In this document: piece by piece, positions 1-64,000 of the stretch | How positions within the stretch are numbered: position 1 is the stretch's first letter | How the letters are laid out: each line of letters begins with the position of its first letter | Origin: Escherichia coli | Lineage (GTDB): Bacteria > Pseudomonadota > Gammaproteobacteria > Enterobacterales > Enterobacteriaceae | Reading direction: 5' to 3' (one strand) | Length of the DNA: 64,000 nt | Assembly (NCBI RefSeq): GCF_024502345.1 | Contig: NZ_JALDNN010000002.1 | Made by a program: the position numbers and the translations under genes | The notes under the pieces: model-generated | What the model was told of the DNA's origin: nothing | Seen by the model: only the letters and a program-made list of their open reading frames with translations | The model's database searches: none

Positions 1-502
1 AAACCGTGTGCTTGAGCGTCTGAATGCTGGCAAAACCGTCAGAAGCTTCTTGATTGCCGCCGTCGAGTTACTGACCGAGGCGGTCAATATTCTGGTGCTT
101 CAGGTGTTCCGCAAAGACGATTATGCGGTGAAATACGCCGTCGAACCGCTGCTGGACGGTAGCGGCCCGCTGGGCGATCTTTCGGTCCGGCTCAAGCTTA
201 TCTATGGGCTGGGCGTGATTAGCCGTCATGAGTATGAAGATGCGGAGCTGCAGATGGCGCTGCGTGAAGAGCTGAACCATGACGGCAGCGAATATGCCTT
301 CACGGATGATGAAATTCTTGGGCCGCTGGGTGAGCTGCACTGCGTCTCTGCCCTGCCGCCCGCGCCGCTCTTTGACGATAGCGATGCCGACCTGCTGGCA
401 ATGCAAAAACAGCGCTATCAACAGGTCGTTCGCTCAACGATGGTACTTTCTCTGACCGAGCTGATTTCCCGAATCAGCTTGAAAAAAGCCTTTCAGAAAT
501 AA
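1..502 (+). CDS. mtlR: mannitol operon repressor MtlR, 5'-partial (start lies upstream of window)
   Basis: ORF 8..502 (164 aa) matches the C-terminal two-thirds of enterobacterial MtlR as recalled; frame stays open to the window edge. Confidence 0.85.
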   Translation, partial: NRVLERLNAGKTVRSFLIAAVELLTEAVNILVLQVFRKDDYAVKYAVEPLLDGSGPLGDLSVRLKLIYGLGVISRHEYEDAELQMALREELNHDGSEYAFTDDEILGPLGELHCVSALPPAPLFDDSDADLLAMQKQRYQQVVRSTMVLSLTELISRISLKKAFQK

Positions 503-507
503 CACCG

Positions 508-723
508 TCAAACTTCTTTCGCCTGGTTCTCGACCGGCTGATAAAGTTTGCGGTAGTGTTCTAATCGCTCCAGAAACATCGCCGCTTTCTCTTCCGGGAT
601 CTCTTCCGGTACGTGACTCAGGCGAGGTGATTTCTTCAGATACTCCATAAATGCCTGACTGGACGCCATAAAATCGACGGCTTTGTCGATGACTAGTGGT
701 ACGTTTTCGCCAAGTTTGCCCAT
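508..723 (-). CDS. small conserved protein, YibT-like
   Basis: 71-aa ORF convergent with mtlR; size and position match the small gene downstream of mtlR in Enterobacteriaceae (from memory). Confidence 0.45.
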
Positions 724-874
724 AACGTCGTCCTCCTCATGATTCCTCTCTTCAGAATGGACAATTAAGGGCGATCCGTTTGAGGAAAATGTGCGGATTC
801 TCGTGACGGCATGCTAAAAAAGAGATCTGCATAACCATTTCTCTTAAATTACAATAAATTCATGGGATTACTAA

Positions 875-986
875 GGAAGGTGCGAACAAGTCCCTGATAT
901 GAGATCATGTTTGTCATCTGGAGCCATGGAACAGGGTTCATCATGAGTCATCAACTTACCTTCGCCGACAGTGAATTCAGCAGTAA
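875..986 (+). mobile_element. IS5-family left-end fragment (IR plus first ~110 bp), interrupted
   Basis: Matches the start of the full copy at 1191 (ggaaggtgcgaacaag... through the first codons of the transposase), preceded by ctaa; breaks off at 987. Confidence 0.8.
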
Positions 987-1024
987 GGGGTCTGACGCTC
1001 AGTGGAACGAAAACTCACGTTAAG
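987..1024. repeat. Tn3-family 38-bp terminal inverted repeat (GGGGTCTGACGCTCAGTGGAACGAAAACTCACGTTAAG)
   Basis: Match to the recalled Tn3/Tn2 terminal IR, directly abutting the IS5 fragment. Confidence 0.8.
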
Positions 1025-1190
1025 CGATTGTGGCTGAGAAAAACCAAAGGATCCGGCGAGGATCCTTTGGTGTGCTGACATGACCAGTTTCTTTTGGGAT
1101 ATTTTTTCCCTGCATGAAGTCCTTTATGTCCTGATCATAATGCCATTAAAAATTCTATGCTATGGCTTCGCTATTTTAGACATTCCCTAA

Positions 1191-2386
<1,196 letters not shown>

Positions 2387-2517
2387 TTAATATAAAGACA
2401 CAAGCAGAGACATTTTTGGCACGATATAAAAACGCTAAGTTAAAAAATCACTATGACGTGTTGGGTATCAAATGTTCACTGGCATAAACCTCTGTTTCTG
2501 ATGTAAAACAGATTTTC

Positions 2518-2543
2518 TGAGGAGGCGTAAAACCTCCTCGTAC
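2518..2543 (-). terminator. possible hairpin terminator downstream of ftnB-like gene
   Basis: Inverted repeat gaggagg...cctcctc just 3' of the minus-strand stop; weak U-tract. Confidence 0.3.
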
Positions 2544-2555
2544 TGCGAAATTGAT

Positions 2556-3056
2556 TTAGTGATAGCGATCGATCACGCCAACCAGATAGTGGTCGGTTTG
2601 CTGCATGTTGATGCCCGCTTTTTTAGCGCTGCGGACTTCATCCAGAATGATTTGCAACAGCGTCCCGTCCACGATTTCCTCTTTTCTGTATCGCTTCAGG
2701 AAGTTAATCGCTGACTTATCGTTTGCTGCCTGGGCGTCTTCCGTCAAAGAGGTCAGCGCATTAATGCGCTTCTGGTAATCGCTTACCGTCTGCTCAAACA
2801 GATCTTCCAGCGTGGAAAATTCACCGCACCGGGCGTGTTGCTCCTGTAACACCGGCGTGGCGCCGCTCTGTTTGATGTATTCGTACATGCGCATCATTTG
2901 CGTCACCGTATTTTGCGCCTGATGACGCAAAAATAGTGCGGTGCCATTAAGGCTATTCTCGCTGCACCTCTGGCTGAGCTGAAGATACAAATTTGAGGTA
3001 TAAAACTCCTGATTCATTTGCGCATTCAGTTTTTGAACTATTCCGCTAGCGATCAT
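2556..3056 (-). CDS. ftnB: ferritin-like protein (FtnB-like)
   Basis: 166 aa; ferritin motifs (...KLNAQMNQEFYTSNLYLQLS..., ...ILDEVRSAKKAG...) resembling E. coli FtnB/YecI from memory. Confidence 0.75.
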   Translation of the reverse strand: MIASGIVQKLNAQMNQEFYTSNLYLQLSQRCSENSLNGTALFLRHQAQNTVTQMMRMYEYIKQSGATPVLQEQHARCGEFSTLEDLFEQTVSDYQKRINALTSLTEDAQAANDKSAINFLKRYRKEEIVDGTLLQIILDEVRSAKKAGINMQQTDHYLVGVIDRYH

Positions 3057-3330
3057 AGGACTTCCTTATTTCTTGTCATCTCAGAAAACGGTCACTCTTC
3101 GAAAAAACAACCAGAATAAAAGCGATTCTTTCGCTTTTTTTATTGCGCCTGGTTACACAGTCATATTCATTTTAAGTCGGGATGCTCCTTATTTAAATAT
3201 CCAACCCTACTATCGCATTTCTATCTGGCATTATTCTGTGATGGTGTTTCGATATTCACACTCCCTGTGCCAATCCTTTCTTATCGACAGTAGGAAACTT
3301 CCTCCGGCTATTCTGCTGAACACGATTAGG

Positions 3331-4150
3331 GGCACTGTTGCAAAGTTAGCGATGAGGCAGCGTTTTGTCTTATTCAAAGGCCTTACATTTCAAAAACTCT
3401 GCTTACCAGGCGCATTTCGCCCAGGGGATCACCATAATAAAATGCTGAGGCCTGGCCTTTGCGTAGTGCACGCATCACCTCAATACCTTTGATGGTGGCG
3501 TAAGCCGTCTTCATGGATTTAAATCCCAGCGTGGCGCCGATTATCCGTTTCAGTTTGCCATGATCGCATTCAATCACGTTGTTCCGGTACTTAATCTGTC
3601 GGTGTTCAACGTCAGACGGGCACCGGCCTTCGCGTTTGAGCAGAGCAAGCGCGCGACCATAGGCGGGCGCTTTATCCGTGTTGATGAATCGCGGGATCTG
3701 CCACTTCTTCACGTTGTTGAGGATTTTACCCAGAAACCGGTATGCAGCTTTGCTGTTACGACGGGAGGAGAGATAAAAATCGACAGTGCGGCCCCGGCTG
3801 TCGACGGCCCGGTACAGATACGCCCAGCGGCCATTGACCTTCACGTAGGTTTCATCCATGTGCCACGGGCAAAGATCGGAAGGGTTACGCCAGTACCAGC
3901 GCAGCCGTTTTTCCATTTCAGGCGCATAACGCTGAACCCAGCGGTAAATCGTGGAGTGATCGACATTCACTCCGCGTTCAGCCAGCATCTCCTGCAGCTC
4001 ACGGTAACTGATGCCGTATTTGCAGTACCAGCGTACGGCCCACAGAATGATGTCACGCTGAAAATGCCGGCCTTTGAATGGGTTCATGTGCAGCTCCATC
4101 AGCAAAAGGGGATGATAAGTTTATCACCACCGACTATTTGCAACAGTGCC
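3331..4150 (-). mobile_element. IS26 copy 1 (820 bp)
   Basis: 14-bp IRs GGCACTGTTGCAAA at both ends; flanking 8-mers differ (cgattagg vs ggcagacg), so no target-site duplication. Confidence 0.97.
3383..4087 (-). CDS. tnpA: IS26 transposase Tnp26 (234 aa)
   Basis: [25 protein letters not shown]... canonical Tnp26 sequence. Confidence 0.97.
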   Translation of the reverse strand: MNPFKGRHFQRDIILWAVRWYCKYGISYRELQEMLAERGVNVDHSTIYRWVQRYAPEMEKRLRWYWRNPSDLCPWHMDETYVKVNGRWAYLYRAVDSRGRTVDFYLSSRRNSKAAYRFLGKILNNVKKWQIPRFINTDKAPAYGRALALLKREGRCPSDVEHRQIKYRNNVIECDHGKLKRIIGATLGFKSMKTAYATIKGIEVMRALRKGQASAFYYGDPLGEMRLVSRVFEM

Positions 4151-4864
4151 GGCAGACGAACTACAGTTGCCGCGGGGCAGGTATTCAACGCTCCAGGTGG
4201 AGCCACTGGCATCCGGGGTACGCCGTCTGGAAGACTGTTATCGCGGGCTGCAGGAAAAAATCGTGCAGCTCGAAGGCAAAAAACGGTCGCAAAAACAGTT
4301 GATTGCTTCACATAAGAATCGTCCTTTTTATCATCTGTGGCACAGAAAAGGGGGCCAGCTCCCGGACGAGAAATGTGATGCCCTGCCCTGCCACTGCGGG
4401 CAGAAACACTGTCTCTGCCGCAGATCGGGGATTCAGACCTGGAGGTGGCGCAACGGGCAACCGGGGTCATCCGGCTGGCTACCCTGTGTGCTCAGTCGCA
4501 GAAAAGAATCCTGGAGCTGGAAAGGGATCTTGCCTCACAAAGTGAGGAGCTCGTTGACCTGCAGGCACATCCCTTTTTTAACCTGTGGGATAAATACCGC
4601 GACCTGATCCTGTTCTGGGGGGCGTGGTGACTTTTCTGGACTTTATCAGTGGATGTTGGGGGCATGAATGTTCCCGTTCCATAGCCACACACTGAAGAGG
4701 ACTGAAACCAGTGCCCGAAAATATCGTGTCTGTAATCACTGACGGGGTAGTTTTGTTTGCGACTTCGTCTGTTTTCTGGCTGGCCGTCGCTGGCTGGTTA
4801 GTCATCCTGACTCCGGTAATATTACGAAGAAAATTCTCGGCAAAGAAAAAAGTTAACAGAAATT

Positions 4865-5659
4865 ATGAATAACCTGGTTCCAGTTGGATCTCCGTCATCT
4901 CCCGGAACATTGCTTCCGGTGGCCATCGATTACCCTGCCGCCCTCGCCCTGCGCCAGATGGCGCTCGTGCAGGATGAACTGCCGAAATACCTGCTGGCGC
5001 CGGAAGTCAGCGCCCTGCTCCATTACGTGCCGGATCTTCACCGCAAGATGCTGCTGGTGACGCTGTGGAACACCGGCGCGCGCATTAATGAAGCGCTCGC
5101 GCTGACCCGGGGGGATTTTTCACTGACGCCGCCGTATCCGTTCGTGCAGCTGGCCACGCTCAAGCAGCGCGCCGAGAAAGCGGCCAGGACGGCAGGTCGT
5201 GCTCCCGCAGGCAGTCAGGTCCATCGTCTTGTTCCGCTTTCCGATCACCACTACGTCAGCCAGCTACAGATGATGGTGGCCACCCTGAAAATTCCGCTGG
5301 AAAGACGAAACAAGCACACCGGCAGAATTGAGAAGGCGCGTATCTGGGAGATCACAGACCGTACCGTCCGCACCTGGCTTAGCGAAGCGGTGGAGGCCGC
5401 AGCGGCCGACGGGGTGACGTTCTCAGTACCGGTGACCCCCCATACGTTCCGTCACTCCTACGCGATGCACATGCTGTACGCCGGTATTCCGCTGAAAGTG
5501 CTGCAGAGCCTGATGGGCCATAAATCGATTAGCTCGACGGAGGTCTATACGAAGGTGTTTGCGCTCGATGTCGCAGCGCGCCATCGTGTGCAGTTCGCCA
5601 TGCCGGAAGCTGAAGCTGTTGCGTTGATAAAAAAGTTAACCCCAGACCAATCTACATAG
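4865..5659 (+). CDS. tyrosine site-specific recombinase (plasmid resolvase, ResD-like)
   Basis: 264 aa; C-terminal catalytic region ...HTFRHSYAMHMLYAGIPLKVLQSLMGHKSISSTEVYTKV... typical of phage-integrase family; adjacent to partition genes. Confidence 0.8.
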   Translation: MNNLVPVGSPSSPGTLLPVAIDYPAALALRQMALVQDELPKYLLAPEVSALLHYVPDLHRKMLLVTLWNTGARINEALALTRGDFSLTPPYPFVQLATLKQRAEKAARTAGRAPAGSQVHRLVPLSDHHYVSQLQMMVATLKIPLERRNKHTGRIEKARIWEITDRTVRTWLSEAVEAAAADGVTFSVPVTPHTFRHSYAMHMLYAGIPLKVLQSLMGHKSISSTEVYTKVFALDVAARHRVQFAMPEAEAVALIKKLTPDQST

Positions 5660-5745
5660 GTCAACTATGGGTATACCCCAGGTTTCGACCTAAAGTAGTT
5701 CTTGTGTGGGAAACAGTCCAAGCTTAATGGGGGGCTTATCCTGCC

Positions 5746-5943
5746 TCACCTTCTACAGCTATCAATCACATTAATGATGTTCAGAAAGGCCCTCATTGCC
5801 CTAAAGAAATAAAATGCAGCCATGAAAATAAAGAATAATTGAGATACAACTCCTGCTAAATCATGGTTGCTACCAGCCACTGATAGCAACGTAAATAGTA
5901 ATGCAAGCGAAAAATATAAGGCAATTGTAGTATTTGAATTCAT
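5746..5943 (-). CDS. small hydrophobic protein, two predicted TM segments
   Basis: 65-aa ORF with strongly hydrophobic composition; no recognisable family. Confidence 0.3.
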   Translation of the reverse strand: MNSNTTIALYFSLALLFTLLSVAGSNHDLAGVVSQLFFIFMAAFYFFRAMRAFLNIINVIDSCRR

Positions 5944-6033
5944 GTATATCCCCTTATGTATAGGACTGAGGCCACCCCCAAATTTTCACTATCGCGCAGT
6001 TATTGCCTCGATATAAAAGGTGTTACCACCCTG

Positions 6034-6080
6034 AACAAGATAACAAGATAACAAGATAACAAGATAACAAGATAACAAGA
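6034..6080. repeat. ACAAGATA 8-bp direct repeats (about 6 copies), putative centromere/operator of the parA locus
   Basis: Tandem acaagata units; a second shorter block lies at 7165-7194 on the other side of the operon. Confidence 0.6.
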
Positions 6081-6082
6081 TA

Positions 6083-6385
6083 TTATCGTTGTTTTGCTTC
6101 TGCGATTAATCTGGATATCTCTGTTTTTGATAAACTTTTTAGTGCCTCTACCGCTGCCCTGACTACGTCAGAACGATTCACTCTGCTTTTACCTGAAATC
6201 ATTTCACCCGTTATAAGATCATCAATGTCTTTTAAGTTTTCTTCAAAAAAGGAAATGCTCACTGGTTTTGCTTTACTTACAGCCAATGGTCTCTCTGAAG
6301 TCACTTTGGTATTATCAATACCAGCAGTACCACCGTTAATAAACGCTGCCTCATCACGAGATGGAGTATTTGCTCTATTTCTCAC
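6083..6385 (-). CDS. small partition protein (ParG/ParB-like partner of ParA)
   Basis: 100-aa ORF with 4-bp overlap to the upstream ParA gene; typical type Ib organisation. Confidence 0.6.
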   Translation of the reverse strand: MRNRANTPSRDEAAFINGGTAGIDNTKVTSERPLAVSKAKPVSISFFEENLKDIDDLITGEMISGKSRVNRSDVVRAAVEALKSLSKTEISRLIAEAKQR

Positions 6386-7011
6386 AGAATAACCTCTTTA
6401 ACTAACGATTCGATTTCTTGTTGTGCTTTGTCATTTTGCGTTTCAAATATTGTCATTGATTCTGCCCAAGCATCTCGATGCGCTTTTCGATCACAAACTC
6501 GGGAGTTAGCCAGCCGCATTTCAGGATAATCCTTGAGTACGTCAGCTGCCTGATTTGCTTCATTGACAAACATGTTCGTGGGCGTCATGTTTAAAACGAG
6601 ATATCCCCGGACGTCCTCATTAAAATCTTTTGCTGCTGTAAAAACAGAGCATGTATGAGGCACTACATCCAGGTCCATCTGAGAAGGCCGCAACGGAGAA
6701 ATGAATACGTCAGCGGCCATCAACCCACTACGCATTTCTGCACTGTCGCGGCCAGCACAGTCTGCGATGACAAAGTCATAAGATTTCTCGTGTTCCTTTA
6801 GCATGGCTTTGATGTTGCCTGTTGCGCCAGTAACCGGAATATGGGGAAGATCTTCAGGACGATTGTTGTACCAGGTCAATACAGATTTCTGGTCATCTGC
6901 GTCGACAATGATCACTCGATTGCCCAGTGACATCAGATACGCAGCTATAGATACCGCCAGTGTACTTTTACCAACCCCACCCTTTTGACTACCCAATACT
7001 ATTATCATCAC
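6382..7011 (-). CDS. parA: ParA-family partition ATPase (small, type Ib)
   Basis: 209 aa; deviant Walker A GSQKGGVGKST at N-terminus. Confidence 0.85.
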   Translation of the reverse strand: MMIIVLGSQKGGVGKSTLAVSIAAYLMSLGNRVIIVDADDQKSVLTWYNNRPEDLPHIPVTGATGNIKAMLKEHEKSYDFVIADCAGRDSAEMRSGLMAADVFISPLRPSQMDLDVVPHTCSVFTAAKDFNEDVRGYLVLNMTPTNMFVNEANQAADVLKDYPEMRLANSRVCDRKAHRDAWAESMTIFETQNDKAQQEIESLVKEVIL

Positions 7012-7164
7012 AGCCTCATATTAAGTTGTTAAGTTAACAACTTAATATTGCCAAACAGGCGGCAATATTGCAATACCATTATTAAGTTAACATCTTATTA
7101 AGTTAATAACTACATGAATTATAATTAAATTACCTTTATACCTTAACAAATTGGTAAGATGTTA

Positions 7165-7194
7165 GGATAACAAGATAACAAGATAACAAGATGG
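7165..7194. repeat. ACAAGATA direct repeats (about 3.5 copies)
   Basis: ggataacaagataacaagataacaagatgg upstream of parA. Confidence 0.6.
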
Positions 7195-7269
7195 CAAAGT
7201 GGTGCCTTTATCCGAAATCCCCATAGAACCGCATAATGCGGCTTTCAACTCCAGGCTACCTTTAGGGAG

Positions 7270-7580
7270 GGTAGTATCAACCAGTTATGACCGCGTGAAG
7301 CAAAAAGTGGGGTGTAGTGGGAAGCCTTTGAATCTTCGGTGTGTCGAAGTGGGGAGTTGGTGAGACAAATTTGGTAAAAGGTGGGGAGAAGCTGGATTGC
7401 TTTTCACTTCTATCCAAAAAGGTGTGTTGAAGTGGGAAGGTGCGTAAGTATATACAGATAAAAACACACATTTAACAGGTTCTCATCCCGCTACAACACA
7501 CCTATTAAGACGTTTAAGGCGAGGCTTCCCCTTACAACACACCTATCAAAATGTTTAAGAAGAGAGCTCCCGTTTCAACA
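7270..7580. promoter_or_regulatory. iteron cluster downstream of repA (repeats containing ACAACACACCT/GGTGTGT)
   Basis: Multiple spaced repeats of aggtgtgttg / acaacacacct. Confidence 0.6.
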
Positions 7581-7584
7581 CACC

Positions 7585-8478
7585 TTATACAGCTGTTCCT
7601 GGTTTCAGATTTGCTGAGCGACGGTGGATCAGAATGAAAGTCTCTTTACCTTTTTTGGTGATGCTGTGGTCAAGGTACCCAATATCCTGCAACTGCTTGA
7701 GGGCCAGTTTAATGATACGGTTCTGTTCCTTTACCGGAGAGAGCAATGAGAGCCTGTCTCGTATTCGTTTGAAAGATATGGGGACTGGGTTCGTAGGCAG
7801 ACTTTCGATGAAAGTATACAGGGCCTGAGCTGCTTCCTTTCGGGTTAAAGCATTTATCGGCTTATGTCGTAGCAGAACAGTGTAATCAGTTTGGTAGAGT
7901 TCCCATAGTCGCTGATCAGCTTCAAGTTCCACCTGGTCGTTTGCAAAATCCAGTTCACCTGTCTTAAGCAAACCTGTTACGGAAACTTTTTGAAGGCCCT
8001 CTGAGTCGCTACGGGTAAAGGTAATGGTCTTGCCACGTATCCTGGTCAAAGCTTCTGAAATACTTTTTCTAAGACGGGAATCGAATCTCTTAGACTCAAA
8101 GCGGCACATTCCAGCAAACTCATGAAAAGTAAGCTTAATGCTGTTGGTTTTTAAACCGTACTTACTGAAAGCTTCTATGATACCGACCCATACCTTGAAG
8201 TCGATGGCCATACTCAACCGTTCACCGGTTATACGAATATCGTCGTAACCCTCCCGCCTTGAGAATTCCAAATCCTTGAGAACAGAGGTCGCATCGATTG
8301 ATGTTCTAGTGCCCTTTGCAGGCCTGCTTGAAGGAACAAAAACATTTAATCTCATCAGGGCTACAGGCTGAACTGTGGCCTTACTTGTGACGGTGAGTTT
8401 ATTGTTAACACTTTCACAATCTGGACCTATAACCTCGCCGATATAAACATTCTCATTCATATAGTTATATCCATTCAT
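7585..8478 (-). CDS. repA: replication initiator RepA (Rep_3 family, RepFIB-like)
   Basis: 297 aa; Rep_3-type sequence; iterons on both sides. Confidence 0.85.
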   Translation of the reverse strand: MNGYNYMNENVYIGEVIGPDCESVNNKLTVTSKATVQPVALMRLNVFVPSSRPAKGTRTSIDATSVLKDLEFSRREGYDDIRITGERLSMAIDFKVWVGIIEAFSKYGLKTNSIKLTFHEFAGMCRFESKRFDSRLRKSISEALTRIRGKTITFTRSDSEGLQKVSVTGLLKTGELDFANDQVELEADQRLWELYQTDYTVLLRHKPINALTRKEAAQALYTFIESLPTNPVPISFKRIRDRLSLLSPVKEQNRIIKLALKQLQDIGYLDHSITKKGKETFILIHRRSANLKPGTAV

Positions 8479-8504
8479 AGCATATGATCGATATGTGCCT
8501 AAAT

Positions 8505-8625
8505 ATTAACTCTTTCCCGTTTCGACACACCTTTCTTCCCGATTCTACCCACCCTTACCCCGTTTTGACACACCTTTTTCCCGCTTCAGAACACCTTTCT
8601 CCCACTACGACACACCTGAAATCGC
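8505..8625. promoter_or_regulatory. iteron cluster upstream of repA (GACACACCT repeats)
   Basis: cgacacacctttc...ttgacacaccttttt...cagaacacctttc...cgacacacctgaaa direct repeats. Confidence 0.65.
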
Positions 8626-8871
8626 TACGAAGCCCGTAAACAAAGGTTTTGCCGCTAAAGGGATCAGTTTGGATCTATTTGGATAACTAAGGGTAAATTA
8701 TTGGATCTACTCAAAGGATATGTGGATAACTCATTATGGAATCTATAGAACTTAAGTGCGTAAGGTGTTTTAAAAGGCTTCAGCTCCCCTGGTGCTTCCT
8801 CGCTCACTCGCGGGCTTCGCCCTGTCGTTCGGCTGCGGCGAGCACTGCTGGCTCTCTCTGAAAGGCAAAAT

Positions 8872-10143
8872 TTAACCGATCCTCGCAACGGGGATATCTC
8901 TCCAGCGAGTGGTGTACGCAGGGGAGAGCATATCGCGTTTCATTTGCCAGGATGGCACAATTCCTCTACCGGCAAACCATACTTTACCCAGCCCTGAGTT
9001 GTTGATCCCGTCCAGAACCCTCATCAGCTCAGCACTGTGAGGGCGTGGCGGGCGTTCGTCGAACAGCTGCAGCTGCGAAACGCCGGAGCCGGTGAAGTCA
9101 TTCAGCATAACTCCGGCTTTGGCATACCTGTGCCCATCCCTCCAGATACGCTCCAGAGCCGTTGTGGCGGCTGCAATGATGTCCCTGGTGTCCTGAGTGG
9201 GTGTAAGAAGTTTTTCCGTAGCCACGTTGCCGTAGTAAGGCTCTTTAACGGCGAACGGAGACGTTTTGATGAAAACGGAAATATGCCGGCAATACTGGTG
9301 CTCTTTACGCAGCTTTTCAGAGGCCCGCTCTGCGTGCTGACAGATAGCCTGACGGAGTGACTCGTACTCCGTGATCTTCACGCCAAAACTGCGGCTGCAG
9401 ACAATTTGCTGTTTCGTCGGAGGGGCTTCCTCAAGCGAAAGGCAGCTTTCCCCGTTCAGTTCCCGTACCGTTCGCTCAAGGACGACAGAAAAATTTTTGC
9501 GGATGAAGGCCGGGTTCGTCAGAGCCAGATCGAGCGCGGTCTTAATGCCCAGTACATTCAGCTTGCGTGCAATACGGTTACCCACCCCCCAGATTTCTTC
9601 AACCGGCTGCAGTGAAAGCAGTTTCCGCGTTCTCTGCGGATTTCCCCTGGTCAGAGCAAGTACGCCACGAAACTGTTTCCACTCTTTTGAGGCCCACTGG
9701 GCTGATTTTGCGAGGGTCTTCGTTGGCCCGGCGCCCACGCCAATGGTAAGGCGGGTACAGTCATACACGTGCTGACGCAGCTGCCGGCCGAAGTCCTCAA
9801 GCTCCATACAGTGCTCCACGCCGGTCAGGTCGAGGAACATCTCATCAATTGAATACTGTTCCACCCTGGGGGCCAGTTCCTCCAGGCTGTTCATCACGCG
9901 CGCCGACATCGAAGCATAAAGTTCATAGTTACTTGAAAACGCATATATTTTTTCCGGGTATCTTTCGTTTTTTATCTGAAACCACGGAGTTCCCATTTTG
10001 ATCCAGCGCTTCGCCTCGGCACTGCGAGCGATTACGTTCCCGTCGTTGTTGCTCAGGACGACTATCGGCTTTCCTTTCAAATCCGGTCGGAAAACACGTT
10101 CACAGCTGGCATAGAAGCTGTTCACATCGGCCAGGGCAAACAT
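8872..10143 (-). CDS. umuC: error-prone DNA polymerase V subunit UmuC (Y-family polymerase)
   Basis: 423 aa; [22 protein letters not shown]... N-terminus and Y-family polymerase motifs. Confidence 0.95.
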
Positions 10144-10574
10144 CAGTACATCTCCCTCGGGCGGTGGATGATATGCGTGACGACGCCAAAGATATCCAGC
10201 TCATCGGGGTCAGGATAAGTCGGCGACCAGGAGGCATTCATGGGCTGCAGCGTCAGTCGAGGCGTCAGCAGAAGCCGTTTAACCGTAAACTCCCCCTGTA
10301 CGCTGGCGACAACGATATCGCCGTGCCGCGGCTTTTCAGCACTGTCCACAACCAGCAGATCGCCATTGTACAGACTACCGTCCGCCATGCTGTCTCCGCT
10401 GGCACGCAGGTAGTACGTCGCGCTCGGATGCCGTATGCAGTAATCATGGAGATCCAGATCGGACTCGACATAGTCAGCGGCAGGGCTGGGAAAACCGCAG
10501 CTGGCCAGATCGGCAAACAATGGATGAGCCTGTGGCGGGTGTTCTTTCCCGGTGCTGAAAAGCTGTAGCTTCAT
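10143..10574 (-). CDS. umuD: UmuD (LexA-like self-cleaving peptidase S24)
   Basis: 143 aa from ATG at 10574 ([13 protein letters not shown]...), preceded by GGAGGA RBS; stop overlaps umuC start; the 270-aa track ORF is an upstream over-extension. Confidence 0.9.
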
Positions 10575-10597
10575 CTTTCCTCCTGATACTCTAATTT

Positions 10598-10617
10598 TAC
10601 TGGTTATGCATACAGTG
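10598..10617. promoter_or_regulatory. LexA (SOS) box TACTGGTTATGCATACAGTG
   Basis: CTG-N10-CAG core with one mismatch to consensus, about 25 bp upstream of umuD start. Confidence 0.7.
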
Positions 10618-12562
10618 TGCGCCGGGAGACCGGTAGAGATCAAGGGGTGAAAGTCCCCGACCATTGAAGGACCAGCAATCCACAAGGTCCCCGAGTCATG
10701 CGTTGCATACCGCGAGGTATGGGGCGAAGCGTTGACAGGGGTGTTGACAGGCCAGCCATTGAGCCACGAAATGTATATTAAATTACCGGGTGCCGACGTT
10801 GTACTGTTAACGGAAGGCAACATCATAGGGTGCGATACTGCGAGTGCCACATGGACCCGGCGGGGTCTGAGACCCTGGCATGTCAATACGATCTCTACGC
10901 GGGAACCGGGAGATCTCCCCTCTGACCATCTGCCAGTGTCGGAGATGGCCCGCACCGGGAAGACGAGGAGTCATAGCCGGTGATGTACGGAGAGGAGAAG
11001 TCGGACTCGCTCATAGTAGCGGCGAAGCAGGCGAACAACCCGAAAGGAGCGGAGTCAGTGGAGCGAAGGAGCGGGGCCAAGGGGAACGTGGAACAGCCAC
11101 ACATGCGCCGGACACAGAGCCGGGAAAGCATGTCACAGAGGCTGTCACGCGTGCGGGAAGCTGCGAAGCAGCGGAAGAAAGAACGGTTTACAGCATTGTT
11201 CCACCTGCTGACAGTCGAAGCACTGGAAGCCGCATTCCTCTCCCTGAGCAGGAAAGCGGCCGCCGGAGTGGATGGCATCAGGTGGATGGACTACGCCGGA
11301 AACATGAAGAACAACATAACAGATCTGCACCGGAGGCTACATCAGGGCAGCTACAGGGCGCAGCCCGGCAGGCGTCACTACATCCCAAAAGCGGATGGAA
11401 AACAACGCCCGCTCGGCATCGCCTCGCTGGAGGACAAGATCGTCCAGTATGCGCTGGTGAAAATCCTGAACGCAGTCTATGAAAACGACTTTATGGGGTT
11501 CTCATACGGGTTCAGACCCGGGCGAAGCCAGCACGATGCACTGGACGCACTGGCCACAGGGCTGGTACGCACTAACGTAAACTGGGTACTGGATGCCGAC
11601 ATCAGTCAGTTCTTCGACAGGGTGAGCCACGAATGGCTGATCAGGTTCACAGAGCATCGGATCGGCGACCGGAGCGTAATCAGGCTCATACGTAAGTGGC
11701 TCACAGCCGGGACGTTGGAGGAGGGTCAATGGCGAGCAACGGAGGAAGGCACCCCACAGGGTGCGGTCATCTCACCGCTGCTGGCAAACATATACCTCCA
11801 CTACGTCTTCGATCTGTGGGCGCATCAGTGGCGACGTCGCTATGCCACAGGCAATGTGGTAATGGTCAGATACGCCGATGACATCGTCATCGGGTTCGAC
11901 AAACGATACGATGCCCGGCGCTTCCGTATAGCCATGCAGCGCAGACTGAGGGAGTTCGGACTCACGGTTCACCCGGAGAAAACCCGTCTGATGGAGTTCG
12001 GCCGCTTCGCTGCCGAAAACCGTGCCATCAGGGGAAAAGGCAAACCAGAAACGTTCAACTTCCTCGGGTTCACGCACATCAGCGGGAAAGATCGCAACGG
12101 CAGGTTCATGCTGATACGAAAGACCCGCCGGGATCGGATGACGGCAACTCTGAAAGCCATCAAAGACGGTCTGCGAAGGCGCTGGCATTACTCAATCCCC
12201 GAACAGGGAAAATGGCTCAGGAGAGTGGTTCAGGGATACCTGAACTATCACTCGGTACCGGGCAACTTCCCCACCATGCAGAAGTTCAGGACACACGTAA
12301 CAAACCTCTGGCGCCGGGCGCTCAGGCGCAGGAGCCAGAAGGATGATACGACCTGGACGAAAGCAAACAAACTGGCAGCCGCATGGCTACCAAGGGTTCG
12401 GGTTCTTCATCCATGGCCTGTGGAGCGGTTCACCGCCAGACACCCGAGGCAGGAGCCCGGTGCGTAAATCGCGCACGCCGGGATCTGTGCGGGGGGTATC
12501 CGGTAACGGGTATCCCTACCGCGACATATTTAACAGCGTGACGATAATCCAGATCGCCTGCC
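10617..12562 (+). mobile_element. group II intron (bacterial, RT/maturase-encoding); 3' boundary approximate
   Basis: GTGCG at 10617-10621, about 360 bp structured leader, RT/maturase ORF, GNRA-loop hairpin near the 3' end; IS1 abuts at about 12563. Confidence 0.7.
10983..12467 (+). CDS. group II intron reverse transcriptase/maturase
   Basis: RT motifs incl. YADD (...MVRYADDIVIGF...), maturase domain, no endonuclease domain. Confidence 0.9.
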   Translation: MYGEEKSDSLIVAAKQANNPKGAESVERRSGAKGNVEQPHMRRTQSRESMSQRLSRVREAAKQRKKERFTALFHLLTVEALEAAFLSLSRKAAAGVDGIRWMDYAGNMKNNITDLHRRLHQGSYRAQPGRRHYIPKADGKQRPLGIASLEDKIVQYALVKILNAVYENDFMGFSYGFRPGRSQHDALDALATGLVRTNVNWVLDADISQFFDRVSHEWLIRFTEHRIGDRSVIRLIRKWLTAGTLEEGQWRATEEGTPQGAVISPLLANIYLHYVFDLWAHQWRRRYATGNVVMVRYADDIVIGFDKRYDARRFRIAMQRRLREFGLTVHPEKTRLMEFGRFAAENRAIRGKGKPETFNFLGFTHISGKDRNGRFMLIRKTRRDRMTATLKAIKDGLRRRWHYSIPEQGKWLRRVVQGYLNYHSVPGNFPTMQKFRTHVTNLWRRALRRRSQKDDTTWTKANKLAAAWLPRVRVLHPWPVERFTARHPRQEPGA

Positions 12563-12618
12563 GGATAATGGTGCCAACTTACTGATTTAGTGTACGATGG
12601 TGTCTTTGAGGTGCTCCA

Positions 12619-12894
12619 GTGGCTTCCATCTCCATCAGTTGTCCCTCCTGCTCAGCTACTGAAGGCGTGGTGCGTAACGGTAAAAGTACTGCCGGACATC
12701 AGCGCTATCTCTGCTCTCACTGCCGTAAAACATGGCAGCTACAGTTCACTTACACCGCCTCTCAGCCCGGTACGCACCAGAAAATCATTGATATGGCCAT
12801 GAATGGCGTTGGATGCCGGGCAACCGCCCGCATTATGGGCGTTGGCCTCAACACGATTTTACGTCACTTAAAAAACTCAGGCCGCAGTCGGTAA
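12619..12894 (+). CDS. insA: IS1 InsA
   Basis: [91 protein letters not shown]. Confidence 0.95.
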
Positions 12895-13316
12895 CCTCAC
12901 GCATACAACCGGGCAGTGACGTCATTGTCTGCGCGGAAATGGACGAACAGTGGGGCTACGTCGGGGCTAAATCACGTCAGCGCTGGTTATTTTACGCCTA
13001 TGGCAGGATGTGCAGGACGGTGGTGGCACGCGTCTTTGGTGAGCGTACTCTGGCCACGCTGGAGCGTCTTCCGGGCCTGCTGTCGGCCTTTGAGGTCGTG
13101 GTATGGATGACGGATGGCTGGCCGCTTTATGAATCCCGCCTGAAGGGAGAACTGCACGTTATCAGCAAGCGATATACGCAGCGAATTGAGCGGCATAACC
13201 AGAATCTGAGGCAGCATCTGGCAAGGCTGGGCAGGAAGTCACTGTCGTTCTCAAAATCGGTGGCGCTGCATGACAAAGTCATCGGGCATTATCTGAACAT
13301 AAAACACTATCAGTAA
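12813..13316 (+). CDS. insB: IS1 InsB (expressed as InsAB' by -1 frameshift)
   Basis: 167-aa ORF overlapping insA 3' end in -1 frame. Confidence 0.9.
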
Positions 13317-13331
13317 GTTGGAGTCATTACC

Positions 13332-13633
13332 AACCAGTTCACCACCTACTCGCTCCGCGATTGTGGCAGTCTTCGAAATCCCCGGACGATCCGCCTTTAT
13401 GAAAGTCTTGCTCAATTCAAATCTTCAGGCTTATGGGTTACTACTCATGCTTGGTTAAATGACCGTTTCGTCTTACCGGAATCCCAGCAGAAGAACTTGG
13501 CAGAGTTGAAACGATCTTTCCTTGATCCTGCACTCAAGCAGATAAATGAGAAAACACCTTTACTTGCTAAGTATAGTATTGATGATTCAGGAAAATTTCT
13601 GTTCTCAATAATTGATAAGCAAAATCCCGTCTG
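13332..13633 (+). pseudogene. 3' fragment of a replication-initiator-like gene, 5'-truncated by IS1
   Basis: Frame open from the IS1 end; ...TTYSLRDCGSLRNPRTIRLYESLAQF... resembles the Rep_3 motif; ends at stop 13631-13633. Confidence 0.4.
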
Positions 13634-13683
13634 ACATAAATCAGCACACATGAGCCTGTCATTTGACAAATTTTTGTCATGAA

Positions 13684-14183
13684 GATGGGCGGATTTCCAC
13701 ACAGCACCGGCGCCCGGTAAGGTGGGCGGATTCCCACACGGCACCGGCGCCCGGTAAGGTGGGCGGATTCCCACACGGCACCGGCGCCCGGTAAGGTGGG
13801 CGGATTCCCACACGGCACCGGCGCCCGGCAAGATGGGCGGATTTCCACACAGCACCGGCGCCCGGTAAGGTGGGCGGATTCCCACACGGCACCGGCGCCC
13901 GGTAAGGTGGGCGGATTCCCACACGGCACCGGCGCCCCGCAAGATGGGCGGATTTCCACACAGCACCGGCGCCCGGTAAGGTGGGCGGATTTCCACACAG
14001 CACCGGCGCGCGGCAAGGTGGGCGGATTTCCACACGGCACCGGCGCCCGGCAAGGTGGGCGGATTTCCACACAGCACCGGCGCCCGGCAAGGTGGGCGGA
14101 TTCCCACACGGCACCGGCGCGCGGCAAGGTGGGCGGATTCCCACACGGCACCGGCGCCCGGCAAGGCGGGCCGATTCCCATAT
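13684..14183. repeat. tandem array of about 13.5 copies of a 37-bp GC-rich repeat
   Basis: Contiguous units g[ga]tgggcggatt[tc]ccacac[ag]gcaccggcgc[cg]cgg[tc]aag with two alternating variants. Confidence 0.95.
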
Positions 14184-14406
14184 CGACATGTATGTAGCTT
14201 GTGTTATCTGTGGATTGTGCAGCTCAGCGGGTCGCTGGTCGTATGGCGGAGTGTCCCCCGTAACCGGCCGCGTGCGGCCGCTAACGCGCAGTACGGCGCC
14301 GCGTCCCGCAGGCGGGCCGCCGTTCCCGCGCGCAGCACTGCGCACCCCCGTGGGGGACGTGCGGCAGCTGCGTGGCGGTGACCGGCACGAACCGCATGTT
14401 AGGTCG

Positions 14407-14709
14407 AGTGACGGCTTCACAAATAGCTTCAGCGTCTGCAGCATCATGCTTATTGGTTTTAACATAGGGTTTGACGAACTGAGGGGCCATCAGTTTGACA
14501 TTATGGCCCATCGATATCAGTTTATTGGCCCAGAAATGAGCAGATGCACAGGCCTCCATGCCGATCAAACAGGGTGGGATGTTGGCAAAAAAGGAGGCCA
14601 TTTGTGCCCGTCTGAGTTGTTTGTTGAACAACCGTTTTCCGTGCTCGTCAACCCCATGGATCTGGAAAACGTTTTTTGCCAAATCGATTCCAATAGTTTT
14701 AACGTTCAT
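14407..14709 (-). pseudogene. IS110-family transposase N-terminal fragment
   Basis: MNVKTIGIDLAKNVFQIHGVDEHGK...; sequence then degenerates into GC-rich non-homologous frame. Confidence 0.7.
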
Positions 14710-14914
14710 GATAGCAGCGCTCCGTTCAATGAGTGACGATTTATCGTCCCACTGTGGCACAAGAGATGGGAGGCGACCATTCCATTAACAAAGCCGGTAT
14801 TTAGCCGTTGATGCGTCAATACCGTAGGTAAATTTAGCAACTAGAAACCATACCATTATTGGCGGCAAAGTAATTGCAAATAAAAATGCTAAGCCTCTTT
14901 CTCTATCGTCCATT

Positions 14915-15331
14915 TCAGCGCTCCTTTTTTGGTTCCCAGACTTTATAGCCGTTACGTTCAACCTCTGCTTTTGCCGCTTTGGTTTTACCCGGTTCTGCTA
15001 TCGAACGTAGGAGGATCAGCGTTTCAATAGCGAGTGATTCATGCAACATCATCTGTCCTGCCGGTGGGAATGTTACGCCAGATAGCGTTTCGGTTATTGC
15101 CTTCAGCTCATCGCGCAGTGAGCCAAAATCCGCATCTGAAGCACGGTCAAAAAGGTAATCCAGTTTGCGATTTACGTCGCTCAGCTGGTTGGTAACTATT
15201 TTCAACCCGGACTCCAGATCACCTGGGCCAGCTTCAAGGCAGCGCCGCAGATACTCTGACCGATTACCACCTGAAACCAGGTCTATATAGGCCAAAAGTT
15301 CATCTGATACTTTTGCGGTTATTGTTGGCAT
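14915..15331 (-). CDS. hypothetical protein with N-terminal ribbon-helix-helix-like segment
   Basis: 138 aa; MPTITAKVSDELLAYIDLV...RSEYLRRCLE pattern suggests RHH DNA binding; function unknown. Confidence 0.5.
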   Translation of the reverse strand: MPTITAKVSDELLAYIDLVSGGNRSEYLRRCLEAGPGDLESGLKIVTNQLSDVNRKLDYLFDRASDADFGSLRDELKAITETLSGVTFPPAGQMMLHESLAIETLILLRSIAEPGKTKAAKAEVERNGYKVWEPKKER

Positions 15332-15654
15332 TCAGTCCTCACTTTGTGCATTTTTTAAACGAAAAAAGGGTGTCTAATACGGTGAAATCATAGTATTACC
15401 AAAGTAATAAATAAAAAATTCTTTAAATCAGTAAGTTAGATTAGATTTGTAATACCTGGGTAATACCGCAGTATGGCTAAATTTGGTTTTTTTCTTTTAA
15501 ATCAGTGAGATAGCGTGATTTATCACGCTGCGTTAGGTGTATAGCAGGTTAAGGGATAAAAAATCATCTTTTTTTGGTAGGGCGATCTCCGTAGGTTAAG
15601 GGTCATTTGGCTAAAAAGCGTCCTATTCTTTGATGGTCATGCTTGCATGACCAT

Positions 15655-15830
15655 CTGAGCAACCAAAAACTACAGATAAACTACAGATAAACTACAAAAA
15701 ACGTTTTGCCTTAGTGTTGGGAGACTACAAATAGACTACAATAAAACTACAAATAAACTACAAATAAACTACAAAAAACGTGACAGACTACAAATAGACT
15801 ACAATAAAACTACAGATAAACTACAAAACT
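15655..15830. repeat. iteron-like array of about 14 direct repeats (ACTACA[AG]ATA[AG]A, 11-bp periodicity)
   Basis: aactacagataaactacagataaactacaaaaaacg...gactacaaatagactacaataaaactacaaataaactacaaataaa... Confidence 0.9.
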
Positions 15831-15886
15831 CGATTGACCCCTTCTTACGAGTGTTGTAGAGTCATTTTCATACAACGGAGGGGGTT

Positions 15887-16273
15887 ATGAATAAACCAGC
15901 AGATCTGAAACCCCGCAACTTATCGGCTGCTGTCAGATTGCGCCTAAATGAAATCGAGAACTGGCTGGACAGAGGGCTAACGCGGCATGAAATTGCTGAA
16001 ATCCTCGACAGCGAATACAGCTTTTCGGTAACAGCCAAAGGGCTTGAGATGGCACTGTATAGAACGCGGCAAAACCGAAAAAATGTATTGCACAATACAC
16101 ATGATAAGAGTAGCGCGAAGGGTGCAGCGGAAAGTGTATTGCACAATACACAACCGTCTGAGCCTGAAGCGCAGGAAAGTAAAAAAGCAGAGAGTCCCGG
16201 CATTATTGATAAAGAATTCTTCAAGAAAATCGGTGAGAATTTCGACCCTAAGAAGTTCAACAAAAAATTCTGA
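15887..16273 (+). CDS. hypothetical DNA-binding protein (candidate iteron-binding adaptor)
   Basis: 128 aa; GGGGG RBS; helix-turn-helix-like ...GLTRHEIAEIL...; directly downstream of the iteron array. Confidence 0.5.
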   Translation: MNKPADLKPRNLSAAVRLRLNEIENWLDRGLTRHEIAEILDSEYSFSVTAKGLEMALYRTRQNRKNVLHNTHDKSSAKGAAESVLHNTQPSEPEAQESKKAESPGIIDKEFFKKIGENFDPKKFNKKF

Positions 16274-16281
16274 GGTGATTT

Positions 16282-16468
16282 ATGAAAGTAGCGGTAATTA
16301 ATTACAGTGGCAGTGTTCGTAAAACCTTAATTTCATCTTACCTGTTAGCCCCGCGCCTGACTGGTGCAAAGTTCTATGCGGTAGAGACTATCAACCAGTC
16401 TGCTTCCGATCTGGGTATTGAAAATGTGACCAGTTTTAAAGGTGACGACTTCTCACGTTTGATTGAGG
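16282..16468 (+). pseudogene. N-terminal fragment of a possible actin-like (ParM-type) ATPase, 3'-truncated by IS1
   Basis: MKVAVINYSGSVRKTLISS... resembles the ParM N-terminus (MLVFIDDGSTNIKLQW); frame runs into IS1 at 16469. Confidence 0.35.
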
Positions 16469-17007
16469 GGTAATGACTCCAACTTACTGGTAGTGTTTTA
16501 TGTTCAGATAATGTCCAATGACTTTGTCATGCAGTTCTCCCTTCAGGCGTGATTCATAAAGCGGCCAGTCATCCGTCATCCATACCACGACCTCAAAGGC
16601 CGACAGCAGGCCCGGAAGACGCTCCAGCGTGGCCAACGTGCGTTCACCGAATACGTGCGCCACAACCGTCCTCCGTATCCTGTCATACGCGTAAAACAAC
16701 CAGCGCTGGCGTGATTTAGCGCCGACGTAACCCCACTGTTCGTCTATTTCCGCGCAAACAATGACGTCACTGCCCGGTTGTATGCGTGAGTTTACCGACT
16801 GCGGCCTGAGAGGCGGTGTAAGTGAACTGTAGCTGCCATGTTTTACGGCAGTGAGAGCAGAGATAGCGCTGATGTCCGGCAGTACTTTTACCGTTACGCA
16901 CCACGCCTTCAGTAGCTGAGCAGGAGGGACAAGTGATGGAGATGGAAGCCACTGGAGCACCTCAAAACCACCATCATACACTAAATCAGCAAGTTGGTAG
17001 CATTACC
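16469..17007 (-). mobile_element. IS1 copy b, internally deleted (539 bp)
   Basis: Both IS1 ends present; insA and insB carry internal deletions relative to copy a. Confidence 0.85.
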
Positions 17008-17279
17008 CAGAACTGGACAGAATAGGCTGTATGTCTAACTTCTGGCCACAGATATAATCGAGCCAGCAGTGCTCGCCGCAGCCGAGCGACAGGGCGAAGC
17101 CCCGAGTGAGCGAGGAAGCACCATGGAACAGTACTCATAAATTCTGCATACGCTCAATGCCTGCAAAATCACCTCCCATAGGGGTTATCCACTTATCCAC
17201 GGGGATATTTTTATAAGATCTTTTTAAATAGTTGTTAGATTTTTATTTTTAGAATGCCCACAGGCCTTTATCCATGCGG

Positions 17280-17400
17280 GTTCCAGAGAGGGATCTGTGA
17301 CAAAACGCCCTTTCAGTGTGACAAATCACCCTCAAATAGCCGCCATTTCTGTGACAAGTTGCCCTTAACCCTGTGACAAATTGCCCTCAGGAAGCGTTGC
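17280..17400. promoter_or_regulatory. F-type (RepFIA-like) iterons, orphaned: four TGTGACAA[AT]T.GCCCT repeats
   Basis: ctgtgacaaaacgccc / gtgtgacaaatcaccc / ctgtgacaagttgccc / ctgtgacaaattgccctcag at about 22-bp spacing; no rep gene adjacent. Confidence 0.65.
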
Positions 17401-17529
17401 TTTTCACAAAGTTATCCATCCCTGTTGACTCTGTTTTATGAAGTGTGACAATCTTAAAGTCTGTCACACTTCGCATGGACCTGTCATGGCGGAAATAGCG
17501 GTTATAAACCATAAAAAACGTAAAAATAG

Positions 17530-18446
17530 TGAATCGCCACGGATAATCTAGACACTTCCGAGCCGTTGATAATACTGGTTTTCATATTCTGTCGGTGACA
17601 TCTGTTCGCTAGAACCATGCCGACGCTTACTGTTATAAAACATTTCGATGTAATCAAAAATATCACTGCGGGCTTCTTCCCGCGTTCCGTAGATCTTTTT
17701 CTTTATCCGTTCACGTTTCAACAACTGGAAAAAACTTTCTGCAACCGCATTATCATGGCAGTTACCGCGACGGCTCATGCTACCCTCCAGGCCGTGTGAT
17801 TTCAGGAACGACTGCCACTCATGGCTTGTGTACTGACTGCCCTGATCCGAATGAACCAGCACCTGTTTTTCGGGATTACGCCGCCATACAGCCATCAGCA
17901 GTGCGTTCAGGACAATGTCCTTTGTCATCCGGGATTGCATGGACCAGCCGATAATTTTGCGTGAGAACAGATCAACAACAACGGCAAGATACAGCCAGCC
18001 TTCGTGGGTCCTGATGTAGGTTATGTCCGTTACCCAACGCTCATCAGGAGCATCCGGATTGAACTGTCGCTGGAGCCTGTTGGGTGACACGATACTGGCC
18101 TCGCCTTTACGTGCCCGCGGGCTTCGGTATCCGACCTGAGCCTTTATTCCGACACGTTTCATCAGTCTCCAGACTCTGTTTACTCCGCACTGTTGCCCGC
18201 TGTCACGCAGATCCAGATGGATTTTGCGATAACCATAGACGCATCCCGATTCCAGCCAGAACTGTTTAATCTGTCCTGTCAGTCTCAGGTCTGCCTGATG
18301 GCGTTGTGAATGCGGCTGCTGAAGCCAGGCGTAAAAACCACTGGGATGAACATCCAGCACCCGACAGAGCAGGCGAACAGGCCAGCAACAGGAGTTGTCA
18401 CGGATAAAGGCGTACCTCAGTCGGACAGCTTTGCGAAGTACGCCGC
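17530..18446 (-). mobile_element. IS3-family element fragment X (right IR plus orfB), truncated by IS30
   Basis: Terminal tgaatcgccacgg... IR at 17530; orfB with DDE motifs; orfA missing. Confidence 0.8.
17548..18360 (-). CDS. IS3-family transposase OrfB (DDE integrase domain), partial
   Basis: 270 aa; ...WVTDITYIRTHEGWLYLAVVVDLFSRKIIGW...HSDQGSQYTS... Confidence 0.85.
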   Translation of the reverse strand: MLDVHPSGFYAWLQQPHSQRHQADLRLTGQIKQFWLESGCVYGYRKIHLDLRDSGQQCGVNRVWRLMKRVGIKAQVGYRSPRARKGEASIVSPNRLQRQFNPDAPDERWVTDITYIRTHEGWLYLAVVVDLFSRKIIGWSMQSRMTKDIVLNALLMAVWRRNPEKQVLVHSDQGSQYTSHEWQSFLKSHGLEGSMSRRGNCHDNAVAESFFQLLKRERIKKKIYGTREEARSDIFDYIEMFYNSKRRHGSSEQMSPTEYENQYYQRLGSV

Positions 18447-20583
<2,137 letters not shown>

Positions 20584-21070
20584 AATTAATGGGCGGCGCT
20601 TTTTTGAAATGATTGCGCACTACCAAGCGCTGATTAACAGCCTAACCGGCGAGGCATTAACCAAACAGTCCAGCATTCCTTTATCAGACCGTGCACAGCA
20701 GATTCTTAACGCGCTCAATAGCTATAGGGCACGGCATCGAACGGGCGATCGTTATATCCGCATGCTGTTTGACTGTGCGCTGCTGTATTACTTCGATAAA
20801 TTTGGCAAAGAGCAACTATCAGAAGCGATCGAAAAGTTTTTCATCTGGGCCTATAGCTGCCGCTTAACCAGCCACGCTGTGTATATCGAAACCATGGATA
20901 ACCACGCCCGCAACAGCAAACTGTTTAAATTAATCCAGTCCGCCATTAGCCCAAAACAAGTACTGGCGCTGCCTTTAAAAACCCTCACCCCCGCTGATCT
21001 CAAGGCAAGTAAGATGGGCGATTTGGTTAAGCTATTCGAAGGAATGAAATACTATGTCGAATCCAAATAA
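20584..21070 (+). pseudogene. 3' portion of an unknown gene, 5'-truncated by the IS3-family fragment
   Basis: Frame open upstream to the IS boundary; no family recognised. Confidence 0.5.
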
Positions 21071-23084
21071 GATAACGAGCTTTTCCATTAGGCAGCTGTT
21101 AGCAAATCACGCCTCCTATCAGATCCCTATGTATCAGCGTAACTATGCGTGGGAAAAAGGCGAAATTGATCAGCTGATTCAGGATGTTGTTGATTATCAA
21201 GTCCAAAAAAAGCCTTACTACATCGGCAGCTTAGTGGTGTATCCACGGGATAATCAGCTATTTGAAGTGATTGACGGCCAGCAACGCTTTACCACGCTCA
21301 CGCTAATTGCTTTATGTTTGAAGCACTTCAGCATGTTGGCTGAAAAAGAAGGGACAACGTCTGTTAATAAAGTTGACATGAGTTGGTATCAAACGCCTAA
21401 TTTATGCTTTGAAAGCCGCGCTAACTCAACCCTCACCCTTGAAAAAATAACAGCCTTTAGCGCCTCTACTGCTAAGCATTTGTCACTAGATCCAGCCGAT
21501 ATTAATCAGTGCAACAGCGCTATTTTAAATGGCTTTAACTTGGTGCAGCAGGCGTTATCTGAGCTTGCTAAACAGCATGACCTACATCAGTTTTGTGAGT
21601 ACTTATTTGATTGGGTAAAAATCACCCGCGTCCCCGTTCCCCACGACACTGATTTAACCCATTACTTTGAGGCGATGAATAATCGCGGGGAACAGCTAGA
21701 AAAACACGAAGTGCTAAAAGCCAGAATGCTCTCTGTGCTGCAAGATGCCAGCCACCAACACCCTGAGAATAAAAGCGCGCAGGAAGTGCTCAATAAAGTG
21801 TGGAATGCCTGCGCCAATATGGAGCGTTATGTGCAGTTTGGCTTTAACCCCATCGAGCGCCAGCAGATCTTTGGCAATGAGTGGCAAAAATTTACCGCTA
21901 ACAGCTTTACTGAGCTTCATCACGCGCTAATAGCCCCTGAAAACAGAGCAGCCAACACCACAGTCGACACTCATAGTGATGAGCCAGCCGCCAAATCACT
22001 GGCTGAAATGTTGAACACACCTTATACCGATAAACAGGCAGAAACAGATAAAAATCAACCATCGCCTGAACGCTTTAACAGCGTGATTAATTTTTCTAAC
22101 TTTTTATTGCAGGTCTTAAGGGTTTACAGCCAAAAAGACATTTCTTTGGACGATAAGCAGTTAATTGATCAGTTCGAAACGCATATTTTGCACGCAGACG
22201 AGGCAGCAGAAAAAGTTAAAGCGTTTGTGTTTGCCTTATTAAAATCCAAATACCTATTTGATCACTACGTGATAAAACGCGATGCGACGGCTCAGGACAA
22301 GTGGGGCATCAAGCAATTAAAACGCTATGAGCGCAATAGCCAAAGCTACGTCAATACCTTTGCCCAAAACGATCAGCCTGATACCACTCACTCGCAATTA
22401 AATCAGCGCATTGTTTTATTACTAAGCGCCTTTCATGTCTCTACGCCCACCATGAACTACAAGCACTGGTTAACCGGCGTTTTGCATATCCTGCATCAAC
22501 TGCACGCCAAGCAACTCGATGCAGACAACTATTTAAAGGCACTCGAAAAGCTCGCCAGAAGCTTTATCTATGGGCGTTATTTGGCTAAAACAGCGGCTGA
22601 TTATTACACACTGATTTTTGATAACCCGAAGGGCTATCAACCCTTAGCGGACACGTGTTTTTTACGGTGTCGCTTGCGCTATGGTTCGATTAAAAACAAC
22701 TTTGTATTTAACTATTTAGATTATTTGCTGTGGTGCACCACCCAAGATAAGGACCTGGTGTATCGTGAGTTTGAATTTAGTTTTAGAAGCTCGGTCGAGC
22801 ATTTCTACCCACAAGATCCCTACTCTGGCGAACCATTAGAGGATGGGCCTTTGCATAGTTTTGGTAACCTATGCCTAATTAGCCACAGCAAAAACTCTAA
22901 GCTCAGCAACTACCAACCCACGGCTAAAAAAGAGCACTTTCAAGCAGCCAGCACCCAAGGCAAAATCGACTCACTCAAGCTGTATGAAATGACTCGGGTT
23001 AAAGTATGGGATGCAGATGCTATCCACAAGCATGAAACCCAAATGCTGGGATTGTTTATTAAGGATTCTGAGGGAGAAAAATGA
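21054..23084 (+). CDS. GmrSD-like type IV restriction / DUF262-DUF1524 protein
   Basis: 676 aa; N-terminal DUF262 signature (...VIDGQQRFTTLTLI...), C-terminal DUF1524-like His-Me region (...SVEHFYPQDP...). Confidence 0.75.
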   Translation: MSNPNKITSFSIRQLLANHASYQIPMYQRNYAWEKGEIDQLIQDVVDYQVQKKPYYIGSLVVYPRDNQLFEVIDGQQRFTTLTLIALCLKHFSMLAEKEGTTSVNKVDMSWYQTPNLCFESRANSTLTLEKITAFSASTAKHLSLDPADINQCNSAILNGFNLVQQALSELAKQHDLHQFCEYLFDWVKITRVPVPHDTDLTHYFEAMNNRGEQLEKHEVLKARMLSVLQDASHQHPENKSAQEVLNKVWNACANMERYVQFGFNPIERQQIFGNEWQKFTANSFTELHHALIAPENRAANTTVDTHSDEPAAKSLAEMLNTPYTDKQAETDKNQPSPERFNSVINFSNFLLQVLRVYSQKDISLDDKQLIDQFETHILHADEAAEKVKAFVFALLKSKYLFDHYVIKRDATAQDKWGIKQLKRYERNSQSYVNTFAQNDQPDTTHSQLNQRIVLLLSAFHVSTPTMNYKHWLTGVLHILHQLHAKQLDADNYLKALEKLARSFIYGRYLAKTAADYYTLIFDNPKGYQPLADTCFLRCRLRYGSIKNNFVFNYLDYLLWCTTQDKDLVYREFEFSFRSSVEHFYPQDPYSGEPLEDGPLHSFGNLCLISHSKNSKLSNYQPTAKKEHFQAASTQGKIDSLKLYEMTRVKVWDADAIHKHETQMLGLFIKDSEGEK

Positions 23085-23377
23085 GTAACGTCGGCCAGCG
23101 TGAACGCATGACCCAACAGCGCATTGTTGAGCTGTTTCAAACGGATTTAGGCTACCGCTATTTAGGTAACTGGGAATACCGCGATAACAATAAAAACATA
23201 GAAGTTGAGCTACTAACGAGCTGGCTGAAAAAGCGCGGCATAAGCGAGGCGCTGATTAATCGCGTGATTCGTCAGCTAGACAGCGCAGCGGCGCTGGGCG
23301 AAGGTAAAAAGCTCTATTACGCCAACAAAGAGGTTTATCGCCTGCTGCGTTACGGCGTGAAAGATAAAGAAGGTGCT
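23081..23377 (+). pseudogene. hsdR: type I restriction enzyme HsdR, N-terminal part (gene split by IS30)
   Basis: MSNVGQRERMTQQRIVELFQ...; frame continues in phase across the IS30 insertion to 24599. Confidence 0.85.
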
Positions 23378-24598
23378 TGTAGATTCAATCTGTCAATGCA
23401 ACACCCCTTTCAATTATCTCTTTCGGTGTTTTGAACTTCAGTGTCTTTCTCGGTCTGTTGTTTAGCTGAGCAGCAACCAGATCTAGTTCATGTTGAGTAT
23501 ATTGGGCAAGACATGTCTTTTTAGGAAAGTACTGCCGAATTAGCCCATTTGTGTTCTCATTTGTTCCCCGCTGCCAAGGACTCTGAGGATCGCAGAAGTA
23601 AACTTTAACGCCGGTGCTGACAGTAAATTCTAGATGTCTGGCCAGTTCCATTCCTCTGTCCCATGTCAGTGATTTTCTGAGTTCTGACGGTAAACTCAGG
23701 AATTTGTCGGTAAGAGCCTGATTTACTGAGACAGAATCTTTGCCCCTGAGTCTAAGGATGATCGTATAACGTGATTTTCGGTCTACAAGTGTGGCTATAT
23801 GAGAGTTTTTTGTACCTGAGACTAAATCGCCCTCCCAATGCCCCAGAGAGCGTCTGTTATCGATATTTCGGGAACGTTCGTGAATTGGTGTTCCGTTCAC
23901 TATGTTAATCGTACCTCTTTCGCCTTTGCGGGTATGACGCCTGCCATGGCGAAGGCTATGCGACCGTCGCAGATGCTGTATATTCAGGTGGTGTAGCGCT
24001 TCACGGCTACGAAAGTACAGCGTTTTATAAATTGTCTCAGGTGATATTCGCAGCGTTTTTTGACGTGGTTTTGTTCGCCTTAACCATCCTGATATTTGCT
24101 CTGGAGACCATTTCATCTCCAGCTTTTCCAGAACAAGCTTTCGCAATGGTAAATTTTGATCCAGTAAGCACGGTTTTGGCCTTTTCGCCATTCTGTTGGC
24201 TCGGTTATTAGCATCAACAGCTTTGTAATAGCGTCTGCCCCGATTACGCTGAACTTCACGTGAGATCGTCGAAGGACTGCGATTCAGCGCAGTAGCTATC
24301 GCACGAATGCTCATTTTGGCTGACAAACCAGCTCGTATCTCCTCGCGCTCAGACAGTGTCAGGTGAGCTACAGCCCGCTTACGCTCATGGGGTTTTATGC
24401 CGCCAGTATCCCTTAACATAGTGAAGATCGTTCCGGGTTTTGAACCCAGGATATTCGCTATTTCACTGAAGCCTGTTCCGTTCTTCCATAGTTCAAAAAC
24501 AGAGGCTTTTTCCTCTGCTGTAAATGTTCGTCTCATTCAAAAAACCTCCGCAACCCCATGTTTTCACATAACTGTTGCGTTGACCAATTGAATCTACA
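23378..24598 (-). mobile_element. IS30 copy 2 (1221 bp) inserted in hsdR with 2-bp target duplication CT
   Basis: IS30 IRs at both ends; ct at 23376-23377 and 24599-24600. Confidence 0.95.
23385..24536 (-). CDS. IS30 transposase
   Basis: 383-aa ORF identical in the track to copy 1. Confidence 0.95.
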   Translation of the reverse strand: MRRTFTAEEKASVFELWKNGTGFSEIANILGSKPGTIFTMLRDTGGIKPHERKRAVAHLTLSEREEIRAGLSAKMSIRAIATALNRSPSTISREVQRNRGRRYYKAVDANNRANRMAKRPKPCLLDQNLPLRKLVLEKLEMKWSPEQISGWLRRTKPRQKTLRISPETIYKTLYFRSREALHHLNIQHLRRSHSLRHGRRHTRKGERGTINIVNGTPIHERSRNIDNRRSLGHWEGDLVSGTKNSHIATLVDRKSRYTIILRLRGKDSVSVNQALTDKFLSLPSELRKSLTWDRGMELARHLEFTVSTGVKVYFCDPQSPWQRGTNENTNGLIRQYFPKKTCLAQYTQHELDLVAAQLNNRPRKTLKFKTPKEIIERGVALTD

Positions 24599-27396
24599 CT
24601 GGCCATCTTAATGAAACCGTGTGGCTGATTGACTGGAAAAATCCAGAAGCAAACGATTTTGCCATTGCCGAAGAAGTCTCTATCAAGGGTGAAAACAAAA
24701 AATGCCCAGACATAGTGCTGTATGTCAATGGTATCGCTCTAGGTGTGATTGAGCTGAAACGCTCTTCGGTGTCTGTCTCTGAGGGTATTCGCCAGAACCT
24801 CGATAACCAAAAGAAAGATTTTATCCGTAACTTCTTCACCACCATGCAATTGGTGATGGCGGGTAACGACACGCAAGGCTTGCGTTACGGCACGATTGAA
24901 ACCCCGGAGAAGTATTATCTTGAATGGAAAGAAGAGATAGAGAACGGGTATAGCCATAAGCTCGACTTTCACCTGAGCCGCGTATGCAATAAAGCGCGTT
25001 TTTTACAGATCATCCACGATTTTATTGTTTTCGATGCGGGTATTAAAAAGACCTGTCGTCACAATCAGTTCTTTGGTATTGAAGCGGCAAAACGCCATAT
25101 CGCAAGGCGTGAAGGCGGCATTATTTGGCATACGCAAGGTTCTGGCAAAAGCCTCACTATGGTGTGGCTGGCCAAATGGATACGTGAAAATGTCAAAGAC
25201 GCCCGTGTATTGATCGTGACCGATCGTACCGAGCTGGATGAGCAGATAGAAAAAGTATTCACCGGTGTTGAGGAAGATATTTATCGCACCAAAAGCGGTG
25301 CCGATTTGGTGGCGACGCTCAATCAGCCCAACCCTTGGTTGGTATGCTCTTTAGTCCATAAATTTGGTCGGCAGTCTGATTCGGAAAACGATACCGCGAC
25401 GGATGAGTTTATTGCCGAGTTAAAGAAATCCCTACCATCGGACTTTAAAGCCAAAGGTGACCTATTCGTATTTGTTGATGAATGCCACCGTACTCAATCG
25501 GGCAAGTTGCACGAAGCGATGAAGTCCATTCTGCCAGAAGCCATGTTTGTCGGCTTCACCGGCACCCCCTTGATGAAGAAAGACAAGAAAAAATCGGTTG
25601 AGGTATTTGGCCCTTACATTCACACCTATAAGTTTGATGAAGCTGTGGCCGATGGCGTTGTGCTCGATTTACGCTACGAAGCACGAGACATCGACCAAAA
25701 TGTCACGTCGCAGAAAAAGGTCGATGAATGGTTTGAAGCCAAAACTCGCGGCTTATCTCGATTAGCGAAAACCCAGTTGAAACAGAAATGGGGCACCATG
25801 CAAAAGGTGCTGTCCAGTAAATCGCGTTTGCAGCAGATTGTGAATGATATCTTGCTGGATATGGACACTAAGCCACGCCTGATGGATGGCTACGGCAATG
25901 CCATGTTGGTCTGCTCTAGTGTCTATCAAGCTTGTAAAGCTTATGAAATGTTCAGCCAAACAGATTTAGCCGGCAAGGTGGCTATTGTCACCAGTTTTCA
26001 GCCGACCGCTGCGAGCATTAAAGGGGAAGAAACCGGTGAAGGCTTAACGGAAAAGCTCTTTAAGTACGATATTTACCGCAAAATGCTTGCGGATTACTTC
26101 GAGCAACCGGAAGACAAGGCCGCTAACCGAGTTGAAGAGTTTGAAAAAGAAGTTAAAAAACAATTTATTGATGAGCCAGGGCAAATGCGCTTGCTCATCG
26201 TGGTCGATAAGTTGCTGACTGGCTTCGACGCCCCTTCGGCTACCTATTTGTATATCGACAAACAGATGGCTGATCACAATCTGTTTCAGGCCATTTGCCG
26301 CGTGAACCGCTTGGATGGCGATGATAAAGAATACGGTTACATCATTGACTACAAAGATCTGTTCCGCTCGTTGGATAAAGCGATTTCTGATTATACTCAA
26401 GGCGCATTTGATGGTTATGACAAGGAAGACGTTGCAGGGCTGCTGAAAGATCGTTTAGAGCAAGCCAAGCTCGATTTGGATAATGCGCTGGAAATGGTGC
26501 GCGCCTTGTGTGAGCCGGTAAAAGCGCCACGCAACACGGAAGACTACATTTATTATTTTTGTGGTAAGTCAGGTCTGAACCAAGACGAGCTCACCGAGAA
26601 AGAAGCACTGCGTTTAACGCTTTATCAGAACGTTGCCAAACTGCTGCGTGCGTTCGCCAATATCGCCAATGAAATGCCTGATGCAGGCTATTCTGCGCAA
26701 GATGTAGACTCGATAAGAACAGAAGTGGCTCATTTTGAAAAAGTCCGTGACGAAGTAAAACTGGCCAGTGGCGATTTGGTAGAAATGAAACGCTTTGAGC
26801 CTGCGATGCGCCATTTGTTAGATATGTATATTCGTGCGGATGACAGCGAAGTACTGATGGATTTTGAAGAGCTGGGGCTTATTGAGCTCATTGTCGAAAA
26901 AGGCGCTGATGCCGTGGAGGCTTTGCCTGATAGTATTCGCAAGAATCAGGAAGCCATGGCCGAAACCATCGAAAATAACGTGCGTAAAACCATCGTTGAT
27001 GAAAACCCGGTTAACCCCAAGTATTACGAGCAAATGTCGGTGTTATTGGATGAGCTGATTGAGCTTCGTCGCCAAAAAGCGATTGAATATCAAGAGTATT
27101 TGGAAAAAATCCGCGAGCTGTCTCGTAAGGTTATACGTCCGGAGCAGACAGCGGCTAACTATCCGCCATCGATGGACTCTAATCCAAAACGCGCGTTTTA
27201 CGATAATTTTGGTCAAGATGAATTGCTGGCTACCAAAATAGATAGTGCCATTCGTTATACCAAAAAAGCGGATTGGGTCGGAGATCGCTTTAAGGAGCGA
27301 GAAATTGCCAATGCGGTGCGAGAAGAAACGACGGGGTATGAGGTGGATATTCAGGGTGTAATGGAATTGGCAAAAGCGCAAAAAGAGTACCATTGA
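24599..27396 (+). pseudogene. hsdR: HsdR C-terminal part (nuclease and SF2 helicase domains)
   Basis: PD-(D/E)xK-like ...PDIVLYVNGIALGVIELKRS..., Walker A ...HTQGSGKSLT..., DECH box ...FVFVDECHRTQ... Confidence 0.85.
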
Positions 27397-28109
27397 TGCC
27401 TAAGGTAGAAATTGGTTCTATTGCGATGCAGTTAAATCGTAAGGCAATTAAAAACCTTCATATCAGCGTGTTGCCACCTGATGGGCGTGTGCGTGTTTCT
27501 GCTCCTGAATCTATGACAGAAACCGCAATCCGTATGGCAGTGATCAGCCGCATTCCTTGGATCAAGAAACAGCAGAGTGTTTTTGCCAAACAACCTCGCC
27601 AATCTGATCGAGCAATGGTTAGCGGTGAATGTCATTACCTGTGGGGCAGGCGTTATCGTCTGAATCTTATCGAGCGTTCCGGAAAGCATGAAATCAAGCT
27701 AGGTCGTGGTCGATTGCATTTATATGTCAATCCCGCAACAACGCTTGAGAACAAGGCACTGGTACTGAACTCATATTATCGAGATGCACTTAAAACGCGA
27801 ATCGCTGAGTTATTGCCTGTTTGGGAAGATAAGATCGGCGTTAAAGCTGTAGATTGGGGAATTAAAAAGATGAAAACCAAGTGGGGCAGCTGCAATATTC
27901 AGGCAAAGCGCATTTGGCTAAATTTAGAGCTTGCTAAAAAGCCACCGGAGTGTTTGGAGTACATCCTAGTGCATGAATTGGTGCACTTGCTTGAGCGTAA
28001 TCACAATGAACGCTTCAAGGGGTATATGGACAAGCTACTTCCCGATTGGCGAGAGCGCAGAGATTTGTTGAAGCGGATGCCCTTGGCGCACAACGATTGG
28101 GTGTACTAG
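27393..28109 (+). CDS. DUF45/M48-family zinc metallopeptidase (YgjP-like), commonly linked to hsdR
   Basis: 238 aa; HExxH motif ...ILVHELVHLLERNH...; 4-bp overlap with hsdR stop. Confidence 0.75.
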   Translation: MMPKVEIGSIAMQLNRKAIKNLHISVLPPDGRVRVSAPESMTETAIRMAVISRIPWIKKQQSVFAKQPRQSDRAMVSGECHYLWGRRYRLNLIERSGKHEIKLGRGRLHLYVNPATTLENKALVLNSYYRDALKTRIAELLPVWEDKIGVKAVDWGIKKMKTKWGSCNIQAKRIWLNLELAKKPPECLEYILVHELVHLLERNHNERFKGYMDKLLPDWRERRDLLKRMPLAHNDWVY

Positions 28110-28452
28110 GAAAATTATGCAGAGTTTGCATGGTTAGCCTGATTATGTATGTGGCGCGTAATTTGAGATAAACTTGATAGTAAAAGCGGGAAATGGATTT
28201 CATTTCTCCGATATTTTGCTCAGGTGCTGTCGCTAAAAGTGTCAAGATTCTATCTTTACGCTTGGCGGCCAATACTCCCGCAGTACCTACCCAGAAAATA
28301 GCCAATATTGGGATCAACTTAACAGTTTTGGCTTTGTTTATTATAAAAACCAGCACTTTCAATTAGTTGAATGGTTTATTCGCTAGTTTATGTGAACTAC
28401 CATTTTGAGAGGGCTGAAAGTTGCTCGATTACTTAAAAATAACTTTACCTAA

Positions 28453-29646
<1,194 letters not shown>

Positions 29647-29739
29647 CTAATTGGTGTAAAAAAATGGGCGCAACAAAGCGCCCCAACAATAGAGTTTCAA
29701 ATTAATAAAAAGGTAATAAATAACATGAAGTTAAATTGA

Positions 29740-29764
29740 GAAGAGGCAATTTTATTGCCTCTTC
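29740..29764 (-). terminator. candidate intrinsic terminator downstream of the porin gene
   Basis: Perfect hairpin gaagaggcaat-ttt-attgcctcttc 3' of the minus-strand stop; a second IR (atatgcggg...cccgcatat) lies at about 29790-29830. Confidence 0.4.
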
Positions 29765-29839
29765 AAAGGTGGCATGAGGGTGCCACCTATATGCGGGCAG
29801 TGACATCACTCCCTTCCCGCATATTCTTACCTACCAAAA

Positions 29840-30952
29840 TTAGAATTGGTAGGTCATACCAACAGCAACGATGTTGTCGGTTGCAACGCCAGATTTTTTG
29901 GTAAAATCACTTTCATCGATCAGGTTGATCTTATAGTCAACGAAAGTGGACATATTCTTGTTAAAGTAATAAGTCGCGCCCACGTCGATGTATTCAACCA
30001 GATCCTGGTTACCGAACGCACCAATATTTTCACCGCGAGAGTGTAGGTAAGCGATGGACGGACGCAGGCCGAAATCAAACTGGTATTGAGCAACGGCTTC
30101 AAAGTTTTTCGCCTTGTTCGCGATATGGTCATCACCGAAGACTGTCATATTCTGAGTTTCAGAATAAGTTGTAGCCAGGTAAATGTTGTTTGCATCATAT
30201 TTCAGGCCCGTAGCCCATACTTCAGCAGTTTTACCAGAGGCATTCAGAGGGCTGGCTTTAGCATAGGATACCTGTCCATCAGTACGGTCAGATTTTGCAT
30301 AGGTTGCAGCAACGCCAAATCCTTCATAATCGTAAGTAGCTGACAGACCAAAGCCATCACCATTAGATTCAACTTCGTCGCGGCCTTTCCAGTTGTTCGC
30401 TTTTGCAGCACTATCATTTTTACCTTGATACTGCAAAGCAAAGTTCAGACCATCAACCAAGCCGAAGAAATTATTGTTACGATAGGTCGCGACGCCAGTA
30501 GCACGCTGGGTCATAAATACATCAGTCTGAGTCCAGGTATCTCCACCAAACTCCGGCAGCACGTCAGTCCAAGCGCCAACATCATAAGCTACACCGTAGT
30601 TGCGACCATAGTCGAGCGAACCATAATCGCCAAAGCGAAGCCCTGCAAACGCAAGACGAGTTTTATCTTTATCAGAACCTTCAGTTTCAGAACGGTTACC
30701 TTTAAATTCGTACTCCCACTGACCAAAACCGGTTAACTGGTCATTAATCTGAGTTTCACCTTTGAAACCCATACGAGCATAAGTTTTATCCCCGTCATCA
30801 CTAGCTGAAGAAGAGAAGTAATGCTTTGCATTAACTTTGCCGTACAGATCCAGTTTGTTACCGTCTTTGTTATAGATTTCTGCCGCTTGTGCAGACATTG
30901 CCATCAGGACTGATGCTGCAACCGCAGAAAGTGCCACTGTGATTTTTTTCAT
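29840..30952 (-). CDS. general outer-membrane porin (OmpC/OmpF/PhoE family)
   Basis: 370 aa; signal peptide [23 protein letters not shown]; [17 protein letters not shown]... and C-terminal ...VAVGMTYQF. Confidence 0.9.
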
Positions 30953-31502
30953 TTTTTTTCCTTTAGATTGAACTTTTCAACAGAAAAGAAGTCACTTAGG
31001 GAAGATGTTTATCTTTTTTTGATTTGCATTTCAAGTTTTTTAAATAAATATCGAGATATTTTCGTTATCATGATCACGAAAACACTGATGTAGCCCCCTG
31101 AAACACCGGACAGTAGCTGTATCTCCAGATAAGAGATAGGCTTGAATATATGTCTAACACTAACGCCAATTTTGAGATGACCGGGATCCTGTTAGGGCAA
31201 GAAGTCCGTAAACGTAAAACTCCTCAGGAGAAGATCGCCATTATCCAGCAGACGATGGAGCCGGGTATGAATGTCTCCCATGTCGCCCGCCTGCATGGTA
31301 TCCAGCCCAGCCTGCTGTTTAAGTGGAAGAAGCAATATCAGGAAGGCAGCCTCACCGCCGTTGCGGCTGGAGAGGAAGTCGTTCCTGCTTCTGAGCTTAC
31401 TGCTGCTCTGAAGCAGGTCCGGGAGCTTCAGCGCCTTCTGGGCAAGAAAACGATGGAAGTTGAGATCCTGAAAGAAGCCGTGGAGTACGGTCAGTCGCGA
31501 AA

Positions 31503-33024
<1,522 letters not shown>

Positions 33025-33321
33025 CTAATTTTTCAATTCAGTATTCGACATACTCAGACCATCTTTAGACATCATTGATTATATTTCCTTCAATGAAGGG
33101 CTTCCTCGCTATATTACCAACAAGATTGGTTGAAACTCCATCAAAAGCCTCACCAATAACTCAGCCTACACGAGGGATCGTTTTACCTGAGTTAATTGCA
33201 CCTTTATCACCAAATTTAGCGAGTAGTCTGCAACTTATATATAATAACTCCGTTAAATGAATATCCAGACTGTGAATTGCTTACTTTACCTCATAACTGA
33301 GCGTATAAGCAGACGGTTCCT

Positions 33322-33948
33322 TCAGGTCAACCTGCTTTGATAAGTGCGAACTGCAGTGTTCAGTTCATTAACATAGCGCTCAAATTCACCGACGGCATAC
33401 ATCAGAAACCGATCATCCATAAGTATGTCATTAAACATGTTAATTGACACACCGGCGTTCTCAGCCATCGCACGAGGAATAGCACGCAGGAGAGGTTTTT
33501 CATATTCAGTTTTTTTTGTTTTTTTACAGGAAAGAGTCTTATAATCTTCTGCAACACCATCGCTATGAGCCATGATGTTTCGGATAACAGCCAGGTGATC
33601 GACATCCTTGATGCTTTTACCGCCGAAGTTGCGCTTGAGACGCTTGTGGCAATCTTCAATGGTCTTGCGCGTTTTGTCTGTGGTCTTGCTTGAAAGGTCG
33701 TCCATTAGTGCGAGGCAATCAACCATACGGTGTTCGAACAGACCAAAAATGGTAAGAAATACGGAGCGGCGGGTCAGCTGCACGATCAGATGTTTGTATT
33801 CAGACCTAACTTCATCTTCATCATAGCCAAAGCACGAACCGCATGAATAGTAAGTACTTGGAAGCGTTGTAATTCGACCATCTTCATGATGTTGTTCATC
33901 CGGAAATTCCCCAGACTCAACGGCTTCTGGCTTATCAGCATCAATTAG
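33322..33948 (-). pseudogene. C-terminal fragment of a HEPN-like domain protein, 5'-truncated by IS26
   Basis: Non-IS part of the chimeric 405-aa track ORF; R-x4-H motif in ...HLAVIRNIMAHSDG... Confidence 0.45.
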
Positions 33949-34768
33949 GGCACTGTTGCAAATAGTCGGTGGTGATAAACTTATCATCCCCTTTTGCTGA
34001 TGGAGCTGCACATGAACCCATTCAAAGGCCGGCATTTTCAGCGTGACATCATTCTGTGGGCCGTACGCTGGTACTGTAAATACGGCATCAGTTACCGTGA
34101 GCTGCAGGAGATGCTGGCTGAACGCGGAGTGAATGTCGATCACTCCACGATTTACCGCTGGGTTCAGCGTTATGCGCCTGAAATGGAAAAACGGCTGCGC
34201 TGGTACTGGCGTAACCCTTCCGATCTTTGCCCGTGGCACATGGATGAAACCTACGTGAAGGTCAATGGCCGCTGGGCGTATCTGTACCGGGCCGTCGACA
34301 GCCGGGGCCGCACTGTCGATTTTTATCTCTCCTCCCGTCGTAACAGCAAAGCTGCATACCGGTTTCTGGGTAAAATCCTCAACAACGTGAAGAAGTGGCA
34401 GATCCCGCGATTCATCAACACGGATAAAGCGCCCGCCTATGGTCGCGCGCTTGCTCTGCTCAAACGCGAAGGCCGGTGCCCGTCTGACGTTGAACACCGA
34501 CAGATTAAGTACCGGAACAACGTGATTGAATGCGATCATGGCAAACTGAAACGGATAATCGGCGCCACGCTGGGATTTAAATCCATGAAGACGGCTTACG
34601 CCACCATCAAAGGTATTGAGGTGATGCGTGCACTACGCAAAGGCCAGGCCTCAGCATTTTATTATGGTGATCCCCTGGGCGAAATGCGCCTGGTAAGCAG
34701 AGTTTTTGAAATGTAAGGCCTTTGAATAAGACAAAAGGCTGCCTCATCGCTAACTTTGCAACAGTGCC
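33949..34768 (+). mobile_element. IS26 copy 2 (820 bp), no TSD
   Basis: 14-bp IRs; flanks tcaattag vs gctttttt. Confidence 0.97.
34012..34716 (+). CDS. tnpA: IS26 transposase Tnp26
   Basis: Same sequence as copy 1 in the track. Confidence 0.97.
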   Translation: MNPFKGRHFQRDIILWAVRWYCKYGISYRELQEMLAERGVNVDHSTIYRWVQRYAPEMEKRLRWYWRNPSDLCPWHMDETYVKVNGRWAYLYRAVDSRGRTVDFYLSSRRNSKAAYRFLGKILNNVKKWQIPRFINTDKAPAYGRALALLKREGRCPSDVEHRQIKYRNNVIECDHGKLKRIIGATLGFKSMKTAYATIKGIEVMRALRKGQASAFYYGDPLGEMRLVSRVFEM

Positions 34769-35022
34769 GCTTTTTTTAATATGTCCCGTTCGTCGGTAAC
34801 CCGCTTCAGCTCTTTCTGGAGACGGCGGATCTCGGCCTGAGCATCTGACTGTTCTTTATTAATGGAAGGATCCGGATCGTACTTCTTTATCCAGGCGTAA
34901 AGGCTGTGGGTGGTGATATCGAGACGTGTTGCAACGCTGGCAACAGAATAACCGCGATCAACAACCTGTTTGACTGCTTCAGTTTTAAACTCTTCGGGAT
35001 GACGCTTACCGCTCATGGGCAC
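34769..35022 (-). pseudogene. IS3-family OrfA, 3'-truncated
   Basis: MPMSGKRHPEEFKTEAVKQVVDRGYSVASVATRLDITTHSLYAWIKKYDPD... ends inside the IS26 IR. Confidence 0.8.
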
Positions 35023-35079
35023 CTCTCTTTAAGCCATCTTAAATGACTCGGAGGTGTCTGTTAAACCCGTGGCGATTCA
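34769..35079 (-). mobile_element. IS3-family fragment (left IR plus 5' part of orfA), truncated by IS26
   Basis: IR revcomp tgaatcgccacgggtttaacagacacctccgag resembles the IR of fragment X at 17530; OrfA-like N-terminus. Confidence 0.75.
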
Positions 35080-35330
35080 AGAGAAAGAACATTCTGAATT
35101 CATCCGCCAGTTCATCCGGGAACGGCTCTGGCAGGTAGTGCCCGCAGTCATACATGACCGACCTGATAACGTCTGGCCTTCTTCGCTCAGTAACGTTTTG
35201 TGTCCAGGACGTCAGTCTTCACAGCTGTCAAATCAACGCTATTTCATAAGGCGGCTCACGTTTTTATGTCATGAGCCGCGCTTTTCCGGCTGGAACGTTC
35301 CACCCACTCGGTCACTGTGATTTAATATGC

Positions 35331-35342
35331 TAAACCGGTTTA
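35331..35342. promoter_or_regulatory. candidate ScrR operator palindrome TAAACCGGTTTA upstream of scrK
   Basis: Perfect 12-bp palindrome about 30 bp upstream of scrK. Confidence 0.6.
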
Positions 35343-35370
35343 ATTAAGTTTAGCTTTGGAGGGTTTTAGC

Positions 35371-36294
35371 ATGAATGCAAAAGTTTGGGTTCTGGGCGAC
35401 GCGGTGGTGGACCTGCTGCCGGAGAGCGAAGGGCGCCTGCTGCAGTGCCCTGGAGGCGCGCCGGCTAACGTGGCGGTAGGGGTTGCCCGCCTTGGCGGCA
35501 ACAGCGGATTTATCGGCCGCGTCGGCGGTGACCCGTTTGGCCGCTACATGCGTCATACCCTGCAACAGGAGCAGGTCGACGTCAGCCATATGTATCTCGA
35601 CGATCAGCACCGCACGTCCACTGTGGTCGTCGACCTTGACGACCAGGGGGAACGCACCTTTACCTTTATGGTACGCCCCAGCGCTGACCTGTTCCTGGCT
35701 GAAGAAGACCTGCCACAGTTTGCCGCCGGACAGTGGTTGCACATCTGCTCCATCGCGCTCAGCGCCGAGCCCAGCCGCAGTGCTACCTTCGCGGCTATGG
35801 AGAACATCAAACGTGCCGGTGGCCGGGTGAGCTTTGACCCTAATATCCGCCTGGATCTCTGGCAAGATCAGAACCTGTTGCACGCCTGTCTCGACCGCGC
35901 CCTGCGTCTGGCGAACGTGGTGAAACTGTCCGAAGAAGAGCTGATACTCATCAGCGGGAGTAATGATATCGCGCAGGGGATCGCCAGCATCACTGAGCGT
36001 TATCAGCCTGAATTACTGCTGGTGACTCAGGGTAAAGCGGGCGTCATCGCCGCATTCCAGCAGCAGTTTATCCATTTCAGCGCTAAACCGGTTGTCAGCG
36101 TGGATACCACCGGTGCGGGCGATGCGTTTGTCGCCGGACTGCTTGCCAGCCTTGCTGCCAACGGGATGCCGGCGGATATCAATGCCCTGGAGCCAACGCT
36201 CGCTCTGGCGCAAACCTGCGGTGCCCTGGCAACCCTGGCGAAAGGCGCGATGACTGCCCTGCCATACCAGCGCGATCTACACCGCCAGATTTGA
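35371..36294 (+). CDS. scrK: fructokinase ScrK
   Basis: 307 aa from ATG 35371 with GGAGGG RBS; ribokinase/pfkB-family motifs (...VDTTGAGDAFVAG...). Confidence 0.95.
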   Translation: MNAKVWVLGDAVVDLLPESEGRLLQCPGGAPANVAVGVARLGGNSGFIGRVGGDPFGRYMRHTLQQEQVDVSHMYLDDQHRTSTVVVDLDDQGERTFTFMVRPSADLFLAEEDLPQFAAGQWLHICSIALSAEPSRSATFAAMENIKRAGGRVSFDPNIRLDLWQDQNLLHACLDRALRLANVVKLSEEELILISGSNDIAQGIASITERYQPELLLVTQGKAGVIAAFQQQFIHFSAKPVVSVDTTGAGDAFVAGLLASLAANGMPADINALEPTLALAQTCGALATLAKGAMTALPYQRDLHRQI

Positions 36295-36344
36295 TCCTAA
36301 ATACCGTCGTACGCGGTCCACTTTGTTGCATCCATCACACTTAT

Positions 36345-36356
36345 TAAACCGGTTTA
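36345..36356. promoter_or_regulatory. candidate ScrR operator palindrome TAAACCGGTTTA (scrY promoter, site 1)
   Basis: Identical 12-bp palindrome. Confidence 0.6.
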
Positions 36357-36402
36357 GCAAAATCAATTTCAAAATGTTAAATGTCGTGCTTAACATTGCA
36401 AC

Positions 36403-37977
<1,575 letters not shown>

Positions 37978-38114
37978 TGGTTAACACCTGGCGACAGTAA
38001 CCGCCGGGGCGACAAAATACGTTTCGTCGCCCCGGACACAATAACAACGAAGAGAATGCGCTCCGGCTACCACGGGACGACAACTCGAAAATCAATACGC
38101 ATTCAGAGGGTACT

Positions 38115-39485
38115 ATGGATTTTGAACAGATTTCCCGCTCGCTACTTCCGCTTCTGGGAGGCAAGGAAAATATCGCCAGCGCCGCGCACTGTGCCACACG
38201 CCTGCGCCTGGTGCTGGTCGATGACTCACTGGCCGATCAGCAGGCCATCGGCAAAATTGATGGGGTGAAGGGCTGTTTCCGTAACGCCGGACAGATGCAG
38301 ATTATCTTCGGCACCGGGGTGGTGAACAAAGTCTACGCCGCCTTTATCCAGGCGGCAGGGATTGGCGAATCCAGCAAATCGGAAGCTGCCGACATTGCGG
38401 CGAAAAAACTGAATCCTTTCCAGCGCATTGCCCGCCTGTTGTCGAACATCTTTGTGCCGATCATCCCGGCTATCGTCGCCTCCGGCCTGTTGATGGGCCT
38501 TCTGGGGATGGTTAAAACGTACGGCTGGGTCGACCCGGGTAACGCCATCTACATCATGCTGGATATGTGCAGCTCGGCGGCATTTATCATTCTGCCGATT
38601 CTGATTGGCTTTACCGCCGCCCGCGAGTTCGGTGGTAATCCTTATCTTGGCGCGACGCTTGGCGGCATCCTGACTCACCCGGCGCTCACCAACGCCTGGG
38701 GTGTGGCCGCCGGTTTCCACACCATGAACTTCTTCGGCCTTGAGATTGCCATGATCGGCTATCAGGGCACGGTGTTCCCGGTGCTGCTGGCGGTGTGGTT
38801 TATGAGCATCGTTGAGAAACAGCTGCGTCGCGTGATCCCCGATGCACTGGATCTGATCCTGACGCCGTTCCTGACGGTGATCATTTCCGGTTTTATCGCC
38901 CTGCTGATTATCGGCCCGGCTGGTCGCGCGCTTGGCGACGGTATTTCGTTTGTCCTTAGCACCCTGATTACCCACGCCGGTTGGCTGGCCGGACTGCTGT
39001 TTGGCGGTCTCTATTCGGTTATCGTCATTACCGGTATTCACCACAGCTTCCACGCCATCGAAGCGGGACTGCTGGGCAACCCATCCATCGGCGTCAACTT
39101 CCTGCTGCCGATTTGGGCGATGGCCAACGTCGCTCAGGGCGGTGCTTGTCTGGCGGTGTGGTTCAAAACGAAAGATGCCAAAATCAAAGCCATTACCCTG
39201 CCCTCGGCGTTTTCTGCCATGCTCGGCATCACCGAAGCGGCGATTTTTGGTATTAACTTACGCTTTGTAAAACCGTTTATCGCAGCCCTGATTGGCGGCG
39301 CGGTGGGCGGCGCGTGGGTGGTATCCATGCATGTTTACATGACCGCGGTGGGCCTGACGGCTATCCCTGGCATGGCTATCGTGCAGGCCAGCTCGCTGCT
39401 GAACTACATTATCGGGATGGTTATCGCCTTTGGCGTCGCCTTTGTCGTCTCCCTGGTACTGAAATACAAAACGGACGCTGAATAA
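38115..39485 (+). CDS. scrA: PTS sucrose-specific EIIBC component ScrA
   Basis: 456 aa; EIIB cysteine motif ...ASAAHCATRLRL... and polytopic EIIC domain. Confidence 0.95.
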   Translation: MDFEQISRSLLPLLGGKENIASAAHCATRLRLVLVDDSLADQQAIGKIDGVKGCFRNAGQMQIIFGTGVVNKVYAAFIQAAGIGESSKSEAADIAAKKLNPFQRIARLLSNIFVPIIPAIVASGLLMGLLGMVKTYGWVDPGNAIYIMLDMCSSAAFIILPILIGFTAAREFGGNPYLGATLGGILTHPALTNAWGVAAGFHTMNFFGLEIAMIGYQGTVFPVLLAVWFMSIVEKQLRRVIPDALDLILTPFLTVIISGFIALLIIGPAGRALGDGISFVLSTLITHAGWLAGLLFGGLYSVIVITGIHHSFHAIEAGLLGNPSIGVNFLLPIWAMANVAQGGACLAVWFKTKDAKIKAITLPSAFSAMLGITEAAIFGINLRFVKPFIAALIGGAVGGAWVVSMHVYMTAVGLTAIPGMAIVQASSLLNYIIGMVIAFGVAFVVSLVLKYKTDAE

Positions 39486-40885
39486 TGTCACATCCATCAC
39501 GCCTGCCTGCGATTTTGCAGGCTGTTATGCAGGGCCAGCCGCGCGCGCTGGCCGACAGCCACTATCCCCGCTGGCACCATGCGCCGGTGACCGGGCTGAT
39601 GAACGATCCCAACGGCTTTATTGAATTTGCCGGACGTTATCACCTGTTTTATCAGTGGAACCCGCTCGCCTGCGATCATAAGTTCAAGTGCTGGGGGCAC
39701 TGGAGCTCTGCCGACCTGCTGCACTGGCAACATGAGCCGATCGCGCTCATGCCGGATGAAGAGTATGACCGCAACGGCTGCTACTCCGGAAGCGCCGTGG
39801 ATAGTCAGGGCACGCTCACCCTGTGCTATACCGGCAACGTAAAATTTGACGACGGCAGCCGAACCGCGTGGCAGTGCCTGGCGACGGAAAATGCCGACGG
39901 CACGTTTACCAAACTCGGCCCGGTATTACCGCTGCCGGAGGGCTATACCGGCCACGTGCGTGACCCGAAAGTCTGGCAGCACGAAGGTCGCTGGTACATG
40001 GTGCTGGGCGCACAGGATTTGCAAAAGCGTGGCAAGGTGTTGTTATTCAGCTCAGCGGACCTTCATGAGTGGACGAGTCAGGGCGAAATCGCCGGTTATG
40101 GCATCAATGGCCTGGACGACGCGGGCTATATGTGGGAATGCCCGGACCTGTTTGCCCTCGGCGACCAGCATATTCTAATCTGCTGTCCGCAGGGGATTGC
40201 CCGTGAGGAAGAGTGCTACCTGAACACCTACCCGGCAGTATGGATGGCGGGCGAGTTTGATTACGCTGCTGGCGCTTTCAGACACGGCGAACTGCACGAA
40301 CTGGACGCCGGGTTTGAGTTCTACGCCCCGCAAACCATGCTTACCAGTGATGGCCGTCGTCTGCTGGTCGGCTGGATGGGCGTGCCGGAGGGCGAAGAGA
40401 TGCTTCAGCCGACCCTGAACAACGGCTGGATCCATCAGATGACCTGCCTGCGTGAGCTGGAGTTTATCAACGGTCAGCTCTATCAGCGTCCGCTACGGGA
40501 ACTGAGCGCCCTGCGCGGTGAAGCGAACGGCTGGTCGGGGAACGCCCTGCCGCTGGCACCGATGGAAATCGATTTGCAAACCCGCGGGGGCGATATGTTG
40601 AGCCTCGATTTTGGCGGCGTATTAACCCTTGAGTGCGATGCCAGCGGACTCCGCCTGGCCCGACGCAGTCTCGCCAGTGACGAGATGCATTATCGTTACT
40701 GGCGCGGAAACGTCCGCTCGCTGCGTGTTTTCATCGACCAGTCGAGCGTGGAGATTTTCATAAACGGCGGTGAAGGGGTGATGAGCAGCCGCTACTTCCC
40801 GGCCTGCTCCGGTCAGCTAACATTCTTCGGCATCACGCCGGACGCATTCTGCTACTGGCCGCTGCGAACTTGCATGGTAGAATAA
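39485..40885 (+). CDS. scrB: sucrose-6-phosphate hydrolase ScrB (GH32)
   Basis: 466 aa; GH32 motifs ...GLMNDPNGF..., ...WECPD... Confidence 0.95.
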
Positions 40886-40914
40886 GCGTTTTGCTTCAGG
40901 CTCATGGCGTCGTA

Positions 40915-41919
40915 ATGAAAACCAAACGCGTAACCATTAAAGATATAGCCGAACAGGCTGGCGTCTCCAAAGCGACCGCCAGCTTGGTACTGAATGGTCG
41001 TGGCAAGGAGCTGCGCGTGGCGCAGGAAACGCGTGAGCGCGTACTGTCGATTGCCCGTAAGCATCACTATCAGCCAAGCATTCATGCCCGCTCGCTGCGC
41101 AACAACCGCAGCCACACCATCGGGCTGGTGGTGCCGGAGATCACCAACCACGGCTTTGCGGTCTTTGCCCATGAGCTGGAGATGCTGTGCCGCGAGGCGG
41201 GCGTCCAGCTGTTGATCTCTTGTACTGATGAAAACCCCGGTCAGGAGAGCGTGGTGGTCAATAATATGATTGCCCGCCAGGTCGACGGGATGATCGTCGC
41301 TTCCTGTATGCACAACGATGCCGACTATCTCAAACTCAGCCAACAGCTGCCAGTGGTGCTGTTTGACCGGTGCCCCAATGAAAGCGCGCTGCCGCTGGTA
41401 ATGACCGATTCGATTACCCCAACGGCGGAACTGATTTCCCGCATCGCGCCTCAGCATAGCGATGAGTTCTGGTTTTTAGGCGGTCAGGCGCGTCTGTCGC
41501 CCTCCCGCGATCGTCTGACCGGGTTCACGCAGGGTTTGGCTCAGGCGGGTATTGCCCTGCGCCCGGAATGGGTGATCAACGGCAATTACCACCCCAGCTC
41601 CGGCTATGAGATGTTTGCCGCACTCTGCGCGCGCCTTGGGCGGCCGCCTAAGGCGCTATTCACCGCCGCCTGCGGGCTGCTCGAAGGGGTTCTGCGCTAT
41701 ATGAGCCAGCACCATTTACTCGATTCCGATATTCATCTGACGAGCTTTGACGATCACTATCTTTATGATTCGCTGTCGCTGCGTATCGACACTGTCCAGC
41801 AGGATAATCGCCAGCTGGCCTGGCACTGCTACGATCTGATAAGCCAGCTGATCGAGGGCGATACGCCCGAAACGCTACAACGCTACCTGCCCGCAACGCT
41901 GCAGTTTCGGCATCAGTAA
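40915..41919 (+). CDS. scrR: LacI-family sucrose repressor ScrR
   Basis: 334 aa from ATG 40915 ([28 protein letters not shown]...); the longer track ORF is an upstream over-extension. Confidence 0.9.
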
Positions 41920-42302
41920 TAACTGAGTATTTTTGAATAGCGACGCTGGATGCCGATTGGTCTGAACGGCCCGGCGATCGCCGGGCATACCATTGGCGCC
42001 GGCATCGTGCTGGTAACGACCATATTAGGGCGTTTGAGCAGTTGCCTGGCCTCACGCAGGGAGACTGGATTAACTGACCGCTGACAAAATGCCTGACAAT
42101 GACAGTCCGTTTTGTGCCAGATATAGTCATTCACACCCTGAGAGTTACACTTTTAAGTGATTCAGGGTATGCGCTTATTGGTTACGAATATTGTGCCAGA
42201 ATCATGTGATTCGATGATTGCCGCTTTGCTTTCGAGCCAGTAAGTGCTCCACGTTCGCTAACGAATACTCAGGGCATGCAGAAAAACGGTAATGACTCCA
42301 AC

Positions 42303-42806
42303 TTATTGATAGTGTTTTATGTTCAGATAATGCCCGATGACTTTGTCATGCAGCTCCACCGATTTTGAGAACGACAGCGACTTCCGTCCCAGCCGTGCCA
42401 GGTGCTGCCTCAGATTCAGGTTATGCCGCTCAATTCGCTGCGTATATCGCTTGCTGATTACGTGCAGCTTTCCCTTCAGGCGGGATTCATACAGCGGCCA
42501 GCCATCCGTCATCCATATCACCACGTCAAAGGGTGACAGCAGGCTCATAAGACGCCCCAGCGTCGCCATAGTGCGTTCACCGAATACGTGCGCAACAACC
42601 GTCTTCCGGAGCCTGTCATACGCGTAAAACAGCCAGCGCTGGCGCGATTTAGCCCCGACGTATCCCCACTGTTCGTCCATTTCCGCGCAGACGATGACGT
42701 CACTGCCCGGCTGTATGCGCGAGGTTACCGACTGCGGCCTGAGTTTTTTAAATGGCGGAAAATCGTGTTGAGGCCAACGCCCATAATGCGGGCGGTTGCC
42801 CGGCAT
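42303..42806 (-). CDS. insB: IS1 InsB
   Basis: 167-aa ORF. Confidence 0.9.
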
Positions 42807-43000
42807 CCAACGCCATTCATGGCCATATCAATGATTTTCTGGTGCGTACCGGGTTGAGAAGCGGTGTAAGTGAACTGCAGTTGCCATGTTTTACGGCAGT
42901 GAGAGCAGAGATAGCGCTGATGTCCGGCGGTGCTTTTGCCGTTACGCACCACCCCGTCAGTAGCTGAACAGGAGGGACAGCTGATAGAAACAGAAGCCAC
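42725..43000 (-). CDS. insA: IS1 InsA
   Basis: 91-aa [25 protein letters not shown]... Confidence 0.95.
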
Positions 43001-43073
43001 TGGAGCACCTCAAAAACACCATCATACACTAAATCAGTAAGTTGGCAGCATCACCCCCGGTAATGACTCCAAC

Positions 43074-43577
43074 TTATTGATAGTGTTTTATGTTCAGATA
43101 ATGCCCGATGACTTTGTCATGCAGCTCCACCGATTTTGAGAACGACAGCGACTTCCGTCCCAGCCGTGCCAGGTGCTGCCTCAGATTCAGGTTATGCCGC
43201 TCAATTCGCTGCGTATATCGCTTGCTGATTACGTGCAGCTTTCCCTTCAGGCGGGATTCATACAGCGGCCAGCCATCCGTCATCCATATCACCACGTCAA
43301 AGGGTGACAGCAGGCTCATAAGACGCCCCAGCGTCGCCATAGTGCGTTCACCGAATACGTGCGCAACAACCGTCTTCCGGAGCCTGTCATACGCGTAAAA
43401 CAGCCAGCGCTGGCGCGATTTAGCCCCGACGTATCCCCACTGTTCGTCCATTTCCGCGCAGACGATGACGTCACTGCCCGGCTGTATGCGCGAGGTTACC
43501 GACTGCGGCCTGAGTTTTTTAAATGGCGGAAAATCGTGTTGAGGCCAACGCCCATAATGCGGGCGGTTGCCCGGCAT
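43074..43577 (-). CDS. insB: IS1 InsB
   Basis: 167-aa ORF identical to copy c in the track. Confidence 0.9.
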
Positions 43578-43771
43578 CCAACGCCATTCATGGCCATATC
43601 AATGATTTTCTGGTGCGTACCGGGTTGAGAAGCGGTGTAAGTGAACTGCAGTTGCCATGTTTTACGGCAGTGAGAGCAGAGATAGCGCTGATGTCCGGCA
43701 GTGCTTTTGCCGTTACGCACCACCCCGTCAGTAGCTGAACAGGAGGGACAGCTGATAGAAACAGAAGCCAC
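43496..43771 (-). CDS. insA: IS1 InsA
   Basis: 91-aa ORF identical to copy c. Confidence 0.95.
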
Positions 43772-43807
43772 TGGAGCACCTCAAAAACACCATCATACAC
43801 TAAATCA

Positions 43808-44805
<998 letters not shown>

Positions 44806-44830
44806 TTAGTTTGATCGACTTTAGCCATAT

Positions 44831-45633
44831 TCAATAATCCTTCAAGAGCACTTTATTTGCCAAAGTATTGAACACATCCTGACGGTGGCATGTAAACATA
44901 GTGTCGTAACGCAGTAATTCCATTAAAACGTCACTAACTTTACCCAAACGAATATCGGCAGATATTTCGTATGCCCAAGCAAATACCTTTGATTTTAGCG
45001 TAGCACTGTCATCCCCCAGACCTGGCGTAAAGGGAATTGTTCGTGGAAAGAGAACGACATCATTAATTAATTTAAGTGATGACATCCCGACATCTTTTAT
45101 TGCCTCCACGGTGGTAGGTTTTAATCCAAAAAAGATACTAACAAACTCAGGTGCAAGCATTGACATAAAGAAAACTTGCATTAAGTAATCATTTTGAATG
45201 TCTACACACTTAGAACGTAGTTGCTGAATTTTTCTCGGATTATAAAATTCCTCCTGCCCGCTGAGCAAAGTTACTTTTTCACCTTCATTGTAAATGCCGA
45301 AGTCAGTATCTTCACTGTCATATTCTCGAATGACGTTAGTGTCGCCATCAACTACAGCTACAAAGAATTTGTCCCAAGAGATCTCTTTACTTAAAGAACG
45401 AGGAACGAGGAAGCTTCCTGGCCGAGTTTCAACTTCAAATGCATTATCAATCATAGCTCCAAATCCATTACCAAATAGTCGGCGTTGGAGGAGTGGTGAT
45501 CCAGTTTGATACTTAGAAGATCCATGAAGAGGCAATAACATTAAGAAGGCACGGTAACTACGAATAATCGAAATCTCGGTACGTAATAGTTTACCGAGTA
45601 AGTTACGCGTGATGTTATCTGATTCTGACATGT
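44831..45633 (-). CDS. hypothetical protein (267 aa), no recognised family
   Basis: ATG at 45633 preceded by AAGGA RBS; long ORF with coding-like composition; possible D...E-x-K segment (...FVAVVDGD...NEGEKV...). Confidence 0.6.
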
Positions 45634-45954
45634 GCGGATTGTCCTTGCGCCAATACAATTGTACGAATCTTCTACATGAAATTAAGGTCTGGATTCTGAA
45701 GGATGAAAAGTAACTTTTGGAATTTTAATACTGCCGCTTTGAACCTTAAAACTAACCTTTCAGCCATTACCCATACTTGTAACACTTTTTAACCAAACTA
45801 ACCAGAATTTTATCAAAAAACCCTGACCTTGCTAACGAAATGTGAACCGTATAAAAAAACCTCAAAGCCTGAGTCGTTATCGGCATTAAGTAGCAATAAC
45901 CTTAGGGAAAAATGCGCGTAAGCATGATTATTTTTTCGATTGTTTAACATGACT

Positions 45955-46130
45955 ACTACATAGGGTCACTTTTTGCTGAAAAGTGGCCCTATGCACCATC
46001 GACATAGGGTCACTTCTTGATGAAAAGTGACCCTATGTAATCACGACATAGGGTCACTTTTTTTAAAAGTGGCACTATGCGTCAAAATCATAGGGTCACT
46101 TTCCTTTAAAAAGTGGCACTAGATAGATGT
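45955..46130. repeat. array of four imperfect ~35-bp palindromes (CATAGGGTCACTTTT ... AAAAGTGaCCCTATG) at about 44-bp spacing
   Basis: Directly visible; lies between the divergent 267-aa gene and the 46389 operon. Confidence 0.9.
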
Positions 46131-46388
46131 ATAACTTAGTAGGTAAAACAGTTCTTTTCAGATCACGATCTCAGCAATAAGCATTGCTGGAAAAGTTACT
46201 TTTCTTCCACGATAAAATGCGGACCTTTTGGCCGTTCCCGTTTACATCTGATGTCACTCACTCTCAGTGCTTCCTCCATTCTTAAATTTGCCATGCAAAA
46301 TTCTCGAAAAAATTCACAGAAAAAAGTCCCGTTCGTGAAAAAAAATTGAAAATCACTTCGGTATAGTGATTTCACATCAGGAGGCCCC

Positions 46389-46874
46389 ATGTCTAAATCG
46401 AAGCTATTAAAGTCATTAGAGATTTCACGTACTTTATTGCGCTCACAAATCGATGTTCTTCGAGAAGAGGCTGAAGAACTGATCACCAATTATTGGATCG
46501 AGTGGAAAGAACGGAATCACATTGAGAGGAATTTACCCAGGGATAGCAAAACTCTAAAGAAGGAGTATCTGGGTTCATATGCACCAAAAGTTGAGCTAAT
46601 TGGTAATGCCAGGAAAGTCACCATTACCTGGCATCAGTTTAGCCCGTATAAAAACAGGCCACCTAGTCACATGTCGAAACGGATTTCACCGATGAAAAGT
46701 GGAAAATATACGAAAAGCTGCTTTGTTAATCATGCCAGCTGGGAATATGAAATGATTGAAAAAACGGAGGGATTACTGGAACCCTACAGAGAATTACTTG
46801 AGTTCTACCATGCTGCATATATCGAACTGGGACGAAAAGTCCGTCAATACTCAAAATCAGAGGTGGCACAATGA
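46389..46874 (+). CDS. hypothetical protein (161 aa)
   Basis: AGGAGG RBS 7 bp upstream; no recognised family. Confidence 0.6.
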   Translation: MSKSKLLKSLEISRTLLRSQIDVLREEAEELITNYWIEWKERNHIERNLPRDSKTLKKEYLGSYAPKVELIGNARKVTITWHQFSPYKNRPPSHMSKRISPMKSGKYTKSCFVNHASWEYEMIEKTEGLLEPYRELLEFYHAAYIELGRKVRQYSKSEVAQ

Positions 46875-47189
46875 CCGATGTAACAATGAATGAAAGCGAG
46901 CATAAGGTACCTGACGTAAATACCCGCTCCCCTCATGCGTCCGATAATAGCCGTAGGGTCGTGCAAAGTAAAAATGAACATTACGGCATGGCTACAGTAA
47001 CTATTACCCCAGGCACGCCAGACTTTAACCGATTTCTCACGGCACGTAATCGTTCCGTAATAAGAGGGTTTGATGATGTCAGTATTGCCATTTCATCCTT
47101 ATTCAGAACGGTCAATGCAGTTAAGCACCCCGAACTAGTGCAGGCAATTCAAGACTGGTTCAATGAATTGCACGAAGAAAATAATCTAA
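46871..47189 (+). CDS. hypothetical protein, 3' end disrupted or capped by ISKpn26 copy E
   Basis: Start overlaps upstream stop (ATGA); frame runs into the IS left end at 47190. Confidence 0.5.
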
Positions 47190-48385
<1,196 letters not shown>

Positions 48386-48472
48386 ATAGCTAAACATGAT
48401 TTCCCCATCAAACAGTAAGTCGTGTCAATTCCTAGAGTTAACACATTTCTGATCATGACTCACACGTTACGT

Positions 48473-48709
48473 TCAGTCGGTAGCCATCTGTGCAAAAAAT
48501 GCGCTTAGCGTAGGATAATTTCCTTTTTCCAAGCGGACCCCATGAACATCTTCCGGACTGCAATGTTGAAGCCTGAGCCAGCGAAGAATATTTTCAACTG
48601 AATGTCTGTTATTCTGGATGTTACGGGTTTTTATGCGTCCTTTGATACCGTCATAAAGCATGCAAAGATCCAGGTTTTTTTTACTTACGTCAATGCCGAC
48701 TGGAAACAT
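48473..48709 (-). pseudogene. IS110-family transposase N-terminal fragment
   Basis: MFPVGIDVSKKNLDLCMLYDG... Confidence 0.6.
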
Positions 48710-48939
48710 GGTCAAACTCCTCTCACATAAACCGTCACGCCTGTTCGCCTTGTACATACGGAGTCGAGCTCCCGGTAACCGTTCAACCTGATGTGCTGGC
48801 GTGAAAGGTGAAGCGGAGGGCCATGTGCTGCAAATCAAGGTTCAGCGGTGCCGACTTTTCTGACCTTAAGGGAAGGGGGCAGCTCACTCTGCTTCAGTGG
48901 TGGTAGCTAATCACCACAAACTGTTAGATACAAGCCACC

Positions 48940-49329
48940 GTGGCGGATGTCACCCAGGTCGACAAGCTGCTGCACGGCGACGAGAACGTCGTCTGCGCCG
49001 ATGACGGTTACACAGGCGTCGAAAAGCGCTCCGGGCATGCCGACCGAGAAGTGATCTGGCAGGTCGCAGCACGCCGCAGCACCTACAAGATGCTCGATAA
49101 ACGCAGCGCCCTGTACAAAGCCAAGCGCAAGATCGAGAAGGCCAAGGCGCAAGTGCGAGCGAAGGTAGAGCCCCCGTTTCGCGTGATCAAGCGGCAGTTC
49201 GGCTACACCAAGGTACATTTCCGAGGGCTGGTGAGGAACACTGCACAACTGGTGACGCTGTTTGCCCTGTCGAACCTATGGATGGCCCGCCGACATTTGC
49301 TGGCAAGCGCAGGAGAGGTGCGCCTGTAA
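48940..49329 (+). pseudogene. C-terminal fragment of an IS5-family (DDE) transposase
   Basis: ...VEPPFRVIKRQFGYTKVHFRGLVRNTAQLVTLFALSNLWMARRHL... mirrors the IS5-family C-terminal block. Confidence 0.6.
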
Positions 49330-49494
49330 TTCGGAAAATGGCCGTCGCAAGGTGCTCGCGACGGCTGAAAGCACCGAAATGAGCGGGTGATCCGATCGTT
49401 TTTGATCGGTTCACCGCTTTCAAAATCAGCAGTGGCTGAAGTCAGCCGGAAATACAGGGCTACTTCAGACCATCCCTAGCTAGGGCTCGTAGTT

Positions 49495-49532
49495 GGGGTC
49501 GGTTCCGGCTGAGGGCGAAATGACACCCTAAG
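49495..49532. repeat. Tn3-family 38-bp terminal IR (GGGGTCGGTTCCGGCTGAGGGCGAAATGACACCCTAAG) overlapping tnpA stop
   Basis: GGGG...CTAAG architecture with the tnpA stop codon inside the IR. Confidence 0.7.
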
Positions 49533-52419
49533 CTTTCGGTTCCTTGGGCCAAAGATATTCGCCAGTCAGTAGAATGTGCGCCCAGCCCAATGGGGATATG
49601 TGGGGAAGAAATTCAGGGGGAACATCCAACCCTTCGTTCCGCCGCTCCGTGACGGCATGACCAAGATGGACGGTATTCCAGTAAATGATCACCGCAGTCA
49701 ATAAATTGAGCCCAGCGATTCGGTAGTGCTGCCCCTCTGTCGTGCGATCGCGAATTTCCCCCTGCCTCCCGATACGGAGCGCATTTTTGAGCGCATGGTG
49801 GGCCTCTCCCTTGTTAAGACCGATCTGAGCACGCCGCTGCATGTCCGTATCCAGGATCCACTCAATAATGAAAAGGGTCCGTTCAATACGACCAACTTCA
49901 CGAAGCGCAACTGCAAGGTTGTTTTGTCGTGGGTAAGAAGCGAGCTTGCGCAGGAGTTGGCTGGGCCTGATTTTGCCAGCGGTCATCGTCGCGGCACAAC
50001 GGAAAATATCAGGCCAGTTCGCAACGATAAGATCCTCCCGGGCTTTTCCACCTACCAACTTGCGTAACTCCCTGGGGGTCGTATCGGGATTAAATACGTA
50101 CAACCGCTTCGATGGCAGATCCCTGATTCGCAGAACGAGATTGTAGCCGAGCAGGCTACTGGCTCCGAACAAATGGTCGGTGAATCCTGCTGTATCGGCA
50201 TACTGTTCGCGAACATGGCGACCGACCTCGTTCATCAGTAGTCCATCGAGAATATACGGTGCCTCGCTCACGGTCGCCGGGATCGACTGACAAGCGAATG
50301 GCGCGAACTGGTCGCTTACGTGAGTATACGCTTTGAGGCCGGGAACAGAACCATATTTGGCATTGACCATGTTCATGGCTTCGCCATGCCGCGCTGTCGG
50401 GAAAAACTGACCATCGCTCGATGCTGACGTGCCCATCCCCCAGACGCGTGACATCGGCAGTTTACCCTGCGCGGCCACCACAATTGCCAATGCCTGGTTC
50501 ATGGCTTCGCTTTCAACATGCCAGCGGGCAAGGCGTGAGAGCTGCCAGTAATCATGCGTGTTTGTAGCTTCCGCCATCTTACGCAGGCCCAGATTGAGCC
50601 CTTCAGCGAGCAGGACGTTGAGCAGACCGATCCGGTCGCGACATGGAGCCCCGGTTCTCAGATGGGTAAACGCATCTGTGAAACCAAGGGCTGCATCAAC
50701 TTCAAGCAGCATGTCGGTAATCCGAACGGACGGCATTCGGCGATACAGATCCAGTATGAGTGCCTCGGCACCATCCGGCACGTCTGCTGTCAACCTGTCG
50801 ATCCGCAACGTTCCATCTTCTATGCTACCGTGCGGAATAGTGCCGTTACGGGCAGCCCGGGCCAGCCGCTTAAGAGCGATCGTGAGTCGCGCCTTTCTGT
50901 CTGCCAGCCAATCCTGTGGGTTGGAAGGCACGGCCAGTTTTGCATTTTCCTGCGCCGCGATCATCGGCACCAGTACCTGCTTGAGGTCACCATAGCGGCG
51001 CGAATGAGCGAGCCAGACATCTCCGGAACGAAAAGCATCCCGGAGGTGAAAGAGTACCGCCACTTCCCAAAGACGGGTATCTCCTTTTTCCTGAGCTCGT
51101 AAATGACGGTTCCATTTGGAGCTGGGCCGCAGGAAACGCCTTTCTGGCGATGCAACACCTTTCATCTCTCCGATCGACAAAGCTGCTGCTACCAATGGTC
51201 CGGCGACCGGCGCGGCTTCGAGCTTCAGACAGCGCAACATGCGGGGCGCATAACGACGAAAGCGATGGTATCCCTGCCCGACATATGCAAGAGGCTCATC
51301 GGCTAGCGTGTTGCTGAGTTGAGTCCCTGTCGCTACCAGTTGAGCGAGCCGGTCCCATGCAACCGAACTGGCGACAGCCATCTCCAGCGGGGTTCCGTCA
51401 CTGCGGGCCTCAAGCAACGAAGCTCCCAGCGCGGTGAAGGTACGGATCGTATCCGTGAGTGTGGCTTTAGAGCCGGAAATTGTTTCGTCATGCTGGCGCT
51501 TCGCTTCCCGCCAGGTTTTTCCTACGATCCTGTCATGGGTTTCGACTATGGCATCAGCAATCGCCGCTTCCCACTCCACAACACAGACGGCAAGGATCGC
51601 CCAGCGGCGGTCCGAAGTGATGTCACGCAAACCGTCGGTGAAGTAGCGTTCACCCTGCCGACGCAGCCGGGCAATGCGATGGGCAGGTATGCTGGCCAAA
51701 GCACTATGATTGATATTCAGGGTACGCAGAAATTCGAGCCTGTCGAGCAAACGGTTAGCAGCAGCCGAGTTGTTACCAACCTCGAAGTTGCGAAGCCAGA
51801 TGAAACGACTGATATTGCCGGCGAGCATTTCACTCAGAAGTTTGTCCAGGTGATCGCGAACATCCGCTGTTAAATTTTCCGCAATCCGCGTTTCAATCCG
51901 CCGCTCAGCGGCGACCAGAGCATCCGCGCACAAGCGCTCGATTGTCGATACTGCGGGCAGAATGGTGGAAGTTTCCCGACACCGCACAATAAAACGATGA
52001 GCAAGATCCTCGTTTGATCTGGCATCTTCGGCCTGGCCGAAAGTCCACTCCCGCAGATCACGGGCACCACGGCCCGTGAAGGTCTTGTAGCCGTAAATTT
52101 CGCGCAGCGTGTCCATGTGCTGCTGACGGGTTTGGCGCCGTGTGGCATAAGTGAGAAGCGCATCAGCCGGAACTCCAAGCTGAGCACCGACGAAGGAAAG
52201 GACTTCACGCGGGATCATCTCACCAGGAGCCAGTGCACGGCCCGGATATCGTAAGGCACAAAGTTGCAGGGCAAAGCCAATCCTGTTTTCCGGTCTGCGG
52301 CGCTGCCTAATGTTTTCCAGGTCATCATCGCCCAGCGTGTAGAACTTCAGTAGCGACAGTTCGTCCGTGGGCAGATCGAACAGCGCTGCTCGCTGCCGTT
52401 CGGTGAAAATATGGCGTCG
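49528..52419 (-). pseudogene. tnpA: Tn3-family transposase TnpA, 5'-truncated by IS26 (about 960 of ~1000 codons remain)
   Basis: 896-aa track ORF with upstream frame open to the IS26 boundary; conserved C-terminal blocks (...GMGTSASSDGQFF..., ...LSPLGWAHILLTGEYLW...). Confidence 0.9.
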
Positions 52420-53239
52420 GGCACTGTTGCAAAGTTAGCGATGAGGCAGCCTTTTGTCTTATTCAAAGGCCTTACATTTCAAAAACTCTGCTTACCAGGC
52501 GCATTTCGCCCAGGGGATCACCATAATAAAATGCTGAGGCCTGGCCTTTGCGTAGTGCACGCATCACCTCAATACCTTTGATGGTGGCGTAAGCCGTCTT
52601 CATGGATTTAAATCCCAGCGTGGCGTCGATTATCCGTTTCAGTTTGCCATGATCGCATTCAATCACGTTGTTCCGGTACTTAATCTGTCGGTGTTCAACG
52701 TCAGACGGGCACCGGCCTTCGCGTTTGAGCAGAGCAAGCGCGCGACCATAGGCGGGCGCTTTATCCGTGTTGATGAATCGCGGGATCTGCCACTTCTTCA
52801 CGTTGTTGAGGATTTTACCCAGAAACCGGTATGCAGCTTTGCTGTTACGACGGGAGGAGAGATAAAAATCGACAGTGCGGCCCCGGCTGTCGACGGCCCG
52901 GTACAGATACGCCCAGCGGCCATTGACCTTCACGTAGGTTTCATCCATGTGCCACGGGCAAAGATCGGAAGGGTTACGCCAGTACCAGCGCAGCCGTTTT
53001 TCAATTTCAGGCGCATAACGCTGAACCCAGCGGTAAATCGTGGAGTGATCGACATTCACTCCGCGTTCAGCCAGCATCTCCTGCAGCTCACGGTAACTGA
53101 TGCCGTATTTGCAGTACCAGCGTACGGCCCACAGAATGATGTCACGCTGAAAATGCCGGCCTTTGAATGGGTTCATGTGCAGCTCCATCAGCAAAAGGGG
53201 ATGATAAGTTTATCACCACCGACTATTTGCAACAGTGCC
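52420..53239 (-). mobile_element. IS26 copy 3 (820 bp), transposase variant, no TSD
   Basis: 14-bp IRs; flanks tggcgtcg vs gcgagaag. Confidence 0.97.
52472..53176 (-). CDS. tnpA: IS26 transposase variant (M58I, G184D relative to copies 1 and 2)
   Basis: ...[10 protein letters not shown]... and ...[10 protein letters not shown]... versus ...APEMEK... / ...KRIIGATLGF... Confidence 0.95.
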
Positions 53240-54471
53240 GCGAGAAGGTTTTCAGGCCGGATTTGCGCGGCAAACCTGTCGTCGTTCTCAGTAACAACGA
53301 TGGCTGCGTTATTGCCCGGAGTGCTGAAGCCAAACGGCTGGGTATAAAGATGGGAACCCCCTGGTTCCAGCTCAAAGAGGCGCAGTTTCCTGAAAAATTG
53401 TACGTTTTTTCCAGCAACTACGAGCTCTACGCGAGCCTGAGTAACCGTGTGGTCGCCCTGCTGGAAGAGCTGTCGCCCCGCGTCGAACAATACTCAATTG
53501 ACGAATGTTTCCTGGATGCCCGGGGAATTGGCCACTGTATGGATCTGGAGGATTTTGGCAGGCAGCTGCGTGGGCATGTTCTCAGTGGAACCGGACTGAC
53601 GATCGGTGTCGGCTTCGGCGCCACAAAAACACTGGCCAAATCGGCGCAGTGGGCGTCAAAGGAATGGCCACAATTCAGTGGGGTGCTGGCGCTGTCGCCC
53701 GAAAATCCACGCAGAACGGCAAAATTACTCAGCCTGCAGCCGGTGGAAGAAATCTGGGGCGTAGGGAACCGGATAGCGAAAAAGCTGCACGTTATGGGGA
53801 TCACCACTGCCCTGCAGCTGTCGCTGACGAACCCTACATTTATCCGGAAAAACTTCAACGTAGTGCTGGAGCGCACGGTACGTGAGCTGAACGGCGAGAG
53901 CTGCATTTCGCTGGAGGAAGCGCCGCCGCCGAAACAGCAGATTGTCTGCAGTCGCAGCTTCGGGCAGCGGATCACCACCTACGAAGAAATGCGCCAGGCC
54001 GTCTGCCAGTATGCCGAGCGCGCGGCGGAAAAGTTGCGCGGTGAGCGACAGTACTGCCGGCATATCAGCACCTTCATCAAGACATCCCCTTTTGCGGTTA
54101 ATGAGCCGTATTACGGTAACGTGGCCACGGAAAAACTGAACACCCCTACCCGTGACACCCGGGACATTATCGCGGCAGCGGTCAGGTCTCTGGACAGGAT
54201 CTGGCTCGATGGCCACCGCTACGCAAAAGCGGGGATAATGCTCAATGATTTCAGTCCGAACGGCGTCGCGCAGCTGAATCTGTTCGATGACGTGCAGCCA
54301 CGGCCGCACAGCGATGCGCTGATGAAGGTACTCGACGGCATTAATCATTCCGGACTCGGGAAAGTCTGGTTTGCCGGACGGGGTATTGCGCTGGACTGGC
54401 AGATGAAACGGGAGATGCTGTCACCGGCATATACCACCCGCTGGAAGGAGCTGCCGGTTGCCCGTTTCTGA
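53240..54471 (+). pseudogene. umuC: second UmuC-family Y-polymerase gene, 5'-truncated by IS26 (no umuD partner)
   Basis: Reading resumes at ...[20 protein letters not shown]... right at the IS26 end; about 16 N-terminal codons missing. Confidence 0.9.
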
Positions 54472-54549
54472 CCGTCGAAATGACAGACGGGACTTGCCGC
54501 AAGAGCTTACTTTACCGATCATACAGATGACTTGTCTCAGGGGGGAACC

Positions 54550-54801
54550 ATGACAAATATCATTCTGTGTGATGTGACTGCCAGCATCAGCGAACTTAAA
54601 AACGATCCGGTGGCCACCGCCAGTGCCGGCGGCGGCTACCCGGTCGCGATTATTGACCGCAACCGCCCTGTTTTTTATTGTGTGCCCGCGGCTCTGTATG
54701 AACAAATGCTCGATGCGCTGGACGAAAAAGACCTGGTGCAATTGATAACAGAACGTCAAAACCAGCCGCTGCGTGAAGTGGATCTCAATCAGTATCTGTG
54801 A
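54550..54801 (+). CDS. type II antitoxin-like protein (Phd/YefM/YafN family)
   Basis: ...TASISELKNDPVATA...PVAIIDRNRPVFYCVPAALYEQMLDALDE... resembles YafN/Phd from memory. Confidence 0.6.
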   Translation: MTNIILCDVTASISELKNDPVATASAGGGYPVAIIDRNRPVFYCVPAALYEQMLDALDEKDLVQLITERQNQPLREVDLNQYL

Positions 54802-54854
54802 TGTGCTCCGGTGCGAGGAGCAAGGAATGTATTAAATCAATGTTAAGGAACAAT

Positions 54855-55160
54855 ATGGGTAGCAAAATCGCAGGTGTGGTTTTCTTATTCTTCACTGTCT
54901 GGGGAATGGCTTCAGTGATTGAATTGCAGTACTGGCGTAACGCTGATACCTATCCTGTCTGGCTGACAAAACATCTCCGGATCTCTCCCGAAAATAACGA
55001 AAAGAGCCTGATAAGGATAGGAATGGAAACCTTTGACAAGGTATGTGGTGATAACAGGGGCCTCCTTGCCGTCACCCAAAAACAAAACGGTATGTTTATG
55101 CGCTGTGATGATTCCCCCGGATTTTTTTCATGGTTCAGCGGCGTTTACAAAGTCAGTTAA
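54855..55160 (+). CDS. small protein with N-terminal hydrophobic segment (101 aa), unknown function
   Basis: ATG 54855 with AAGGAA RBS; MGSKIAGVVFLFFTVWGMASV...; not RelE/ParE/YafO-like. Confidence 0.45.
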   Translation: MGSKIAGVVFLFFTVWGMASVIELQYWRNADTYPVWLTKHLRISPENNEKSLIRIGMETFDKVCGDNRGLLAVTQKQNGMFMRCDDSPGFFSWFSGVYKVS

Positions 55161-55633
55161 TCAGATAACGTGTTGGACTTTCAATATGTTACCCACACGG
55201 TTATCCCCCGTTACTGTGGATAATCAATATATTGTGTCTCAGACAGCTGCTTTTTCTACCATATGTTGTGTCCCTGATATCCCCTCGGACGGCGTGACAA
55301 ACGACATCATACTGGAGACGCTGATGACGGGACCATGTTCATCCAGGGTCGTAAGAACGGCCGGGACTGGTTACCGGCCGGACGAAGGACCGGCCAACGC
55401 GCAGCGGCGGCAGCTGGTTTTAAAAATGCTGGCGGAAATTTAAAATTAAGCCGCACACCCCGCGAAATTTTGCAAATTTCACTCAACATGCTTCGTTCAG
55501 ATCCCAACAGAGCTTTCACCATCACCTGTAATAGCCGCCCTGCTGCGTGATTACTCCGCTCAACAAGTTGCTGGCGACAAGCCAATACCTGTTCGTGACA
55601 GGCATTGCTTAACCGTTGTCCCAAACTAATAAT

Positions 55634-56100
55634 GTGCCGACGATGCAGGTGGGACCGTGGTCCCAGGCAGATTACCTGACCGACGATGCAGGTGGGACCG
55701 TGGTCCCAGGCAGATTACCTGACCGATGACGCAGGTGGGACCGTGGTCCCAGACAGATAACCTGACCGACGACGCAGGTGGGACCGTGGTCCCAGACAGA
55801 TTACCTGACCGATGACGCAGGTGGGACCGTGGTCCCAGACAGATAAGCTGACCGATGACGCAGGTGGGACCGTGGTCCCAGGCAGATAACCTGACCGACG
55901 ACGCAGGTGGGACCGTGGTCCCAGTCAGATAACCTGACCGATGACGCAGGTGGGACCGTGGTCCCAGACAGATTACCTGACCGACGACGCAGGTGGGACC
56001 GTGGTCCCAGGCAGATAACCTGACCGATGACGCAGGTGAGACCGTGGTCCCAGGCAGATAACCTGACAGACGATGCAGGTGGGACCGTGGTCCCAGAGAG
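55634..56100. repeat. sopC: sopC-type centromere: about 11 tandem 43-bp repeats each with TGGGACCGTGGTCCCA inverted repeat
   Basis: Tandem units ...cgatgcaggtgggaccgtggtcccaggcagattacctgacc... Confidence 0.9.
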
Positions 56101-56184
56101 AATATTCAGGCCAGTTATGTTTTCTGGCCTGTGAGAAAGGAAATGAAGTAAAGGGAGATAACCGTAGACTAAAGCGTGTCCGCA

Positions 56185-57156
56185 TTAGACTCCTGGTTTC
56201 TCAAGCTCCTTAAGAATGGCTTCTATTTTCTCTATACACTCCGCAGGAATGCGGGACCGATCTAGGTTAAGCACTATTTTATCGCCCTTATACAATGCTG
56301 TTGCCCCTGGAGCAAACTGATGACGTGAACTCAGATTAACTCTTGATGCGCGAGATTGTTTCAGTACGGATGTTAAAAGACTAATGACCTCTTCAGCTTC
56401 AAAGATTAGTCCCGCTTTCTTCTGATCGTGGAGAGTCTCAGCCTGCTGCTTCAGTAATTCTTCTTTATCTGCAAAAGCCTTCTGAAGGGCTTCACCTGAC
56501 CGGGCAGACAGTTCTCCAGGATGTGCAAACAGGGCAACAACTGATTTAGGCAGTTTGGCCGTATTGATACAGCGGGTAATGATCTTACGAGAGATGTTTT
56601 CCGCATCGGCAAGCGCAGAAATATTTCCGGCAAACTCATTCTGCAGCCGGCTTGTATAACGCAGGCCACGTTCATAAGCACTCGTCGGCCGATAATCGTT
56701 ACCCAGCCGGGACAATGCAGCCATCTGCTCGTCGTCCAGTTCACCAACCAGAATGCGATAATCACTTTCCGTCAGGATTGCGGCTTTACGGCGACGGCTG
56801 CCGTCTGCAATTTCTATGACATCAGAAACCCAGCGGCCGAAAGCTGGAGTCTGCTGACCGGTCAGTAAAAATGAAGGTATGAGATCATCCAGAGCATCTT
56901 CGGTAAGTAGTTCCTGATCACGCTCATTTCCTGACCATACGCGTGAGGCGCTCTCAACAGACTCTCCCCGGAGCACCTCAAGGGTAAATTTTACTTCCCG
57001 TCCACATACCGGAAGAGAGATAGCATTACCGCGGGCCATAGCACCCACGCGCGCAATTAATGAATCCACCATCGGCGCGGCCGGCGCCGGTGATGAAGTA
57101 TCTTCAGTCGATTGAGTATGTGTGGTATGCCTTGGAATGACAGGGGCACGCTTCAT
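56185..57156 (-). CDS. sopB: partition protein SopB (ParB family)
   Basis: 323 aa matching F-plasmid SopB from memory. Confidence 0.95.
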
Positions 57157-58331
57157 TATCTAATCTCCCAGCGTGGTTTAATCAGACGATCAAAAATCTC
57201 ATTACAAACAGGTTCCCAGATTGAAAGTGCGTTTCGCCATGCGCCGGTCGAAGAACGTTGATCAATCGCCTGTTCGAAAACGGTTCTCATGCGGATCTGG
57301 CCTTTACCAACTTCATCGGTTTCACGTACCACATTTTTAAGAACCATGCTTCCCCATGCATCGCGAATTTGTTCTTCCATCCACGGTGACTGCGAACCAT
57401 TGTTATTACTGTATTTGGTAAGCAGAATACGGACATCCGGCTCAAAGCCTTTAAGATCCACATTCCTGAGCAGATCACGAAGCATATCGAAAAACTGCAG
57501 TGCAGAAGTGTAATCGAACAGCTCTGCCGGGGTGGGAACAATCAGCACATCAGCAGCGCATACGACATTGATCGTGCCAATACCGAGGTTCGGTGCGCTG
57601 TCGATAACAATCACATCATAGTCATGAGCGACCGTTTCAATAGCAAGGCGGAGCATCAGATGCGGGTCGGTGGGCAGTTTTCCTTCATCAAATTTGCCCA
57701 TCAGTTCAGTTTCAATGCGATGCAGTGCCAGGCAGGACGGAATGATATCAAGGCCAGGCCAGCAGGTTGGTTTTATCGCATAACTGGCATCATCCTTTTC
57801 ACCAAGATAAAAGGGCAGGAGAGTATCTTCCGCGTGTATATGAAGATCGGGCACCCATCCGTGATACATCGAGGCTGTGCCCTGAGGATCATTACCCTCG
57901 ACAAGCAGAACGCGTAATCCTTTCAGGGCCAGGTCCTGAGCCAGGTGAACAGAAACGGAGGTTTTGTAAACACCACCTTTGTGAGCAGCAACACCAATCA
58001 CCGGCGGAAACGCATCTTCAGCACGGCGCAGTCGTGTACCAAATACATCCCGCATGTGATTGATTTGCTCGATGGTATAACCAACGCGTTGCTCAACTCT
58101 TCCACGGGTTTCCATATCAGGGTGAGGCAGCCGGCCAGCTTTCTCGGCATCCCTGATAGCCTGAGATGACACGCCAACTAAATCAGCTGCTTCACCAATC
58201 CTCCAGCGCCGGGTTATTTTCCGGGCTTCCGGACTGTCATCATTAAACTGCGCAATGGCGATTGCTTTCGTCATTTCATGACCAGCACTTATGCACTGGT
58301 TGAGTGTATCCATGAGTCCCATACTGAACAT
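57156..58331 (-). CDS. sopA: partition ATPase SopA (ParA type Ia)
   Basis: 391 aa; Walker A ...[10 protein letters not shown]...; near-identical to F SopA as recalled. Confidence 0.95.
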
Positions 58332-58827
58332 CCTTTAATCATCACTTTGCATTATTTTATTAAATCTTGGAATTTATTGCAAAGCAACAATAAAGACGCA
58401 AAGTGCACGAAAAAGTGCAAAGTGAACCGCATTGGGTGATGCAAAGACCGCAGGGGAGTACAAAAGAGTACATACCGCAGCCAATATTAATCACTGCCGC
58501 TCGCCGCAGTAAGCGATCTCACGGAGTGAGAAAGCGGCGAGGAAGCGGAAAATCACAGAATTCACAGATTGCACGTACGTCGGGTTGCTTAAGATGGCTC
58601 GGGATCAGCCAGTTATAATGAAATTGACTGCGATATGTAATATATTGACTGTGGCATGATACTTACTGTATCTGTGTCGAGAAAGAGGAAAGACGACTCA
58701 GCATACCGCAGTCAATGTTTCATTGTTGTACCTGTAGATCTCAATCTTCCAGAGCGTATTCAGGAAAATCAGGCCAGGGTTCTGGATACCTGGTGAACCG
58801 CCCCGGTAATCCTGGAGACTACACTCT

Positions 58828-59169
58828 TTGAGAGAGGTAACCAGGATGACAAAACATAACCGATTTCCCCCTGAAGTTCGTCAACGCGCTATTCGTATGG
58901 TTCTGGAAAACCAGAATACCTACAACTCACAATGGGCCGCTATCTGCTCCATTGCCCCTAAGATCGGCTGCACTCCCGAGACATTGCGTATCTGGATCCG
59001 TCAGCAGGAGCCCGTTGATGATGAGCAGAATGCGCTGACTGCCAGCGAACGCCAGCGTCTGAAAGAACTGGAGCGGGAAGTCCGCGAGCTGCGCCGCAGC
59101 AATGATATTCTGCGTCAGGCTTCAGCGTATTTTGCCCAGGCGGAGCTCGACCGCCACTGGAAAAAATAA
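58828..59169 (+). CDS. IS3-family transposase OrfA
   Basis: ...RFPPEVRQRAIRMVLENQNTYNSQWAAICSIAPKIGCTPETLRIWIRQQ... Confidence 0.9.
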   Translation: MREVTRMTKHNRFPPEVRQRAIRMVLENQNTYNSQWAAICSIAPKIGCTPETLRIWIRQQEPVDDEQNALTASERQRLKELEREVRELRRSNDILRQASAYFAQAELDRHWKK

Positions 59170-59583
59170 TGCCGCTTCTGGAAAATCTGAGCGGTGAACA
59201 CGGGGTCGGGCCAGTCTGTCATGAGCTGGATATTGCTCCGTCAACGTACTACTGGCATCAGCAACGCCGGAAGTGTCCTGAACGACGCAGTAGTCGGGAT
59301 AAACGCGATGCCGTGCTGATACCTGAGATACAGCGCGTATACGAAGAAAACTACAGCGTTTACGGTGTGCGTAAGGTCTGGCGACAGCTAAAACGTGAAG
59401 GTGTCGGCGTTGCCCGCTGCACCATTGAGCGCCTGATGAAAGCCCTGCAGCTACGTGGGGTGACACGCGGCAAAAGTGTCAGAACCACCCGCAGCAACAA
59501 AGCCGAAACACCGCAGGATCGGGTGAACAGGCAGTTCGTGGCTGAACGGCCCGATAGTCTTTGGGTGGCCGATTTTACCTACG
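59169..59583 (+). pseudogene. IS3-family OrfB, exon-1 part (interrupted by group II intron after ...FTY)
   Basis: ...ERPDSLWVADFTY then intron GTGTG. Confidence 0.85.
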
Positions 59584-60254
59584 GTGTGCCCGGAGTTCAG
59601 GGCGGGCATGGATGCTTAAATGAACCGCGAGTCTGTCTGGAATATTGAACCGGTAACTCACGATGAGAAACCCAACAATCCCACCGGGTGTGACGGTGGA
59701 GAACCTGAGCGGCAGTGACCTGCGGCATGCCCGCAGGGTGATGTAACCCGCTGACAACGGGGATTGAGGCGAGATCACTAAGCCGAGATGATCCTCAAGG
59801 TTAAGTACTGAAAGGCTGAAGAACATGAACCCGTTAATCCGCCTCTGTGGGTTGAAAACGTCACCACGGCCTACGTGATCTGACAGGCCGTGCAGGAGGA
59901 ACTGGCAGTGATACGTAAGCACTGCCGGTCGAAGGTGTTTTGACATGTATGCGAAACACCGGGGCAGCAGCGTCTATCACGCTTGCGTTGCTGACTTCTG
60001 CCAACTTGCGGCAAGCAAGGATAAAGAGTGCGACGGGCAGCCTCCTCAGTATGCCTGAGTCCAGGCAGGTAAACCGGGGAAGGTCAGCGACGGATGTTAA
60101 GGGGGCATGGCTCCGATGACGCGCTGGCTGGCGGAGCTTCCGTAGTAGTCCGCGATGGGGAAAGCCCATTACATGGCGAAGGGAAGCAGTTTGAATGTGT
60201 TTGCGACGTGAATTAACTGACCTAACGAGGTGAAGACCTTTGATAATCAGCGAA

Positions 60255-60390
60255 ATGCAACGCAAGCTTGCCACATGGGCAGCCACCGATCCGTCCCTAC
60301 GGATTCAACGGCTGCTGCGTCTGATAACACAACCAGAATGGCTGGCTGAAGCGGCGCGGATCACGCTTTCATCAAAGGGGGCCCATACCC
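60255..60390 (+). pseudogene. intron RT/maturase, N-terminal 45 codons (split by IS186)
   Basis: MQRKLATWAATDPSLRIQRLLRLITQPEWLAEAARITLSSKGAHT; continues in frame at 61741. Confidence 0.8.
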
Positions 60391-61729
60391 CATAAGCGCT
60401 AACTTAAGGGTTGAACCATCTGAAGAATGCGACGCCTCGGTGCCTCGTTAAGACGATGCCTCGCGTTCTTCAATTGCGTTTTGTAGGCTGTCAGGGATAC
60501 TGTCCCACGAATGGCCACCTGTAAGCTCCAGATGACCATTTTTGTTATTCTCCACAACGAGTTAGTTCTTCTTTTCGGATCCGGCACTTCTGGGGGGGAA
60601 ATCCAGCGATGGCTGGATTATGTCGTCAATTAAAAATGCGGCGAGTAGATTAGCAAATATCCACGCTTTCGCGAGTTCAGGTTCCTTTGCACGCAAAGCA
60701 TCCAGGTGCAGCAAACTTTTGAGCCGCTTAAAAGCCAGTTCAATTTGCCATCGCAGACGGTAACAATCAGCCACTTGCTCTGCTGAATATTCATCTTCCG
60801 GTAATGATGTTAGCAATAGCACATGGCCCGCTGCTTCCAGCGTTTCCGCCTGAACTACTCGTCCTTTTCGACGATTCTCGCTGAGCAGTCGGGTTTTACT
60901 GATTAATGCTTTTTCGGGAGGAAGTGATACGGCAATGAGACGTGCCGGAAAGGGAGCTCCGGCTTTTTTATTACCTGAATTGCCTATCATTACAGTGGTT
61001 TCACCGTTCTTACCGCAATCCAGCCCGCGCAGAAAACCCATCATGTCAAAGCGCATTCCTTCTGCAGTTAACCAGCGCAATCCTCGCCAGTGAACCCGGA
61101 CGATATAATCAGCTTCTCCAAAAGCAAGTGAGCGGATACATTCGGGACGCGAACCGAATCCCCGGTCAGCAATGCGTATCTCGTCTGCCGTTTGCGCAAA
61201 TCGGTCCAGCCGTTCAGCGTCTCTGCTGTCGGTTAGCTCAAAATCAGTGAACTGACAGGTATGAGGATCATATCCCATATGTAGTCGCCATTCAGCGCTG
61301 CCGCCCCCGGGCGCACTGATTGCTGTTCCATCGACAAGACGCAATCTCTTTCCGCTTGTACAACCCGTAACTGCGGCGCGCACAGCAAGTGTTTGTGCGG
61401 CAAGTATGCCAAACCAGTCGGCGGCATTCCGCAGCCGCTTCAGGAGAGCCACGTCAGATAATGTTGCAACGTCATGGAGCTGAGCCCATGCAGTGACTTC
61501 ACGTAATGACATCCCCCCGGGGCCGTAAGCCAGCCCCAGACGTAGCAGAGTTGCAGCATCACGAATTTCGCGGCGGCGGGTTAGAGCCCCGGCATTACGT
61601 GCCGAAGTATCCAGTTCTTCGGGCTTACCAATATGGGCCAGAATTGCTGACCAGTTATCGTGAGAGTAATTCATCGGCACGTTAAATCATATCAGGCGTA
61701 ATACCACAACCCTTAAGTTAGCGCTTATG
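60391..61729 (-). mobile_element. IS186 (1339 bp) with 11-bp TSD GGCCCATACCC
   Basis: IRs cataagcgctaacttaagggttg / revcomp; ggcccataccc at 60380-60390 and 61730-61740. Confidence 0.9.
60562..61680 (-). CDS. IS186 (IS4-family) transposase
   Basis: 372-aa ORF MPMNYSHDNWSAILAHIGKPEELD... Confidence 0.9.
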   Translation of the reverse strand: MPMNYSHDNWSAILAHIGKPEELDTSARNAGALTRRREIRDAATLLRLGLAYGPGGMSLREVTAWAQLHDVATLSDVALLKRLRNAADWFGILAAQTLAVRAAVTGCTSGKRLRLVDGTAISAPGGGSAEWRLHMGYDPHTCQFTDFELTDSRDAERLDRFAQTADEIRIADRGFGSRPECIRSLAFGEADYIVRVHWRGLRWLTAEGMRFDMMGFLRGLDCGKNGETTVMIGNSGNKKAGAPFPARLIAVSLPPEKALISKTRLLSENRRKGRVVQAETLEAAGHVLLLTSLPEDEYSAEQVADCYRLRWQIELAFKRLKSLLHLDALRAKEPELAKAWIFANLLAAFLIDDIIQPSLDFPPRSAGSEKKN

Positions 61730-61740
61730 GGCCCATACCC

Positions 61741-63113
61741 CCGGCGTTGATGGCGTGAACAAAACAATGCTACAGGCCAGACTGGCTGTTGAGCTGCAAA
61801 TCCTCAGGGATGAATTACTCTCAGGCCACTACCAGCCCTTGCCCGCCAGACGGGTTTACATCCCTAAAAGCAACGGCAAACTGCGACCACTGGGTATCCC
61901 CGCGTTGCGGGATCGTATTGTTCAGCGGGCCATGCTGATGGCGATGGAGCCGATATGGGAGAGTGATTTTCATACGCTCTCATATGGCTTCCGGCCTGAG
62001 CGCAGTGTCCACCACGCGATCCGCACGGTGAAATTACAGCTCACAGACTGTGGTGAAACCCGGGGACGCTGGGTGATTGAAGGCGACCTGTCCAGTTACT
62101 TCGACACCGTACATCATCGACTGCTGATGAAGGCTGTACGCCGCAGGATCAGTGACGCACGTTTCATGACTCTGCTGTGGAAAACCATCAAGGCGGGACA
62201 TATCGATGTCGGTCTCTTTCGGGCGGCCAGTGAAGGTGTGCCACAGGGCGGTGTTATATCGCCGCTATTATCGAACATCATGCTGAATGAGTTCGATCAA
62301 TACCTGCATGAGCGCTACCTGAGCGGGAAAGCCAGAAAAGATCGGTGGTACTGGAATAACAGTATCCAACGGGGCCGAAGTACGGCGGTCAGAGAAAACT
62401 GGCAGTGGAAACCCGCGGTGGCGTACTGCCGCTATGCCGATGATTTTGTCCTCATCGTCAAAGGCACCAAAGCACAGGCGGAAGCCATCAGGGAGGAGTG
62501 TCGGGGTGTGCTCGAAGGCAGTCTGAAACTCAGGCTGAACATGGATAAGACTAAAATCACCCATGTTAATGACGGCTTTATCTTTCTGGGGCACAGGATC
62601 ATTCGCAAACGCAGTCGTTATGGCGAGATGCGAGTGGTCTCAACGATCCCGCAGGAGAAAGCCAGAAACTTCGCCGCATCGCTGACAGCACTGTTATCAG
62701 GCAACTACAGTGAAAGCAAAGTCGATATGGCTGAACAACTCAACCGAAAACTGAAAGGCTGGGCCATGTTCTATCAGTTCGTTGATTTTAAGGCCAAAGT
62801 CTTCAGTTATATCGACCGTGTCGTGTTCTGGAAGCTGGCTCACTGGCTGGCCCGCAAATACCGTACAGGTATCGCTTTCCTGATGAGGTGGTGGTGTAAA
62901 CCACCGAAACCGGGTCAGAGCAAAACGTGGGTTTTATTTGGTAAAACCAATCACGGCAAGCTCAGCGGCGAAATACTGTACCGGTTGGTGGGGCAAGGTA
63001 AGAAGCTGTTCCGCTGGCGGCTACCCGAAGGTAATCCCTATCTGAGGACGGAGACCAGAAACACGTATACATCGCGCTTTACAGAAGTGGCAATGGCGTT
63101 CGCCAGCATTTAA
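61741..63113 (+). pseudogene. intron RT/maturase, C-terminal part
   Basis: ...PGVDGVNKTMLQ... RT domains with YADD (...YCRYADDFVLIV...) and maturase region. Confidence 0.85.
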
Positions 63114-63118
63114 ATGGA

Positions 63119-63152
63119 GAGCCGGATGCGCTGAAAGGTGCACGTCCGGTTC
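63119..63152 (+). ncRNA. group II intron domain V (GAGCCGGATGCGCTGAAAGGTGCACGTCCGGTTC)
   Basis: Canonical domain V hairpin with AGC triad and GAAA tetraloop, 6 nt after the RT stop. Confidence 0.85.
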
Positions 63153-63203
63153 GGGGAGGAGAGGCAGGGAAATAGTCCGACTACGCCCTGCCTCTTACTC
63201 TAC

Positions 63204-63676
63204 TCAGCACCTGGCAGGGGTTCGCATATGTGGCCTTCATCATTGATGTGTTCGCCGGTGTTATCGTGGGCTGGCGGGTCTCATCCACGATGGAAACGTC
63301 GTTCGTGCTGGATGCACTGGAGCAGGCGCTGTGGGCCAGACGCCCGAGCGGTACCATCCATCACAGCGACAAAGGTTCGCAATATGTGTCACTGGCGTAC
63401 ACGCAACGGCTGCAGGACGCGGAGCTGCTGGCTTCAACAGGCAGCACGGGCGACTCATATGACAATGCGATGGCAGAAAGTATCAACGGGTTGTACAAAG
63501 CGGAGGTGATCCACAGGCAAAGCTGGAAAACCCGACAGGATGTTGAGCTGGCTACGCTGAAATGGGTGGACTGGTACAATAATCACCGATTGATGGAACG
63601 GACCGGATATATCCCGCCAGTGGAGGCAGAAAAAGCCTATTACGCTTCGCTGAATGACCGGGATGTGGCAGCCTGA
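63204..63676 (+). pseudogene. IS3-family OrfB, exon-2 part
   Basis: ...AFIIDVFAGVIVGWRVSS...HSDKGSQYVS... Confidence 0.85.
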
Positions 63677-64000
63677 TCACTCAGGCAAAATACTCTCCAG
63701 GAAAACCGGAGCGGTTCATGGTGTGGCGCTTCCGGCCTTGTATCTGAGTTATTCAAGGTCTCGATCCAATAATTGATCCCAAGGAGATCATAGTGAGATC
63801 CAAAAGAGATCCCCGGATCGCTCCAGCATGCGCTGTAACTGGCTTTAACGTCTGTCTGGATCGACTGCGGAATGTAAAATGTTGACTGTTATATGCATAA
63901 TCTAATACTGTGATATGCAACGGTATTTACTGAGGTATGTATATCCGTTGACTGCGATACGTATTACTACATCCTTTTGTGGATAACCGTTGAGGATCAA

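Follow-up and report, generated by a model that had tools for sequence, protein, structure and literature searches.

The 64-kb stretch of Escherichia coli plasmid DNA analysed here (the window) contains, between a copy of IS26 and a gene for a ResD-like tyrosine recombinase, an interval (4151-4864) whose coding content raises a simple question. Two overlapping plus-strand ORFs in different frames, ORF1 (4146..4607, 153 aa) and ORF2 (4445..4630, 61 aa), are found there by ORF listing exactly as the original prediction described them, and both had been read as coiled-coil-like. Are they the debris of one frameshifted gene truncated by IS26, or do they lie in an untranslated recombination-site region? 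The evidence presented below leads us to conclude that 4151..4667 is almost certainly what remains of an accessory gene of a plasmid, non-functional, truncated by IS26 and multiply frameshifted (Table 1).

Table 1. Coordinates of the gene relic, its lesions and its neighbours in the window
Feature	Position	Strand	Description
IS26 copy 1	3331..4150	-	820 bp; 5′ boundary of the pseudogene remnant
Transposase ORF of IS26 copy 1	3383..4105	-	
Pseudogene remnant	4151..4667	+	3′ 51% (codons 169-338) of the gene for a 338-aa 'hypothetical protein'; alignment to intact and frameshifted alleles, BLASTP
Frame A segment	4152..4378	+	Residues 169-243, repeat unit 1 of the coiled-coil region; within ORF1
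5-bp insertion	4379..4383	+	TGCCC tandem duplication (copies 4379..4383 and 4384..4388); +2 frameshift; between the two protein repeats
Frame B segment	4385..4630	+	Residues 245-321, repeat unit 2; contains ORF2; ends at the premature TGA 4628..4630
G-run deletion	4617..4622	+	G6 versus G7 in intact alleles (1-bp deletion); C-terminal hydrophobic helix cut off
Second 1-bp deletion	4647..4647	+	Single A versus AA in intact alleles
Sigma-70 promoter-like match	4307..4334	+	TTCACA, 16-nt spacer, TATCAT; 10/12; inside the remnant
Spacer upstream of resD	4668..4864	+	197 bp after the ancestral stop; present in all relatives compared
53-aa hydrophobic ORF	4711..4872	+	GTG start; 8-nt overlap with the resD ATG
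ResD-like tyrosine recombinase	4865..5659	+	264 aa, intact; downstream neighbour defining the locus

Homology to an intact plasmid gene

An unbroken form of the gene exists. Intact alleles of 1,017 bp, encoding a 338-aa 'hypothetical protein', are present with the same synteny on the plasmids p64EVAM-7 (L001), pKPC-0cc9 (L002) and pA246-CTX-M-3 (L006) and also in L007. The window aligns to the 3′ half of these alleles from the IS26 boundary onwards, which bears out the earlier suggestion of one frameshifted gene truncated by IS26. When the 714 bp of 4151-4864 were aligned with p64EVAM-7, only two substitutions and three indels were found. At the protein level, frame A matched residues 169-243 of the intact protein with 99% identity over 75 aa (BLASTP, E 1e-53), and the 4385..4615 part of frame B matched residues 245-321 with 100% identity over 77 aa (BLASTP, E 1e-52). 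The parent protein (WP_009309921.1 in pKPC-0cc9, WP_319161900.1 in p64EVAM-7 and WP_011977814.1 in p1068-KPC) is encoded at the same position in its plasmids and shares 99-100% identity with the window segments. A megablast search of PLSDB with 4153..4864 (712 bp) matched 1,400 plasmid records, 1,277 of which were from Klebsiella, and 1,384 records covered at least 80% of the query. The failure to find a homologue in any frame had been named as the outcome that would speak against a gene; instead, there were 95 protein homologues, all unnamed and many of them truncated or frameshifted.

Frame disruption was judged against the intact alleles of p64EVAM-7, pKPC-0cc9 and pA246-CTX-M-3. Compared with the parent gene, codons 1-168 are missing from the window copy and three indels disrupt its frame, so that the protein cannot be made. 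The remnant has no start codon, no promoter-proximal region and no N-terminal domain, and it cannot be read through in any single frame to the ancestral stop codon TGA at 4665..4667. A frameshift had thus been correctly foreseen, although a single one was implied and three are present: the duplication of TGCCC, which is a single copy in the intact alleles, and two 1-bp deletions, of which the one in the G run is responsible for the premature TGA at the end of ORF2. ORF1 starts with a GTG at 4146 inside the terminal repeat of IS26 and takes its first two codons from the element, and is therefore partly chimeric.

Sequence homology, frame disruption, loss of the 5′ part and synteny, the four tests applied to the remnant, all identified it as a pseudogene, and no evidence contradicting this reading was found. 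The ORF pair should be annotated as one pseudogene, not as two genes. The extent first assigned to the remnant has to be shortened, since the gene relic occupies 4151..4667, whereas 4668..4864 is the spacer upstream of resD.

Two repeat units in two frames

Support was found for the coiled-coil-like reading of both ORFs: in the AlphaFold model of the 338-aa protein, long helices span residues 187-224 and 262-305, coiled-coil families of Pfam gave weak matches, and some truncated relatives have been labelled 'coiled-coil protein SlyX' by JGI. Secondary BLASTP alignments revealed that a segment of about 80 aa is tandemly duplicated within the intact 338-aa protein, with about 35% identity between residues 164-233 and 245-314. 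Each repeat unit is composed of a PLRAxxLxLP linker, a long helix and a PF(F/Y)xLW motif. The repeat belongs to the parent gene itself (3496-4512 in both L001 and L002), and both of its units lie within 4152..4615 of the window. ORF1 and ORF2 are in different frames because it is precisely between the two repeat units that the 5-bp duplication is located. Shorter relatives of the parent protein, 250-300 aa in length, have one repeat unit only.

The IS26 junction

IS26 copy 1, whose 14-bp terminal inverted repeats lie in the ends GGCACTGTTGCAAA and TTTGCAACAGTGCC, stops at 4150, and homology to the parent gene begins at 4151 with codon 169. Simple insertion of the element into the gene was considered and set aside: the 820-bp element is present with its terminal repeats and transposase ORF, but the 8-bp target-site duplication is missing, inspection of the flanks giving cgattagg at 3323..3330 and ggcagacg at 4151..4158. 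The left flank is an unrelated ferritin-like module that is present on many plasmids, with 2556..3056 encoding a non-heme ferritin-like protein, and IS26 copy 1 joins this module on its left to the resD module on its right. Taken together, the lack of a target-site duplication and the unrelated left flank point to IS26-mediated deletion, rearrangement or recombination between copies and disfavour simple insertion. The 5′ half of the parent gene and ccdAB were absent from the whole 64-kb window, which was searched in case IS26 had caused an inversion, and the exact IS26/remnant junction had no match in PLSDB or in the RefSeq complete E. coli genomes.

Further copies of IS26, 99.6-99.8% identical to copy 1, are present at 33949..34768 and 52420..53239. 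The window also holds two IS1-like copies (42287..43055 and 43058..43827) that are arranged almost head-to-tail, 2 bp apart, and a third IS1-like copy (12568..13331) with about 91% identity.

Order of decay

The same three indels, with 100% identity over 712 bp, were found in PCN061p6 from E. coli (L003) and in CP073793, a Norwegian K. pneumoniae plasmid (L008). These two plasmids, which thus share the TGCCC duplication, retain the full-length gene with ccdAB upstream and without IS26. RefSeq annotates the PCN061p6 allele (PCN061_RS24585 in NZ_CP006642.1) as a pseudogene, 'hypothetical protein, frameshifted'. PCN061p6 keeps the 5′ half of the gene and the upstream ccdAB, whereas the window has IS26 in their place. 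Since the indels occur in full-length, IS26-free alleles, the frame was broken before the IS26 cut; this comparison shows that the indels came first and the IS26 cut last. In L009 and L010, two other close relatives, the G-run deletion is the sole indel. The slip in the G run was probably the earliest lesion, an order among the three indels that is suggested by only a few alleles.

These alleles also bear on whether the indels might be sequencing or assembly errors, that is, homopolymer miscalls in a 3′ part that is really in frame. The two 1-bp deletions each shorten a short run (G7 to G6 and AA to A), which is a typical type of error. However, all three lesions recur together, in identical sequence, in two plasmids that were sequenced independently and come from different species and countries, and the 5-bp duplication is not a homopolymer error. 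Moreover, the IS26 truncation alone takes away the start codon and half of the gene, even if all of the indels were errors. We regard an artefact of this kind as extremely improbable.

A course of events in three steps would account for the gene relic. Slippage in the G7 run would have dropped one G, with the loss of the membrane tail. The second 1-bp deletion and the 5-bp TGCCC tandem duplication would then have accumulated. Finally, on this plasmid only, an IS26-mediated rearrangement or deletion would have exchanged everything upstream of codon 169 for IS26 and unrelated DNA, a loss that would include the N-terminal domain, ccdAB and whatever preceded ccdAB.

Setting and constraint of the parent gene

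In L001, L002, L006 and L007, the parent gene lies between ccdA-ccdB and a 'site-specific integrase' gene, with vapBC further upstream and parA and repB downstream. Its slot between ccdAB and the ResD-like recombinase was found in about 1,400 PLSDB plasmids, mostly from Klebsiella, and the position directly upstream of the ResD-like integrase is kept in L001-L003 and L005-L010 and also by the distant homologues P0097 and P0104. The ancestral setting is a maintenance module, vapBC - ccdAB - X - resD - parBA - repB, of Klebsiella-type IncR/IncFIB(K)-like plasmids. Comparison with resD-adjacent regions, which had been recommended for F-like plasmids, revealed that F has nothing in the slot which this gene fills: in the F plasmid ccdB is directly followed by resD without an intervening gene, while in Klebsiella-type plasmids the 338-aa gene, sometimes together with one or two small ORFs, stands between them. 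Across different plasmids the small ORFs in the slot between ccdB and resD are variable. In the relatives of the window, ccdAB is present upstream and oriented as in F, whereas it is deleted in the window.

A profile search of 1.84 billion representative proteins retrieved 150 relatives at E <= 1e-3. Diverged homologues in L012 (5001-5810) and L017 (5001-5897), which matched the N-domain profile with E values of 1e-33 and 5e-23, respectively, have vapBC or ccdAB upstream and a ResD-like integrase one or two genes downstream; more distant homologues of the parent protein sit in other neighbourhoods. The dN/dS ratio was 0.4-0.85 in the intact parent alleles (L001/L002/L006), compared with about 0.1 in the adjacent integrase. 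Judged from these sequences, the parent gene appears to be under weak or relaxed constraint and to be often lost; the relaxed dN/dS and the many broken homologues fit an easily lost gene.

Further into the module, a tandem array of about six 8-bp ACAAGATA units (~6034..6083) is a candidate partition (centromere-like) site. It lies just past the 3′ end of a 100-aa gene (6083..6385, minus strand), which follows parA (6382..7011, minus strand). Two segments elsewhere in the window, 17061..17485 and 8787..8853, showed 85-94% identity to the F interval between resD and repE (upstream of FIA repE). Such F resD-repE-like segments, together with an IncR-like parA/repB module beside resD, suggest that the plasmid may be a multi-replicon mosaic.

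Predicted architecture of the parent protein

Searches of Pfam, NCBIfam, PADLOC, PHROGs and PDB sequences gave no significant family match for the ORF translations or the intact protein, and a literature search found no mention of the parent protein accessions. The AlphaFold models were of moderate confidence, with a pLDDT of 69 over the whole protein and of 75 over residues 1-166. The N-terminal domain is predicted to have the alpha/beta fold of the GNAT (GCN5-related N-acetyltransferase) superfamily. The sequence of GNAT motif A, Q/R-x-x-G-x-G/A, which stands before the CoA-binding helix, is represented by R-L-Q-G-H-G or R-G-R-G-V-G at residues ~100-107, before the helix 106-119, and the columns of G103, G105 and G107 are invariant or nearly so among homologues. 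No curated GNAT model in Pfam or NCBIfam matched the parent protein above its cut-off; three of ten distant relatives gave sub-threshold Acetyltransf_7 matches (18-23 bits versus a cut-off of 27). In all ten distant relatives that were read, the N-domain is followed by a single-unit coiled coil and by a hydrophobic helix at the C-terminus. Hydropathy over 19-aa windows was highest at the extreme C-terminus (Kyte-Doolittle mean 1.7-2.0).

The intact parent protein therefore appears to be composed of a GNAT-like N-domain, a coiled coil made of two tandem ~80-aa repeat units, and a C-terminal membrane helix. Within the GNAT superfamily, it is unusual for the domain to be joined to a coiled coil and to a membrane helix at the C-terminus. 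The N-domain is entirely missing from the window.

The spacer and the recombination-site reading

The downstream recombinase is 87% identical to ResD of the F plasmid (E 4e-163), matches Pfam Phage_integrase (E 8.6e-19) and has a dN/dS of about 0.1. Its presence gives some ground to the view that the interval, as a whole or in its 3′ 200 bp, is not translated but offers the adjacent ResD an rfsF-like target for site-specific recombination. The interval is directly upstream of a ResD homologue, and work on IncR plasmids has described a joint rfsF-resD unit and the insertion of variable DNA next to rfsF (PMC9412624). However, the protein matches of both frames show that 4151..4667 is derived from coding sequence. 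The F pifC-ccdA interval, which holds rfsF and oriV-1, gave no match in the window (blastn, word size 9, E <= 1e-3), although a short diverged rfsF core could escape this query, and the weak matches of the same interval in L001-L003 fall upstream of ccdA, in the region removed by IS26 here. Furthermore, there were no significant inverted repeats within 4668..4864, and repeat searches gave only short, chance-like pairs. In F, the rfsF sites are upstream of oriV-1 and ccdAB and do not adjoin resD (PMC4398462). The recombination-site alternative offered in the original prediction is thus not borne out, and we consider it very unlikely.

The deletion that left the gene relic may have had a consequence for the recombinase. 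As ccdAB and the DNA upstream of it have been deleted, by analogy with F probably including rfsF, resD may be orphaned on this plasmid from both its rfsF-like site and its native (ccd) promoter.

An Rfam scan of 3900..6200 gave no match at E <= 1, and a terminator scan found none in 4050..4950. The 53-aa ORF that overlaps the start of resD was examined as a constrained protein gene and rejected. In about 15 of 40 evenly sampled plasmid tblastn matches, its match was split in two and spanned 145 nt rather than 159; in L005, the one split-match plasmid that was aligned, a 14-bp deletion shifts its frame. Substitutions in the ORF are mostly non-synonymous, e.g. six to one among five alleles. Even with the 14-bp deletion, a 43-aa ORF remains, which begins at the same GTG and stops 9 nt before the resD ATG. 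The 53-aa ORF may be a leader ORF or may serve in translational coupling for resD.

Possible residual expression

Could the relic still be expressed? One proposal would be a new truncated protein that keeps some coiled-coil function, made either from the 153-aa ORF1 by means of an IS26/flank hybrid promoter or from the 61-aa ORF2. The end of IS26 contains an outward-facing TTGCAA -35-like hexamer (4138..4143), with TACAGT 18 nt downstream (4162..4167), an 8/12 match by inspection, and a frame is open from 4146. Against this, the hybrid site falls short of the 9-of-12 threshold of the promoter scan, which did not report it; past residue ~78, ORF1 encodes nonsense in the wrong frame, and its product has neither the N-terminal domain nor the membrane helix; and the allele had become a pseudogene before IS26 intervened. 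A functional truncated protein is accordingly a highly improbable product of the relic, and a residual peptide, e.g. from the 153-aa chimeric ORF that begins at the GTG in the IS26 end, is a candidate only.

The promoter scan reported one site, compared with 0.7 expected by chance, and the sigma-70 promoter-like sequence at 4307..4334 is a consensus match only. On the basis of this match, it is possible that resD, having lost the upstream ccd operon, is transcribed from this site. The only residual role that seems plausible for the relic would be that of leader or promoter-bearing DNA for the intact resD downstream.

Significance

The remnant is an ordinary relic, and an identical frameshifted allele has already been flagged as a pseudogene in RefSeq. 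Its border is a further example, in a mosaic resistance plasmid, of a deletion junction produced by IS26. The parent family is widespread on Klebsiella plasmids and readily loses function, which makes it a modest candidate for functional study. We offer tentatively, as a possibility that is by no means the favoured one, that the parent gene defines an undescribed family of small proteins tethered to the membrane, in which a GNAT-like N-domain is followed by one or two coiled-coil repeat units and then by a membrane helix at the C-terminus, and for which a role in plasmid maintenance, exclusion or host modification is possible. If this is true, the frequent decay and high dN/dS of the family would suggest a function that is conditionally useful or costly.

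Follow-up and report, generated by a model that had tools for sequence, protein, structure and literature searches.

Results

The window (the whole 64,000-nt stretch of Escherichia coli contig NZ_JALDNN010000002.1 analysed here) carries replication and partition determinants of several replicon types. All five features that an earlier sequence-only reading had listed were present, each matching a known family. Those near the left end form one conserved block (module A), in the gene order resD-parG-parA-rep(rep_cluster_1418)-umuCD:

4865-5659, + strand: resD-like tyrosine recombinase (NCBIfam Xer-type recombinase matches)
6034-6082, no strand: tandem 8-bp repeats AACAAGAT/GATAACAA, six copies, downstream of the par operon (TRF)
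6083-6385, - strand: ParG-like partner, 100 residues (conserved tail and C-terminal strand-helix-helix pattern)
6382-7008, - strand: small Walker-type ParA, a ParF-like, type Ib partition ATPase (ParF 4dzz match)
7166-7192, no strand: 8-bp repeat array upstream of parA, 3.4 copies (TRF)
7337-7585, no strand: iterons downstream of rep (motif matches; TRF)
7585-8460, - strand: Rep_3 (RepFIB-family) initiator, intact (Pfam Rep3_N; MOB-suite rep_cluster_1418)
8515-8729, no strand: probable rep_cluster_1418 origin (4-5 iterons at 8515-8617, three GATC sites, DnaA box)

The Rep, ParA and ParG proteins were 100% identical to those of NZ_CP017452, where the gene order is the same; the resD-like protein, in the same synteny, was 99.6% identical at the amino-acid level. 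The resD-like gene (79% nucleotide identity to F resD) has a probable role in multimer resolution. NZ_CP017452 was typed with rep_cluster_1418 only by MOB-suite, and it could hold an additional replicon outside that typing. The rep ORF reaches 8478, and the start annotated by NCBI in homologs corresponds to 8460. The Rep_3-type repA with flanking iterons proposed earlier was borne out, as the iteron motif AGGTGTGTCGAARNGGGA occurred nine times around rep versus 0.17 expected by chance. In total about 10 iterons flank the gene: on the downstream side three in gene orientation (7486-7585, 41-bp spacing) and at least two inverted (7337-7354 and 7420-7437), and on the upstream side four copies of AGGTGTGTCGAARNGGGA (8515-8617). 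The candidate origin beside the latter holds three GATC sites (8662-8704) and the DnaA box TGTGGATAA (8721-8729). By binding these ~10 iterons on either side of its gene, the initiator would open the neighbouring origin with its DnaA box and GATC sites.

This arrangement resembles the RepFIB basic replicon (F/P307; IncFIB(K) RepB, e.g., pKPX-1) in its Rep_3 initiator (which shares 47-48% of its amino acids with the RepFIB proteins of F and IncFIB(K)), in iterons on both sides of the gene, and in a DnaA box and GATC sites beside the upstream iterons. On the other hand, the iteron consensus is AGGTGTGTCGAAACGGGA here versus TTGACTGYGATATGCAT in FIB(K), and the MOB-suite type is rep_cluster_1418, not IncFIB; the kinship with RepFIB holds for the Rep_3 gene and does not extend to the sequence of its iterons. 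Moreover, rep_cluster_1418 and IncFIB(K) share one molecule both here and in pKPX-1. Therefore rep_cluster_1418 is a separate replicon type and not a member of IncFIB. In the literature it occurs alone or combined with IncFIB, IncFII, IncFIA or IncC.

The predicted partition cassette spans 6034-7192; the ParA/ParG-like locus with AACAAGAT repeats that had been proposed is thus present, but it lies just to the left of position 7270, where the stated span of the mosaic began. ParA matched TP228 ParF (4dzz) over its full length (E=2e-14) and scored 153 bits against NF041546 ParA_partition, below the cut-off of 180. As in TP228 ParF/ParG/parH (type Ib), the small ParA is without an N-terminal DNA-binding domain, and as in both TP228 ParFGH and the I-complex (IncI/K/B/O/Z) parA-parB cassette, a small partner gene follows parA and short repeats flank the pair. 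ParA and the partner were 98% and 83% identical, respectively, to the proteins of the IncK2/Z and IncI-gamma/K1 cassette. Unlike TP228 ParG, the partner has a ribbon-helix-helix fold only as a prediction and no detectable sequence similarity to ParG, nor did it match any sequence in Pfam, NCBIfam or PDB. It carries the conserved N-terminal tail MRNRANTP..FINGG, and some of its 165 homologs are labelled ribbon-helix-helix or Par-like by their sources. The AF2 model contains helices at residues 47-64, 71-83 and 87-99; the best Foldseek match of this model was ParD, which was not significant (E=1.6) and did not confirm the fold.

Unlike in TP228, the par operon is bordered by repeat arrays at either end. 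The downstream array (6.1 copies by TRF, 100% match; seven overlapping 16-mer matches versus 0.02 expected) is a candidate centromere, while the upstream repeats at 7166-7192 and a 27-bp palindrome, ATTAAGTTGTTAAGTTAACAACTTAAT, beside the parA start (about 7019-7046) are candidate operator or centromere sites. Arrays of the 8-bp GATAACAA are conserved on both sides of the par cassette in IncK2/Z, IncI-gamma/K1 and IncF plasmids, where the downstream array has 4-9 copies. These flanking arrays would serve the ParF-like ATPase and its partner as the sites through which plasmid copies are segregated.

At the right end lies a second group of features (module B):

55612-56104, - strand: sopC centromere, 11 units of 43 bp (TRF; SopB box matches)
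56185-57156, - strand: sopB, ParB-type centromere-binding protein, intact (NF010252, 623 bits)
57156-58322, - strand: sopA, type Ia ParA ATPase, intact (NF010259 SopA equivalog, 866 bits; cut-off 725)
58460-58720, no strand: distal IncFIB(K)-type iteron-like repeats between sopA and repB (collinear with pKPX-1 up to 58795)
58796-63718, no strand: 4.9-kb insertion, an IS3-family element with nested IS421 and group II intron (Pfam and Rfam matches)
63719-64000, + strand: proximal IncFIB(K) origin/promoter region (GATC cluster, iterons, DnaA box)

The complete sopA-sopB-sopC locus named by the sequence-only reading is thereby confirmed. SopA was 97.7% identical to F SopA and 100% to that of pKPX-1 at the amino-acid level, and SopB 88.5% and 98.1%, respectively. 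The 16-bp SopB box of F, TGGGACCACGGTCCCA, recurs within the 43-bp sopC repeat, in 10 exact copies and one with a single mismatch, and SopB would load on these 11 F-type boxes; the F sopC has 12 units, whereas that of the window has 11.

IncFIB(K)-type iterons were found both beside sopA and at the window end (GATC cluster at 63763-63859, iterons at 63882-63964 and DnaA box at 63978-63986). They link the sop locus to a replicon of IncFIB(K) type, with the rep gene of that replicon outside the window. In plasmid L002 repB starts at the equivalent of 64002, 2 bp past the window end; by homology repB would start at 64002 here as well, and the integrity of the replicon is extrapolated from L002. 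Module B would then form one IncFIB(K) unit, in which sopC, sopB and sopA share a strand and face a repB beyond the window. This divergent linkage to IncFIB(K) repB is that of pKPX-1, where sopA and repB face each other across 752 bp; in F, by contrast, sop is linked to repE/incC. The 4.9-kb insertion splits this 752-bp intergenic region (pKPX-1 is contiguous across the insertion point, 58795/63719, with a 5-bp overlap at the junction), and, being 282 bp upstream of repB, it might impair repB.

Between the two modules lie fragments of IncN and IncFIA origin:

12563-13331, + strand: IS1 copy whose right end truncates IncN repA (Pfam DDE_Tnp_IS1; IS1 terminal repeat ends at 13331)
13326-13634, + strand: 3' remnant of IncN repA, codons 138-239 of 239, non-functional (tblastn against IncN RepA)
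13682-14180, no strand: orphan IncN iteron array, 37 bp x 13.5 (TRF score 823)
14915-15331, - strand: traK, IncN-like relaxosome accessory protein (93% amino-acid identity, same position in NZ_CP036363)
15486-15620, no strand: IncN-type oriT core (~95% identical to the IncN traK-stbA intergenic core)
15668-15829, no strand: stbS-like site, twelve direct repeats of 11-bp period in arrays of 3+5+4 (TRF; R388 stbS architecture)
15887-16273, + strand: stbA, intact, 128 residues (IncN StbA match)
16282-16468, + strand: stbB, cut after 62 codons by an IS1 remnant (95% identity to IncN StbB residues 1-62 of 238)
17061-17485, + strand: orphan IncFIA ori2 (DnaA boxes, AT-rich stretch, incB iterons, repE operator)
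17486-17529, + strand: repE stub, 44 nt, i.e., the first 14 codons and 2 nt (alignment to F)

The truncated second rep-like gene noted earlier proved to be IncN repA. Against the 239-residue RepA of IncN (reference plasmid NZ_CP036363, typed IncN), the remnant, with residues 138-239 encoded by 13326-13631, was 98% identical (E=5e-65, tblastn) and begins directly at the IS1 end (13331). Compared with the IncN basic replicon (pCU1/R46 type), the RepA C-terminus and the near-identical 37-bp units are retained, but repA codons 1-137 and all upstream sequence are replaced by IS1. An IS1-cut IncN repA with iterons also persists in other plasmids, and 37-bp IncN iterons and a delta-repA-iteron remnant have been described inside IncHI2 multi-replicon plasmids (PMC6288184). 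Absent from the sequence-only reading were this 13.5-unit array, the traK-oriT-stbA-stbB' module and the IncFIB(K) origin at the right edge.

The IncN-like traK-oriT-stbA-stbB' module (14915-16468) follows the order traK-oriT-repeats-stbA-stbB of R388/IncN stbABC and likewise has direct repeat arrays of 11-bp period upstream of stbA. The traK gene is intact, and its homolog in plasmid L001 is annotated 'traK protein'. By analogy with R388, where stbS consists of 9-bp repeats and 2-bp spacers in two arrays (10.1101/2022.04.29.490116), the repeats at 15668-15829, with the consensus (A/G)ACTACA(A/G)NNA, would be a stbS-like site for StbA; the repeat sequences differ between the window (ACTACAAAT), IncN (TACATCAA) and R388 (TTGCATCAT). 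StbA was 97.7% identical to the product of the gene annotated stbA in L001, but its identity to IncN StbA was only 50% (E=2e-43), the C-terminus being conserved and the N-terminus divergent. Moreover, unlike in R388/IncN, stbC is absent and stbB is truncated, by an IS1 remnant (16469-17007) with the IS1 terminal repeat at 16469. R388 needs no StbB for stability, StbA being enough (10.1101/2022.04.29.490116). No relaxase gene was found within the window. A mobI(A/C)-family fragment is also present.

The orphaned F-type iterons were likewise recovered: the incB iteron motif TGTGACAAANNRCCCT occurred four times at 17296-17387 and nowhere else in the window (0.87 expected by chance), inside a 469-bp stretch (17061-17529) 85% identical to F ori2. 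They had been described as lacking a rep gene, but a 44-nt repE stub remains, interrupted at 17530 by an IS3-family terminus. Like F ori2/repE, the stretch has two tandem DnaA boxes (17185-17200), four 19-bp incB iterons including the exact CCTGTGACAAATTGCCCTCAG, and the repE operator inverted repeat (17442-17470); unlike in F, the incC iterons are missing from the window, as is the rest of repE. It is closer to a K. pneumoniae IncFIA replicon (98.5% identical) than to F. Of the best 15 PLSDB matches, none crosses the repE/IS3 junction; this suggests that the truncation was a recent, lineage-specific event. The large ORFs between 18 and 55 kb included no additional rep or par gene.

Discussion

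The window is very probably a patchwork part of a multi-replicon plasmid of the Klebsiella/E. coli type, built by IS-mediated recombination of pieces from no fewer than four replicon lineages: IncN, IncFIA, IncFIB(K), and rep_cluster_1418 together with a par cassette like that of the I-complex. Identities, truncation points, repeat counts and synteny are the directly computed part of this explanation. In line with the sequence-only reading, the window brings together determinants of several replicon types, of which only some have remained intact. The IncN and IncFIA replicons are dead because repA and repE are cut; the maintenance modules that look intact are A (the rep_cluster_1418 block) and B (the IncFIB(K) unit), for which we infer promoters, copy-number control and replication and partition activity from gene intactness and identity to other plasmids.

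The cointegrate history suggested earlier turned out to be too simple. A single cointegration of two plasmids (e.g., one F-like and one Rep_3-type) followed by decay would account for several replicons and two complete partition loci on one molecule, with the truncated rep genes suggesting loss of redundant functions. It is nevertheless unlikely, given: i) the number of replicon lineages and the mobI(A/C)-family fragment; ii) the short fragments, bounded by IS termini or IS fragments (IS1, IS110, IS3 and ISKpn26); iii) sub-blocks, already mosaic, that recur with different partners in many plasmids (L001, L014 and pKPX-1). The last point argues for stepwise IS-mediated shuffling of already mosaic blocks. 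Such IS-joined mosaics are common and well documented in Klebsiella/E. coli plasmids, and the window is an ordinary mosaic and not a new kind of system.

The persistence of cis sites without their trans genes could also reflect selection instead of decay, with the IncN iterons, FIA ori2 and IncN-type oriT kept because they titrate initiators and so exclude IncN/IncFIA plasmids, or because they hitch-hike on RepE or a relaxase supplied in trans. Consistent with this, the cis parts are strikingly complete where the trans genes have been cut: in ori2 the two DnaA boxes, the four iterons and the operator all survive, the 13.5 IncN units are near-perfect, the oriT core is well conserved beside an intact traK, and the IS1-cut IncN remnant recurs elsewhere. 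However, recent IS events and neutral hitch-hiking of DNA explain the persistence equally well, and the 0/15 PLSDB matches across the repE/IS3 junction point to a young truncation; we consider selection improbable.

Least likely of all is that misassembly explains part of the arrangement, the contig being a chimera joined across repeated IS copies. Such copies are numerous in the window (three of IS1 and a remnant, ISKpn26 x4, IS26 x3 and IS30 x2), and no plasmid or E. coli record was found to cover >56% of any 24-kb piece, so the whole arrangement is without independent confirmation. However, complete plasmids show the same order over blocks of 3-10 kb that include several junctions (L002 over 53635-64000 at 99.99% identity; L001 over 14796-17529 at 98.5%), and each truncation coincides precisely with an IS terminus, the pattern expected of genuine transposition or deletion.

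Under the IS-mediated mosaic, the orphan IncN and IncFIA sites, having no initiator of their own, would act only as binding sites. Incompatibility is plausible by analogy with known F incB and IncN repeats: the arrays would titrate or handcuff RepA(IncN) or RepE from a co-resident plasmid. Alternatively, ori2 might fire if RepE were supplied in trans. The traK-oriT-stbS-stbA segment with its truncated stbB may in turn provide a third positioning system and a mobilisation site.

Organization of the plasmid region

When searched by BLAST in PLSDB and among complete E. coli genomes, the window showed mosaic similarity to thousands of plasmids from Klebsiella, Escherichia and Enterobacter. Many sub-blocks were shared with known plasmids at 95-100% identity, and no record among the PLSDB plasmids and complete E. 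coli genomes covered more than 56% of any 24-kb piece. Thus the window is a mosaic of plasmid-type DNA whose exact arrangement is absent from those collections. The region is best explained as a multi-replicon plasmid assembled by insertion sequences (IS), which would comprise: i) two apparently functional maintenance modules, namely the rep_cluster_1418 replicon with parAG (module A) and the IncFIB(K) replicon with sopABC (module B); ii) two inactivated replicons, IncN and IncFIA; and iii) an IncN-like oriT/stbA module.

The sequence-only reading had listed five features (a Rep_3-type repA with flanking iterons, a truncated second rep-like gene, orphaned F-type iterons, a ParA/ParG-like locus with repeats and a complete sopA-sopB-sopC locus) and had traced them to a cointegrate history. 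Each of the five was confirmed, although some coordinates and details had to be corrected; the proposed history appears too simple. A single cointegrate of two plasmids is unlikely, as at least four lineages contribute to the region, its fragments are bounded by IS termini or by pieces of IS, and the blocks are already found in other plasmids with different partners. The arrangement is ordinary and known in kind; the value of the analysis lies in a precise map, which opens no new biological question but whose maintenance modules are useful for the epidemiology of Klebsiella and E. coli resistance plasmids.

Searches of the remaining large ORFs (tblastn with RepE, RepFIB, SopA/B and ParA; Pfam and NCBIfam on ~50 ORFs) found no further rep or par genes. 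Between 18 and 55 kb the window carries IS elements, type I restriction-modification and GmrSD genes, a sucrose operon, a Tn3-family transposase and a second umuC; over all the large ORFs scanned, umuC was found twice, and group II introns were also detected. Rfam detected no replication-control RNAs, its matches being limited to group II introns and an IS3 frameshift pseudoknot, and the window has no tRNAs.

The rep_cluster_1418 replicon

Module A and the iteron replicon within it are laid out as follows.

4865-8729: module A, intact
7337-8729: Rep_3/RepFIB-family iteron replicon
7337 and 7420: inverted rep iterons, at least two copies
7486-7585: downstream rep iterons, three copies with 41-bp spacing
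7585-8478, minus strand: rep ORF with Pfam Rep3_N domain (start annotated by NCBI in homologs equivalent to 8460)
8515-8617: upstream rep iterons, four copies, probably five
Beyond the upstream iterons: three GATC sites and a DnaA box (8721)

The rep product matched Pfam PF01051 (Rep3_N) at 27.1 bits (cut-off 22.4) and was 47-48% identical over ~270 residues to both RepFIB of F and the IncFIB(K) RepB (E=1e-75). The motif AGGTGTGTCGAARNGGGA occurred nine times in the window (0.17 expected), with all copies around rep, on both its sides, within 7337-8617. Membership of rep (7585-8460) in IncFIB was considered and rejected: its iteron consensus differs from the FIB(K) iterons, and its carrier plasmids are typed rep_cluster_1418, separately from IncFIB.

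A conjugative 89.5-kb Klebsiella sp. plasmid, NZ_CP017452, carries the entire ccdB-resD-parG-parA-rep-umuCD block; Rep, ParA and ParG of that plasmid show 100% identity to the window's proteins, and MOB-suite types it with rep_cluster_1418 alone. From this we infer that the replicon would be sufficient by itself to maintain a plasmid. In the literature, rep_cluster_1418 is a common Inc-untyped Klebsiella replicon, which occurs alone or together with IncFIB, IncFII, IncFIA, IncR or IncC.

The parAG cassette

Adjoining rep are genes for a ParA of 208 residues and a 100-residue partner. ParA is a small deviant-Walker ATPase similar to TP228 ParF (4dzz), which it matched over the full length (E=2e-14), and it scored 153 bits on NCBIfam ParA_partition, below the cut-off of 180. 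The partner matched no family in Pfam, NCBIfam or a PDB sequence search; its alignment revealed a conserved N-terminal tail and a strand-helix-helix pattern, with which the AF2 model (pLDDT 73, moderate confidence) was compatible, and the best Foldseek match in the PDB, the ribbon-helix-helix antitoxin ParD, was not significant (E=1.6). Given the moderate model confidence and the non-significant fold match, 'ParG-like' is a label that we infer for the partner.

Tandem 8-bp AACAAGAT units stand on either side of the par operon, with six copies downstream of it and 3.4 upstream, and these 8-bp GATAACAA arrays are candidate sites for the 100-residue protein. The cassette with its arrays was also found in IncK2/Z, IncI-gamma/K1 and IncFIA/FIB plasmids (4-9 downstream and 3-7 upstream copies); across five plasmids, arrays were conserved on both sides of the operon with variable copy number. 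Occurrence of the same cassette and arrays across several plasmid types supports the arrays as functional cis sites and a candidate centromere.

As separate observations, the cassette (6034-7192) ends exactly at its two 8-bp arrays across IncK2/Z, IncI-gamma/K1, IncF and Klebsiella plasmids (comparison sequences L008, L011, L012 and L013), and a 27-bp perfect palindrome beside the parA start is conserved across the compared cassettes.

The sopABC locus and the IncFIB(K) replicon

Module B occupies 55612-64000 and extends beyond. Both sop products matched their equivalog models (SopA, NF010259, 866 bits with cut-off 725; SopB, NF010252, 623 bits with cut-off 274), being 97.7% and 88.5% identical to those of F and 100% and 98% identical to those of pKPX-1, a reference plasmid carrying sopA and the IncFIB(K) repB. 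The sopC site consists of 11 units of 43 bp, in which the F SopB box is exact in 10 and near-exact in one.

Several lines of evidence argue that the sop locus is part of an IncFIB(K) replicon whose initiator gene should lie just beyond the window: i) in pKPX-1, sopA and repB face each other with 752 bp between them, and the corresponding spacer of the window is interrupted at 58795/63719 by a 4.9-kb insertion (an IS3-family element with IS421 and a group II intron inside it); ii) repeats resembling FIB(K)-type iterons flank the insertion (58625, 58646, 58702, 63883 and 63949); iii) over 53635-64000 the window shares 99.99% identity with the E. coli plasmid NZ_CP073626, whose repB start is equivalent to position 64002. 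A GATC cluster and a DnaA box stand at the window end.

Beyond sopC, on the side away from sopB, are two small ORFs (54532-55160) with no Pfam match; the homolog of the first in NZ_CP073626 bears the annotation 'plasmid stabilization protein'. Together the two ORFs may form a toxin-antitoxin or stability pair of the IncFIB(K) backbone.

Remnants of IncN and IncFIA replicons

The truncated second rep-like gene proved to be an IncN repA remnant.

13326-13631: IncN RepA remnant, residues 138-239 of 239, 98% identity

Its coding sequence abuts an IS1 copy at the right end of the latter (13331), and behind it come 13.5 units of 37 bp, near-identical to the iterons of the IncN-typed reference plasmid NZ_CP036363 and missed by the sequence-only reading. 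In this relic (13326-14180) the 37-bp iteron array is present and an intact repA absent; it is dead as a replicon. The same IS1-cut repA, iterons included, occurs in an Enterobacter plasmid, and a delta-repA-iteron IncN segment has been described within an IncHI2 multi-replicon plasmid (PMC6288184).

The IncFIA relic (17061-17529) aligned at 85% with F and at 98.5% with a K. pneumoniae IncFIA replicon. The ori2 cis region is complete here and joined to a stub of repE: tandem DnaA boxes (17185 and 17193), an AT-rich stretch and four 19-bp incB iterons are all present, the repE operator and start codon are also retained, and RepE homology covers the first 44 nt of the gene before it breaks off at 17529/17530, against the terminus of an IS3-family element. 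Neither the rest of repE (tblastn with RepE) nor incC or other F-type iterons (motif search) were found in the window. The best 15 PLSDB matches all stop exactly at the repE/IS3 junction, and those whose annotation was seen list an intact repE; thus the truncation looks lineage-specific. The junction was also absent from NZ_CP034659.

The traK-oriT-stbA module

Between the two relics lies an IncN-like module (14915-16468) that was likewise new relative to the sequence-only reading.

14379-14799: IS110-family fragment, preceding traK
traK homolog, 93% identical to the IncN gene
Intergenic oriT core, ~95% identical to IncN
Direct repeats of 11-bp period (n=12, in arrays of 3+5+4), upstream of stbA and next to oriT
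stbA, intact, 50% identity to IncN StbA (E=2e-43)
stbB, truncated by an IS1 remnant, with 62 codons left

The architecture is of the StbA/stbS type, with IncN synteny and repeats of 11-bp period, likeness being judged against IncN StbA. The 11-bp ACTACAAATAA repeats were first read as an R1-type parC, which was ruled out by the adjacent gene being stbA and by the IncN synteny. In R388, StbA with stbS arrays stabilises the plasmid and StbB does not (10.1101/2022.04.29.490116); by this analogy the module, despite its truncated stbB, may still position the plasmid.

Differences from IncN StbA are concentrated in the N-terminal DNA-binding half of the protein, and the repeats differ too. When 15332-16273 was compared with positions 36594-37503 of comparison plasmid L006, the 50%-identical StbA stood amid a TraK, oriT core and StbB N-terminus that were 93-95% identical to IncN, and the upstream 11-bp repeats changed from (G/T)TACATCAA in IncN to ACTACA(A/G)AT in the window. 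This looks like co-divergence of a DNA-binding protein with its sites, i.e., a specificity swap. A PDB sequence search with StbA returned only a spurious bS20 match.

Potential effects of the orphan sites

The plasmid is probably kept alive by rep_cluster_1418 with parAG and IncFIB(K) with sopABC. For the orphan iterons, the only role left is that of binding sites. Titration and handcuffing are established for iteron plasmids, and the F incB and IncN repeats express incompatibility; on this knowledge the orphan iterons could destabilise incoming IncFIA or IncN plasmids. Moreover, ori2 could fire with RepE supplied in trans.

That the orphan cis elements have been selected as 'parasitic' or 'weapon' sites, rather than being debris, we consider quite improbable. 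The elements concerned would be the complete FIA ori2 without repE, the 13.5 IncN iterons without repA, and the IncN-type oriT and traK without a relaxase. If true, incoming IncFIA or IncN competitors would be destabilised by initiator titration, and RepE or an IncN relaxase supplied in trans would be exploited for replication or transfer. In plasmid typing, the IncFIA ori2 would escape markers based on rep genes, and the IncN repA remnant might be scored by mistake; cis sites that could still cause incompatibility or allow mobilisation in trans go unrecorded by such typing.

Other elements

A fragment at 44831-47236 was first read as IncC backbone, which was dropped on finding the identical fragment in IncFIA/FIB plasmids; the true IncC plasmids may instead be among matches that form a class of their own at 60-80% identity. 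The 2.4-kb stretch 44810-47183 is flanked by ISKpn26 and is 100% identical in IncFIA/FIB E. coli plasmids, e.g., pECO-6357. A 275-residue ORF in the fragment had no family match and was not rep-like (Pfam, NCBIfam and tblastn). At 45958-46121 are four 44-bp units, each a ~36-bp palindrome (ACATAGGGTCACTTTT..AAAAGTGGCCCTATG), and a mobI(A/C)-family gene (46389-46874) follows ~270 bp downstream of them; the mapped IncA/C oriT is immediately upstream of mobI (PMC5587640).

The two umuC-type Y-family polymerase genes lie within 8872-12560 and 53167-54471. The first is accompanied by umuD (ORF 10143-10955), whose 5' region either contains or adjoins a group II intron (Rfam domain match 10650-10875; ltrA 10980-12467). 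A second group II intron (reverse transcriptase gene 61755-63113; Rfam match 63117-63203) sits inside the IS3 element interrupting the FIB(K) origin.

Two inverted IS30-family transposase genes (18509-19660 and 23385-24536), with identical Pfam HTH_38 and rve scores, bracket IS3 fragments and a GmrSD-type restriction gene (region 18509-27396), and hsdR appears split into an N-terminal piece (23081-23434) and a remainder (24619-27396). The sucrose utilisation set (35356-41919) comprises a PfkB kinase, a LamB-type porin, a PTS EIIBC, a GH32 hydrolase and a LacI-family regulator, and is bounded on the left by IS26 (33949-34770) and on the right by two tandem IS1 (42288-43826).

Follow-up and report, generated by a model that had tools for sequence, protein, structure and literature searches.

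Why does a group II intron lie at the SOS operator of a umuDC operon, on the opposite strand, and what has the insertion done to the operator, the promoter and the intron itself? An earlier note on this locus, drawn from a 64,000-nt stretch of Escherichia coli DNA (the window), had placed the intron 1-2 bp from a LexA-like palindrome, in a juxtaposition that could have been fortuitous, and had suggested that its 3' end might be missing. We now put the probability at about 90% that positions 10617-12525 hold an intact, mobile Kl.pn.I5 element that retrohomed into the umuDC operator, and that the clade to which it belongs targets LexA operators. Annotations were taken from NZ_CP073793, a record 99.9% identical to the window. 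The features of the locus, with strand in parentheses, are:

8872-10143 (-): umuC homologue, a Y-family DNA polymerase of 423 aa (ORF; NZ_CP073793 annotation)
10143-10574 (-): umuD homologue, 143 aa (ORF sequence; annotated umuD, WP_016946790.1)
10579-10584 (-): umuD Shine-Dalgarno sequence, AGGAGG (sequence)
10598-10616 (no strand): 19 retained bases of the 20-bp umuDC LexA operator, forming the intron 5' exon on the + strand (empty-site alignment, position weight matrix)
10617-12525 (+): complete group II intron Kl.pn.I5 (= Se.ma.I1), 1909 nt, from GUGCG to CGCGAC (empty site, reference identity)
12526-12563 (no strand): native 3' exon, the displaced upstream part of the umuDC promoter (contiguous with 10616 in intron-free plasmids)
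12564-13331 (+): IS1 (IS1X3-like), 768 bp (annotated IS1X3; junction shared by empty-site plasmids)

The LexA operator in front of umuD

The sequence TACTGGTTATGCATACAGTG at 10598-10617, 23 nt 5' of the umuD ATG (10574), is a strong LexA box. A position weight matrix built from 24 classical E. coli sites, the intron-target sites of this study excluded, scores it at 20.1 bits, against a runner-up of 9.9 in the 64-kb window and a background across the window of -28 ± 9; the palindrome proposed upstream of umuD is therefore borne out. The bare CTG-N10-CAG motif occurs 38 times in the window, where about 16 would be expected, and the credibility of the box thus derives from its full-length score, its place before umuD and its conservation rather than from the minimal motif. 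Homologous plasmid operons carry the box at the equivalent position; the position of the core promoter is predicted.

Read on the umuD sense strand, the two operator alleles are TACTGTATGCATAACCAGTA (empty) and CACTGTATGCATAACCAGTA (occupied), the former matching the TACTG(TA)5CAGTA palindrome with its CTG-N10-CAG core. The empty site scores 22.3 bits and the occupied one 20.1, both within the range of the 24 classical sites (13.0-26.8), so the operator appears to remain about as good after insertion. With the CTG-N10-CAG core preserved, as well as 19 of the 20 bases, LexA would be expected still to bind the occupied operator.

An intact intron inside the box

Alignment with an intron-free plasmid, in which ...GCATACAGT runs directly into ATATTTAAC..., gives the native box as TACTGGTTATGCATACAGTA and places the intron not beside the 20-bp box but within it, between positions 19 and 20. 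The last A of the native box has been replaced by the first G of the intron, and the 20th operator base is now the A at 12526, which doubles as the +1 base of the target. Intron-free alleles are common: a 76-nt empty-site junction is covered to 80% or more in 1009 plasmid records, the empty site aligns at 99% identity, and the complete box is unbroken in these homologues. The earlier note had expected its boundary to be contradicted by any homologous plasmids that lack the intron but share the upstream sequence; such plasmids exist, yet this comparison with intron-free umuDC promoters confirms the boundary at 10616/10617, with the intron's GTGCG start at 10617 on the strand opposite umuD.

The relation to IS1 also had to be revised. 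IS1 does not abut the intron, since the native 3' exon (12526-12563, 38 bp) lies between them, and an identical IS1 junction is found in intron-free plasmids (L001 and L149; NZ_CP018117 and NZ_CP035216). That IS1 occupies the same place where there is no intron indicates that it is older than the intron insertion. Truncation of the 3' end by IS1 is excluded by this alignment, by folding, and by the conservation of domains 5 and 6 in diverged relatives; the intron runs full length to 12525. The elements of the ribozyme, its target and its protein are:

10605-10611 (+): IBS2, TATGCAT (7/7 pairs with EBS2 AUGUAUA, one of them G-U)
10612-10616 (+): IBS1, ACAGT (5/5 pairs with EBS1)
10650-10875 (+): ribozyme D1-D4 core, Rfam RF02005 (group-II-D1D4-6; 186.6 bits, E = 1e-54, full model length)
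10771-10777 (+): EBS2, AUGUAUA, in a D1 internal loop (unpaired in the Rfam consensus structure)
10802-10807 (+): EBS1 loop, UACUGU (terminal loop in the Rfam structure)
10983-12467 (+): reverse transcriptase/maturase, 494 aa from ATG (ORF; annotated ltrA)
12453-12485 (+): domain 5 (fold; AGC triad 12454-12456, AC bulge, non-GNRA loop)
12489-12522 (+): domain 6 (fold; its branch point, the bulged A 12518, lies 7 nt short of the 3' splice site)

Modelling of the RNA domains, which had been proposed as a check, shows domains 5 and 6 folding as expected. Domain 5 is atypical in having G.A where other introns carry G.U, in addition to its non-GNRA loop, and the Rfam D5/D6 model RF00029 had no match in 10400-12800 even at E ≤ 1; these features are nevertheless kept in relatives that are 73-78% identical, and substitutions in the domain 6 helix of relatives preserve pairing. 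The stop codon of the protein that the intron encodes (IEP) falls within the domain 5 loop. In a Pfam search of the IEP, RVT_1 was the sole match (residues 134-364, E = 2e-46), with no maturase (X) domain called and no HNH/endonuclease domain found. The 5' GUGCG and 3' ...GAC ends, the bulged A, the ribozyme domains, the reverse transcriptase ORF, the EBS/IBS pairing and the existence of empty alleles together identify a group II intron. In the IncR plasmid literature the intron is labelled IIB.

The element itself is a known one. Over its 1909 nt the intron is 99.79% identical (4 mismatches) to the reference copy in pK245 (NC_010886), which sits in a homologous umuD operator at the same position and in the same antisense orientation. 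The two loci differ in the operator spacer (ATACAT in pK245, ATGCAT in the window) and in the 3' flank, which is an ArdC-like (zincin-like metallopeptidase) region in pK245 and belongs to the IS1-bearing lineage in the window. Together with the reference copy, more than 1650 plasmids share the insertion site of the window. The names Kl.pn.I5 and Se.ma.I1 are those of previous work (PMC3522654, PMC6764390), and papers on IncR plasmids count retA, beside umuCD, among the backbone genes (PMC7707992, PMC12310702).

SOS boxes as homing sites

Near-identical copies of the intron occur at many sites, and their flanks reveal what the element prefers. Because the probes lay entirely within the intron, the flanks of the 144 intron 5' ends that they retrieved are unbiased; CTG-N10-CAGT is present at 131 of these ends, which represent 103 distinct flanks, though not all distinct flank pairs are independent insertions, as some (L028, L060) are chimeras from recombination between intron copies. 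In the first set examined, seven plasmid contexts, the cut point within the LexA box was identical. Across the sites, only positions -19 to +1 have a high information content, and positions -5 to -1 are near invariant (at least 96 of the 103 distinct sites at each). The box is thus the specific homing site of the intron rather than a chance neighbour, a conclusion to which the co-variation of EBS1 described below also leads.

Occupied operators include those of E. coli chromosomal umuDC and tisB, of mucAB, of dinI/tum-like and colicin-like genes and, in Ralstonia and Duganella, of imuAB and uvrD; the neighbouring genes are of SOS type (umuD/mucA, dinI/tum-like, colicin-like, uvrD, imuA-imuB, sbmC-like). 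No insertion was found at recA, lexA or sulA among the surveyed sites. The E. coli chromosomal umuDC operator that carries a copy, TACTGTATATAAAAACAGT^A, restores an entire LexA box of 20 bp immediately 5' of annotated umuD, and this box appears to match the umuDC operator of K-12. The clade that uses SOS boxes extends to nucleotide identities of 73-78% and IEP identities of about 69%, and has members in Gamma- and Betaproteobacteria (Enterobacterales, Burkholderia, Ralstonia and Duganella), with targets on plasmids, prophages and chromosomes in both orientations. One 77% relative on a Klebsiella pneumoniae chromosome (L151) lies beside an sbmC-like gene and has a truncated IEP.

The full motif is missing at 13 of the 144 ends. 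In most of these the right half, with IBS2 and IBS1, is retained and the left half is degenerate or truncated by an IS (L061, L077, L109, L090, L093 and L007 are used half-box sites of this kind), which suggests that the intron can probably do without the left third of the box; a few look ectopic.

Pairing between the guides and the box

In the window, all 12 of the box nucleotides opposite EBS2 and EBS1 are paired, and the 5' U of the EBS1 loop could in addition pair with a +1 A or G. The consensus SOS box, TACTGTATATATATACAGTA, is an almost perfect complement of the EBS2/EBS1 guides, from which it follows that the homing sites of the Kl.pn.I5 clade are LexA operators at large. Copy by copy, EBS2 pairs with its own IBS2 at a mean of 5.94 of 7 positions, compared with 3.41 ± 0.18 when the IBS2 sequences are shuffled. 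The EBS1 loop is invariant within the SOS-box clade while its stem varies in sequence between lineages, and the loop changes together with the target: UACUGU goes with ACAGT^A in the SOS clade, UUACUGG with CAGTA^T in a Ralstonia sub-lineage whose insertion point is shifted by +1, and, among outgroups, UCAGAU with ATCTGA^, UACAGAU with ATCTGT^ and UCACAAA with TTTGTG^.

The guides also match the orientation of the window copy, with 12/12 pairs on the strand antisense to umuD and 9/12 on the other. As a general rule, orientation set fully by guide pairing is unsupported: at 52 sites the strand used pairs better than the alternative in 25, equally in 11 and worse in 16. Since pairing is not always predictive, strand choice is presumably also subject to further influences, for example the direction of replication or selection.

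We therefore envisage that the intron RNA would perform the recognition, with EBS2 AUGUAUA and EBS1 ACUGU reading 12 consecutive bases (TATGCAT-ACAGT) and the +1 A able to pair with a U, and that reverse splicing would put the intron into the operator, between its positions 19 and 20. Because the IEP has no endonuclease domain, priming of the cDNA would probably depend on replication forks, in the manner of RmInt1-type introns.

Alternative explanations

Ectopic retrotransposition does occur among group II introns, and a few surveyed copies lie at non-box sequences (L058, L164, L166), so a chance or ectopic insertion beside the umuDC operator, its proximity without mechanistic meaning, deserves consideration. 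It is extremely unlikely, given that 131 of 144 ends fall at the same position of CTG-N10-CAG, where the CTG half would be expected at a frequency of 1/64 once IBS1 has fixed the CAG, that the site of the window is fully paired with the guides, and that the reference copy and so many plasmids share this site. Nor could a single clonally copied locus dominate the count, which is contradicted by the spread of the 103 flanks over chromosomes, plasmids and prophages of several orders. The great similarity of the last 12-13 nt before the intron at all sites might instead mean that the palindrome is part of the mobile element, either a terminal sequence that it brings with it or a target duplication that arises on insertion, and was no pre-existing operator. 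To this we give virtually no credence: intron-free homologues carry the complete 20-bp box, the E. coli chromosome site rebuilds all of it at umuD, the spacers differ from site to site, and the box is not repeated at the 3' junction.

Selection after insertion is a different matter, as the intron might insert widely and persist only at the SOS operators of accessory genes. The occupied sites adjoin dispensable or accessory SOS genes (umuDC, tisB, dinI-like, bacteriocin and prophage genes), and the absence of copies from recA, lexA and sulA suggests that purifying selection acts on which boxes stay occupied. As the main explanation it is nonetheless very improbable, because it can yield neither nucleotide-exact placement nor the complementarity of guides to their own targets, and cannot explain why EBS1 and the insertion point shifted together by +1 in the Ralstonia sub-lineage. 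We consider it unlikely, though deserving of more weight, that the main determinant is the IEP, or else a hairpin or cruciform into which the box folds in single-stranded DNA, with RNA pairing secondary. Positions -19 to -13 (TACTGTA) hold 1.0-1.7 bits beyond any EBS pairing, and the IEP lacks an endonuclease, like those of class C. However, conservation of the left half is what would be expected if the targets are functional LexA operators, and sites in which that half is degenerate or replaced by an IS are still used. Moreover, IBS1 and IBS2 both lie in the 3' arm of the palindrome, such that a hairpin would compete with guide pairing; for these reasons recognition of a hairpin in the style of IIC introns is disfavoured, and retrohoming guided by RNA pairing to the LexA operator remains our preferred reading.

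Consequences for umuDC expression

Read along the sense strand of umuD, everything native that lies upstream of operator position 2 has been moved 1909 bp away. The geometry proposed in the earlier note thus holds, and any -35 element located there has been replaced by intron sequence. A loose hexamer scan, which yields promoter candidates only and decides nothing, gave TGGATT-17-TATACT as the top-scoring candidate of the empty site, and the intron interrupts its -10. The insertion spares another possible -10, TAAAAT, just 3' of the box; the -35 belonging to it is TAAATA (3/6, spacer 18) before insertion and CGCACA (3/6, spacer 16) after, and this candidate would be roughly unchanged. A threshold promoter scan of the occupied and empty sites found nothing relevant, and the one minus-strand scan match within the intron, GTGGCA-17-TATGAT (10850-10822), is at chance level (1 against 0.5 expected).

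The operon would lose its native -35, and its -10 as well if that is TATACT, and would then be either weakened or run by a hybrid or cryptic promoter still overlapped by the operator; in silico, the regulatory effect of the insertion is ambiguous. Being antisense, the window copy would not be transcribed from the umuDC promoter and could not be spliced from umuDC mRNA.

Discussion

Kl.pn.I5, or 'retA', and its place beside umuCD are already known from thousands of sequenced plasmids, and since both element and location have been catalogued, the local finding alone is ordinary. What appears to be new is a transcription-factor operator, the LexA box, as the homing site of a group II intron. Previous work derived a homing-site consensus from three copies and termed the sites 'intergenic', and LexA operators were not identified there (PMC3522654); in the searchable full-text literature on Kl.pn.I5, IncR and pOXA-48 the intron is never connected with LexA. 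The intron is probably active in nature, as is suggested indirectly by its near-identical copies at many sites, by two new insertions within one hospital outbreak (PMC8269217) and by a reported plasmid-to-chromosome copy (PMC3522654).

Class C (IIC) introns, including IIC-attC, offer one parallel, being a lineage with an endonuclease-less IEP that is specialised on a generic noncoding regulatory motif recurring on mobile elements. They differ in reading a stem-loop (terminator or attC) plus short IBS1/IBS3 sequences and in inserting downstream of the hairpin, whereas Kl.pn.I5 uses linear pairing of 12-13 nt through EBS2 and EBS1 (with +1), has a ribozyme with EBS2 that matches Rfam D1D4-6, and inserts inside a protein operator. 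The intron accordingly does not fit class C: its EBS2 is present and pairs, and it inserts in the 3' arm of the palindrome rather than past a terminator.

Michel et al. 2007 reportedly described specialised IIB1 'groEL-type' introns at start and stop codons. These resemble the Kl.pn.I5 clade in occupying a stereotyped, functionally defined niche across host genes; they have an endonuclease-containing CL1 reverse transcriptase, a subdomain Ia and sites at the codons of housekeeping genes (bioRxiv 10.1101/2024.12.23.630110), whereas the Kl.pn.I5 clade is endonuclease-less and lies in operators within SOS gene promoters. The endonuclease-less RmInt1, of bacterial class D, and the IS-homing E. coli introns E.c.I1/I3/I4/I9 are similar in their endonuclease-less or site-specific retrohoming, which EBS-IBS pairing guides into a repeat of mobile DNA (PMC3522654, PMC5010178), but their homing sites lie within particular IS elements, while the repeat used by Kl.pn.I5 is a transcription-factor site of unrelated genes and replicons.

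Several copies lie in the sense orientation, between a LexA-repressed promoter/operator and its gene (E. coli chromosomal umuDC, as in strain Z503, NZ_CP090305; IncHI1B umuDC; a prophage dinI-like gene and phrog_3893). This arrangement raises the tentative idea, which we regard as possible but less than probable, that the Kl.pn.I5 clade is a DNA-damage-gated retroelement, with LexA controlling both halves of its life cycle and insertions rewiring SOS genes. Sense copies, being downstream of a LexA-repressed promoter/operator, would make intron RNA and reverse transcriptase only upon LexA cleavage; bound LexA would occlude the homing sites, which would be exposed in the same SOS episode, coinciding with stalled forks and with moving conjugative or prophage DNA. 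A sense copy would place a spliceable 1.9-kb leader before the gene and an antisense copy, as in the window, would uncouple the gene from upstream promoter elements, and the intron might thereby modulate plasmid-borne error-prone polymerases.

If true, targeting of LexA operators would provide bacterial group II introns with a third generic-motif niche, in addition to terminators/attC and start/stop codons, and would give a simple account of how one intron has spread over unrelated plasmids, prophages and chromosomes; coupling of its retromobility to the SOS response would be predicted. The mutagenic-polymerase operons of very widespread resistance plasmids (IncR, IncFII(K), IncL/M pOXA-48-like and IncHI1B) would then come in two regulatory forms, one carrying the intron and one lacking it, and this difference would matter for mutagenesis under stress in clinical Klebsiella and Enterobacter.

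Results

Operator and intron boundaries

Homologues of umuC and umuD form one operon on the minus strand of the window, and the box-like palindrome that the earlier note had picked out upstream of umuD proved real, with the GTGCG start of a group II intron running from 10617 on the opposite strand to umuD.

Features of the umuDC-intron-IS1 region (window coordinates)
8872-10143, minus strand: umuC homologue (ORF and annotation)
10143-10574, minus strand: umuD homologue, ATG at 10574
10579-10584, minus strand: AGGAGG in Shine-Dalgarno position upstream of umuD
10598-10617: LexA-box-like sequence TACTGGTTATGCATACAGTG
10605-10611: IBS2, TATGCAT
10612-10616: IBS1, ACAGT
From 10617, plus strand: group II intron start motif GTGCG
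10617-12525, plus strand: group II intron Kl.pn.I5, 1909 nt (alignment to empty site)
10771-10777: EBS2, AUGUAUA, pairs with IBS2
10803-10807: EBS1, ACUGU, pairs with IBS1
10983-12467: ORF for an intron-encoded protein (IEP), 494 aa, with reverse-transcriptase domain
12453-12485: domain 5 (D5), AGC triad and AC bulge
12489-12522: domain 6 (D6), bulged A at 12518, 7 nt before the intron end
12564-13331: IS1, 38 bp past the intron 3′ end

Read on the umuD sense strand, the native 20-mer operator is TACTGTATGCATAACCAGTA. A position weight matrix (PWM) was built from 24 classical E. coli LexA sites, with umuDC, sbmC and tisAB excluded from the training set; it gave the native box 22.3 bits and the intron-occupied version (CACTG...) 20.1 bits, compared with 13.0-26.8 over known sites and 9.9 for the runner-up 20-mer in the 64-kb window. 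On these scores the umuDC box is a credible SOS operator, and it should stay one after intron insertion; operator position 1/20 varies among the classical sites of the PWM set.

An empty-site query, in which the 5′ flank was fused to the sequence following the predicted intron 3′ end, aligned over its full length with many plasmids at ~99% identity. Alignment with the intron-free plasmid NZ_CP018117 (...GCATACAGT^ATATTTAACAGCG..., where ^ marks the insertion point) sets the boundary at 10616/10617 and the intron limits at exactly 10617-12525. The association with the SOS box noted earlier thus stands; the placement 1-2 bp away from it does not, as the insertion lies inside the box. A 76-nt empty-junction query was at least 80% covered in 1009 plasmid records, and the umuD plus intron arrangement was covered to this extent in at least 1653.

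The suspected 3′ truncation was not borne out, since D5 and D6 are present, and are kept in relatives of just 73-78% identity. The Rfam group-II-D1D4-6 model matched at full length (10650-10875, 186.6 bits). The RF00029 model detected neither D5 nor D6 in Kl.pn.I5 of the window, probably because this D5 has a G.A, where group II introns usually have G.U, together with a non-GNRA loop, both conserved across the clade. The IEP frame enters D5, its TAA stop codon (12465-12467) lying in the terminal loop. A Pfam scan of the IEP found RVT_1 alone and no HNH endonuclease domain. IS1, thought to abut the intron, lies 38 bp away, and intron-free plasmids carry the same IS1 at the same junction; it is therefore older than the intron and cannot be the cause of a truncation. 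Its left inverted repeat (window 12565) reads GATAATGG, compared with GGTAATGG in intron-free plasmids, a single G-to-A change at repeat position 2.

Several other features were observed in the window. A truncated replication-initiator gene fragment lies right of IS1 (13332-13633), followed by an array of ~42-bp direct repeats (GGTGGGCGGATTCCCACACGGCACCGGCGCCCGGTAA...; within 13332-14200) that look like iterons. An IS3-type ALIL frameshift pseudoknot is found at 59124-59240. The window also contains another group II intron, unrelated to the first, with a reverse-transcriptase-like ORF (61755-63113, plus strand, 452 aa) and canonical D5/D6 (63117-63203; RF00029, 64.9 bits); judged by eye, its 3′ exon looks to continue into a putative IS3-family transposase orfB.

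The SOS box as homing site

Many matches to the junction query comprised the intron and no more of the 5′ exon than its final 5-27 nt. In a panel of such loci, a 99.7-99.9% identical intron occupies the same position every time, each in a different LexA box.

Kl.pn.I5 insertion sites in different LexA boxes
IncFII(K) umuDC: AACTGTATATATATACAGT^A, intron antisense to gene
IncL/M mucAB-like: AACTGTTTATACATACAGT^A, antisense
IncFIB/HI1B umuDC: TACTGGTTATATATACAGT^G, sense
ColE1-type plasmid, colicin/klebicin-like gene: TACTGTGTATACATACAGT^A, sense
E. coli chromosomal umuDC operator: TACTGTATATAAAAACAGT^A, sense
E. coli tisB/istR operator: TACTGTATAAATAAACAGT^A, antisense

Flanks were surveyed with a 30-40-nt probe lying entirely within the intron, across species-representative genomes, metagenome contigs and viral contigs. 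This yielded 145 intron 5′ ends, 144 of them with at least 20 nt upstream, and 103 distinct 30-nt flanks; CTG-N10-CAGT precedes the intron in 131/144. Most positions between -19 and +1 carry 1-2 bits of information (0.5-0.6 at spacer positions -9 and -8), falling to at most 0.4 bits from -20 outward and at most 0.75 from +2. The conserved block thus coincides exactly with the 20-bp LexA box; its consensus is TACTGTATAT(A/T)(T/A/C)A(T/A)ACAGT^A. Most exceptions retain the right half, with the left half degenerate or replaced by an IS; a few look ectopic. Targeted boxes adjoin genes for umuD/mucA homologues, DinI and Tum-like proteins, a bacteriocin, tisB and the prophage small-protein family phrog_3893, which are typical SOS gene types. 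The bacteriocin gene was named from composition alone (a glycine-rich, colicin-like N-terminus), and a family search gave no support for that name.

In the Rfam structure CGAAAUGUAUAUUAAAUUA is unpaired and UACUGU lies within a hairpin loop. Guide pairing with the window box is 12/12 on the used strand versus 9/12 on the opposite one, which fits the orientation of the intron there. Over 52 sites, however, pairing favours the used strand in 25 and the other strand in 16, with a tie in 11. For 52 distinct sites with readable EBS2, pairing with the copy's own IBS2 averaged 5.94/7, versus 3.41 ± 0.18 with IBS2 shuffled. The +1 A/G could pair with the U immediately 5′ of EBS1.

Relatives sharing the 5′ end at 73-78% overall identity, from Burkholderia cenocepacia (3 copies), Paraburkholderia and metagenomes, all lie in SOS boxes in unchanged register. 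More distant homologues were sampled along identity to the window IEP.

Targets and EBS1 loops of IEP homologues
74%, Ralstonia, one copy beside uvrD: TACTGTATAAATATACAGT^ and AACTGGATGGATATACAGT^A; UACUGU
72%, Duganella, upstream of imuA-imuB: TACTGTGTATTTATACAGT^; UACUGU
69%, Ralstonia sub-lineage, one copy upstream of imuA-imuB: ...ACAGTA^T, one base later; UUACUGG
64-68%, outgroups: ATCTGA^, ATCTGT^, TTTGTG^; UCAGAU, UACAGAU, UCACAAA

In the 69% sub-lineage, a one-base shift of the EBS1 loop parallels the shifted insertion point, and every outgroup loop complements its own target. This co-variation supports site recognition by the RNA guide. Because the outgroup targets are unlike LexA boxes, SOS-box specialisation marks a clade.

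Individual copies

Two metagenome copies have chimeric flanks: L028 joins an IncFII(K)-type umuD 5′ flank to an IncR/IS1-type 3′ flank, and L060 an IncR-type 5′ flank to an L005-type 3′ flank. They suggest that homologous recombination between introns at different SOS boxes reshuffles plasmid backbones. On viral contig L108 two introns stand in tandem, Kl.pn.I5 running straight into the 5′ end of a slightly different second copy (GTGCGCCGGGAGACCGGTAAAGATC). A box that already contains an intron (19 nt plus the intron G) is apparently open to repeat targeting; on a target-site PWM, the occupied window site still reaches 22.8 bits. On metagenome contig L058, a 236-nt element that has both ends of the intron (96.6% identical) but no ORF lies outside a box, at ATTCGTATATGTAAATTGT^A; it may be a deletion derivative or an assembly artefact. 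L164 and L166, copies of the +1-shifted sub-lineage on Ralstonia solanacearum chromosomes, occupy non-box sites sharing the IBS1-like (C/T)C(C/A)GTA^T alone, one of them disrupting the gene for a T4SS coupling protein; both have the appearance of ectopic retrotransposition events. Exact Kl.pn.I5 also occurs in two assemblies that bear the names Arthrobacter mobilis and uncultured Prevotella (L011, L012), probably on contaminating enterobacterial plasmid contigs, since the L011 flank hardly differs from the Klebsiella ColE1-type plasmid site.

Discussion

The intron itself was already known. Kl.pn.I5, also named Se.ma.I1 (PMC6764390), has its reference copy on IncR plasmid pK245 (PMC3522654), and it appears in IncR papers as 'retA', a group IIB intron reverse transcriptase counted as a backbone gene beside umuCD (PMC7707992, PMC12310702). 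Compared directly, the pK245 copy is 99.79% identical to that of the window and lies, also antisense, at the matching position of a homologous umuD operator (TACTGGTTATACATACAGT^A); the window copy is thus the known element at its reference site. Leclercq and Cordaux (2012) based a homing consensus on three copies, which they described as intergenic; their paper (PMC3522654) contains none of the words LexA, promoter and palindrome. In the searchable full-text literature, which mostly leaves out subscription journals and so makes an earlier description possible, no group II intron was tied to a LexA operator target.

As the earlier note had anticipated, native upstream sequence is replaced by the intron: the operator, with 19/20 bases, is still joined to umuD, and everything beyond it is displaced by 1.9 kb. 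A simple hexamer scan gave the following candidate promoters.

Candidate umuDC promoters
Empty site, best: TGGATT-17-TATACT; -10 overlaps the box 5′ edge and is split by the intron
Empty site, second: TAAATA-18-TAAAAT; -10 directly past the box, survives the intron
Occupied site: CGCACA-16-TAAAAT; the -10 that survives, its new -35 supplied by the intron junction
Occupied site: TTGATC-18-CACACT; weak hybrid, operator still overlapped

The TATACT geometry recurs in the IncL/M and IncHI1B operons, and in the IncFII(K) operon a strong candidate (TTGAAA-17-AATAAT) lies entirely upstream of the cut point. A change in umuDC expression is predicted, its direction and size hinging on the position of the transcription start. 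Being antisense, the window intron cannot be removed from umuDC mRNA by splicing, and a promoter scan found no plus-strand promoter directly upstream of it. Sense copies elsewhere keep the operator and upstream promoter intact ahead of the intron and are probably transcribed under LexA control; splicing of that transcript needs enough 5′ exon and hence depends on the start site. We offer the effect on umuDC regulation and any LexA gating of mobility as hypotheses.

In conclusion, we have high confidence that Kl.pn.I5 homes to the SOS box. The notable point goes beyond this copy: endonuclease-less introns of one clade, with guides complementary to the SOS box, have colonised LexA operators on plasmids, prophages and chromosomes.

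Follow-up and report, generated by a model that had tools for sequence, protein, structure and literature searches.

The downstream iteron clusters of plasmids P1 and F, incA and incC, are dispensable, negatively control copy number and act as incompatibility loci. F also carries sopC, which is made up of twelve 43-bp repeats. General roles of iterons located downstream of rep in titration and handcuffing have been reviewed (PMC12361487). For the IncN1 replicon, the 37-bp tandem array is identified as an iteron array (PMC9412624; PMC6052338; PMC5027574), and passages in these papers trace the binding of RepA to the 37-bp units, and a role in copy number and incompatibility, to Papp & Iyer 1995 and Krishnan & Iyer 1990; in its passage on the array, PMC6052338 cites both for the control of replication and copy number. 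A truncated form, in which IS1 interrupts repA and the array is retained, has been published under the name 'region N' of IncR plasmids, where it adjoins retA and is common to many IncR plasmids. Here, we analyzed a 37-bp tandem array in a 64-kb stretch of Escherichia coli DNA (hereafter the window). We are highly confident that it represents the iteron I (group I iteron) array of a pCU1/R46/pKM101-type IncN1 replicon and survives as an orphan. The element is ordinary and already has a name and published descriptions, among them descriptions of precisely this truncated arrangement: orphan IncN1 iterons in a widespread, IS1-bounded remnant.

Anatomy of the 37-bp array

With Tandem Repeats Finder, we detected one array, spanning 13682-14180 (37-bp period, 13.5 copies, 93% matches without indels; score 823), which is nearly identical to the interval (13684-14183) and copy number (about 13.5) of the original prediction. 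Read in register from 13682 on the + strand, the array consists of 13 full units, each with zero to four mismatches to the consensus AAGGTGGGCGGATTCCCACACGGCACCGGCGCCCGGC, and ends in an 18-bp partial unit (AAGGCGGGCCGATTCCCA) at 14163-14180, giving 13 x 37 bp plus a final 18-bp core and thereby 14 RepA-type cores. Each unit is composed of an 18-bp core (AAGGTGGGCGGATTYCCA) followed by a 19-bp G+C-rich spacer, and the G+C content of the array is 71%, compared with about 50-55% in the surrounding region. When up to three mismatches were allowed, the core AAGGTGGGCGGATTCCCA matched 14 times in the window, always on the + strand, always within the array and at a spacing of exactly 37 bp, and all 14 of these cores are well preserved, with zero to two mismatches. 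Because only 0.05 matches are expected from shuffled sequence, the repeat is real and far beyond chance.

The units had been described as two alternating variants, which does not match what we observed: there are eight distinct unit sequences, arranged in the order ABBCABDAEFGHC. Six columns of the unit are polymorphic, and two of these (positions 15 and 22) are linked and define two main unit types, T/A and C/G, together with one recombinant unit. The two types follow each other without regular alternation along the array. The earlier statement that unique spacers are absent does hold, as the units are contiguous and head-to-tail, which rules out a CRISPR array. A structured RNA is likewise ruled out, as Rfam covariance models gave no match at E<=1 in the region 13200-14600.

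The original prediction also mentioned a repeat-protein remnant, and indeed - strand open reading frames of 204-262 amino acids cross the array and some public records annotate a 'hypothetical protein' here, as would be the case if the repeat were, or had once been, protein-coding within a long open reading frame. We give this reading practically no chance. The period of 37 bp is not a multiple of three, so that the frame shifts with each unit, the consensus unit is stop-free in all six frames, and the homologous array of the IncN1 plasmid R46 is intergenic, located after repA. In addition, translations of the array open reading frames had no family match in Pfam or NCBIfam, and a coding tandem repeat is ruled out by this result together with the frame arithmetic. 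Across the array, the - strand is free of stops in all three frames, and on the + strand, TAA arises only from the unit variant that ends in T. The earlier interpretation of the long open reading frames as repeat artefacts is therefore borne out by the stop-free consensus, the period and the lack of a protein-family match. 'Hypothetical protein' genes across the array are found in public records that match 13677-14465 (e.g. OW967901.1 and OW968081.1); such calls are almost certainly false and stem from the stop-free repeat.

Correspondence with the IncN1 replication region of R46

We compared the locus to R46 (NC_003292), in which repA is located at 31743-32462 and is followed by a 37-bp array of 6.5 copies at 32510-32749. 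Positions 13332-14378 of the window are colinear with this part of R46 and comprise repA codons 140-239, the 37-bp array and a CUP-like element. The consensus of the R46 array (AAGGTGGGCGGATTTCCACACAGCACCGGCGCCCGGC) differs from that of the window at 2 of 37 positions, as determined with Tandem Repeats Finder and direct alignment. R46 also contains five 22-bp repeats just upstream of repA, at 31553-31658, and these repeats, when reverse-complemented, correspond to the 18 bp with which each 37-bp unit begins. Consistent with this, a search for the core in R46 identified seven matches downstream of repA (+ strand, 37-bp spacing) and five upstream (- strand, 22-bp spacing). As the 22-bp repeats of R46 contain this core too, the 37-bp unit can be understood as an initiator-type core plus a spacer. 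Judging from the helical repeat of DNA, a spacing of 22 bp (about 2.1 turns) would put neighbouring sites on a single helical face, and a spacing of 37 bp (about 3.5 turns) would put them on alternating faces.

The features that characterize IncN1 iteron I are found in the window: tandem 37-bp units match the pCU1/R46 consensus; the array lies immediately 3' of repA and on the CUP6/resP side of the backbone, with resP itself absent; and the core is shared with the rep-proximal iterons in 14 of 14 window units. The leading suggestion of the original prediction, an iteron- or incompatibility-type determinant, is correct, with sequence comparison and literature together pointing to the iteron array of IncN1 RepA.

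The flanks of the array are consistent with this assignment. On its left, an IS1 element (IS1X3-like; 12564-13331, + strand) cuts repA with its right end; its terminal inverted repeats are located at 12564-12586 and 13309-13331, its insA and insB open reading frames at 12619-12894 and 12813-13316, and related plasmids label the IS1 beside the repA remnant as an IS1X3-family transposase. The cut falls at 13331/13332. What follows (13332-13634, + strand) was recognized by comparison with the 3' end of R46 repA as codons 140-239 of 239 plus the stop codon, with 99 of 100 amino acids and 297 of 303 nucleotides identical, so that the earlier description of a truncated rep-like gene upstream of the array can be made specific as IncN1 RepA cut by IS1. 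The first 139 codons are missing, and with them the promoter, the start codon and most of the N-terminal WH1 domain, and no open reading frame of at least 50 amino acids starts in the frame of the remnant. In PGAP annotation, the same remnant appears under 'replication initiation protein, incomplete, missing N-terminus'. Full-length R46 RepA contains the Pfam domains Rep3_N (WH1, residues 10-165) and Rep3_C (WH2, residues 178-228), is RepE-like in NCBIfam and is homologous to RepE of F; on sequence grounds, these domains and this homology place RepA in the iteron-binding initiator family.

The first iteron is separated from the stop codon of repA by a 47-bp linker (13635-13681, + strand) that is identical in R46, as is a palindrome within it, TGACAAATTTTTGTCA, at 13664-13679. 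On the 3' side of the array, the IncN1 backbone continues at 14181-14378 (+ strand), colinear with R46 32750-32960. Comparison with R46 identified most of this segment (14199-14378, + strand) as a CUP-type element (conserved upstream repeat; CUP6 in the literature), and the same interval, in the opposite orientation, is about 85% identical to three further R46 loci.

The remnant of the IncN1 replication region is ended by an IS110-family fragment (IS5075/IS4321-like; 14379-14795, - strand), and homology to R46 breaks off at 14378 and is picked up again at 14796. Residues 22-129 of the open reading frame at 14281-14760 (- strand) correspond to positions 1-117 of the 343-position IS110 transposase profile. 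The fragment holds only the first ~117 transposase codons and bridges the CUP-like element and a traJ/traK segment. As the junction at 14378/14379 lies within the transposase gene, it looks like the end-point of a deletion rather than a terminus of the insertion sequence. An IS5075 insertion downstream of IncN iterons has been recorded before (PMC6052338). Beyond the fragment, we observed an IncN-like transfer-origin module (14796-16466, about 90% identical to R46) that, by its likeness to R46, contains the 3' end of traJ and a traK-like gene of 138 amino acids (14915-15331, - strand), followed by an oriT-side intergenic region with 11-bp repeats (15667-15827), stbA (15887-16273; NCBIfam StbA_2) and the initial 63 codons of stbB, which the end of another IS1 interrupts at 16469. 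With this module, the plasmid could be mobilisable by IncN-type helpers.

Orphan status and the IncR host plasmid

In the 64-kb window, we found no 22-bp upstream iteron (<=3 mismatches), no inverted core and no core outside the array, and the AT-rich region that lies upstream of repA in R46 is missing from the window as well. A functional IncN1 replicon has an intact 239-codon repA with both WH1 and WH2, and an origin with 22-bp iterons and an AT-rich region; the window contains neither. Because repA is truncated and iterons of the upstream type are absent from the window, the array is an orphan and the IncN1 replication region is non-functional. Within the window, the array is thus a relic on an IncR-backbone mosaic plasmid that is inert in cis and can neither drive nor control replication.

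Replicon-typing tools and some papers list an IncN1 replicon on plasmids of this kind (PMC6353027; PMC10654068), and the segment might accordingly be viewed as a working auxiliary IncN1 replicon, with the plasmid being a true IncR:IncN multireplicon. We consider this very improbable, as a RepA that lacks its first 139 codons, and with them most of WH1, has no in-frame start, and the window has neither the five 22-bp iterons nor the AT-rich region that precede repA in R46. For the window, a working IncN replicon is ruled out by the truncation of repA and the loss of the upstream iterons, and for replicon typing this means that the repA stub and array are not to be scored as a functional IncN replicon. 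For annotation, the stub and array are best labeled as an IncN1 replication-region remnant, not as hypothetical proteins.

The orphan array is accompanied on its left by an IncR backbone that includes parA (6382-7008), repB (7585-8478, - strand) and umuDC (8872-10568), with a group II intron (ltrA/retA, 10983-12467) between umuDC and the IS1::repA remnant, and the closest plasmid with the same gene arrangement is typed IncR. The repB gene (7585-8478) had no NCBIfam match at E<=0.001. Five 21/22-bp repeats lie upstream of it (8513-8617) and a 41-bp repeat of 2.3 copies lies downstream (7492-7585); we presume that these are iterons belonging to the IncR replicon of the plasmid itself. Perfect 8-bp tandem repeats also flank the ParA-family gene (AACAAGAT x 6 at 6034-6082 and GATAACAA x 3.4 at 7166-7192), and they may be the partition-protein binding sites of the IncR par locus.

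Further segments of the window reflect its mosaic composition. IS26 copies are located at 3383-4099, 34000-34716 and 52472-53188, and IS1 copies at 12564-13331, ~16469-17007, 42288-43055 and 43059-43826, and these elements delimit the mosaic segments. Besides the intron next to the remnant (10983-12467), a second open reading frame for a group II intron reverse transcriptase/maturase is found at 61767-63113, and by eye, 35371-41919 appears to be a sucrose-utilisation (scr) gene cluster. A palindrome-rich 44-bp repeat (3.4-3.8 copies, 45958-46121) lies upstream of an open reading frame at 46389-46874, and the 2.1-kb segment around it is 100% identical to E. coli plasmids that annotate mobI (IncA/C conjugative transfer protein); this part of the mosaic is in all probability a fragment of an IncC oriT/mobI region. 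Another long tandem array (55637-56096; 43 bp x 10.7 copies, 94% identity), with the palindrome TGGGACCGTGGTCCCA in every unit, lies just downstream of genes for SopB-type ParB and SopA equivalogs (NCBIfam; 56185-58331, - strand) and looks like an F-type sopC centromere. Given this second array, we also considered a centromere for the 37-bp repeat; this is ruled out, as its core is shared with the rep-proximal iterons of R46 and no par genes are adjacent.

Array length, possible residual activity and comparison with known systems

The original prediction named the array a likely site of length variation and proposed a comparison of copy number across related replicons, and this comparison bears out the length variation. 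Behind the identical IS1 junction, 13 units are found in the window and in pGPT21-003_1, 24 in p2_BE2-5 and 7 in pCD74-2-2, compared with 6 full units in R46; the variants are ordered differently in the two arrays of 13 units. Longer arrays hold repeated multi-unit blocks that include the first-unit type, which points to unequal exchange of blocks, beyond single-unit slippage alone. Copy numbers of 3, 5, 7, 24.3, 28, 30 and 31 appear across papers, including 30-31 (PMC6052338), 28 (PMC9769515) and 5 (PMC6288184).

To measure lengths, we used BLAST with both flanks padded by random sequence and joined the flank matches, which worked for arrays of at most about 45 units. Among matches sampled at even intervals, a small and non-independent set, the remnants had 1.5, 6.5, 8.5 (three times), 10.5 (twice), 14.5, 15.5, 16.5 (twice), 19.5, 22.5 (three times), 24.5 (twice) and 25.5 units, with an overall median of about 15.5. 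Plasmids with an intact repA in the same remnant-flank query had about 11-42 units, and a query based on R46 gave 6.5, ~13, 31.5, 33.5, 38.5 and 39.5 units, so that intact IncN1 replicons range from about 6.5 to 42 overall. Between identical flanks, plasmids therefore carry arrays of anything between about 1.5 and about 42 units. The apparent tendency of intact replicons to have longer arrays than the remnants is only an observation, as records with an intact repA often gave the left flank only and the intact sample is small and phylogenetically non-independent.

Near-identical 37-bp units over 500 bp are difficult for short reads, a probable sequencing error has been noted in one such array (PMC6052338), and no other record has the identical array: among PLSDB and complete E. 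coli genomes we found none, the best matches listed being 98.1% and 97.3% identical. The length or variant order seen here could on these grounds be an artefact of assembly, which we regard as unlikely, as many array lengths are found in complete, closed plasmid sequences and several independent records have arrays of 13 units as well; that the array exists, and what it is, holds whatever the exact count. The absence of an identical array also fits rapid reshuffling. Length and variant order change fast, likely through unequal recombination or replication slippage between identical units. The hypervariable unit number may serve as a marker for tracking close plasmids, and it calls for caution with short-read assemblies.

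The remnant itself is widespread. When we matched a 100-bp probe across the IS1::repA junction over >=80% of its length to PLSDB, we found the junction in at least 680 plasmids, and 573 of 5426 complete E. coli genomes contain the array with its flanks. Across plasmids, the flanks share 98-100% identity, and the remnant is for this reason taken to be young.

The intact IncN1 replicon combines five inverted cores at 22-bp spacing upstream of repA with a long downstream array of auxiliary sites, which, according to the literature, is bound by the Rep_3-family initiator RepA and takes part in the control of replication and copy number. By analogy with P1 incA and F incC and with the general scheme in PMC12361487, we propose that this control would be negative and would act by titration and/or handcuffing. 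In the window, IS1 has removed codons 1-139 of repA along with its promoter and the iterons upstream. The orphan array therefore has no partner protein in cis and is a hitch-hiking relic (region N), as found in many IncR and other mosaic plasmids. At most, it might soak up RepA from a co-resident IncN1 plasmid and act in this way as an IncN incompatibility determinant; we rate the chance that such sequestration in trans is biologically significant as low.

A stronger version of this idea is that the orphan array is a selected incompatibility determinant, which sequesters or handcuffs the RepA of incoming IncN1 plasmids to the benefit of its IncR host, in which case the copy number of the IncN1 plasmid would be lowered or the plasmid displaced. 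The good preservation of all 14 cores could be read in this light, although it is expected anyway, as tandem repeats evolve in concert and the remnant is young. The remnant persists in at least 680 plasmids, usually with many units (sampled median ~15.5), yet this spread can be explained by hitch-hiking with resistance regions bounded by IS1 and IS26, and some remnants go down to 1.5 units, which gives no sign of a minimum length. Extra iterons do generally titrate or handcuff Rep proteins (PMC12361487); the sampled remnants are shorter than the arrays of intact replicons, which fits decay. Overall, we find a selected determinant of this kind doubtful. We consider it quite unlikely that orphan arrays are retained as RepA sinks in trans that destabilise or exclude IncN1 plasmids, with array length tuning the strength of the effect. 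If arrays did act as such sinks, the lengths of remnants (~1.5-25.5 units) and of intact replicons (often 31-42) would reflect different selective optima instead of decay.

We return to the orphan IncN1 iteron array as the preferred reading and compare it with the described systems. It resembles the group I iterons of pCU1/R46/pKM101 in unit length, in 35 of 37 consensus positions, in starting 47 bp after the repA stop codon, in the CUP-type sequence downstream and in having an 18-bp core in common with the 22-bp repeats. Unlike in R46, repA is truncated in the window, the origin-side iterons are gone, the array has 13.5 copies instead of 6.5, and the host is an IncR-backbone mosaic. The IS1X3::repA junction beside the retA group II intron, together with the iteron array, is that of region N. 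Compared with published examples of region N, the copy number differs (13.5 here, 24.3 in pST1023 and 5-31 in other plasmids), and the right side is an IS110-family fragment here and resP or IS903B in other region N plasmids; in F33 and HI2 hybrids, repA is cut by IS26 at other points, in contrast to IS1 here.

Among more distant systems, the array is similar to F sopC-type arrays in being a long tandem plasmid array of protein-binding units, with the binding of RepA taken from the literature. It differs from F sopC, which is bound by SopB and lies beside sopAB, in its unit, its binding protein and its position, as no partition genes are adjacent and the core is that of the rep-proximal iterons. 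The organization of the IncN1 replicon is like that of P1 incA and F incC, with few origin iterons upstream of rep, a larger cluster downstream and a Rep_3/RepE-like initiator. Unlike P1 incA and F incC, the IncN sequences are unrelated to them, and the units are 37 bp long, strictly tandem, much more numerous and more variable in number.

Follow-up and report, generated by a model that had tools for sequence, protein, structure and literature searches.

A probable captured IncN fragment with traK, oriT and StbA-type repeats in an Escherichia coli plasmid mosaic

StbA systems of IncW and IncN plasmids

The StbA/stbS system of the IncW plasmid R388 is described as an NTPase-independent segregation system (Guynet 2011, PMC3098194; Quebre 2022, 10.1101/2022.04.29.490116, PDB 7pc1). 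Its stbS site consists of two sets of five repeats, each of 9 bp plus 2 bp; StbA binds these repeats in vitro, and conjugation does not depend on them (PMC3098194; 10.1101/2022.04.29.490116). StbA and these repeats (stbDRs) are enough for stabilization, StbB being dispensable there, and StbB is needed only for conjugation in the presence of StbA (Guynet 2011, PMC3098194). For the IncN plasmid R46, the effect of stb on stability was reported to be recA-dependent, according to a citation in PMC3098194, and the R388 model may, therefore, not carry over fully to IncN.

A related region was found in the window, which here means the whole 64-kb stretch of Escherichia coli DNA that was analyzed. Positions 14796-16468 matched traJ-traK-oriT-stbA-stbB of p3-BD-13 (NZ_CP082981), a conjugative IncN plasmid, without a break at 93.7% DNA identity (blastn), and the IncN plasmid pN3 aligned as well with the flanks of the repeat/StbA cassette. 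Very probably, this segment was captured from a conjugative plasmid of the IncN family (R46/pKM101-type, MOBF); it contains traK, oriT, an stbS array, stbA, and the initial quarter of stbB. The gene identities, the synteny, the conservation of nic, and the joint variation of the repeats and the DNA-binding domain of StbA were shown directly in this analysis. Among the stbABC-oriT regions of IncN plasmids (R46, pKM101, pCU1, and pN3), that of p3-BD-13 was the closest; nic and the hairpin are identical, and the ACTACA repeat core and the three-block layout are both those of p3-BD-13. R388 shares the gene order of trwA/traK, oriT, repeats, and stbA-stbB.

Compared to an intact IncN plasmid, the window holds only a fragment, which lacks traI, stbC, the leading region, and the T4SS and in which traJ and stbB are cut. 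When the entire window was compared to p3-BD-13 by blastn, with mobF and the T4CP gene included, the only matches were 14796-16468 and a CUP repeat. No cognate relaxase and coupling protein are thus encoded in cis, as traI is absent and traJ is cut after about 39 codons. Since both proteins are missing from the window, the oriT is an orphan and could work only with a helper. The left end of the segment is as follows:

14796..14914, minus strand: traJ', the first ~39 codons of the gene for the IncN type IV coupling protein (the p3-BD-13 blastn match starts at 14796, equal to its position 5898, inside the T4CP gene at 4486-6015)

An IS110-family fragment ends at 14796 and truncates traJ there, and the flank at 14600-14796 matched IS110-family elements with 100% identity. 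This junction was not found as such in PLSDB. We also found no plasmid that matches the entire window, which is made of known modules in a new combination. An Rfam scan of 13300-17600 at E<=1 gave nothing but a chance miRNA match, and none of the three proteins (TraK, StbA, and StbB) had a match in PHROGs. The region itself is ordinary and already known: hundreds of RefSeq plasmids have stbA and traK annotated, and the mechanism of R388 StbA/stbS has been described.

TraK and the origin of transfer

The following features precede the repeat array:

14915..15331, minus strand: traK, intact, encoding a 138-aa relaxosome accessory protein, the counterpart of R388 TrwA (annotated as "traK protein" in matching plasmids)
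15393..15466, no strand assigned: imperfect inverted repeats GTATTACCAAAGTAATA / TAATACCTGGGTAATAC beside the traK start, from a repeat search; candidate TraK or promoter sites
15512..15529, plus strand: oriT recognition hairpin AGCGTGAT-tt-ATCACGCT on the transferred strand (ssDNA fold z = -3.3; conserved in pN3 and p3-BD-13)
15530..15548, plus strand: nic region GCGTTAGGTGT/ATAGCAGG, invariant in the window, p3-BD-13, and pN3
15632..15655, no strand assigned: perfect 11-bp inverted repeat GATGGTCATGC-tt-GCATGACCATC immediately 5' of the repeat array, from a repeat search

A divergent ORF at 14915-15331 had been noted in an earlier reading made from the sequence only (hereafter, the sequence-only reading). 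The ORF is present on the minus strand and its 138-aa product is TraK, which had gone unrecognized, as had the IncN oriT beside it, which makes up the left half of the intergenic region. The protein showed 93-95% identity to database TraK clusters, and its C-terminus was 49% identical to TrwA over 37 aa (E=4e-10) in a collinear alignment. TrwA is a ribbon-helix-helix (RHH) protein. For TraK itself, an N-terminal beta-alpha-alpha RHH fold is a candidate assignment: weak NCBIfam matches covered residues 4-33 only (E=3e-4), there was no match in Pfam-A, and an AF2 model built from 6 sequences had a mean pLDDT of 51 and was unusable. In the inverted-repeat region at the traK start, GTATTACCAAAGTAATAAA and TAATACCT were invariant in the IncN alignment.

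The hairpin is followed by the conserved nic on the strand leading into the stb genes, which is the arrangement of a MOBF oriT of the IncN/IncW type. R388 has the hairpin gcgcaccgaaaggtgcg at the equivalent position, and its nic, tattgtct/atagccc, parallels the IncN nic region. In the co-crystal of pKM101 TraI, the 11 nt 5' of nic were used, read as xCGTT... (10.1101/2022.06.02.494495), and the hairpin and nic of the window are consistent with the description of the pKM101 oriT. We infer that the nick would fall between 15540 and 15541, and stbS and stbA would therefore be the first to enter the recipient. The core TCATGCTTGCATGA of the inverted repeat at 15632-15655 is kept in IncN, and R388 has the inverted repeat cccaatgcgctatgcgcattggg at the equivalent place.

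Together, oriT and TraK could permit mobilization, given an IncN helper that provides a relaxase (TraI), a coupling protein (TraJ), a T4SS, and StbB in trans. In the absence of StbB, StbA on its sites would be expected to inhibit transfer. Relatives without a relaxase were typed as mobilizable by MOB-suite.

The repeat array, StbA and the StbB fragment

The stb part of the segment consists of the following:

15669..15830, plus strand: stbS-like array of 12 direct repeats (stbDR), ACTACA(A/G)ATAA, with an 11-bp period, in blocks of 3+5+4
15834..15862, plus strand: sigma-70-like candidate stbA promoter TTGACC-17-TAGAGT (consensus scan, 9/12 matches; a consensus match only)
15887..16273, plus strand: stbA, intact, encoding a 128-aa protein with an N-terminal HTH (~residues 7-66), a VLHNT(H/Q) linker repeat, and a small C-terminal domain
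16282..16468, plus strand: stbB', the first 62 codons of the gene for the 238-aa StbB ATPase, a pseudogene (NF041292 positions 1-61 of 233)

About 14 direct repeats had been counted in the sequence-only reading; the array with its 11-bp period is real and spans 15669-15830, but it holds 12 copies. The copies lie at exact 11-bp spacing within three blocks, 15669-15701 (3 copies), 15724-15778 (5), and 15787-15830 (4). Blocks 1 and 2 are 33 bp apart, which keeps them in helical phase, and block 3 is offset by 19 bp. The motif ACTACARATAR, with at most one mismatch, had 11 matches in the 64-kb window, 9 of them within the 160-bp array, compared to 2.27 +/- 1.63 in shuffled sequence, where 11 matches were reached in 0 of 100 shuffles. 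Copy number varied from 10 to 13 among relatives, a drift that counts against the R388-type model here, and the p3-BD-13 array has 13 repeats. The array starts 129 bp 3' of nic, and the -35-like hexamer begins 4 bp past the last repeat.

R388 likewise has direct repeats with an 11-bp period, placed in sets just 5' of stbA, with nic about 130 bp away. The repeat unit differs, being TTGCATCAT in R388, read on the opposite strand, and the window has 12 copies in three blocks versus 10 in two. R388 also carries extra repeat pairs at other promoters, whereas such pairs were absent from the rest of the window and from the IncN loci that were compared. A cognate array with an 11-bp period in at least two sets at the stbA promoter, as in stbS, is thus present.

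The 128-aa HTH-like protein that had been proposed 3' of the repeats was borne out: its N-terminal domain is homologous to residues 1-75 of R388 StbA. Identity between the two StbA proteins is only about 24-28% and is limited to the N-terminal domain. A profile search of the PDB reached 7pc1 from the window protein; a single-sequence phmmer search of the PDB gave only a spurious match of the low-complexity linker to bS20. In Pfam-A, the only match was Clr5 (E=0.045); the Pfam-A set used for all three proteins did not include the newer family PF28167, which appears in precomputed annotations. The window StbA was 97% identical to the p3-BD-13 protein. As in p3-BD-13, pN3, and R388, stbA is the first gene of stbA-stbB(-stbC), beside oriT and oriented away from the relaxosome operon; the window copy of the stb operon stops after stbB codon 62.

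The comparison of pN3 and p3-BD-13 bears on what binds the repeats. TraK (WP_001749975.1) is identical in these plasmids, as is nic, but their repeats differ, (G/T)TACA(T/A)CA versus ACTACA, and so do StbA residues 1-66. pN3 carries a different allele of a 430-bp cassette (15651-16083) made up of the repeats, the promoter, and StbA codons 1-66. Because the repeats change jointly with the DNA-binding domain of StbA against a constant TraK and nic, the array is most likely the centromere-like site of StbA (stbS) and not a set of replication iterons. This joint replacement across IncN lineages is a comparative clue to the protein that binds the repeats and suggests specificity alleles. No report of an experiment on the binding of IncN StbA to ACTACA repeats was found in the literature searched and, thus, we count this binding as inferred.

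The 63-aa ORF that follows (16282-16473, plus strand) had been read, as a weak assignment, as a truncated ParM-type ATPase. Its N-terminus, MKVAVINYSGSVRKT, is instead the P-loop start of StbB and matched NF041292. The proposed search for intact homologues was run and returned StbB, which is not actin-like; this is the outcome that the sequence-only reading had named as refuting it, and the ParM assignment was rejected. The intact homologue has 238 aa with the P-loop GSVGKT at residues 10-15, scored 280 bits against the NF041292 cut-off of 200, and was 37% identical to R388 StbB (E=3e-52). Its sole PDB sequence match was the ParA family protein 3cwq (E=0.007-0.018), and its only Pfam-A match was CbiA (E=0.2); no actin-like match to StbB was found in NCBIfam, Pfam, or the PDB. 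By these comparisons, the ORF is the start of StbB, a Walker-type ATPase distantly like ParA and not like actin. The ORF holds part of a family member and, as judged from its sequence, is not itself a functional one: it scored 78 bits against the same cut-off of 200, and its P-loop reads GSVRKT (G13R), compared to GSVGKT in IncN and GNVGKS in R388. G13R is common to other truncated copies of stbB and absent from intact genes, and stbB' is otherwise identical to intact StbB.

Three other identities of this locus were weighed. A type II locus, with the repeats as parC, the 128-aa protein as a ParR-like adaptor, and the truncated ORF as an actin-like ParM, would have a similar layout of repeat sets with a period of about 11 bp, a gene for a small DNA-binding protein, and an NTPase gene, and Quebre et al. 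liken stbS to parC of pB171 and pSK41 (10.1101/2022.04.29.490116). The centromere of ParMRC of R1 also consists of short direct repeats that surround the operon promoter, and the protein that binds it is small and autoregulatory. The window locus differs from ParMRC in having a P-loop NTPase, the reversed gene order, with the gene for the DNA-binding protein before the ATPase gene rather than parM-parR, and a fusion to a conjugative oriT. StbA is also an HTH protein, whereas ParR is a ribbon-helix-helix protein. An actin-like ATPase was ruled out by the intact homologues of the 63-aa ORF, which are P-loop StbB proteins and not an actin fold of ~320 aa, and this reading is exceedingly improbable. 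It is also very unlikely that the repeats are oriT proper, as relaxosome sites for TraK or TraI rather than StbA. They do lie only 129 bp 3' of nic, in the traK-stbA interval classically termed oriT in IncN, and thirteen 11-bp direct repeats are reportedly given as oriT features in early papers on pCU1 and R46. However, the repeats of pN3 and p3-BD-13 differ along with StbA residues 1-66 where TraK and nic are identical, and TraK sites were rejected on this ground. In addition, StbA binds the R388 repeats that occupy the equivalent place, and these are unnecessary for conjugation (PMC3098194; 10.1101/2022.04.29.490116).

Tandem repeats in an A+T-rich intergenic region of a multi-replicon plasmid could further suggest the iterons of a vegetative origin, an alternative that had been raised with the original proposal. 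We rejected it, and it has next to no likelihood, since there is no adjoining rep gene and separate iteron sets are present in the window. The IncN iterons (PMC6052338) form 13.5 copies of a 37-bp repeat at 13682-14180, beside the 3' end of repA, and the RepFIA iterons (TGTGACAA...GCCCT) lie at 17297-17390. The 11-bp array of intact IncN plasmids sits in the traK-stbA interval, some 9 kb away from repA.

Mosaic setting and possible function of the retained parts

Homology to intact IncN stops at 16468, where the following feature begins:

16469..17008, minus strand: IS1 remnant of 540 bp with two internal deletions, which joins stbB' to RepFIA DNA

The view that an IS1 copy cuts the ORF was right in that IS1-derived sequence ends it from 16469, giving the 63-aa ORF its final Gly codon and stop. 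The element is not a complete insertion; it is a degraded remnant that matched full IS1 copies in three blastn pieces (16469-16537, 16530-16810, and 16802-17008), and no target-site duplication was found at 16469-17008. On the evidence of its sequence, this junction to RepFIA DNA arose by recombination rather than by a simple insertion.

The nearby IncN repA and RepFIA repE are both truncated, with an IS3-family element cutting repE after about 15 codons. The IncR/IncFIA(HI1)-type mosaic pKPS77 has the same block of umuDC, group II intron, IS1, IncN repA', and 37-bp iterons, and plasmids L001 and L002 have the same block of traK-oriT-stbA-stbB', IS1 remnant, and RepFIA. The window differs from such mosaics in the interruption of repE by the IS3-family element and in the IS110-family fragment left of 14796. 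An R46-family oriT and RepE have already been noted in mosaics of this kind, e.g., pKPN945B, in a review of IncR plasmids (PMC12310702).

The proposal of a third segregation module held in part: a stability module made of an HTH protein, an 11-bp array, and an IS1-truncated ATPase gene is there, but it is not of the actin type. That it is now disabled was not established, as R388 StbA and the repeats stabilize without StbB (PMC3098194). Drawing on R388 genetics and biochemistry, StbA dimers would bind successive repeats cooperatively on one face of the helix. This binding would repress the adjacent stbA promoter, and the StbA-repeat complex would hold plasmid copies in position on the nucleoid. 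The segregation activity of StbA would require no plasmid-encoded NTPase. Because StbA-stbS activity in R388 needs none, the loss of StbB need not end segregation activity.

One explanation is that the fragment is a functionless fossil that rides between the IS elements of IncR/IncFIA mosaics, with StbA/stbS and oriT adding nothing to maintenance or spread. The truncation of stbB with its P-loop change, the truncation of traJ and of the adjacent repA and repE genes, the absence of traI, and the presence of SopAB and ParA systems all agree with this, and some database copies of stbA are frameshifted. Purifying selection after capture was not measurable: stbA differs between the window and p3-BD-13 by 1 synonymous and 4 nonsynonymous changes, too few to show it, and the dN/dS of traK, stbA, and stbB' gave too few post-capture substitutions for any signal of selection. 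An identical stbB::IS1 junction was found in 392 PLSDB records, in which these genes already carry annotation and for which common descent can account. Nevertheless, stbA, the promoter-like site, the full array, nic, and traK are all intact in the window, the DNA-binding domain of StbA (residues 1-70) was invariant in five of the six copies compared, and precisely the retained parts stabilize R388 (PMC3098194). Several truncation layouts in PLSDB, with left ends at 14796/14805, 15178, 15254, and 15329 and right ends at 16356 and 16468, also all retain oriT-repeats-stbA, in a sample subject to ascertainment bias. We regard the fossil as possible, if doubtful.

Another explanation, which is advanced tentatively and which we consider unlikely, is that the orphan oriT-stbS-stbA is a minimal NTPase-free cassette for stability and mobilization co-opted by IncR/IncFIA(HI1) mosaics. 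Its array-bound StbA would hold the plasmid on the nucleoid with no need of StbB, the intact nic and TraK would let it hitch-hike with IncN helpers, and the ACTACA and TACATCA cassettes would be exchangeable specificity alleles. If this is true, ACTACA- and TACATCA-type alleles (the repeats and StbA residues 1-66) would avoid interference between co-resident IncN-derived elements, and IncN helpers would furnish StbB, TraI, and TraJ to the cassette.

The practical gain is a correct annotation, namely an orphan IncN oriT on a plasmid that is potentially mobilizable by IncN helpers. The StbA/stbS stability element is possibly still active, by analogy with R388, and together with the oriT it would bear on the persistence and spread of IncR/IncF-type resistance plasmids.

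The other two segregation loci named in the sequence-only reading were found elsewhere in the window, as a ParA-type ATPase (6382-7011) and SopAB (56185-58331). These two canonical partition systems would make StbA/stbS redundant.

An IncN fragment with an origin of transfer

The segment at 14915-16480 matched 1,885 plasmid records (megablast against PLSDB), and the matching plasmids carry the annotations 'traK protein' and 'plasmid stabilization protein StbA'. Fragments of this kind are known and have been annotated before, and the mosaic around this one is common. Alignment to p3-BD-13 (NZ_CP082981), the closest intact IncN plasmid and of the self-transmissible IncN/MOBF/MPF_T type, was unbroken over window 14796-16468 (93.7%). 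The gene order of p3-BD-13 is mobF(traI)-T4CP(traJ)-traK, intergenic region, stbA-stbB-stbC. Apart from a CUP repeat, whole-window blastn against p3-BD-13 found no further IncN transfer DNA in the window. The ORFs of 138, 128 and 63 aa were taken from the six-frame list, where the divergent, 128-aa and truncated ORFs of the sequence-only reading are all present.

Features assigned to the IncN fragment
14796 (left end): traJ', first ~39 codons, from the p3-BD-13 alignment
14915-15331, minus strand: traK, 138 aa, intact
traK-stbA intergenic region: A+T-rich spacer with direct repeats, present whole
15669-15701: repeat block 1, 3 copies
15724-15778: repeat block 2, 5 copies
15787-15830: repeat block 3, 4 copies
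15887-16273: stbA, 128 aa, intact
16282-16473: stbB', ORF of 63 aa, first 62 codons native
16469-17008: IS1 remnant, 540 bp, two internal deletions, no target duplication

The 138-aa divergent protein is assigned as IncN TraK on the basis of 93-95% identity to database TraK clusters and a collinear alignment with R388 TrwA (C-terminus 49% identical, E=4e-10). Pfam has no model for TraK and the AF2 model was of too poor quality for use; a ribbon-helix-helix fold is plausible. A plus-strand hairpin lies at 15512-15529 (z=-3.3) and is directly followed by GCGTTAGGTGT/ATAGCAGG, where the slash marks the inferred nick, which would fall between 15540 and 15541. The window, p3-BD-13 and pN3, a classical IncN plasmid with another StbA allele, share this hairpin-nic stretch without change. 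It is paralleled by the R388 nic region, tattgtct/atagccc, and agrees with the xCGTT... read for the 11 nt 5' of nic in a study of pKM101 TraI (10.1101/2022.06.02.494495). With this polarity, a recipient would receive the repeats and stbA first, as has been described for stb operons (PMC3098194). The left half of the spacer and the divergent protein thus belong to a conjugative origin. An exact 10-bp direct repeat, AGGTTAAGGG, is found just 3' of nic at 15546-15555 and 15593-15602, 47 bp apart. It is kept in all IncN relatives aligned, and R388 has ttaagga/ttaagga-like motifs at the corresponding position.

StbA and the 11-bp repeats

The 128-aa protein scored 205 bits against the NCBIfam equivalog NF041290 (cut-off 100). 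Among 1.84 billion cluster representatives, searched exhaustively, 33 relatives were found. In an 18-sequence alignment, a conserved ~65-residue N-terminal domain is joined by a variable linker of LHN repeats to a small C-terminal domain. The only significant PDB sequence match of the profile was 7pc1, the R388 StbA DNA-binding domain (E=1.8e-9), and hhalign against R388 StbA gave 96.7% probability. The proposed small DNA-binding protein is therefore retained, and its profile matches identify it as StbA. In the linker (residues ~58-88, 16060-16150), the number of (S/N)VLHNT(H/Q) repeats varies: the window copy has two, and relatives have as many as three or four. Frameshifts fall within these repeats in several StbA proteins from databases, and the region looks slippage-prone.

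Twelve ACTACA-based 11-mers with exact 11-bp spacing lie in three blocks between the 138-aa and 128-aa ORFs. Blocks 1 and 2 are in helical phase, since they are 33 bp apart, and the offset of block 3 is 19 bp. A degenerate pattern matched 11 times in the 64-kb window, compared to 2.3 +/- 1.6 in shuffles, and nine of these matches fall within the 160-bp array. The 11-bp-periodic array noticed earlier is thus real, but with 12 copies instead of about 14. A promoter-like site, TTGACC-17-TAGAGT, starts 4 bp past the last repeat. The IncW plasmid R388 shares this arrangement: nic is followed by an inverted repeat and then, ~130 bp from nic on the 3' side, by the centromere-like array stbS, with two sets of five 9-bp repeats at 2-bp spacing around the stbA promoter (10.1101/2022.04.29.490116). 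These repeats bind StbA in vitro (PMC3098194; 10.1101/2022.04.29.490116). No other repeat pairs at 11-bp spacing were found in the rest of the window, 14.6 kb of p3-BD-13 or 50 kb of pN3, unlike R388, which has extra pairs at other promoters.

Homology to pN3 covers 14796-15650 and 16084-16466. The segment without it, 15651-16083, coincides exactly with the array plus the promoter and StbA codons 1-66. pN3 carries eleven (G/T)TACA(T/A)CA repeats, also with an 11-bp period, and its StbA (57% identical overall) has a different N-terminal domain and a conserved C-terminal part. Between pN3 and p3-BD-13, TraK is identical and the nic region is the same. In these alignments, then, the array and the DNA-binding domain of StbA differ as a pair, independently of TraK and the relaxase site, which supports StbA as the repeat ligand. 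The segment looks like a cassette-like allele replacement between IncN lineages, with unrelated DNA inside and both flanks 89-90% identical, and this suggests that the StbA/stbS specificity types, ACTACA and (G/T)TACA(T/A)CA, are exchangeable. The pN3 repeat is one base off the R388 consensus TTGCATCAT but, with respect to stbA, lies on the other strand.

Loss of StbB and possible remaining activity

The truncated ORF had been taken for a ParM-type actin-like ATPase. The 62 residues native to this ORF align with the StbB family model at positions 1-61 and are identical, save one, to the N-terminus of p3-BD-13 StbB (238 aa), an intact homologue of the kind that the earlier reading proposed to look for. 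Intact StbB scored 280 bits against the family model (cut-off 200), is 37% identical to R388 StbB (E=3e-52) and has a P-loop, GSVGKT, at residues 10-15. Pfam gave CbiA/ParA alone, sub-threshold, and the one PDB sequence relative was a weak ParA-family match (E=0.007-0.018). Nothing actin-like was found among family models, Pfam or PDB sequences. The StbB model match and the intact Walker-type homologue rule out ParM. The reading as a stability module, with repeats and a cut ATPase gene, therefore stands, but the ATPase family was wrong, and oriT and TraK had been missed. The window copy carries G13R in the P-loop, a change common to other truncated copies and absent from intact genes, which fits a pseudogene.

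Homology to stbB stops at 16468, and from 16469 on the IS1 inverted repeat supplies the Gly codon and stop of the 63-aa ORF. Thus stbB does end at IS1, as had been reported, but this IS1 is the 540-bp remnant, which links stbB' to RepFIA DNA without a target duplication. A 130-bp junction probe was covered by 392 PLSDB records from Klebsiella, Escherichia, Enterobacter, Citrobacter and other hosts, so the truncation is old and widely inherited.

By homology to R388, StbA would bind the array cooperatively along one face, repress its own promoter and hold plasmid copies on the nucleoid through the complex so formed. In R388, StbA and the repeats are needed for stabilisation and StbB is dispensable; StbB becomes necessary only for conjugation in the presence of StbA (PMC3098194). 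Loss of StbB alone therefore does not disable segregation, and the description of the module as now disabled is unproven. The oriT-stbS-stbA remnant is possibly still functional on the present plasmid, since everything sufficient by R388 genetics is intact in the window. Five of the six copies compared have an unchanged StbA DNA-binding domain. Several PLSDB truncation patterns (left ends 14796/14805, 15178, 15254 and 15329; right ends 16356 and 16468) all retain oriT-repeats-stbA, in a sample biased toward matches containing the query core. However, the substitutions are too few for detecting selection, frameshifts occur in some of the stbA copies in databases, the number of repeats varies between 10 and 13, and the plasmid also has SopAB and a ParA-type ATPase.

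The orphan oriT and TraK could serve an IncN helper; MOB-suite classes relatives without a relaxase as mobilizable. A review of IncR plasmids describes such mosaics as carrying RepE and an R46-family oriT, and counts stb among the stability genes of the IncR core (PMC12310702). The R46 stb stability effect is reported to be recA-dependent, as cited in PMC3098194. Our literature search found no experiment on an IncN ACTACA-type system.

The surrounding mosaic

Features around the IncN fragment
6382-7011: ParA-type ATPase
13332 onward: IncN repA, 3' 100 codons, 98.4% to pN3, cut by IS1 at 12813-13331
13682-14180: IncN oriV iterons, 13.5 tandem 37-bp repeats
14199-14378: CUP-like repeat, about 87% to three p3-BD-13 copies
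14379-14796: IS110-family fragment, transposase N-terminus starting at ~14709, minus strand
17009-17530: RepFIA(HI1)-type region, right of the IS1 remnant
17297-17390: four F-like RepFIA iterons, TGTGACAA...GCCCT
17487 onward: repE, ~15 codons, then an IS3-family element
17548-18360: IS3-family orfB
18509-19660: IS30-type transposase gene, after the IS3-family element
56185-58331, minus strand: SopA and SopB

The repA-iteron-CUP order equals the 'delta-repA - iteron - CUP' module (PMC6052338). The 37-bp iterons produce long spurious ORFs on both strands. The remainder of repE is nowhere in the window, and the IncN and RepFIA replicons here are thus both dead. Their iterons lie apart from the 11-bp repeats and are clearly distinct from them, so the array is neither of these replication iteron sets.

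The IS110-family fragment truncates traJ at 14796. Its 14600-14796 part has 100% identity to copies of IS110-family elements in many Klebsiella plasmids, but PLSDB contained no match to its exact junction with traJ'. The sop locus mentioned earlier is present as a complete type Ia partition pair, with SopA at 866 bits (NF010259) and its SopB/ParB partner at 620 bits (NF010252).

The IncR plasmid pKPS77 has the same block as window 8872-13331, with umuC/umuD-like genes, then a group II intron reverse transcriptase (10980-12467), then IS1. The 296-aa ORF at 7585-8478 had no NCBIfam match and is possibly IncR RepB. Together with the ParA-type ATPase, these features suggest that this part of the window is an IncR backbone.

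What the first reader, a model, noticed from the sequence alone, without database searches (positions are those of the whole stretch)
20584..23084. Intact GmrSD-like DUF262/DUF1524 gene upstream of the broken hsdR, preceded by a 5'-truncated unknown gene
The 676-aa protein has an N-terminal DGQQR motif and a C-terminal His-Me-like ...VEHFYPQDP... region, the GmrSD/BrxU-type architecture associated with type IV restriction of modified DNA. It appears intact while the neighbouring hsdR is broken. The gene fragment immediately upstream (open to the IS boundary) is unrecognised and may be the remnant of a partner gene.
Basis: partly seen in the sequence, partly recalled or inferred. Interest (0 to 1): 0.5.

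Follow-up and report, generated by a model that had tools for sequence, protein, structure and literature searches.

The report
Orphaned half of TgvAB restriction system
The intact gene is the nuclease half (TgvB-like) of a published two-protein restriction system for sugar-modified phage DNA that sits inside a type I restriction operon; insertion sequences have here removed most of its required partner and the surrounding operon, so it is probably a silent leftover.

Summary
Window 21054-23084 (+) is an uninterrupted 676-codon gene with GmrSD_N/DUF262 and GmrSD_C/DUF1524 domains, and all catalytic motifs are present. The fragment at 20584-21070 is the last 161 codons of a 472-aa DUF262+DUF7834 protein encoded directly upstream in intact E. 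coli loci.

The pair is a TgvAB-type system, the type I-embedded GmrSD-like type IV restriction system of Vibrio cholerae VPI-2. Homology to TgvB (VC1766) runs end to end (24% identity, hhalign probability 100%). The partner shares the Pfam architecture of TgvA. Near-identical E. coli proteins are already listed as TgvAB homologues in the published survey.

In V. cholerae both proteins are required for defence. In 77 of 80 species-level loci the TgvB-like gene has a full-length TgvA-like gene directly upstream.

In the window an IS3-family element has replaced hsdM, hsdS and the first 311 codons of tgvA. IS30 splits hsdR. No sigma-70-like promoter precedes tgvB.

Most likely reading: a recently orphaned, non-functional remnant of a known system, on a plasmid-like replicon. 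Novelty is low. The untested exceptions are autonomous activity of TgvB alone, or a different modification specificity in this divergent subfamily.

The parts
20584..21070 (+). tgvA-like remnant. It holds codons 312-472 of a 472-aa DUF262+DUF7834 protein, i.e. only the C-terminal part of DUF7834. The DUF262 domain with the YQR, DGQQR and FxxxN motifs is deleted. It carries a private G359R substitution.
   Evidence: The stretch is 99.9% identical to L001 12001-12487. The intact gene is annotated WP_000074284.1. Pfam on the intact protein gives GmrSD_N at 18-203 and DUF7834 at 215-450. The remnant begins at residue 312.
21054..23084 (+). tgvB-like gene, 676 aa, uninterrupted. It has DUF262 (DGQQR at nt 21273-21287), a helical linker, and a DUF1524 His-Me nuclease (His583 at nt 22800-22802, Asn605 at 22866-22868, Asn614 at 22893-22895). 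It overlaps the tgvA remnant by 17 nt and hsdR by 4 nt. It carries a private D18N substitution.
   Evidence: Supported. Homology to V. cholerae TgvB is end to end.
23081..23377 (+). hsdR 5' piece (first 99 codons), cut by IS30.
23378..24598 (-). IS30, 1221 bp (transposase at 23385..24536), with a 2-bp CT target duplication. It is 100% identical to a second, inverted copy at 18447-19667.
   Evidence: The same insertion is present in plasmids NZ_CP061756.1 and NZ_CP034659.1.
24599..27396 (+). hsdR 3' piece (remainder of the 1030-aa type I R subunit).
27396..28109 (+). YgjP-like/M48 (SprT-like) metallopeptidase gene. It is the conserved last gene of this type I cassette and is intact here. Homology to the island ends at 28408, followed by IS5.
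19668..20583 (+). Right-hand part of an IS3-family element (orfB at 19736..20575). Its end replaces hsdM, hsdS and codons 1-311 of tgvA. The orfB stop is in frame with the tgvA remnant, three codons upstream of it.
   Evidence: closest named element is ISEc52-like at about 94%. The junction is not found in any other record.

Best explanation
The locus is the decayed remainder of a type I restriction-modification operon with an embedded TgvAB-type type IV restriction system. The intact operon reads HTH - hsdM - hsdS - tgvA-like - tgvB-like - hsdR - YgjP/M48.

From the V. cholerae experiments, the intact system needs both TgvA (DUF262 + DUF7834) and TgvB (DUF262 + helical linker + DUF1524 His-Me nuclease). 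Both DUF262 DGQQR motifs, thought to drive NTP hydrolysis, are required. The TgvB His-Me site is the effector. Targets are phages with glucosylated or arabinosylated 5-hydroxymethylcytosine. That the two proteins form a complex is the authors' inference.

Shown in this window: only tgvB survives as an open gene. An IS3-family element replaced everything upstream of tgvA codon 312, and IS30 split hsdR.

Inferred: without TgvA's DUF262 domain and without the operon promoter, tgvB does not confer defence. It is a recent, not yet degraded orphan.
For: Architecture and synteny: intact E. coli chromosomal and plasmid loci carry hsdM-hsdS-DUF262/DUF7834(472 aa)-DUF262/DUF1524(676-677 aa)-hsdR-M48 with overlapping reading frames.

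Homology to the characterised system:
- The window protein aligns with the VC1766-like protein P0121 over residues 10-668 vs 12-656 (24% identity, E 3e-37).
- The profile-profile comparison gives probability 100%, E 2e-49, over 604 columns.
- H583 and N614 align with TgvB H571 and N602, whose alanine mutants abolish defence (PMC11411939).
- The E. coli partner matches the first ~400 residues of VC1767 over about 380 residues (E 4e-21), whereas cross-matches cover only DUF262.
- VC1767 has the same GmrSD_N + DUF7834 Pfam architecture.
- Near-identical E. coli proteins QEP81665.1 and QEP81666.1 are hit 334 in Table S5 of PMC11411939.

Partner requirement:
- Neither tgvA nor tgvB alone protects, from the native or the pBAD promoter (PMC11014532 and PMC11411939).
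- DGQQR mutants of either protein are null.
- In 80 species-level genomes with a TgvB-like gene, 77 have a full-length TgvA-like gene directly upstream on the same strand, 2 are cut by the contig end, and 1 has a 5'-truncated tgvA.

Decay in the window:
- No hsdM, hsdS, HTH gene or tgvA 5' part occurs anywhere in the 64 kb.
- No sigma-70-like promoter lies between the IS end and the tgvB start.
- Sibling plasmids share the same IS30 insertion in hsdR but keep tgvA, hsdS and hsdM, so the tgvA truncation probably came later.
- Both nucleotide differences from those alleles are non-synonymous. One is D18N, at a site that is Asp in 114 of 119 homologues.
Against: - The experimentally tested TgvAB is only 24-25% identical to this pair, so the partner requirement is extrapolated across a deep split.
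- Single-chain GmrSD-family enzymes with the same domain order (Eco94GmrSD, BrxU, HEC-06) work alone.
- All catalytic residues of the window protein are intact and the gene has a plausible ribosome-binding site.
- Read-through from the co-oriented IS3-family orfB could transcribe it.
- The promoter scan is a crude consensus search.
- Two substitutions are far too few to show relaxed selection.
Confidence: 0.8

Rival explanations
1. The surviving protein works alone as a single-chain GmrSD-type type IV restriction enzyme, transcribed by read-through from the IS. On this reading the strain still restricts modified phage DNA.
For: The protein has the complete DUF262-linker-DUF1524 architecture with all motifs. 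Its fold matches DndI and SspE strongly and BrxU weakly. Single-protein relatives such as HEC-06 and BrxU defend on their own (bioRxiv 2024.01.29.577857). The IS3-family orfB lies on the same strand directly upstream.
Against: TgvB alone gave no protection in two independent studies, even when over-expressed. No solo TgvB-like gene was seen in 80 species-level loci. PADLOC HEC-06 and SspE models match only the N-terminal ~250 residues, so the protein is not a member of the single-chain subfamilies. By sequence, solved GmrSD-family structures match only weakly and mostly over DUF262.
Confidence: 0.1
2. A 153-aa product of the remnant (ATG at 20609, C-terminal part of DUF7834) is still made, binds TgvB, and keeps partial or altered activity or regulation.
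For: An ATG-initiated 153-codon ORF remains and still overlaps tgvB as in the intact operon. The retained region is the best-predicted helical part of the TgvA-like model, with pLDDT about 90 or higher over residues 350-440.
Against: No Shine-Dalgarno-like sequence precedes ATG 20609. TgvA DGQQR point mutants are already null, and the remnant lacks the whole DUF262 domain.
Confidence: 0.05
3. The pair is not functionally TgvAB-like. This divergent subfamily recognises a different DNA modification, or acts together with the type I enzyme it is embedded in.
For: It shares only 24-25% identity with VC1766/VC1767. The flanking HsdR belongs to a different type I family from VC1765, judged by reading the supplement sequence rather than by any computed comparison. 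The related two-gene system GrwAB has a wider range that includes 7-deazaguanine (PMC12137116).
Against: 26 of 80 homologous pairs occur with no type I genes nearby, so the pair is a self-contained module. TgvAB works without HsdR nuclease activity. This rival changes the specificity only, not the conclusion that the window copy lacks its partner.
Confidence: 0.15

Closest known systems
TgvAB (VC1767/VC1766), the type I-embedded GmrSD-like type IV restriction system of Vibrio cholerae VPI-2 (Vizzarro et al. 2024, PMC11411939; Gomez & Waters 2024, PMC11014532)
   Same: The gene order is the same: a DUF262+DUF7834 gene, then an overlapping DUF262+DUF1524 gene. Both are embedded between hsdS and hsdR. 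Homology to both proteins is end to end, and the mutated catalytic residues are conserved (H571/N602 = H583/N614). Near-identical E. coli proteins are already listed as hits by those authors.
   Different: Identity is only 24-25%. The surrounding type I system is apparently of another family and carries extra HTH and YgjP/M48 genes. The reading frames overlap by 17 nt here and 8 nt in Vibrio. In this window TgvA is reduced to its last 161 codons and hsdM/hsdS are absent.
Single-chain GmrSD family: Eco94GmrSD/EcoCTGmrSD, BrxU (PDB 7P9K), HEC-06
   Same: They share the DUF262 NTPase/sensor, helical linker and DUF1524 His-Me nuclease order, with DGQQR and (D/E)HxxP motifs.
   Different: Those enzymes act alone. 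Sequence similarity is confined to the DUF262 domain (PADLOC HEC-06 match over residues 6-251 only). BrxU is only a weak Foldseek match (E 0.25). The window protein's relatives always come with a TgvA-like partner.
SspE and DndI (PDB 6JIV/7DRS, 9JFL), phosphorothioate-sensing GmrSD-like nucleases
   Same: They are the best structural matches for both the TgvB-like and the TgvA-like models (Foldseek probability 1.0). They are also the best sequence matches among solved structures.
   Different: They depend on host phosphorothioation gene clusters, which were not looked for in the window. Sequence matches are weak (E 3e-7 to 8e-3) and mostly N-terminal.
GrwAB of WASA-lineage V. cholerae (PMC12137116)
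   Same: It is a two-gene GmrSD-like system in which both proteins carry DUF262 and both are needed.
   Different: The gene order is reversed (nuclease-bearing protein first). The paper states that GrwB's C-terminal domains are unrelated to TgvA. The partner here has the TgvA-type DUF7834 domain.

Membership tests
TgvAB two-protein type IV restriction system | TgvB component: N-terminal DUF262 with QR, DGQQR and FxxxN motifs, plus C-terminal DUF1524 with the H...N...N His-Me motif. | tested here: met
   Pfam gives GmrSD_N at E 1e-30 and GmrSD_C at E 1e-10. Q28-R29, D74-R78, F205/N209, H583, N605 and N614 are all present. H583 and N614 align with TgvB H571 and N602.
TgvAB two-protein type IV restriction system | Full-length sequence homology to VC1766 (TgvB), not just shared terminal domains. 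| tested here: met
   BLASTP gives 24% identity over residues 10-668, E 3e-37. hhalign gives probability 100%, E 1.9e-49, over 604 columns that include the linker.
TgvAB two-protein type IV restriction system | A TgvA component (DUF262 without a nuclease domain) encoded directly upstream, overlapping tgvB. | tested here: not met
   In this window only codons 312-472 remain and the DUF262 domain is deleted. The feature is met in the intact E. coli relatives, where the 472-aa partner has GmrSD_N + DUF7834 like VC1767. It is also met in 77 of 80 other species. The window therefore holds a broken member, not a complete one.
TgvAB two-protein type IV restriction system | Both proteins required for defence; restriction of glucosyl- or arabinosyl-5hmC phages. 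| not testable with these tools
   This is known only for the V. cholerae system. It needs plaque assays with the E. coli pair and with tgvB alone.
TgvAB two-protein type IV restriction system | Embedding between hsdS and hsdR of a type I R-M operon (frequent, but not obligatory). | tested here: met
   This is the ancestral arrangement in E. coli and holds in 34 of 80 loci. In the window only the hsdR side remains.
Single-chain GmrSD / BrxU / HEC-06 | A stand-alone gene with no DUF262 partner, and a full-length match to the family models. | tested here: not met
   PADLOC HEC-06 models match only residues 6-251. A partner gene is present in 79-80 of 80 relatives. No match to any NCBIfam model.
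SspE (Ssp phosphorothioate-dependent nuclease) | Full-length match to SspE and association with sspABCD. | tested here: not met
   The PADLOC SspE hits are short N-terminal stretches. The PDB SspE match has E 0.0076. The presence of sspABCD genes was not examined.

The most novel reading that the evidence does not exclude
The enterobacterial TgvAB-like subfamily, only 24% identical to the tested Vibrio system, may differ in a meaningful way. Its TgvB might keep autonomous nuclease activity once TgvA is lost, or it might recognise a different DNA hypermodification. In that case this orphan gene would still shape which phages and plasmids the host accepts.
Probability: 0.1. Interest if true: 0.4.

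Novelty: already known. Interest (0 to 1): 0.15.

Why it matters
The main value is for annotation. Genes labelled 'GmrSD restriction endonuclease domain-containing protein' or 'DUF262 domain-containing protein' next to hsdR can be named TgvB and TgvA. A lone intact TgvB should not be counted as an active type IV system by defence-system callers. The locus also records stepwise IS-driven loss of a defence island on a plasmid: probably IS30 into hsdR first, then loss of hsdM, hsdS and 5' tgvA. It gives a natural 'TgvB-only' allele that could be used to test whether TgvA is needed in the enterobacterial subfamily.

Tried and rejected
- NCBIfam has no model for either protein.
- The PADLOC best hits (HEC-06, 'Orf5', SspE) cover only the DUF262 domain, so I did not file the gene under them. 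I did not work out what PADLOC's 'Orf5' family is.
- No solved TgvA or TgvB structure exists in the PDB copy.
- The V. cholerae homologues P0021 and P0072, at 49-51% identity, turned out not to be VPI-2 TgvB. They belong to the same subfamily as the window gene, one embedded in a type I operon and one stand-alone.
- The true VC1766 and VC1767 sequences had to be taken from Table S3 of PMC11411939, where they are cut at about 400 residues. A second protein search then gave the full-length VC1766-like protein.
- I searched for the IS::tgvA' junction in 72,556 plasmids and 5,426 E. coli genomes and found no record with it.
- I checked whether the missing operon half had been moved elsewhere in the window by recombination between the two inverted IS30 copies. 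It had not.
- The AlphaFold model of the 676-aa protein is of moderate quality (pLDDT 75) and is poor around the His-Me strands. I used it only for family-level fold matching.
- From memory the upstream IS resembled IS911. The tools only support 'IS3 family, ISEc52-like at about 94%', so I report that.

Full report
**1. What is in the sequence**

Window 21054..23084 (+) is an uninterrupted 676-codon ORF. A GAAGGAA Shine-Dalgarno-like sequence lies 8-9 nt before the ATG. Pfam assigns GmrSD_N (DUF262, PF03235) to residues 12-225 (E 1e-30) and GmrSD_C (DUF1524, PF07510) to residues 553-665 (E 1e-10). DGQQR is at residues 74-78 and the EHFYP motif has His583.

In an alignment with 25 homologues the window protein keeps every invariant motif residue: Y27-Q28-R29, D74-R78, F205/N209, E582-H583, P586, N605, N614 and N619. 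Neither is met.

**2. The neighbours, from uninterrupted relatives**

The 2.5-kb stretch occurs at 98-99.9% identity in 14 of 5,426 complete E. coli genomes, on chromosomes and on plasmids.

In strains WEM25 and GYB01 the intact locus reads: HTH-like (79 aa) - hsdM (806 aa) - hsdS - DUF262 protein (472 aa, WP_000074284.1) - DUF262/GmrSD protein (676-677 aa) - hsdR (1030 aa) - M48/YgjP-like peptidase (237 aa). The reading frames overlap. The locus lies beside three tyrosine recombinase genes, in the ssb to yjcB/soxS region.

The window aligns to WEM25 in only two blocks. Block 20584-23377 matches at 99.93% and block 24599-28408 at 99.9%. From this:
- The fragment upstream of the 676-aa gene is codons 312-472 of the 472-aa partner.
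- hsdR is split by a 1221-bp IS30 with a 2-bp CT target duplication.
- Everything upstream of 20584 (the HTH gene, hsdM, hsdS and tgvA codons 1-311) is replaced by the right end of an IS3-family element.
- None of the missing genes is found elsewhere in the 64 kb.

The intact partner has GmrSD_N (18-203) plus DUF7834 (215-450). The remnant keeps only the C-terminal part of DUF7834 and has lost the whole DUF262 domain with its YQR, DGQQR and FxxxN motifs.

**3. Identification**

The literature search found the matching published system, TgvAB. [quoted passage not shown] TgvA (VC1767) carries DUF262 only. TgvB (VC1766) carries DUF262 + DUF1524. The two genes overlap and lie between hsdS and hsdR (PMC11411939, PMC11014532).

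I tested membership directly:
- The window protein aligns with the full-length VC1766-like protein P0121 from residue 10 to 668 (24% identity, E 3e-37). H583 and N614 align with TgvB H571 and N602, the residues whose alanine substitutions abolish defence.
- A profile-profile comparison of the two subfamilies gives probability 100%, E 1.9e-49, over 604 columns that include the helical linker.
- The E. coli 472-aa partner matches the first ~400 residues of VC1767 over about 380 residues (E 4e-21). Cross-comparisons (A against B) match only the ~100-residue DUF262 core.
- VC1767 has the same GmrSD_N + DUF7834 architecture.
- The authors' own survey lists near-identical E. coli and Salmonella proteins (QEP81665.1/QEP81666.1, hit 334; QHN43831.1/QHN43830.1, hit 375) as TgvB/TgvA homologues in Table S5.

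By contrast, PADLOC models of the single-chain relatives (HEC-06, SspE) match only the N-terminal ~250 residues. NCBIfam has no model. Solved GmrSD-family structures match only weakly by sequence.

The AlphaFold models have pLDDT 75 for the TgvB-like protein and 84 for the TgvA-like protein. They do place both proteins in the GmrSD fold family. Top Foldseek hits are DndI, SspE and, weakly, BrxU for the TgvB-like model, and SspE for the TgvA-like model.

**4. How it works, and whether it works here**

Shown experimentally for V. cholerae TgvAB:
- It gives at least 1,000-fold protection against Tevenvirinae with glucosylated or arabinosylated 5hmC.
- T2 and T4 escape by losing glucosylation.
- Protection does not depend on HsdR nuclease activity.
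- Neither gene alone protects, from the native or the pBAD promoter.
- DGQQR mutants of either protein are null, as are H571A and N602A in TgvB.

The authors infer that the two proteins form a complex.

I added comparative evidence for the subfamily that contains the window gene. One scan of one genome per species returned 80 loci:
- 77 have a full-length TgvA-like gene directly upstream on the same strand, with a median gap of 12 nt.
- 2 are cut by a contig end.
- 1 (Komagataeibacter, L037) has a 5'-truncated tgvA.
- 34 are embedded in the same type I family, and 26 stand alone with no type I genes nearby.

I found no naturally solo TgvB-like gene. The pair is therefore a self-contained, apparently obligate module.

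In the window the required partner is gone and the operon promoter region is gone. A consensus scan finds no sigma-70-like promoter between the IS end and the tgvB start. The IS3-family orfB is co-oriented, and its stop codon lies three in-frame codons before the remnant. Read-through transcription is therefore possible, but no fusion protein is expected. The remaining 153-codon ORF (ATG 20609) has no visible ribosome-binding site.

My best explanation (confidence about 0.8) is that tgvB is a recently orphaned, non-functional remnant.

**5. History of the locus**

The flanks of the window match plasmid backbones: RepB, ParA, a group II intron and a sucrose operon with ISKpn-type elements.

Two E. 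coli plasmids, NZ_CP061756.1 and NZ_CP034659.1, carry the same cassette with the same IS30 insertion in hsdR. Both still have tgvA, hsdS and at least most of hsdM. The probable order of events is IS30 into hsdR first, then loss of the upstream half.

The IS::tgvA' junction occurs in none of 72,556 plasmids or 5,426 E. coli genomes.

Against those sibling alleles the 2.8-kb stretch has two private changes, and both are non-synonymous. One is G359R in the remnant. The other is D18N in TgvB, at a site that is Asp in 114 of 119 homologues. This is compatible with relaxed constraint, but two changes are too few to prove it.

**6. Rivals**

(a) TgvB acts alone like Eco94GmrSD, BrxU or HEC-06. All motifs are intact, but the Vibrio data and the strict gene pairing argue against it (about 0.1).

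(b) The 153-aa remnant still supports TgvB. This is unlikely, because point mutants in TgvA's DUF262 are already null (about 0.05).

(c) This divergent subfamily has another specificity or another relationship to the type I enzyme. This is possible at 24% identity, but it does not change the status of the window copy (about 0.15).

**7. Verdict**

The system is already described, and the E. coli homologues are already listed in the published survey. What is new here is only that this copy is broken. Interest is low.

The residual novelty lies in the untested possibility that the enterobacterial TgvB can work without TgvA, or recognises a different modification.

Noticed in passing
window 18447-19667 and 23378-24598: Two 100% identical 1221-bp IS30 copies in inverted orientation bracket a 3.7-kb segment holding the IS3-family piece, the tgvA remnant, tgvB and the hsdR 5' end. 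The segment is still collinear with hsdR 3', so no net inversion has occurred. Copy 1 sits between two truncated IS3-family elements (orfB at 17548-18360 on the minus strand and at 19736-20575 on the plus strand), which suggests IS-mediated deletions.
   Followed up: partly
window 1-17400 and 29650-54000: The flanks match enterobacterial plasmid backbones at 96-99.7% identity: RepB initiator, ParA, Y-family polymerase, a group II intron, mer genes, and a sucrose PTS/porin operon with ISKpn26/28/38-type elements. The window is probably from a large IS-rich plasmid, not a chromosome.
   Followed up: partly
window 27396-28109; L001 17590-18303: A YgjP-like/M48 (SprT-like) metallopeptidase gene follows hsdR, and a 79-aa HTH_73 gene precedes hsdM in this type I family. 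The peptidase gene is conserved after hsdR in essentially all embedded loci surveyed. Its role in the cassette was not examined.
   Followed up: no
L007 (CALJDJ010000001.1): A contig binned as an 'uncultured Collinsella sp.' MAG carries the complete cassette, with all encoded proteins 100% identical to the E. coli WEM25 proteins. This is almost certainly a mis-binned Enterobacteriaceae contig.
   Followed up: no
L037 8217-11016 (Komagataeibacter melomenusus): This is an independent natural case of a full-length tgvB-like gene preceded by a tgvA-like gene lacking its first ~218 codons. It was the only such case among the 80 loci.
   Followed up: partly
L001 1-4768; L002 264-5505 and 18764-23998: In E. 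coli chromosomes the type I/TgvAB cassette lies next to a trio of tyrosine recombinase genes plus a small ORF, at the ssb to yjcB/soxS site. In strain GYB01 a second recombinase trio follows, carrying DRT type 3 (drt3a/drt3b). This suggests tandem recombinase-trio elements serving as carriers of defence cargo.
   Followed up: no
window 28409-29650: Homology to the defence island ends at 28408. An IS5-type element follows (transposase at 28598-29614, minus strand), then a porin gene at 29840-30952 (minus strand), so the right-hand island boundary has also been remodelled by an IS.
   Followed up: no
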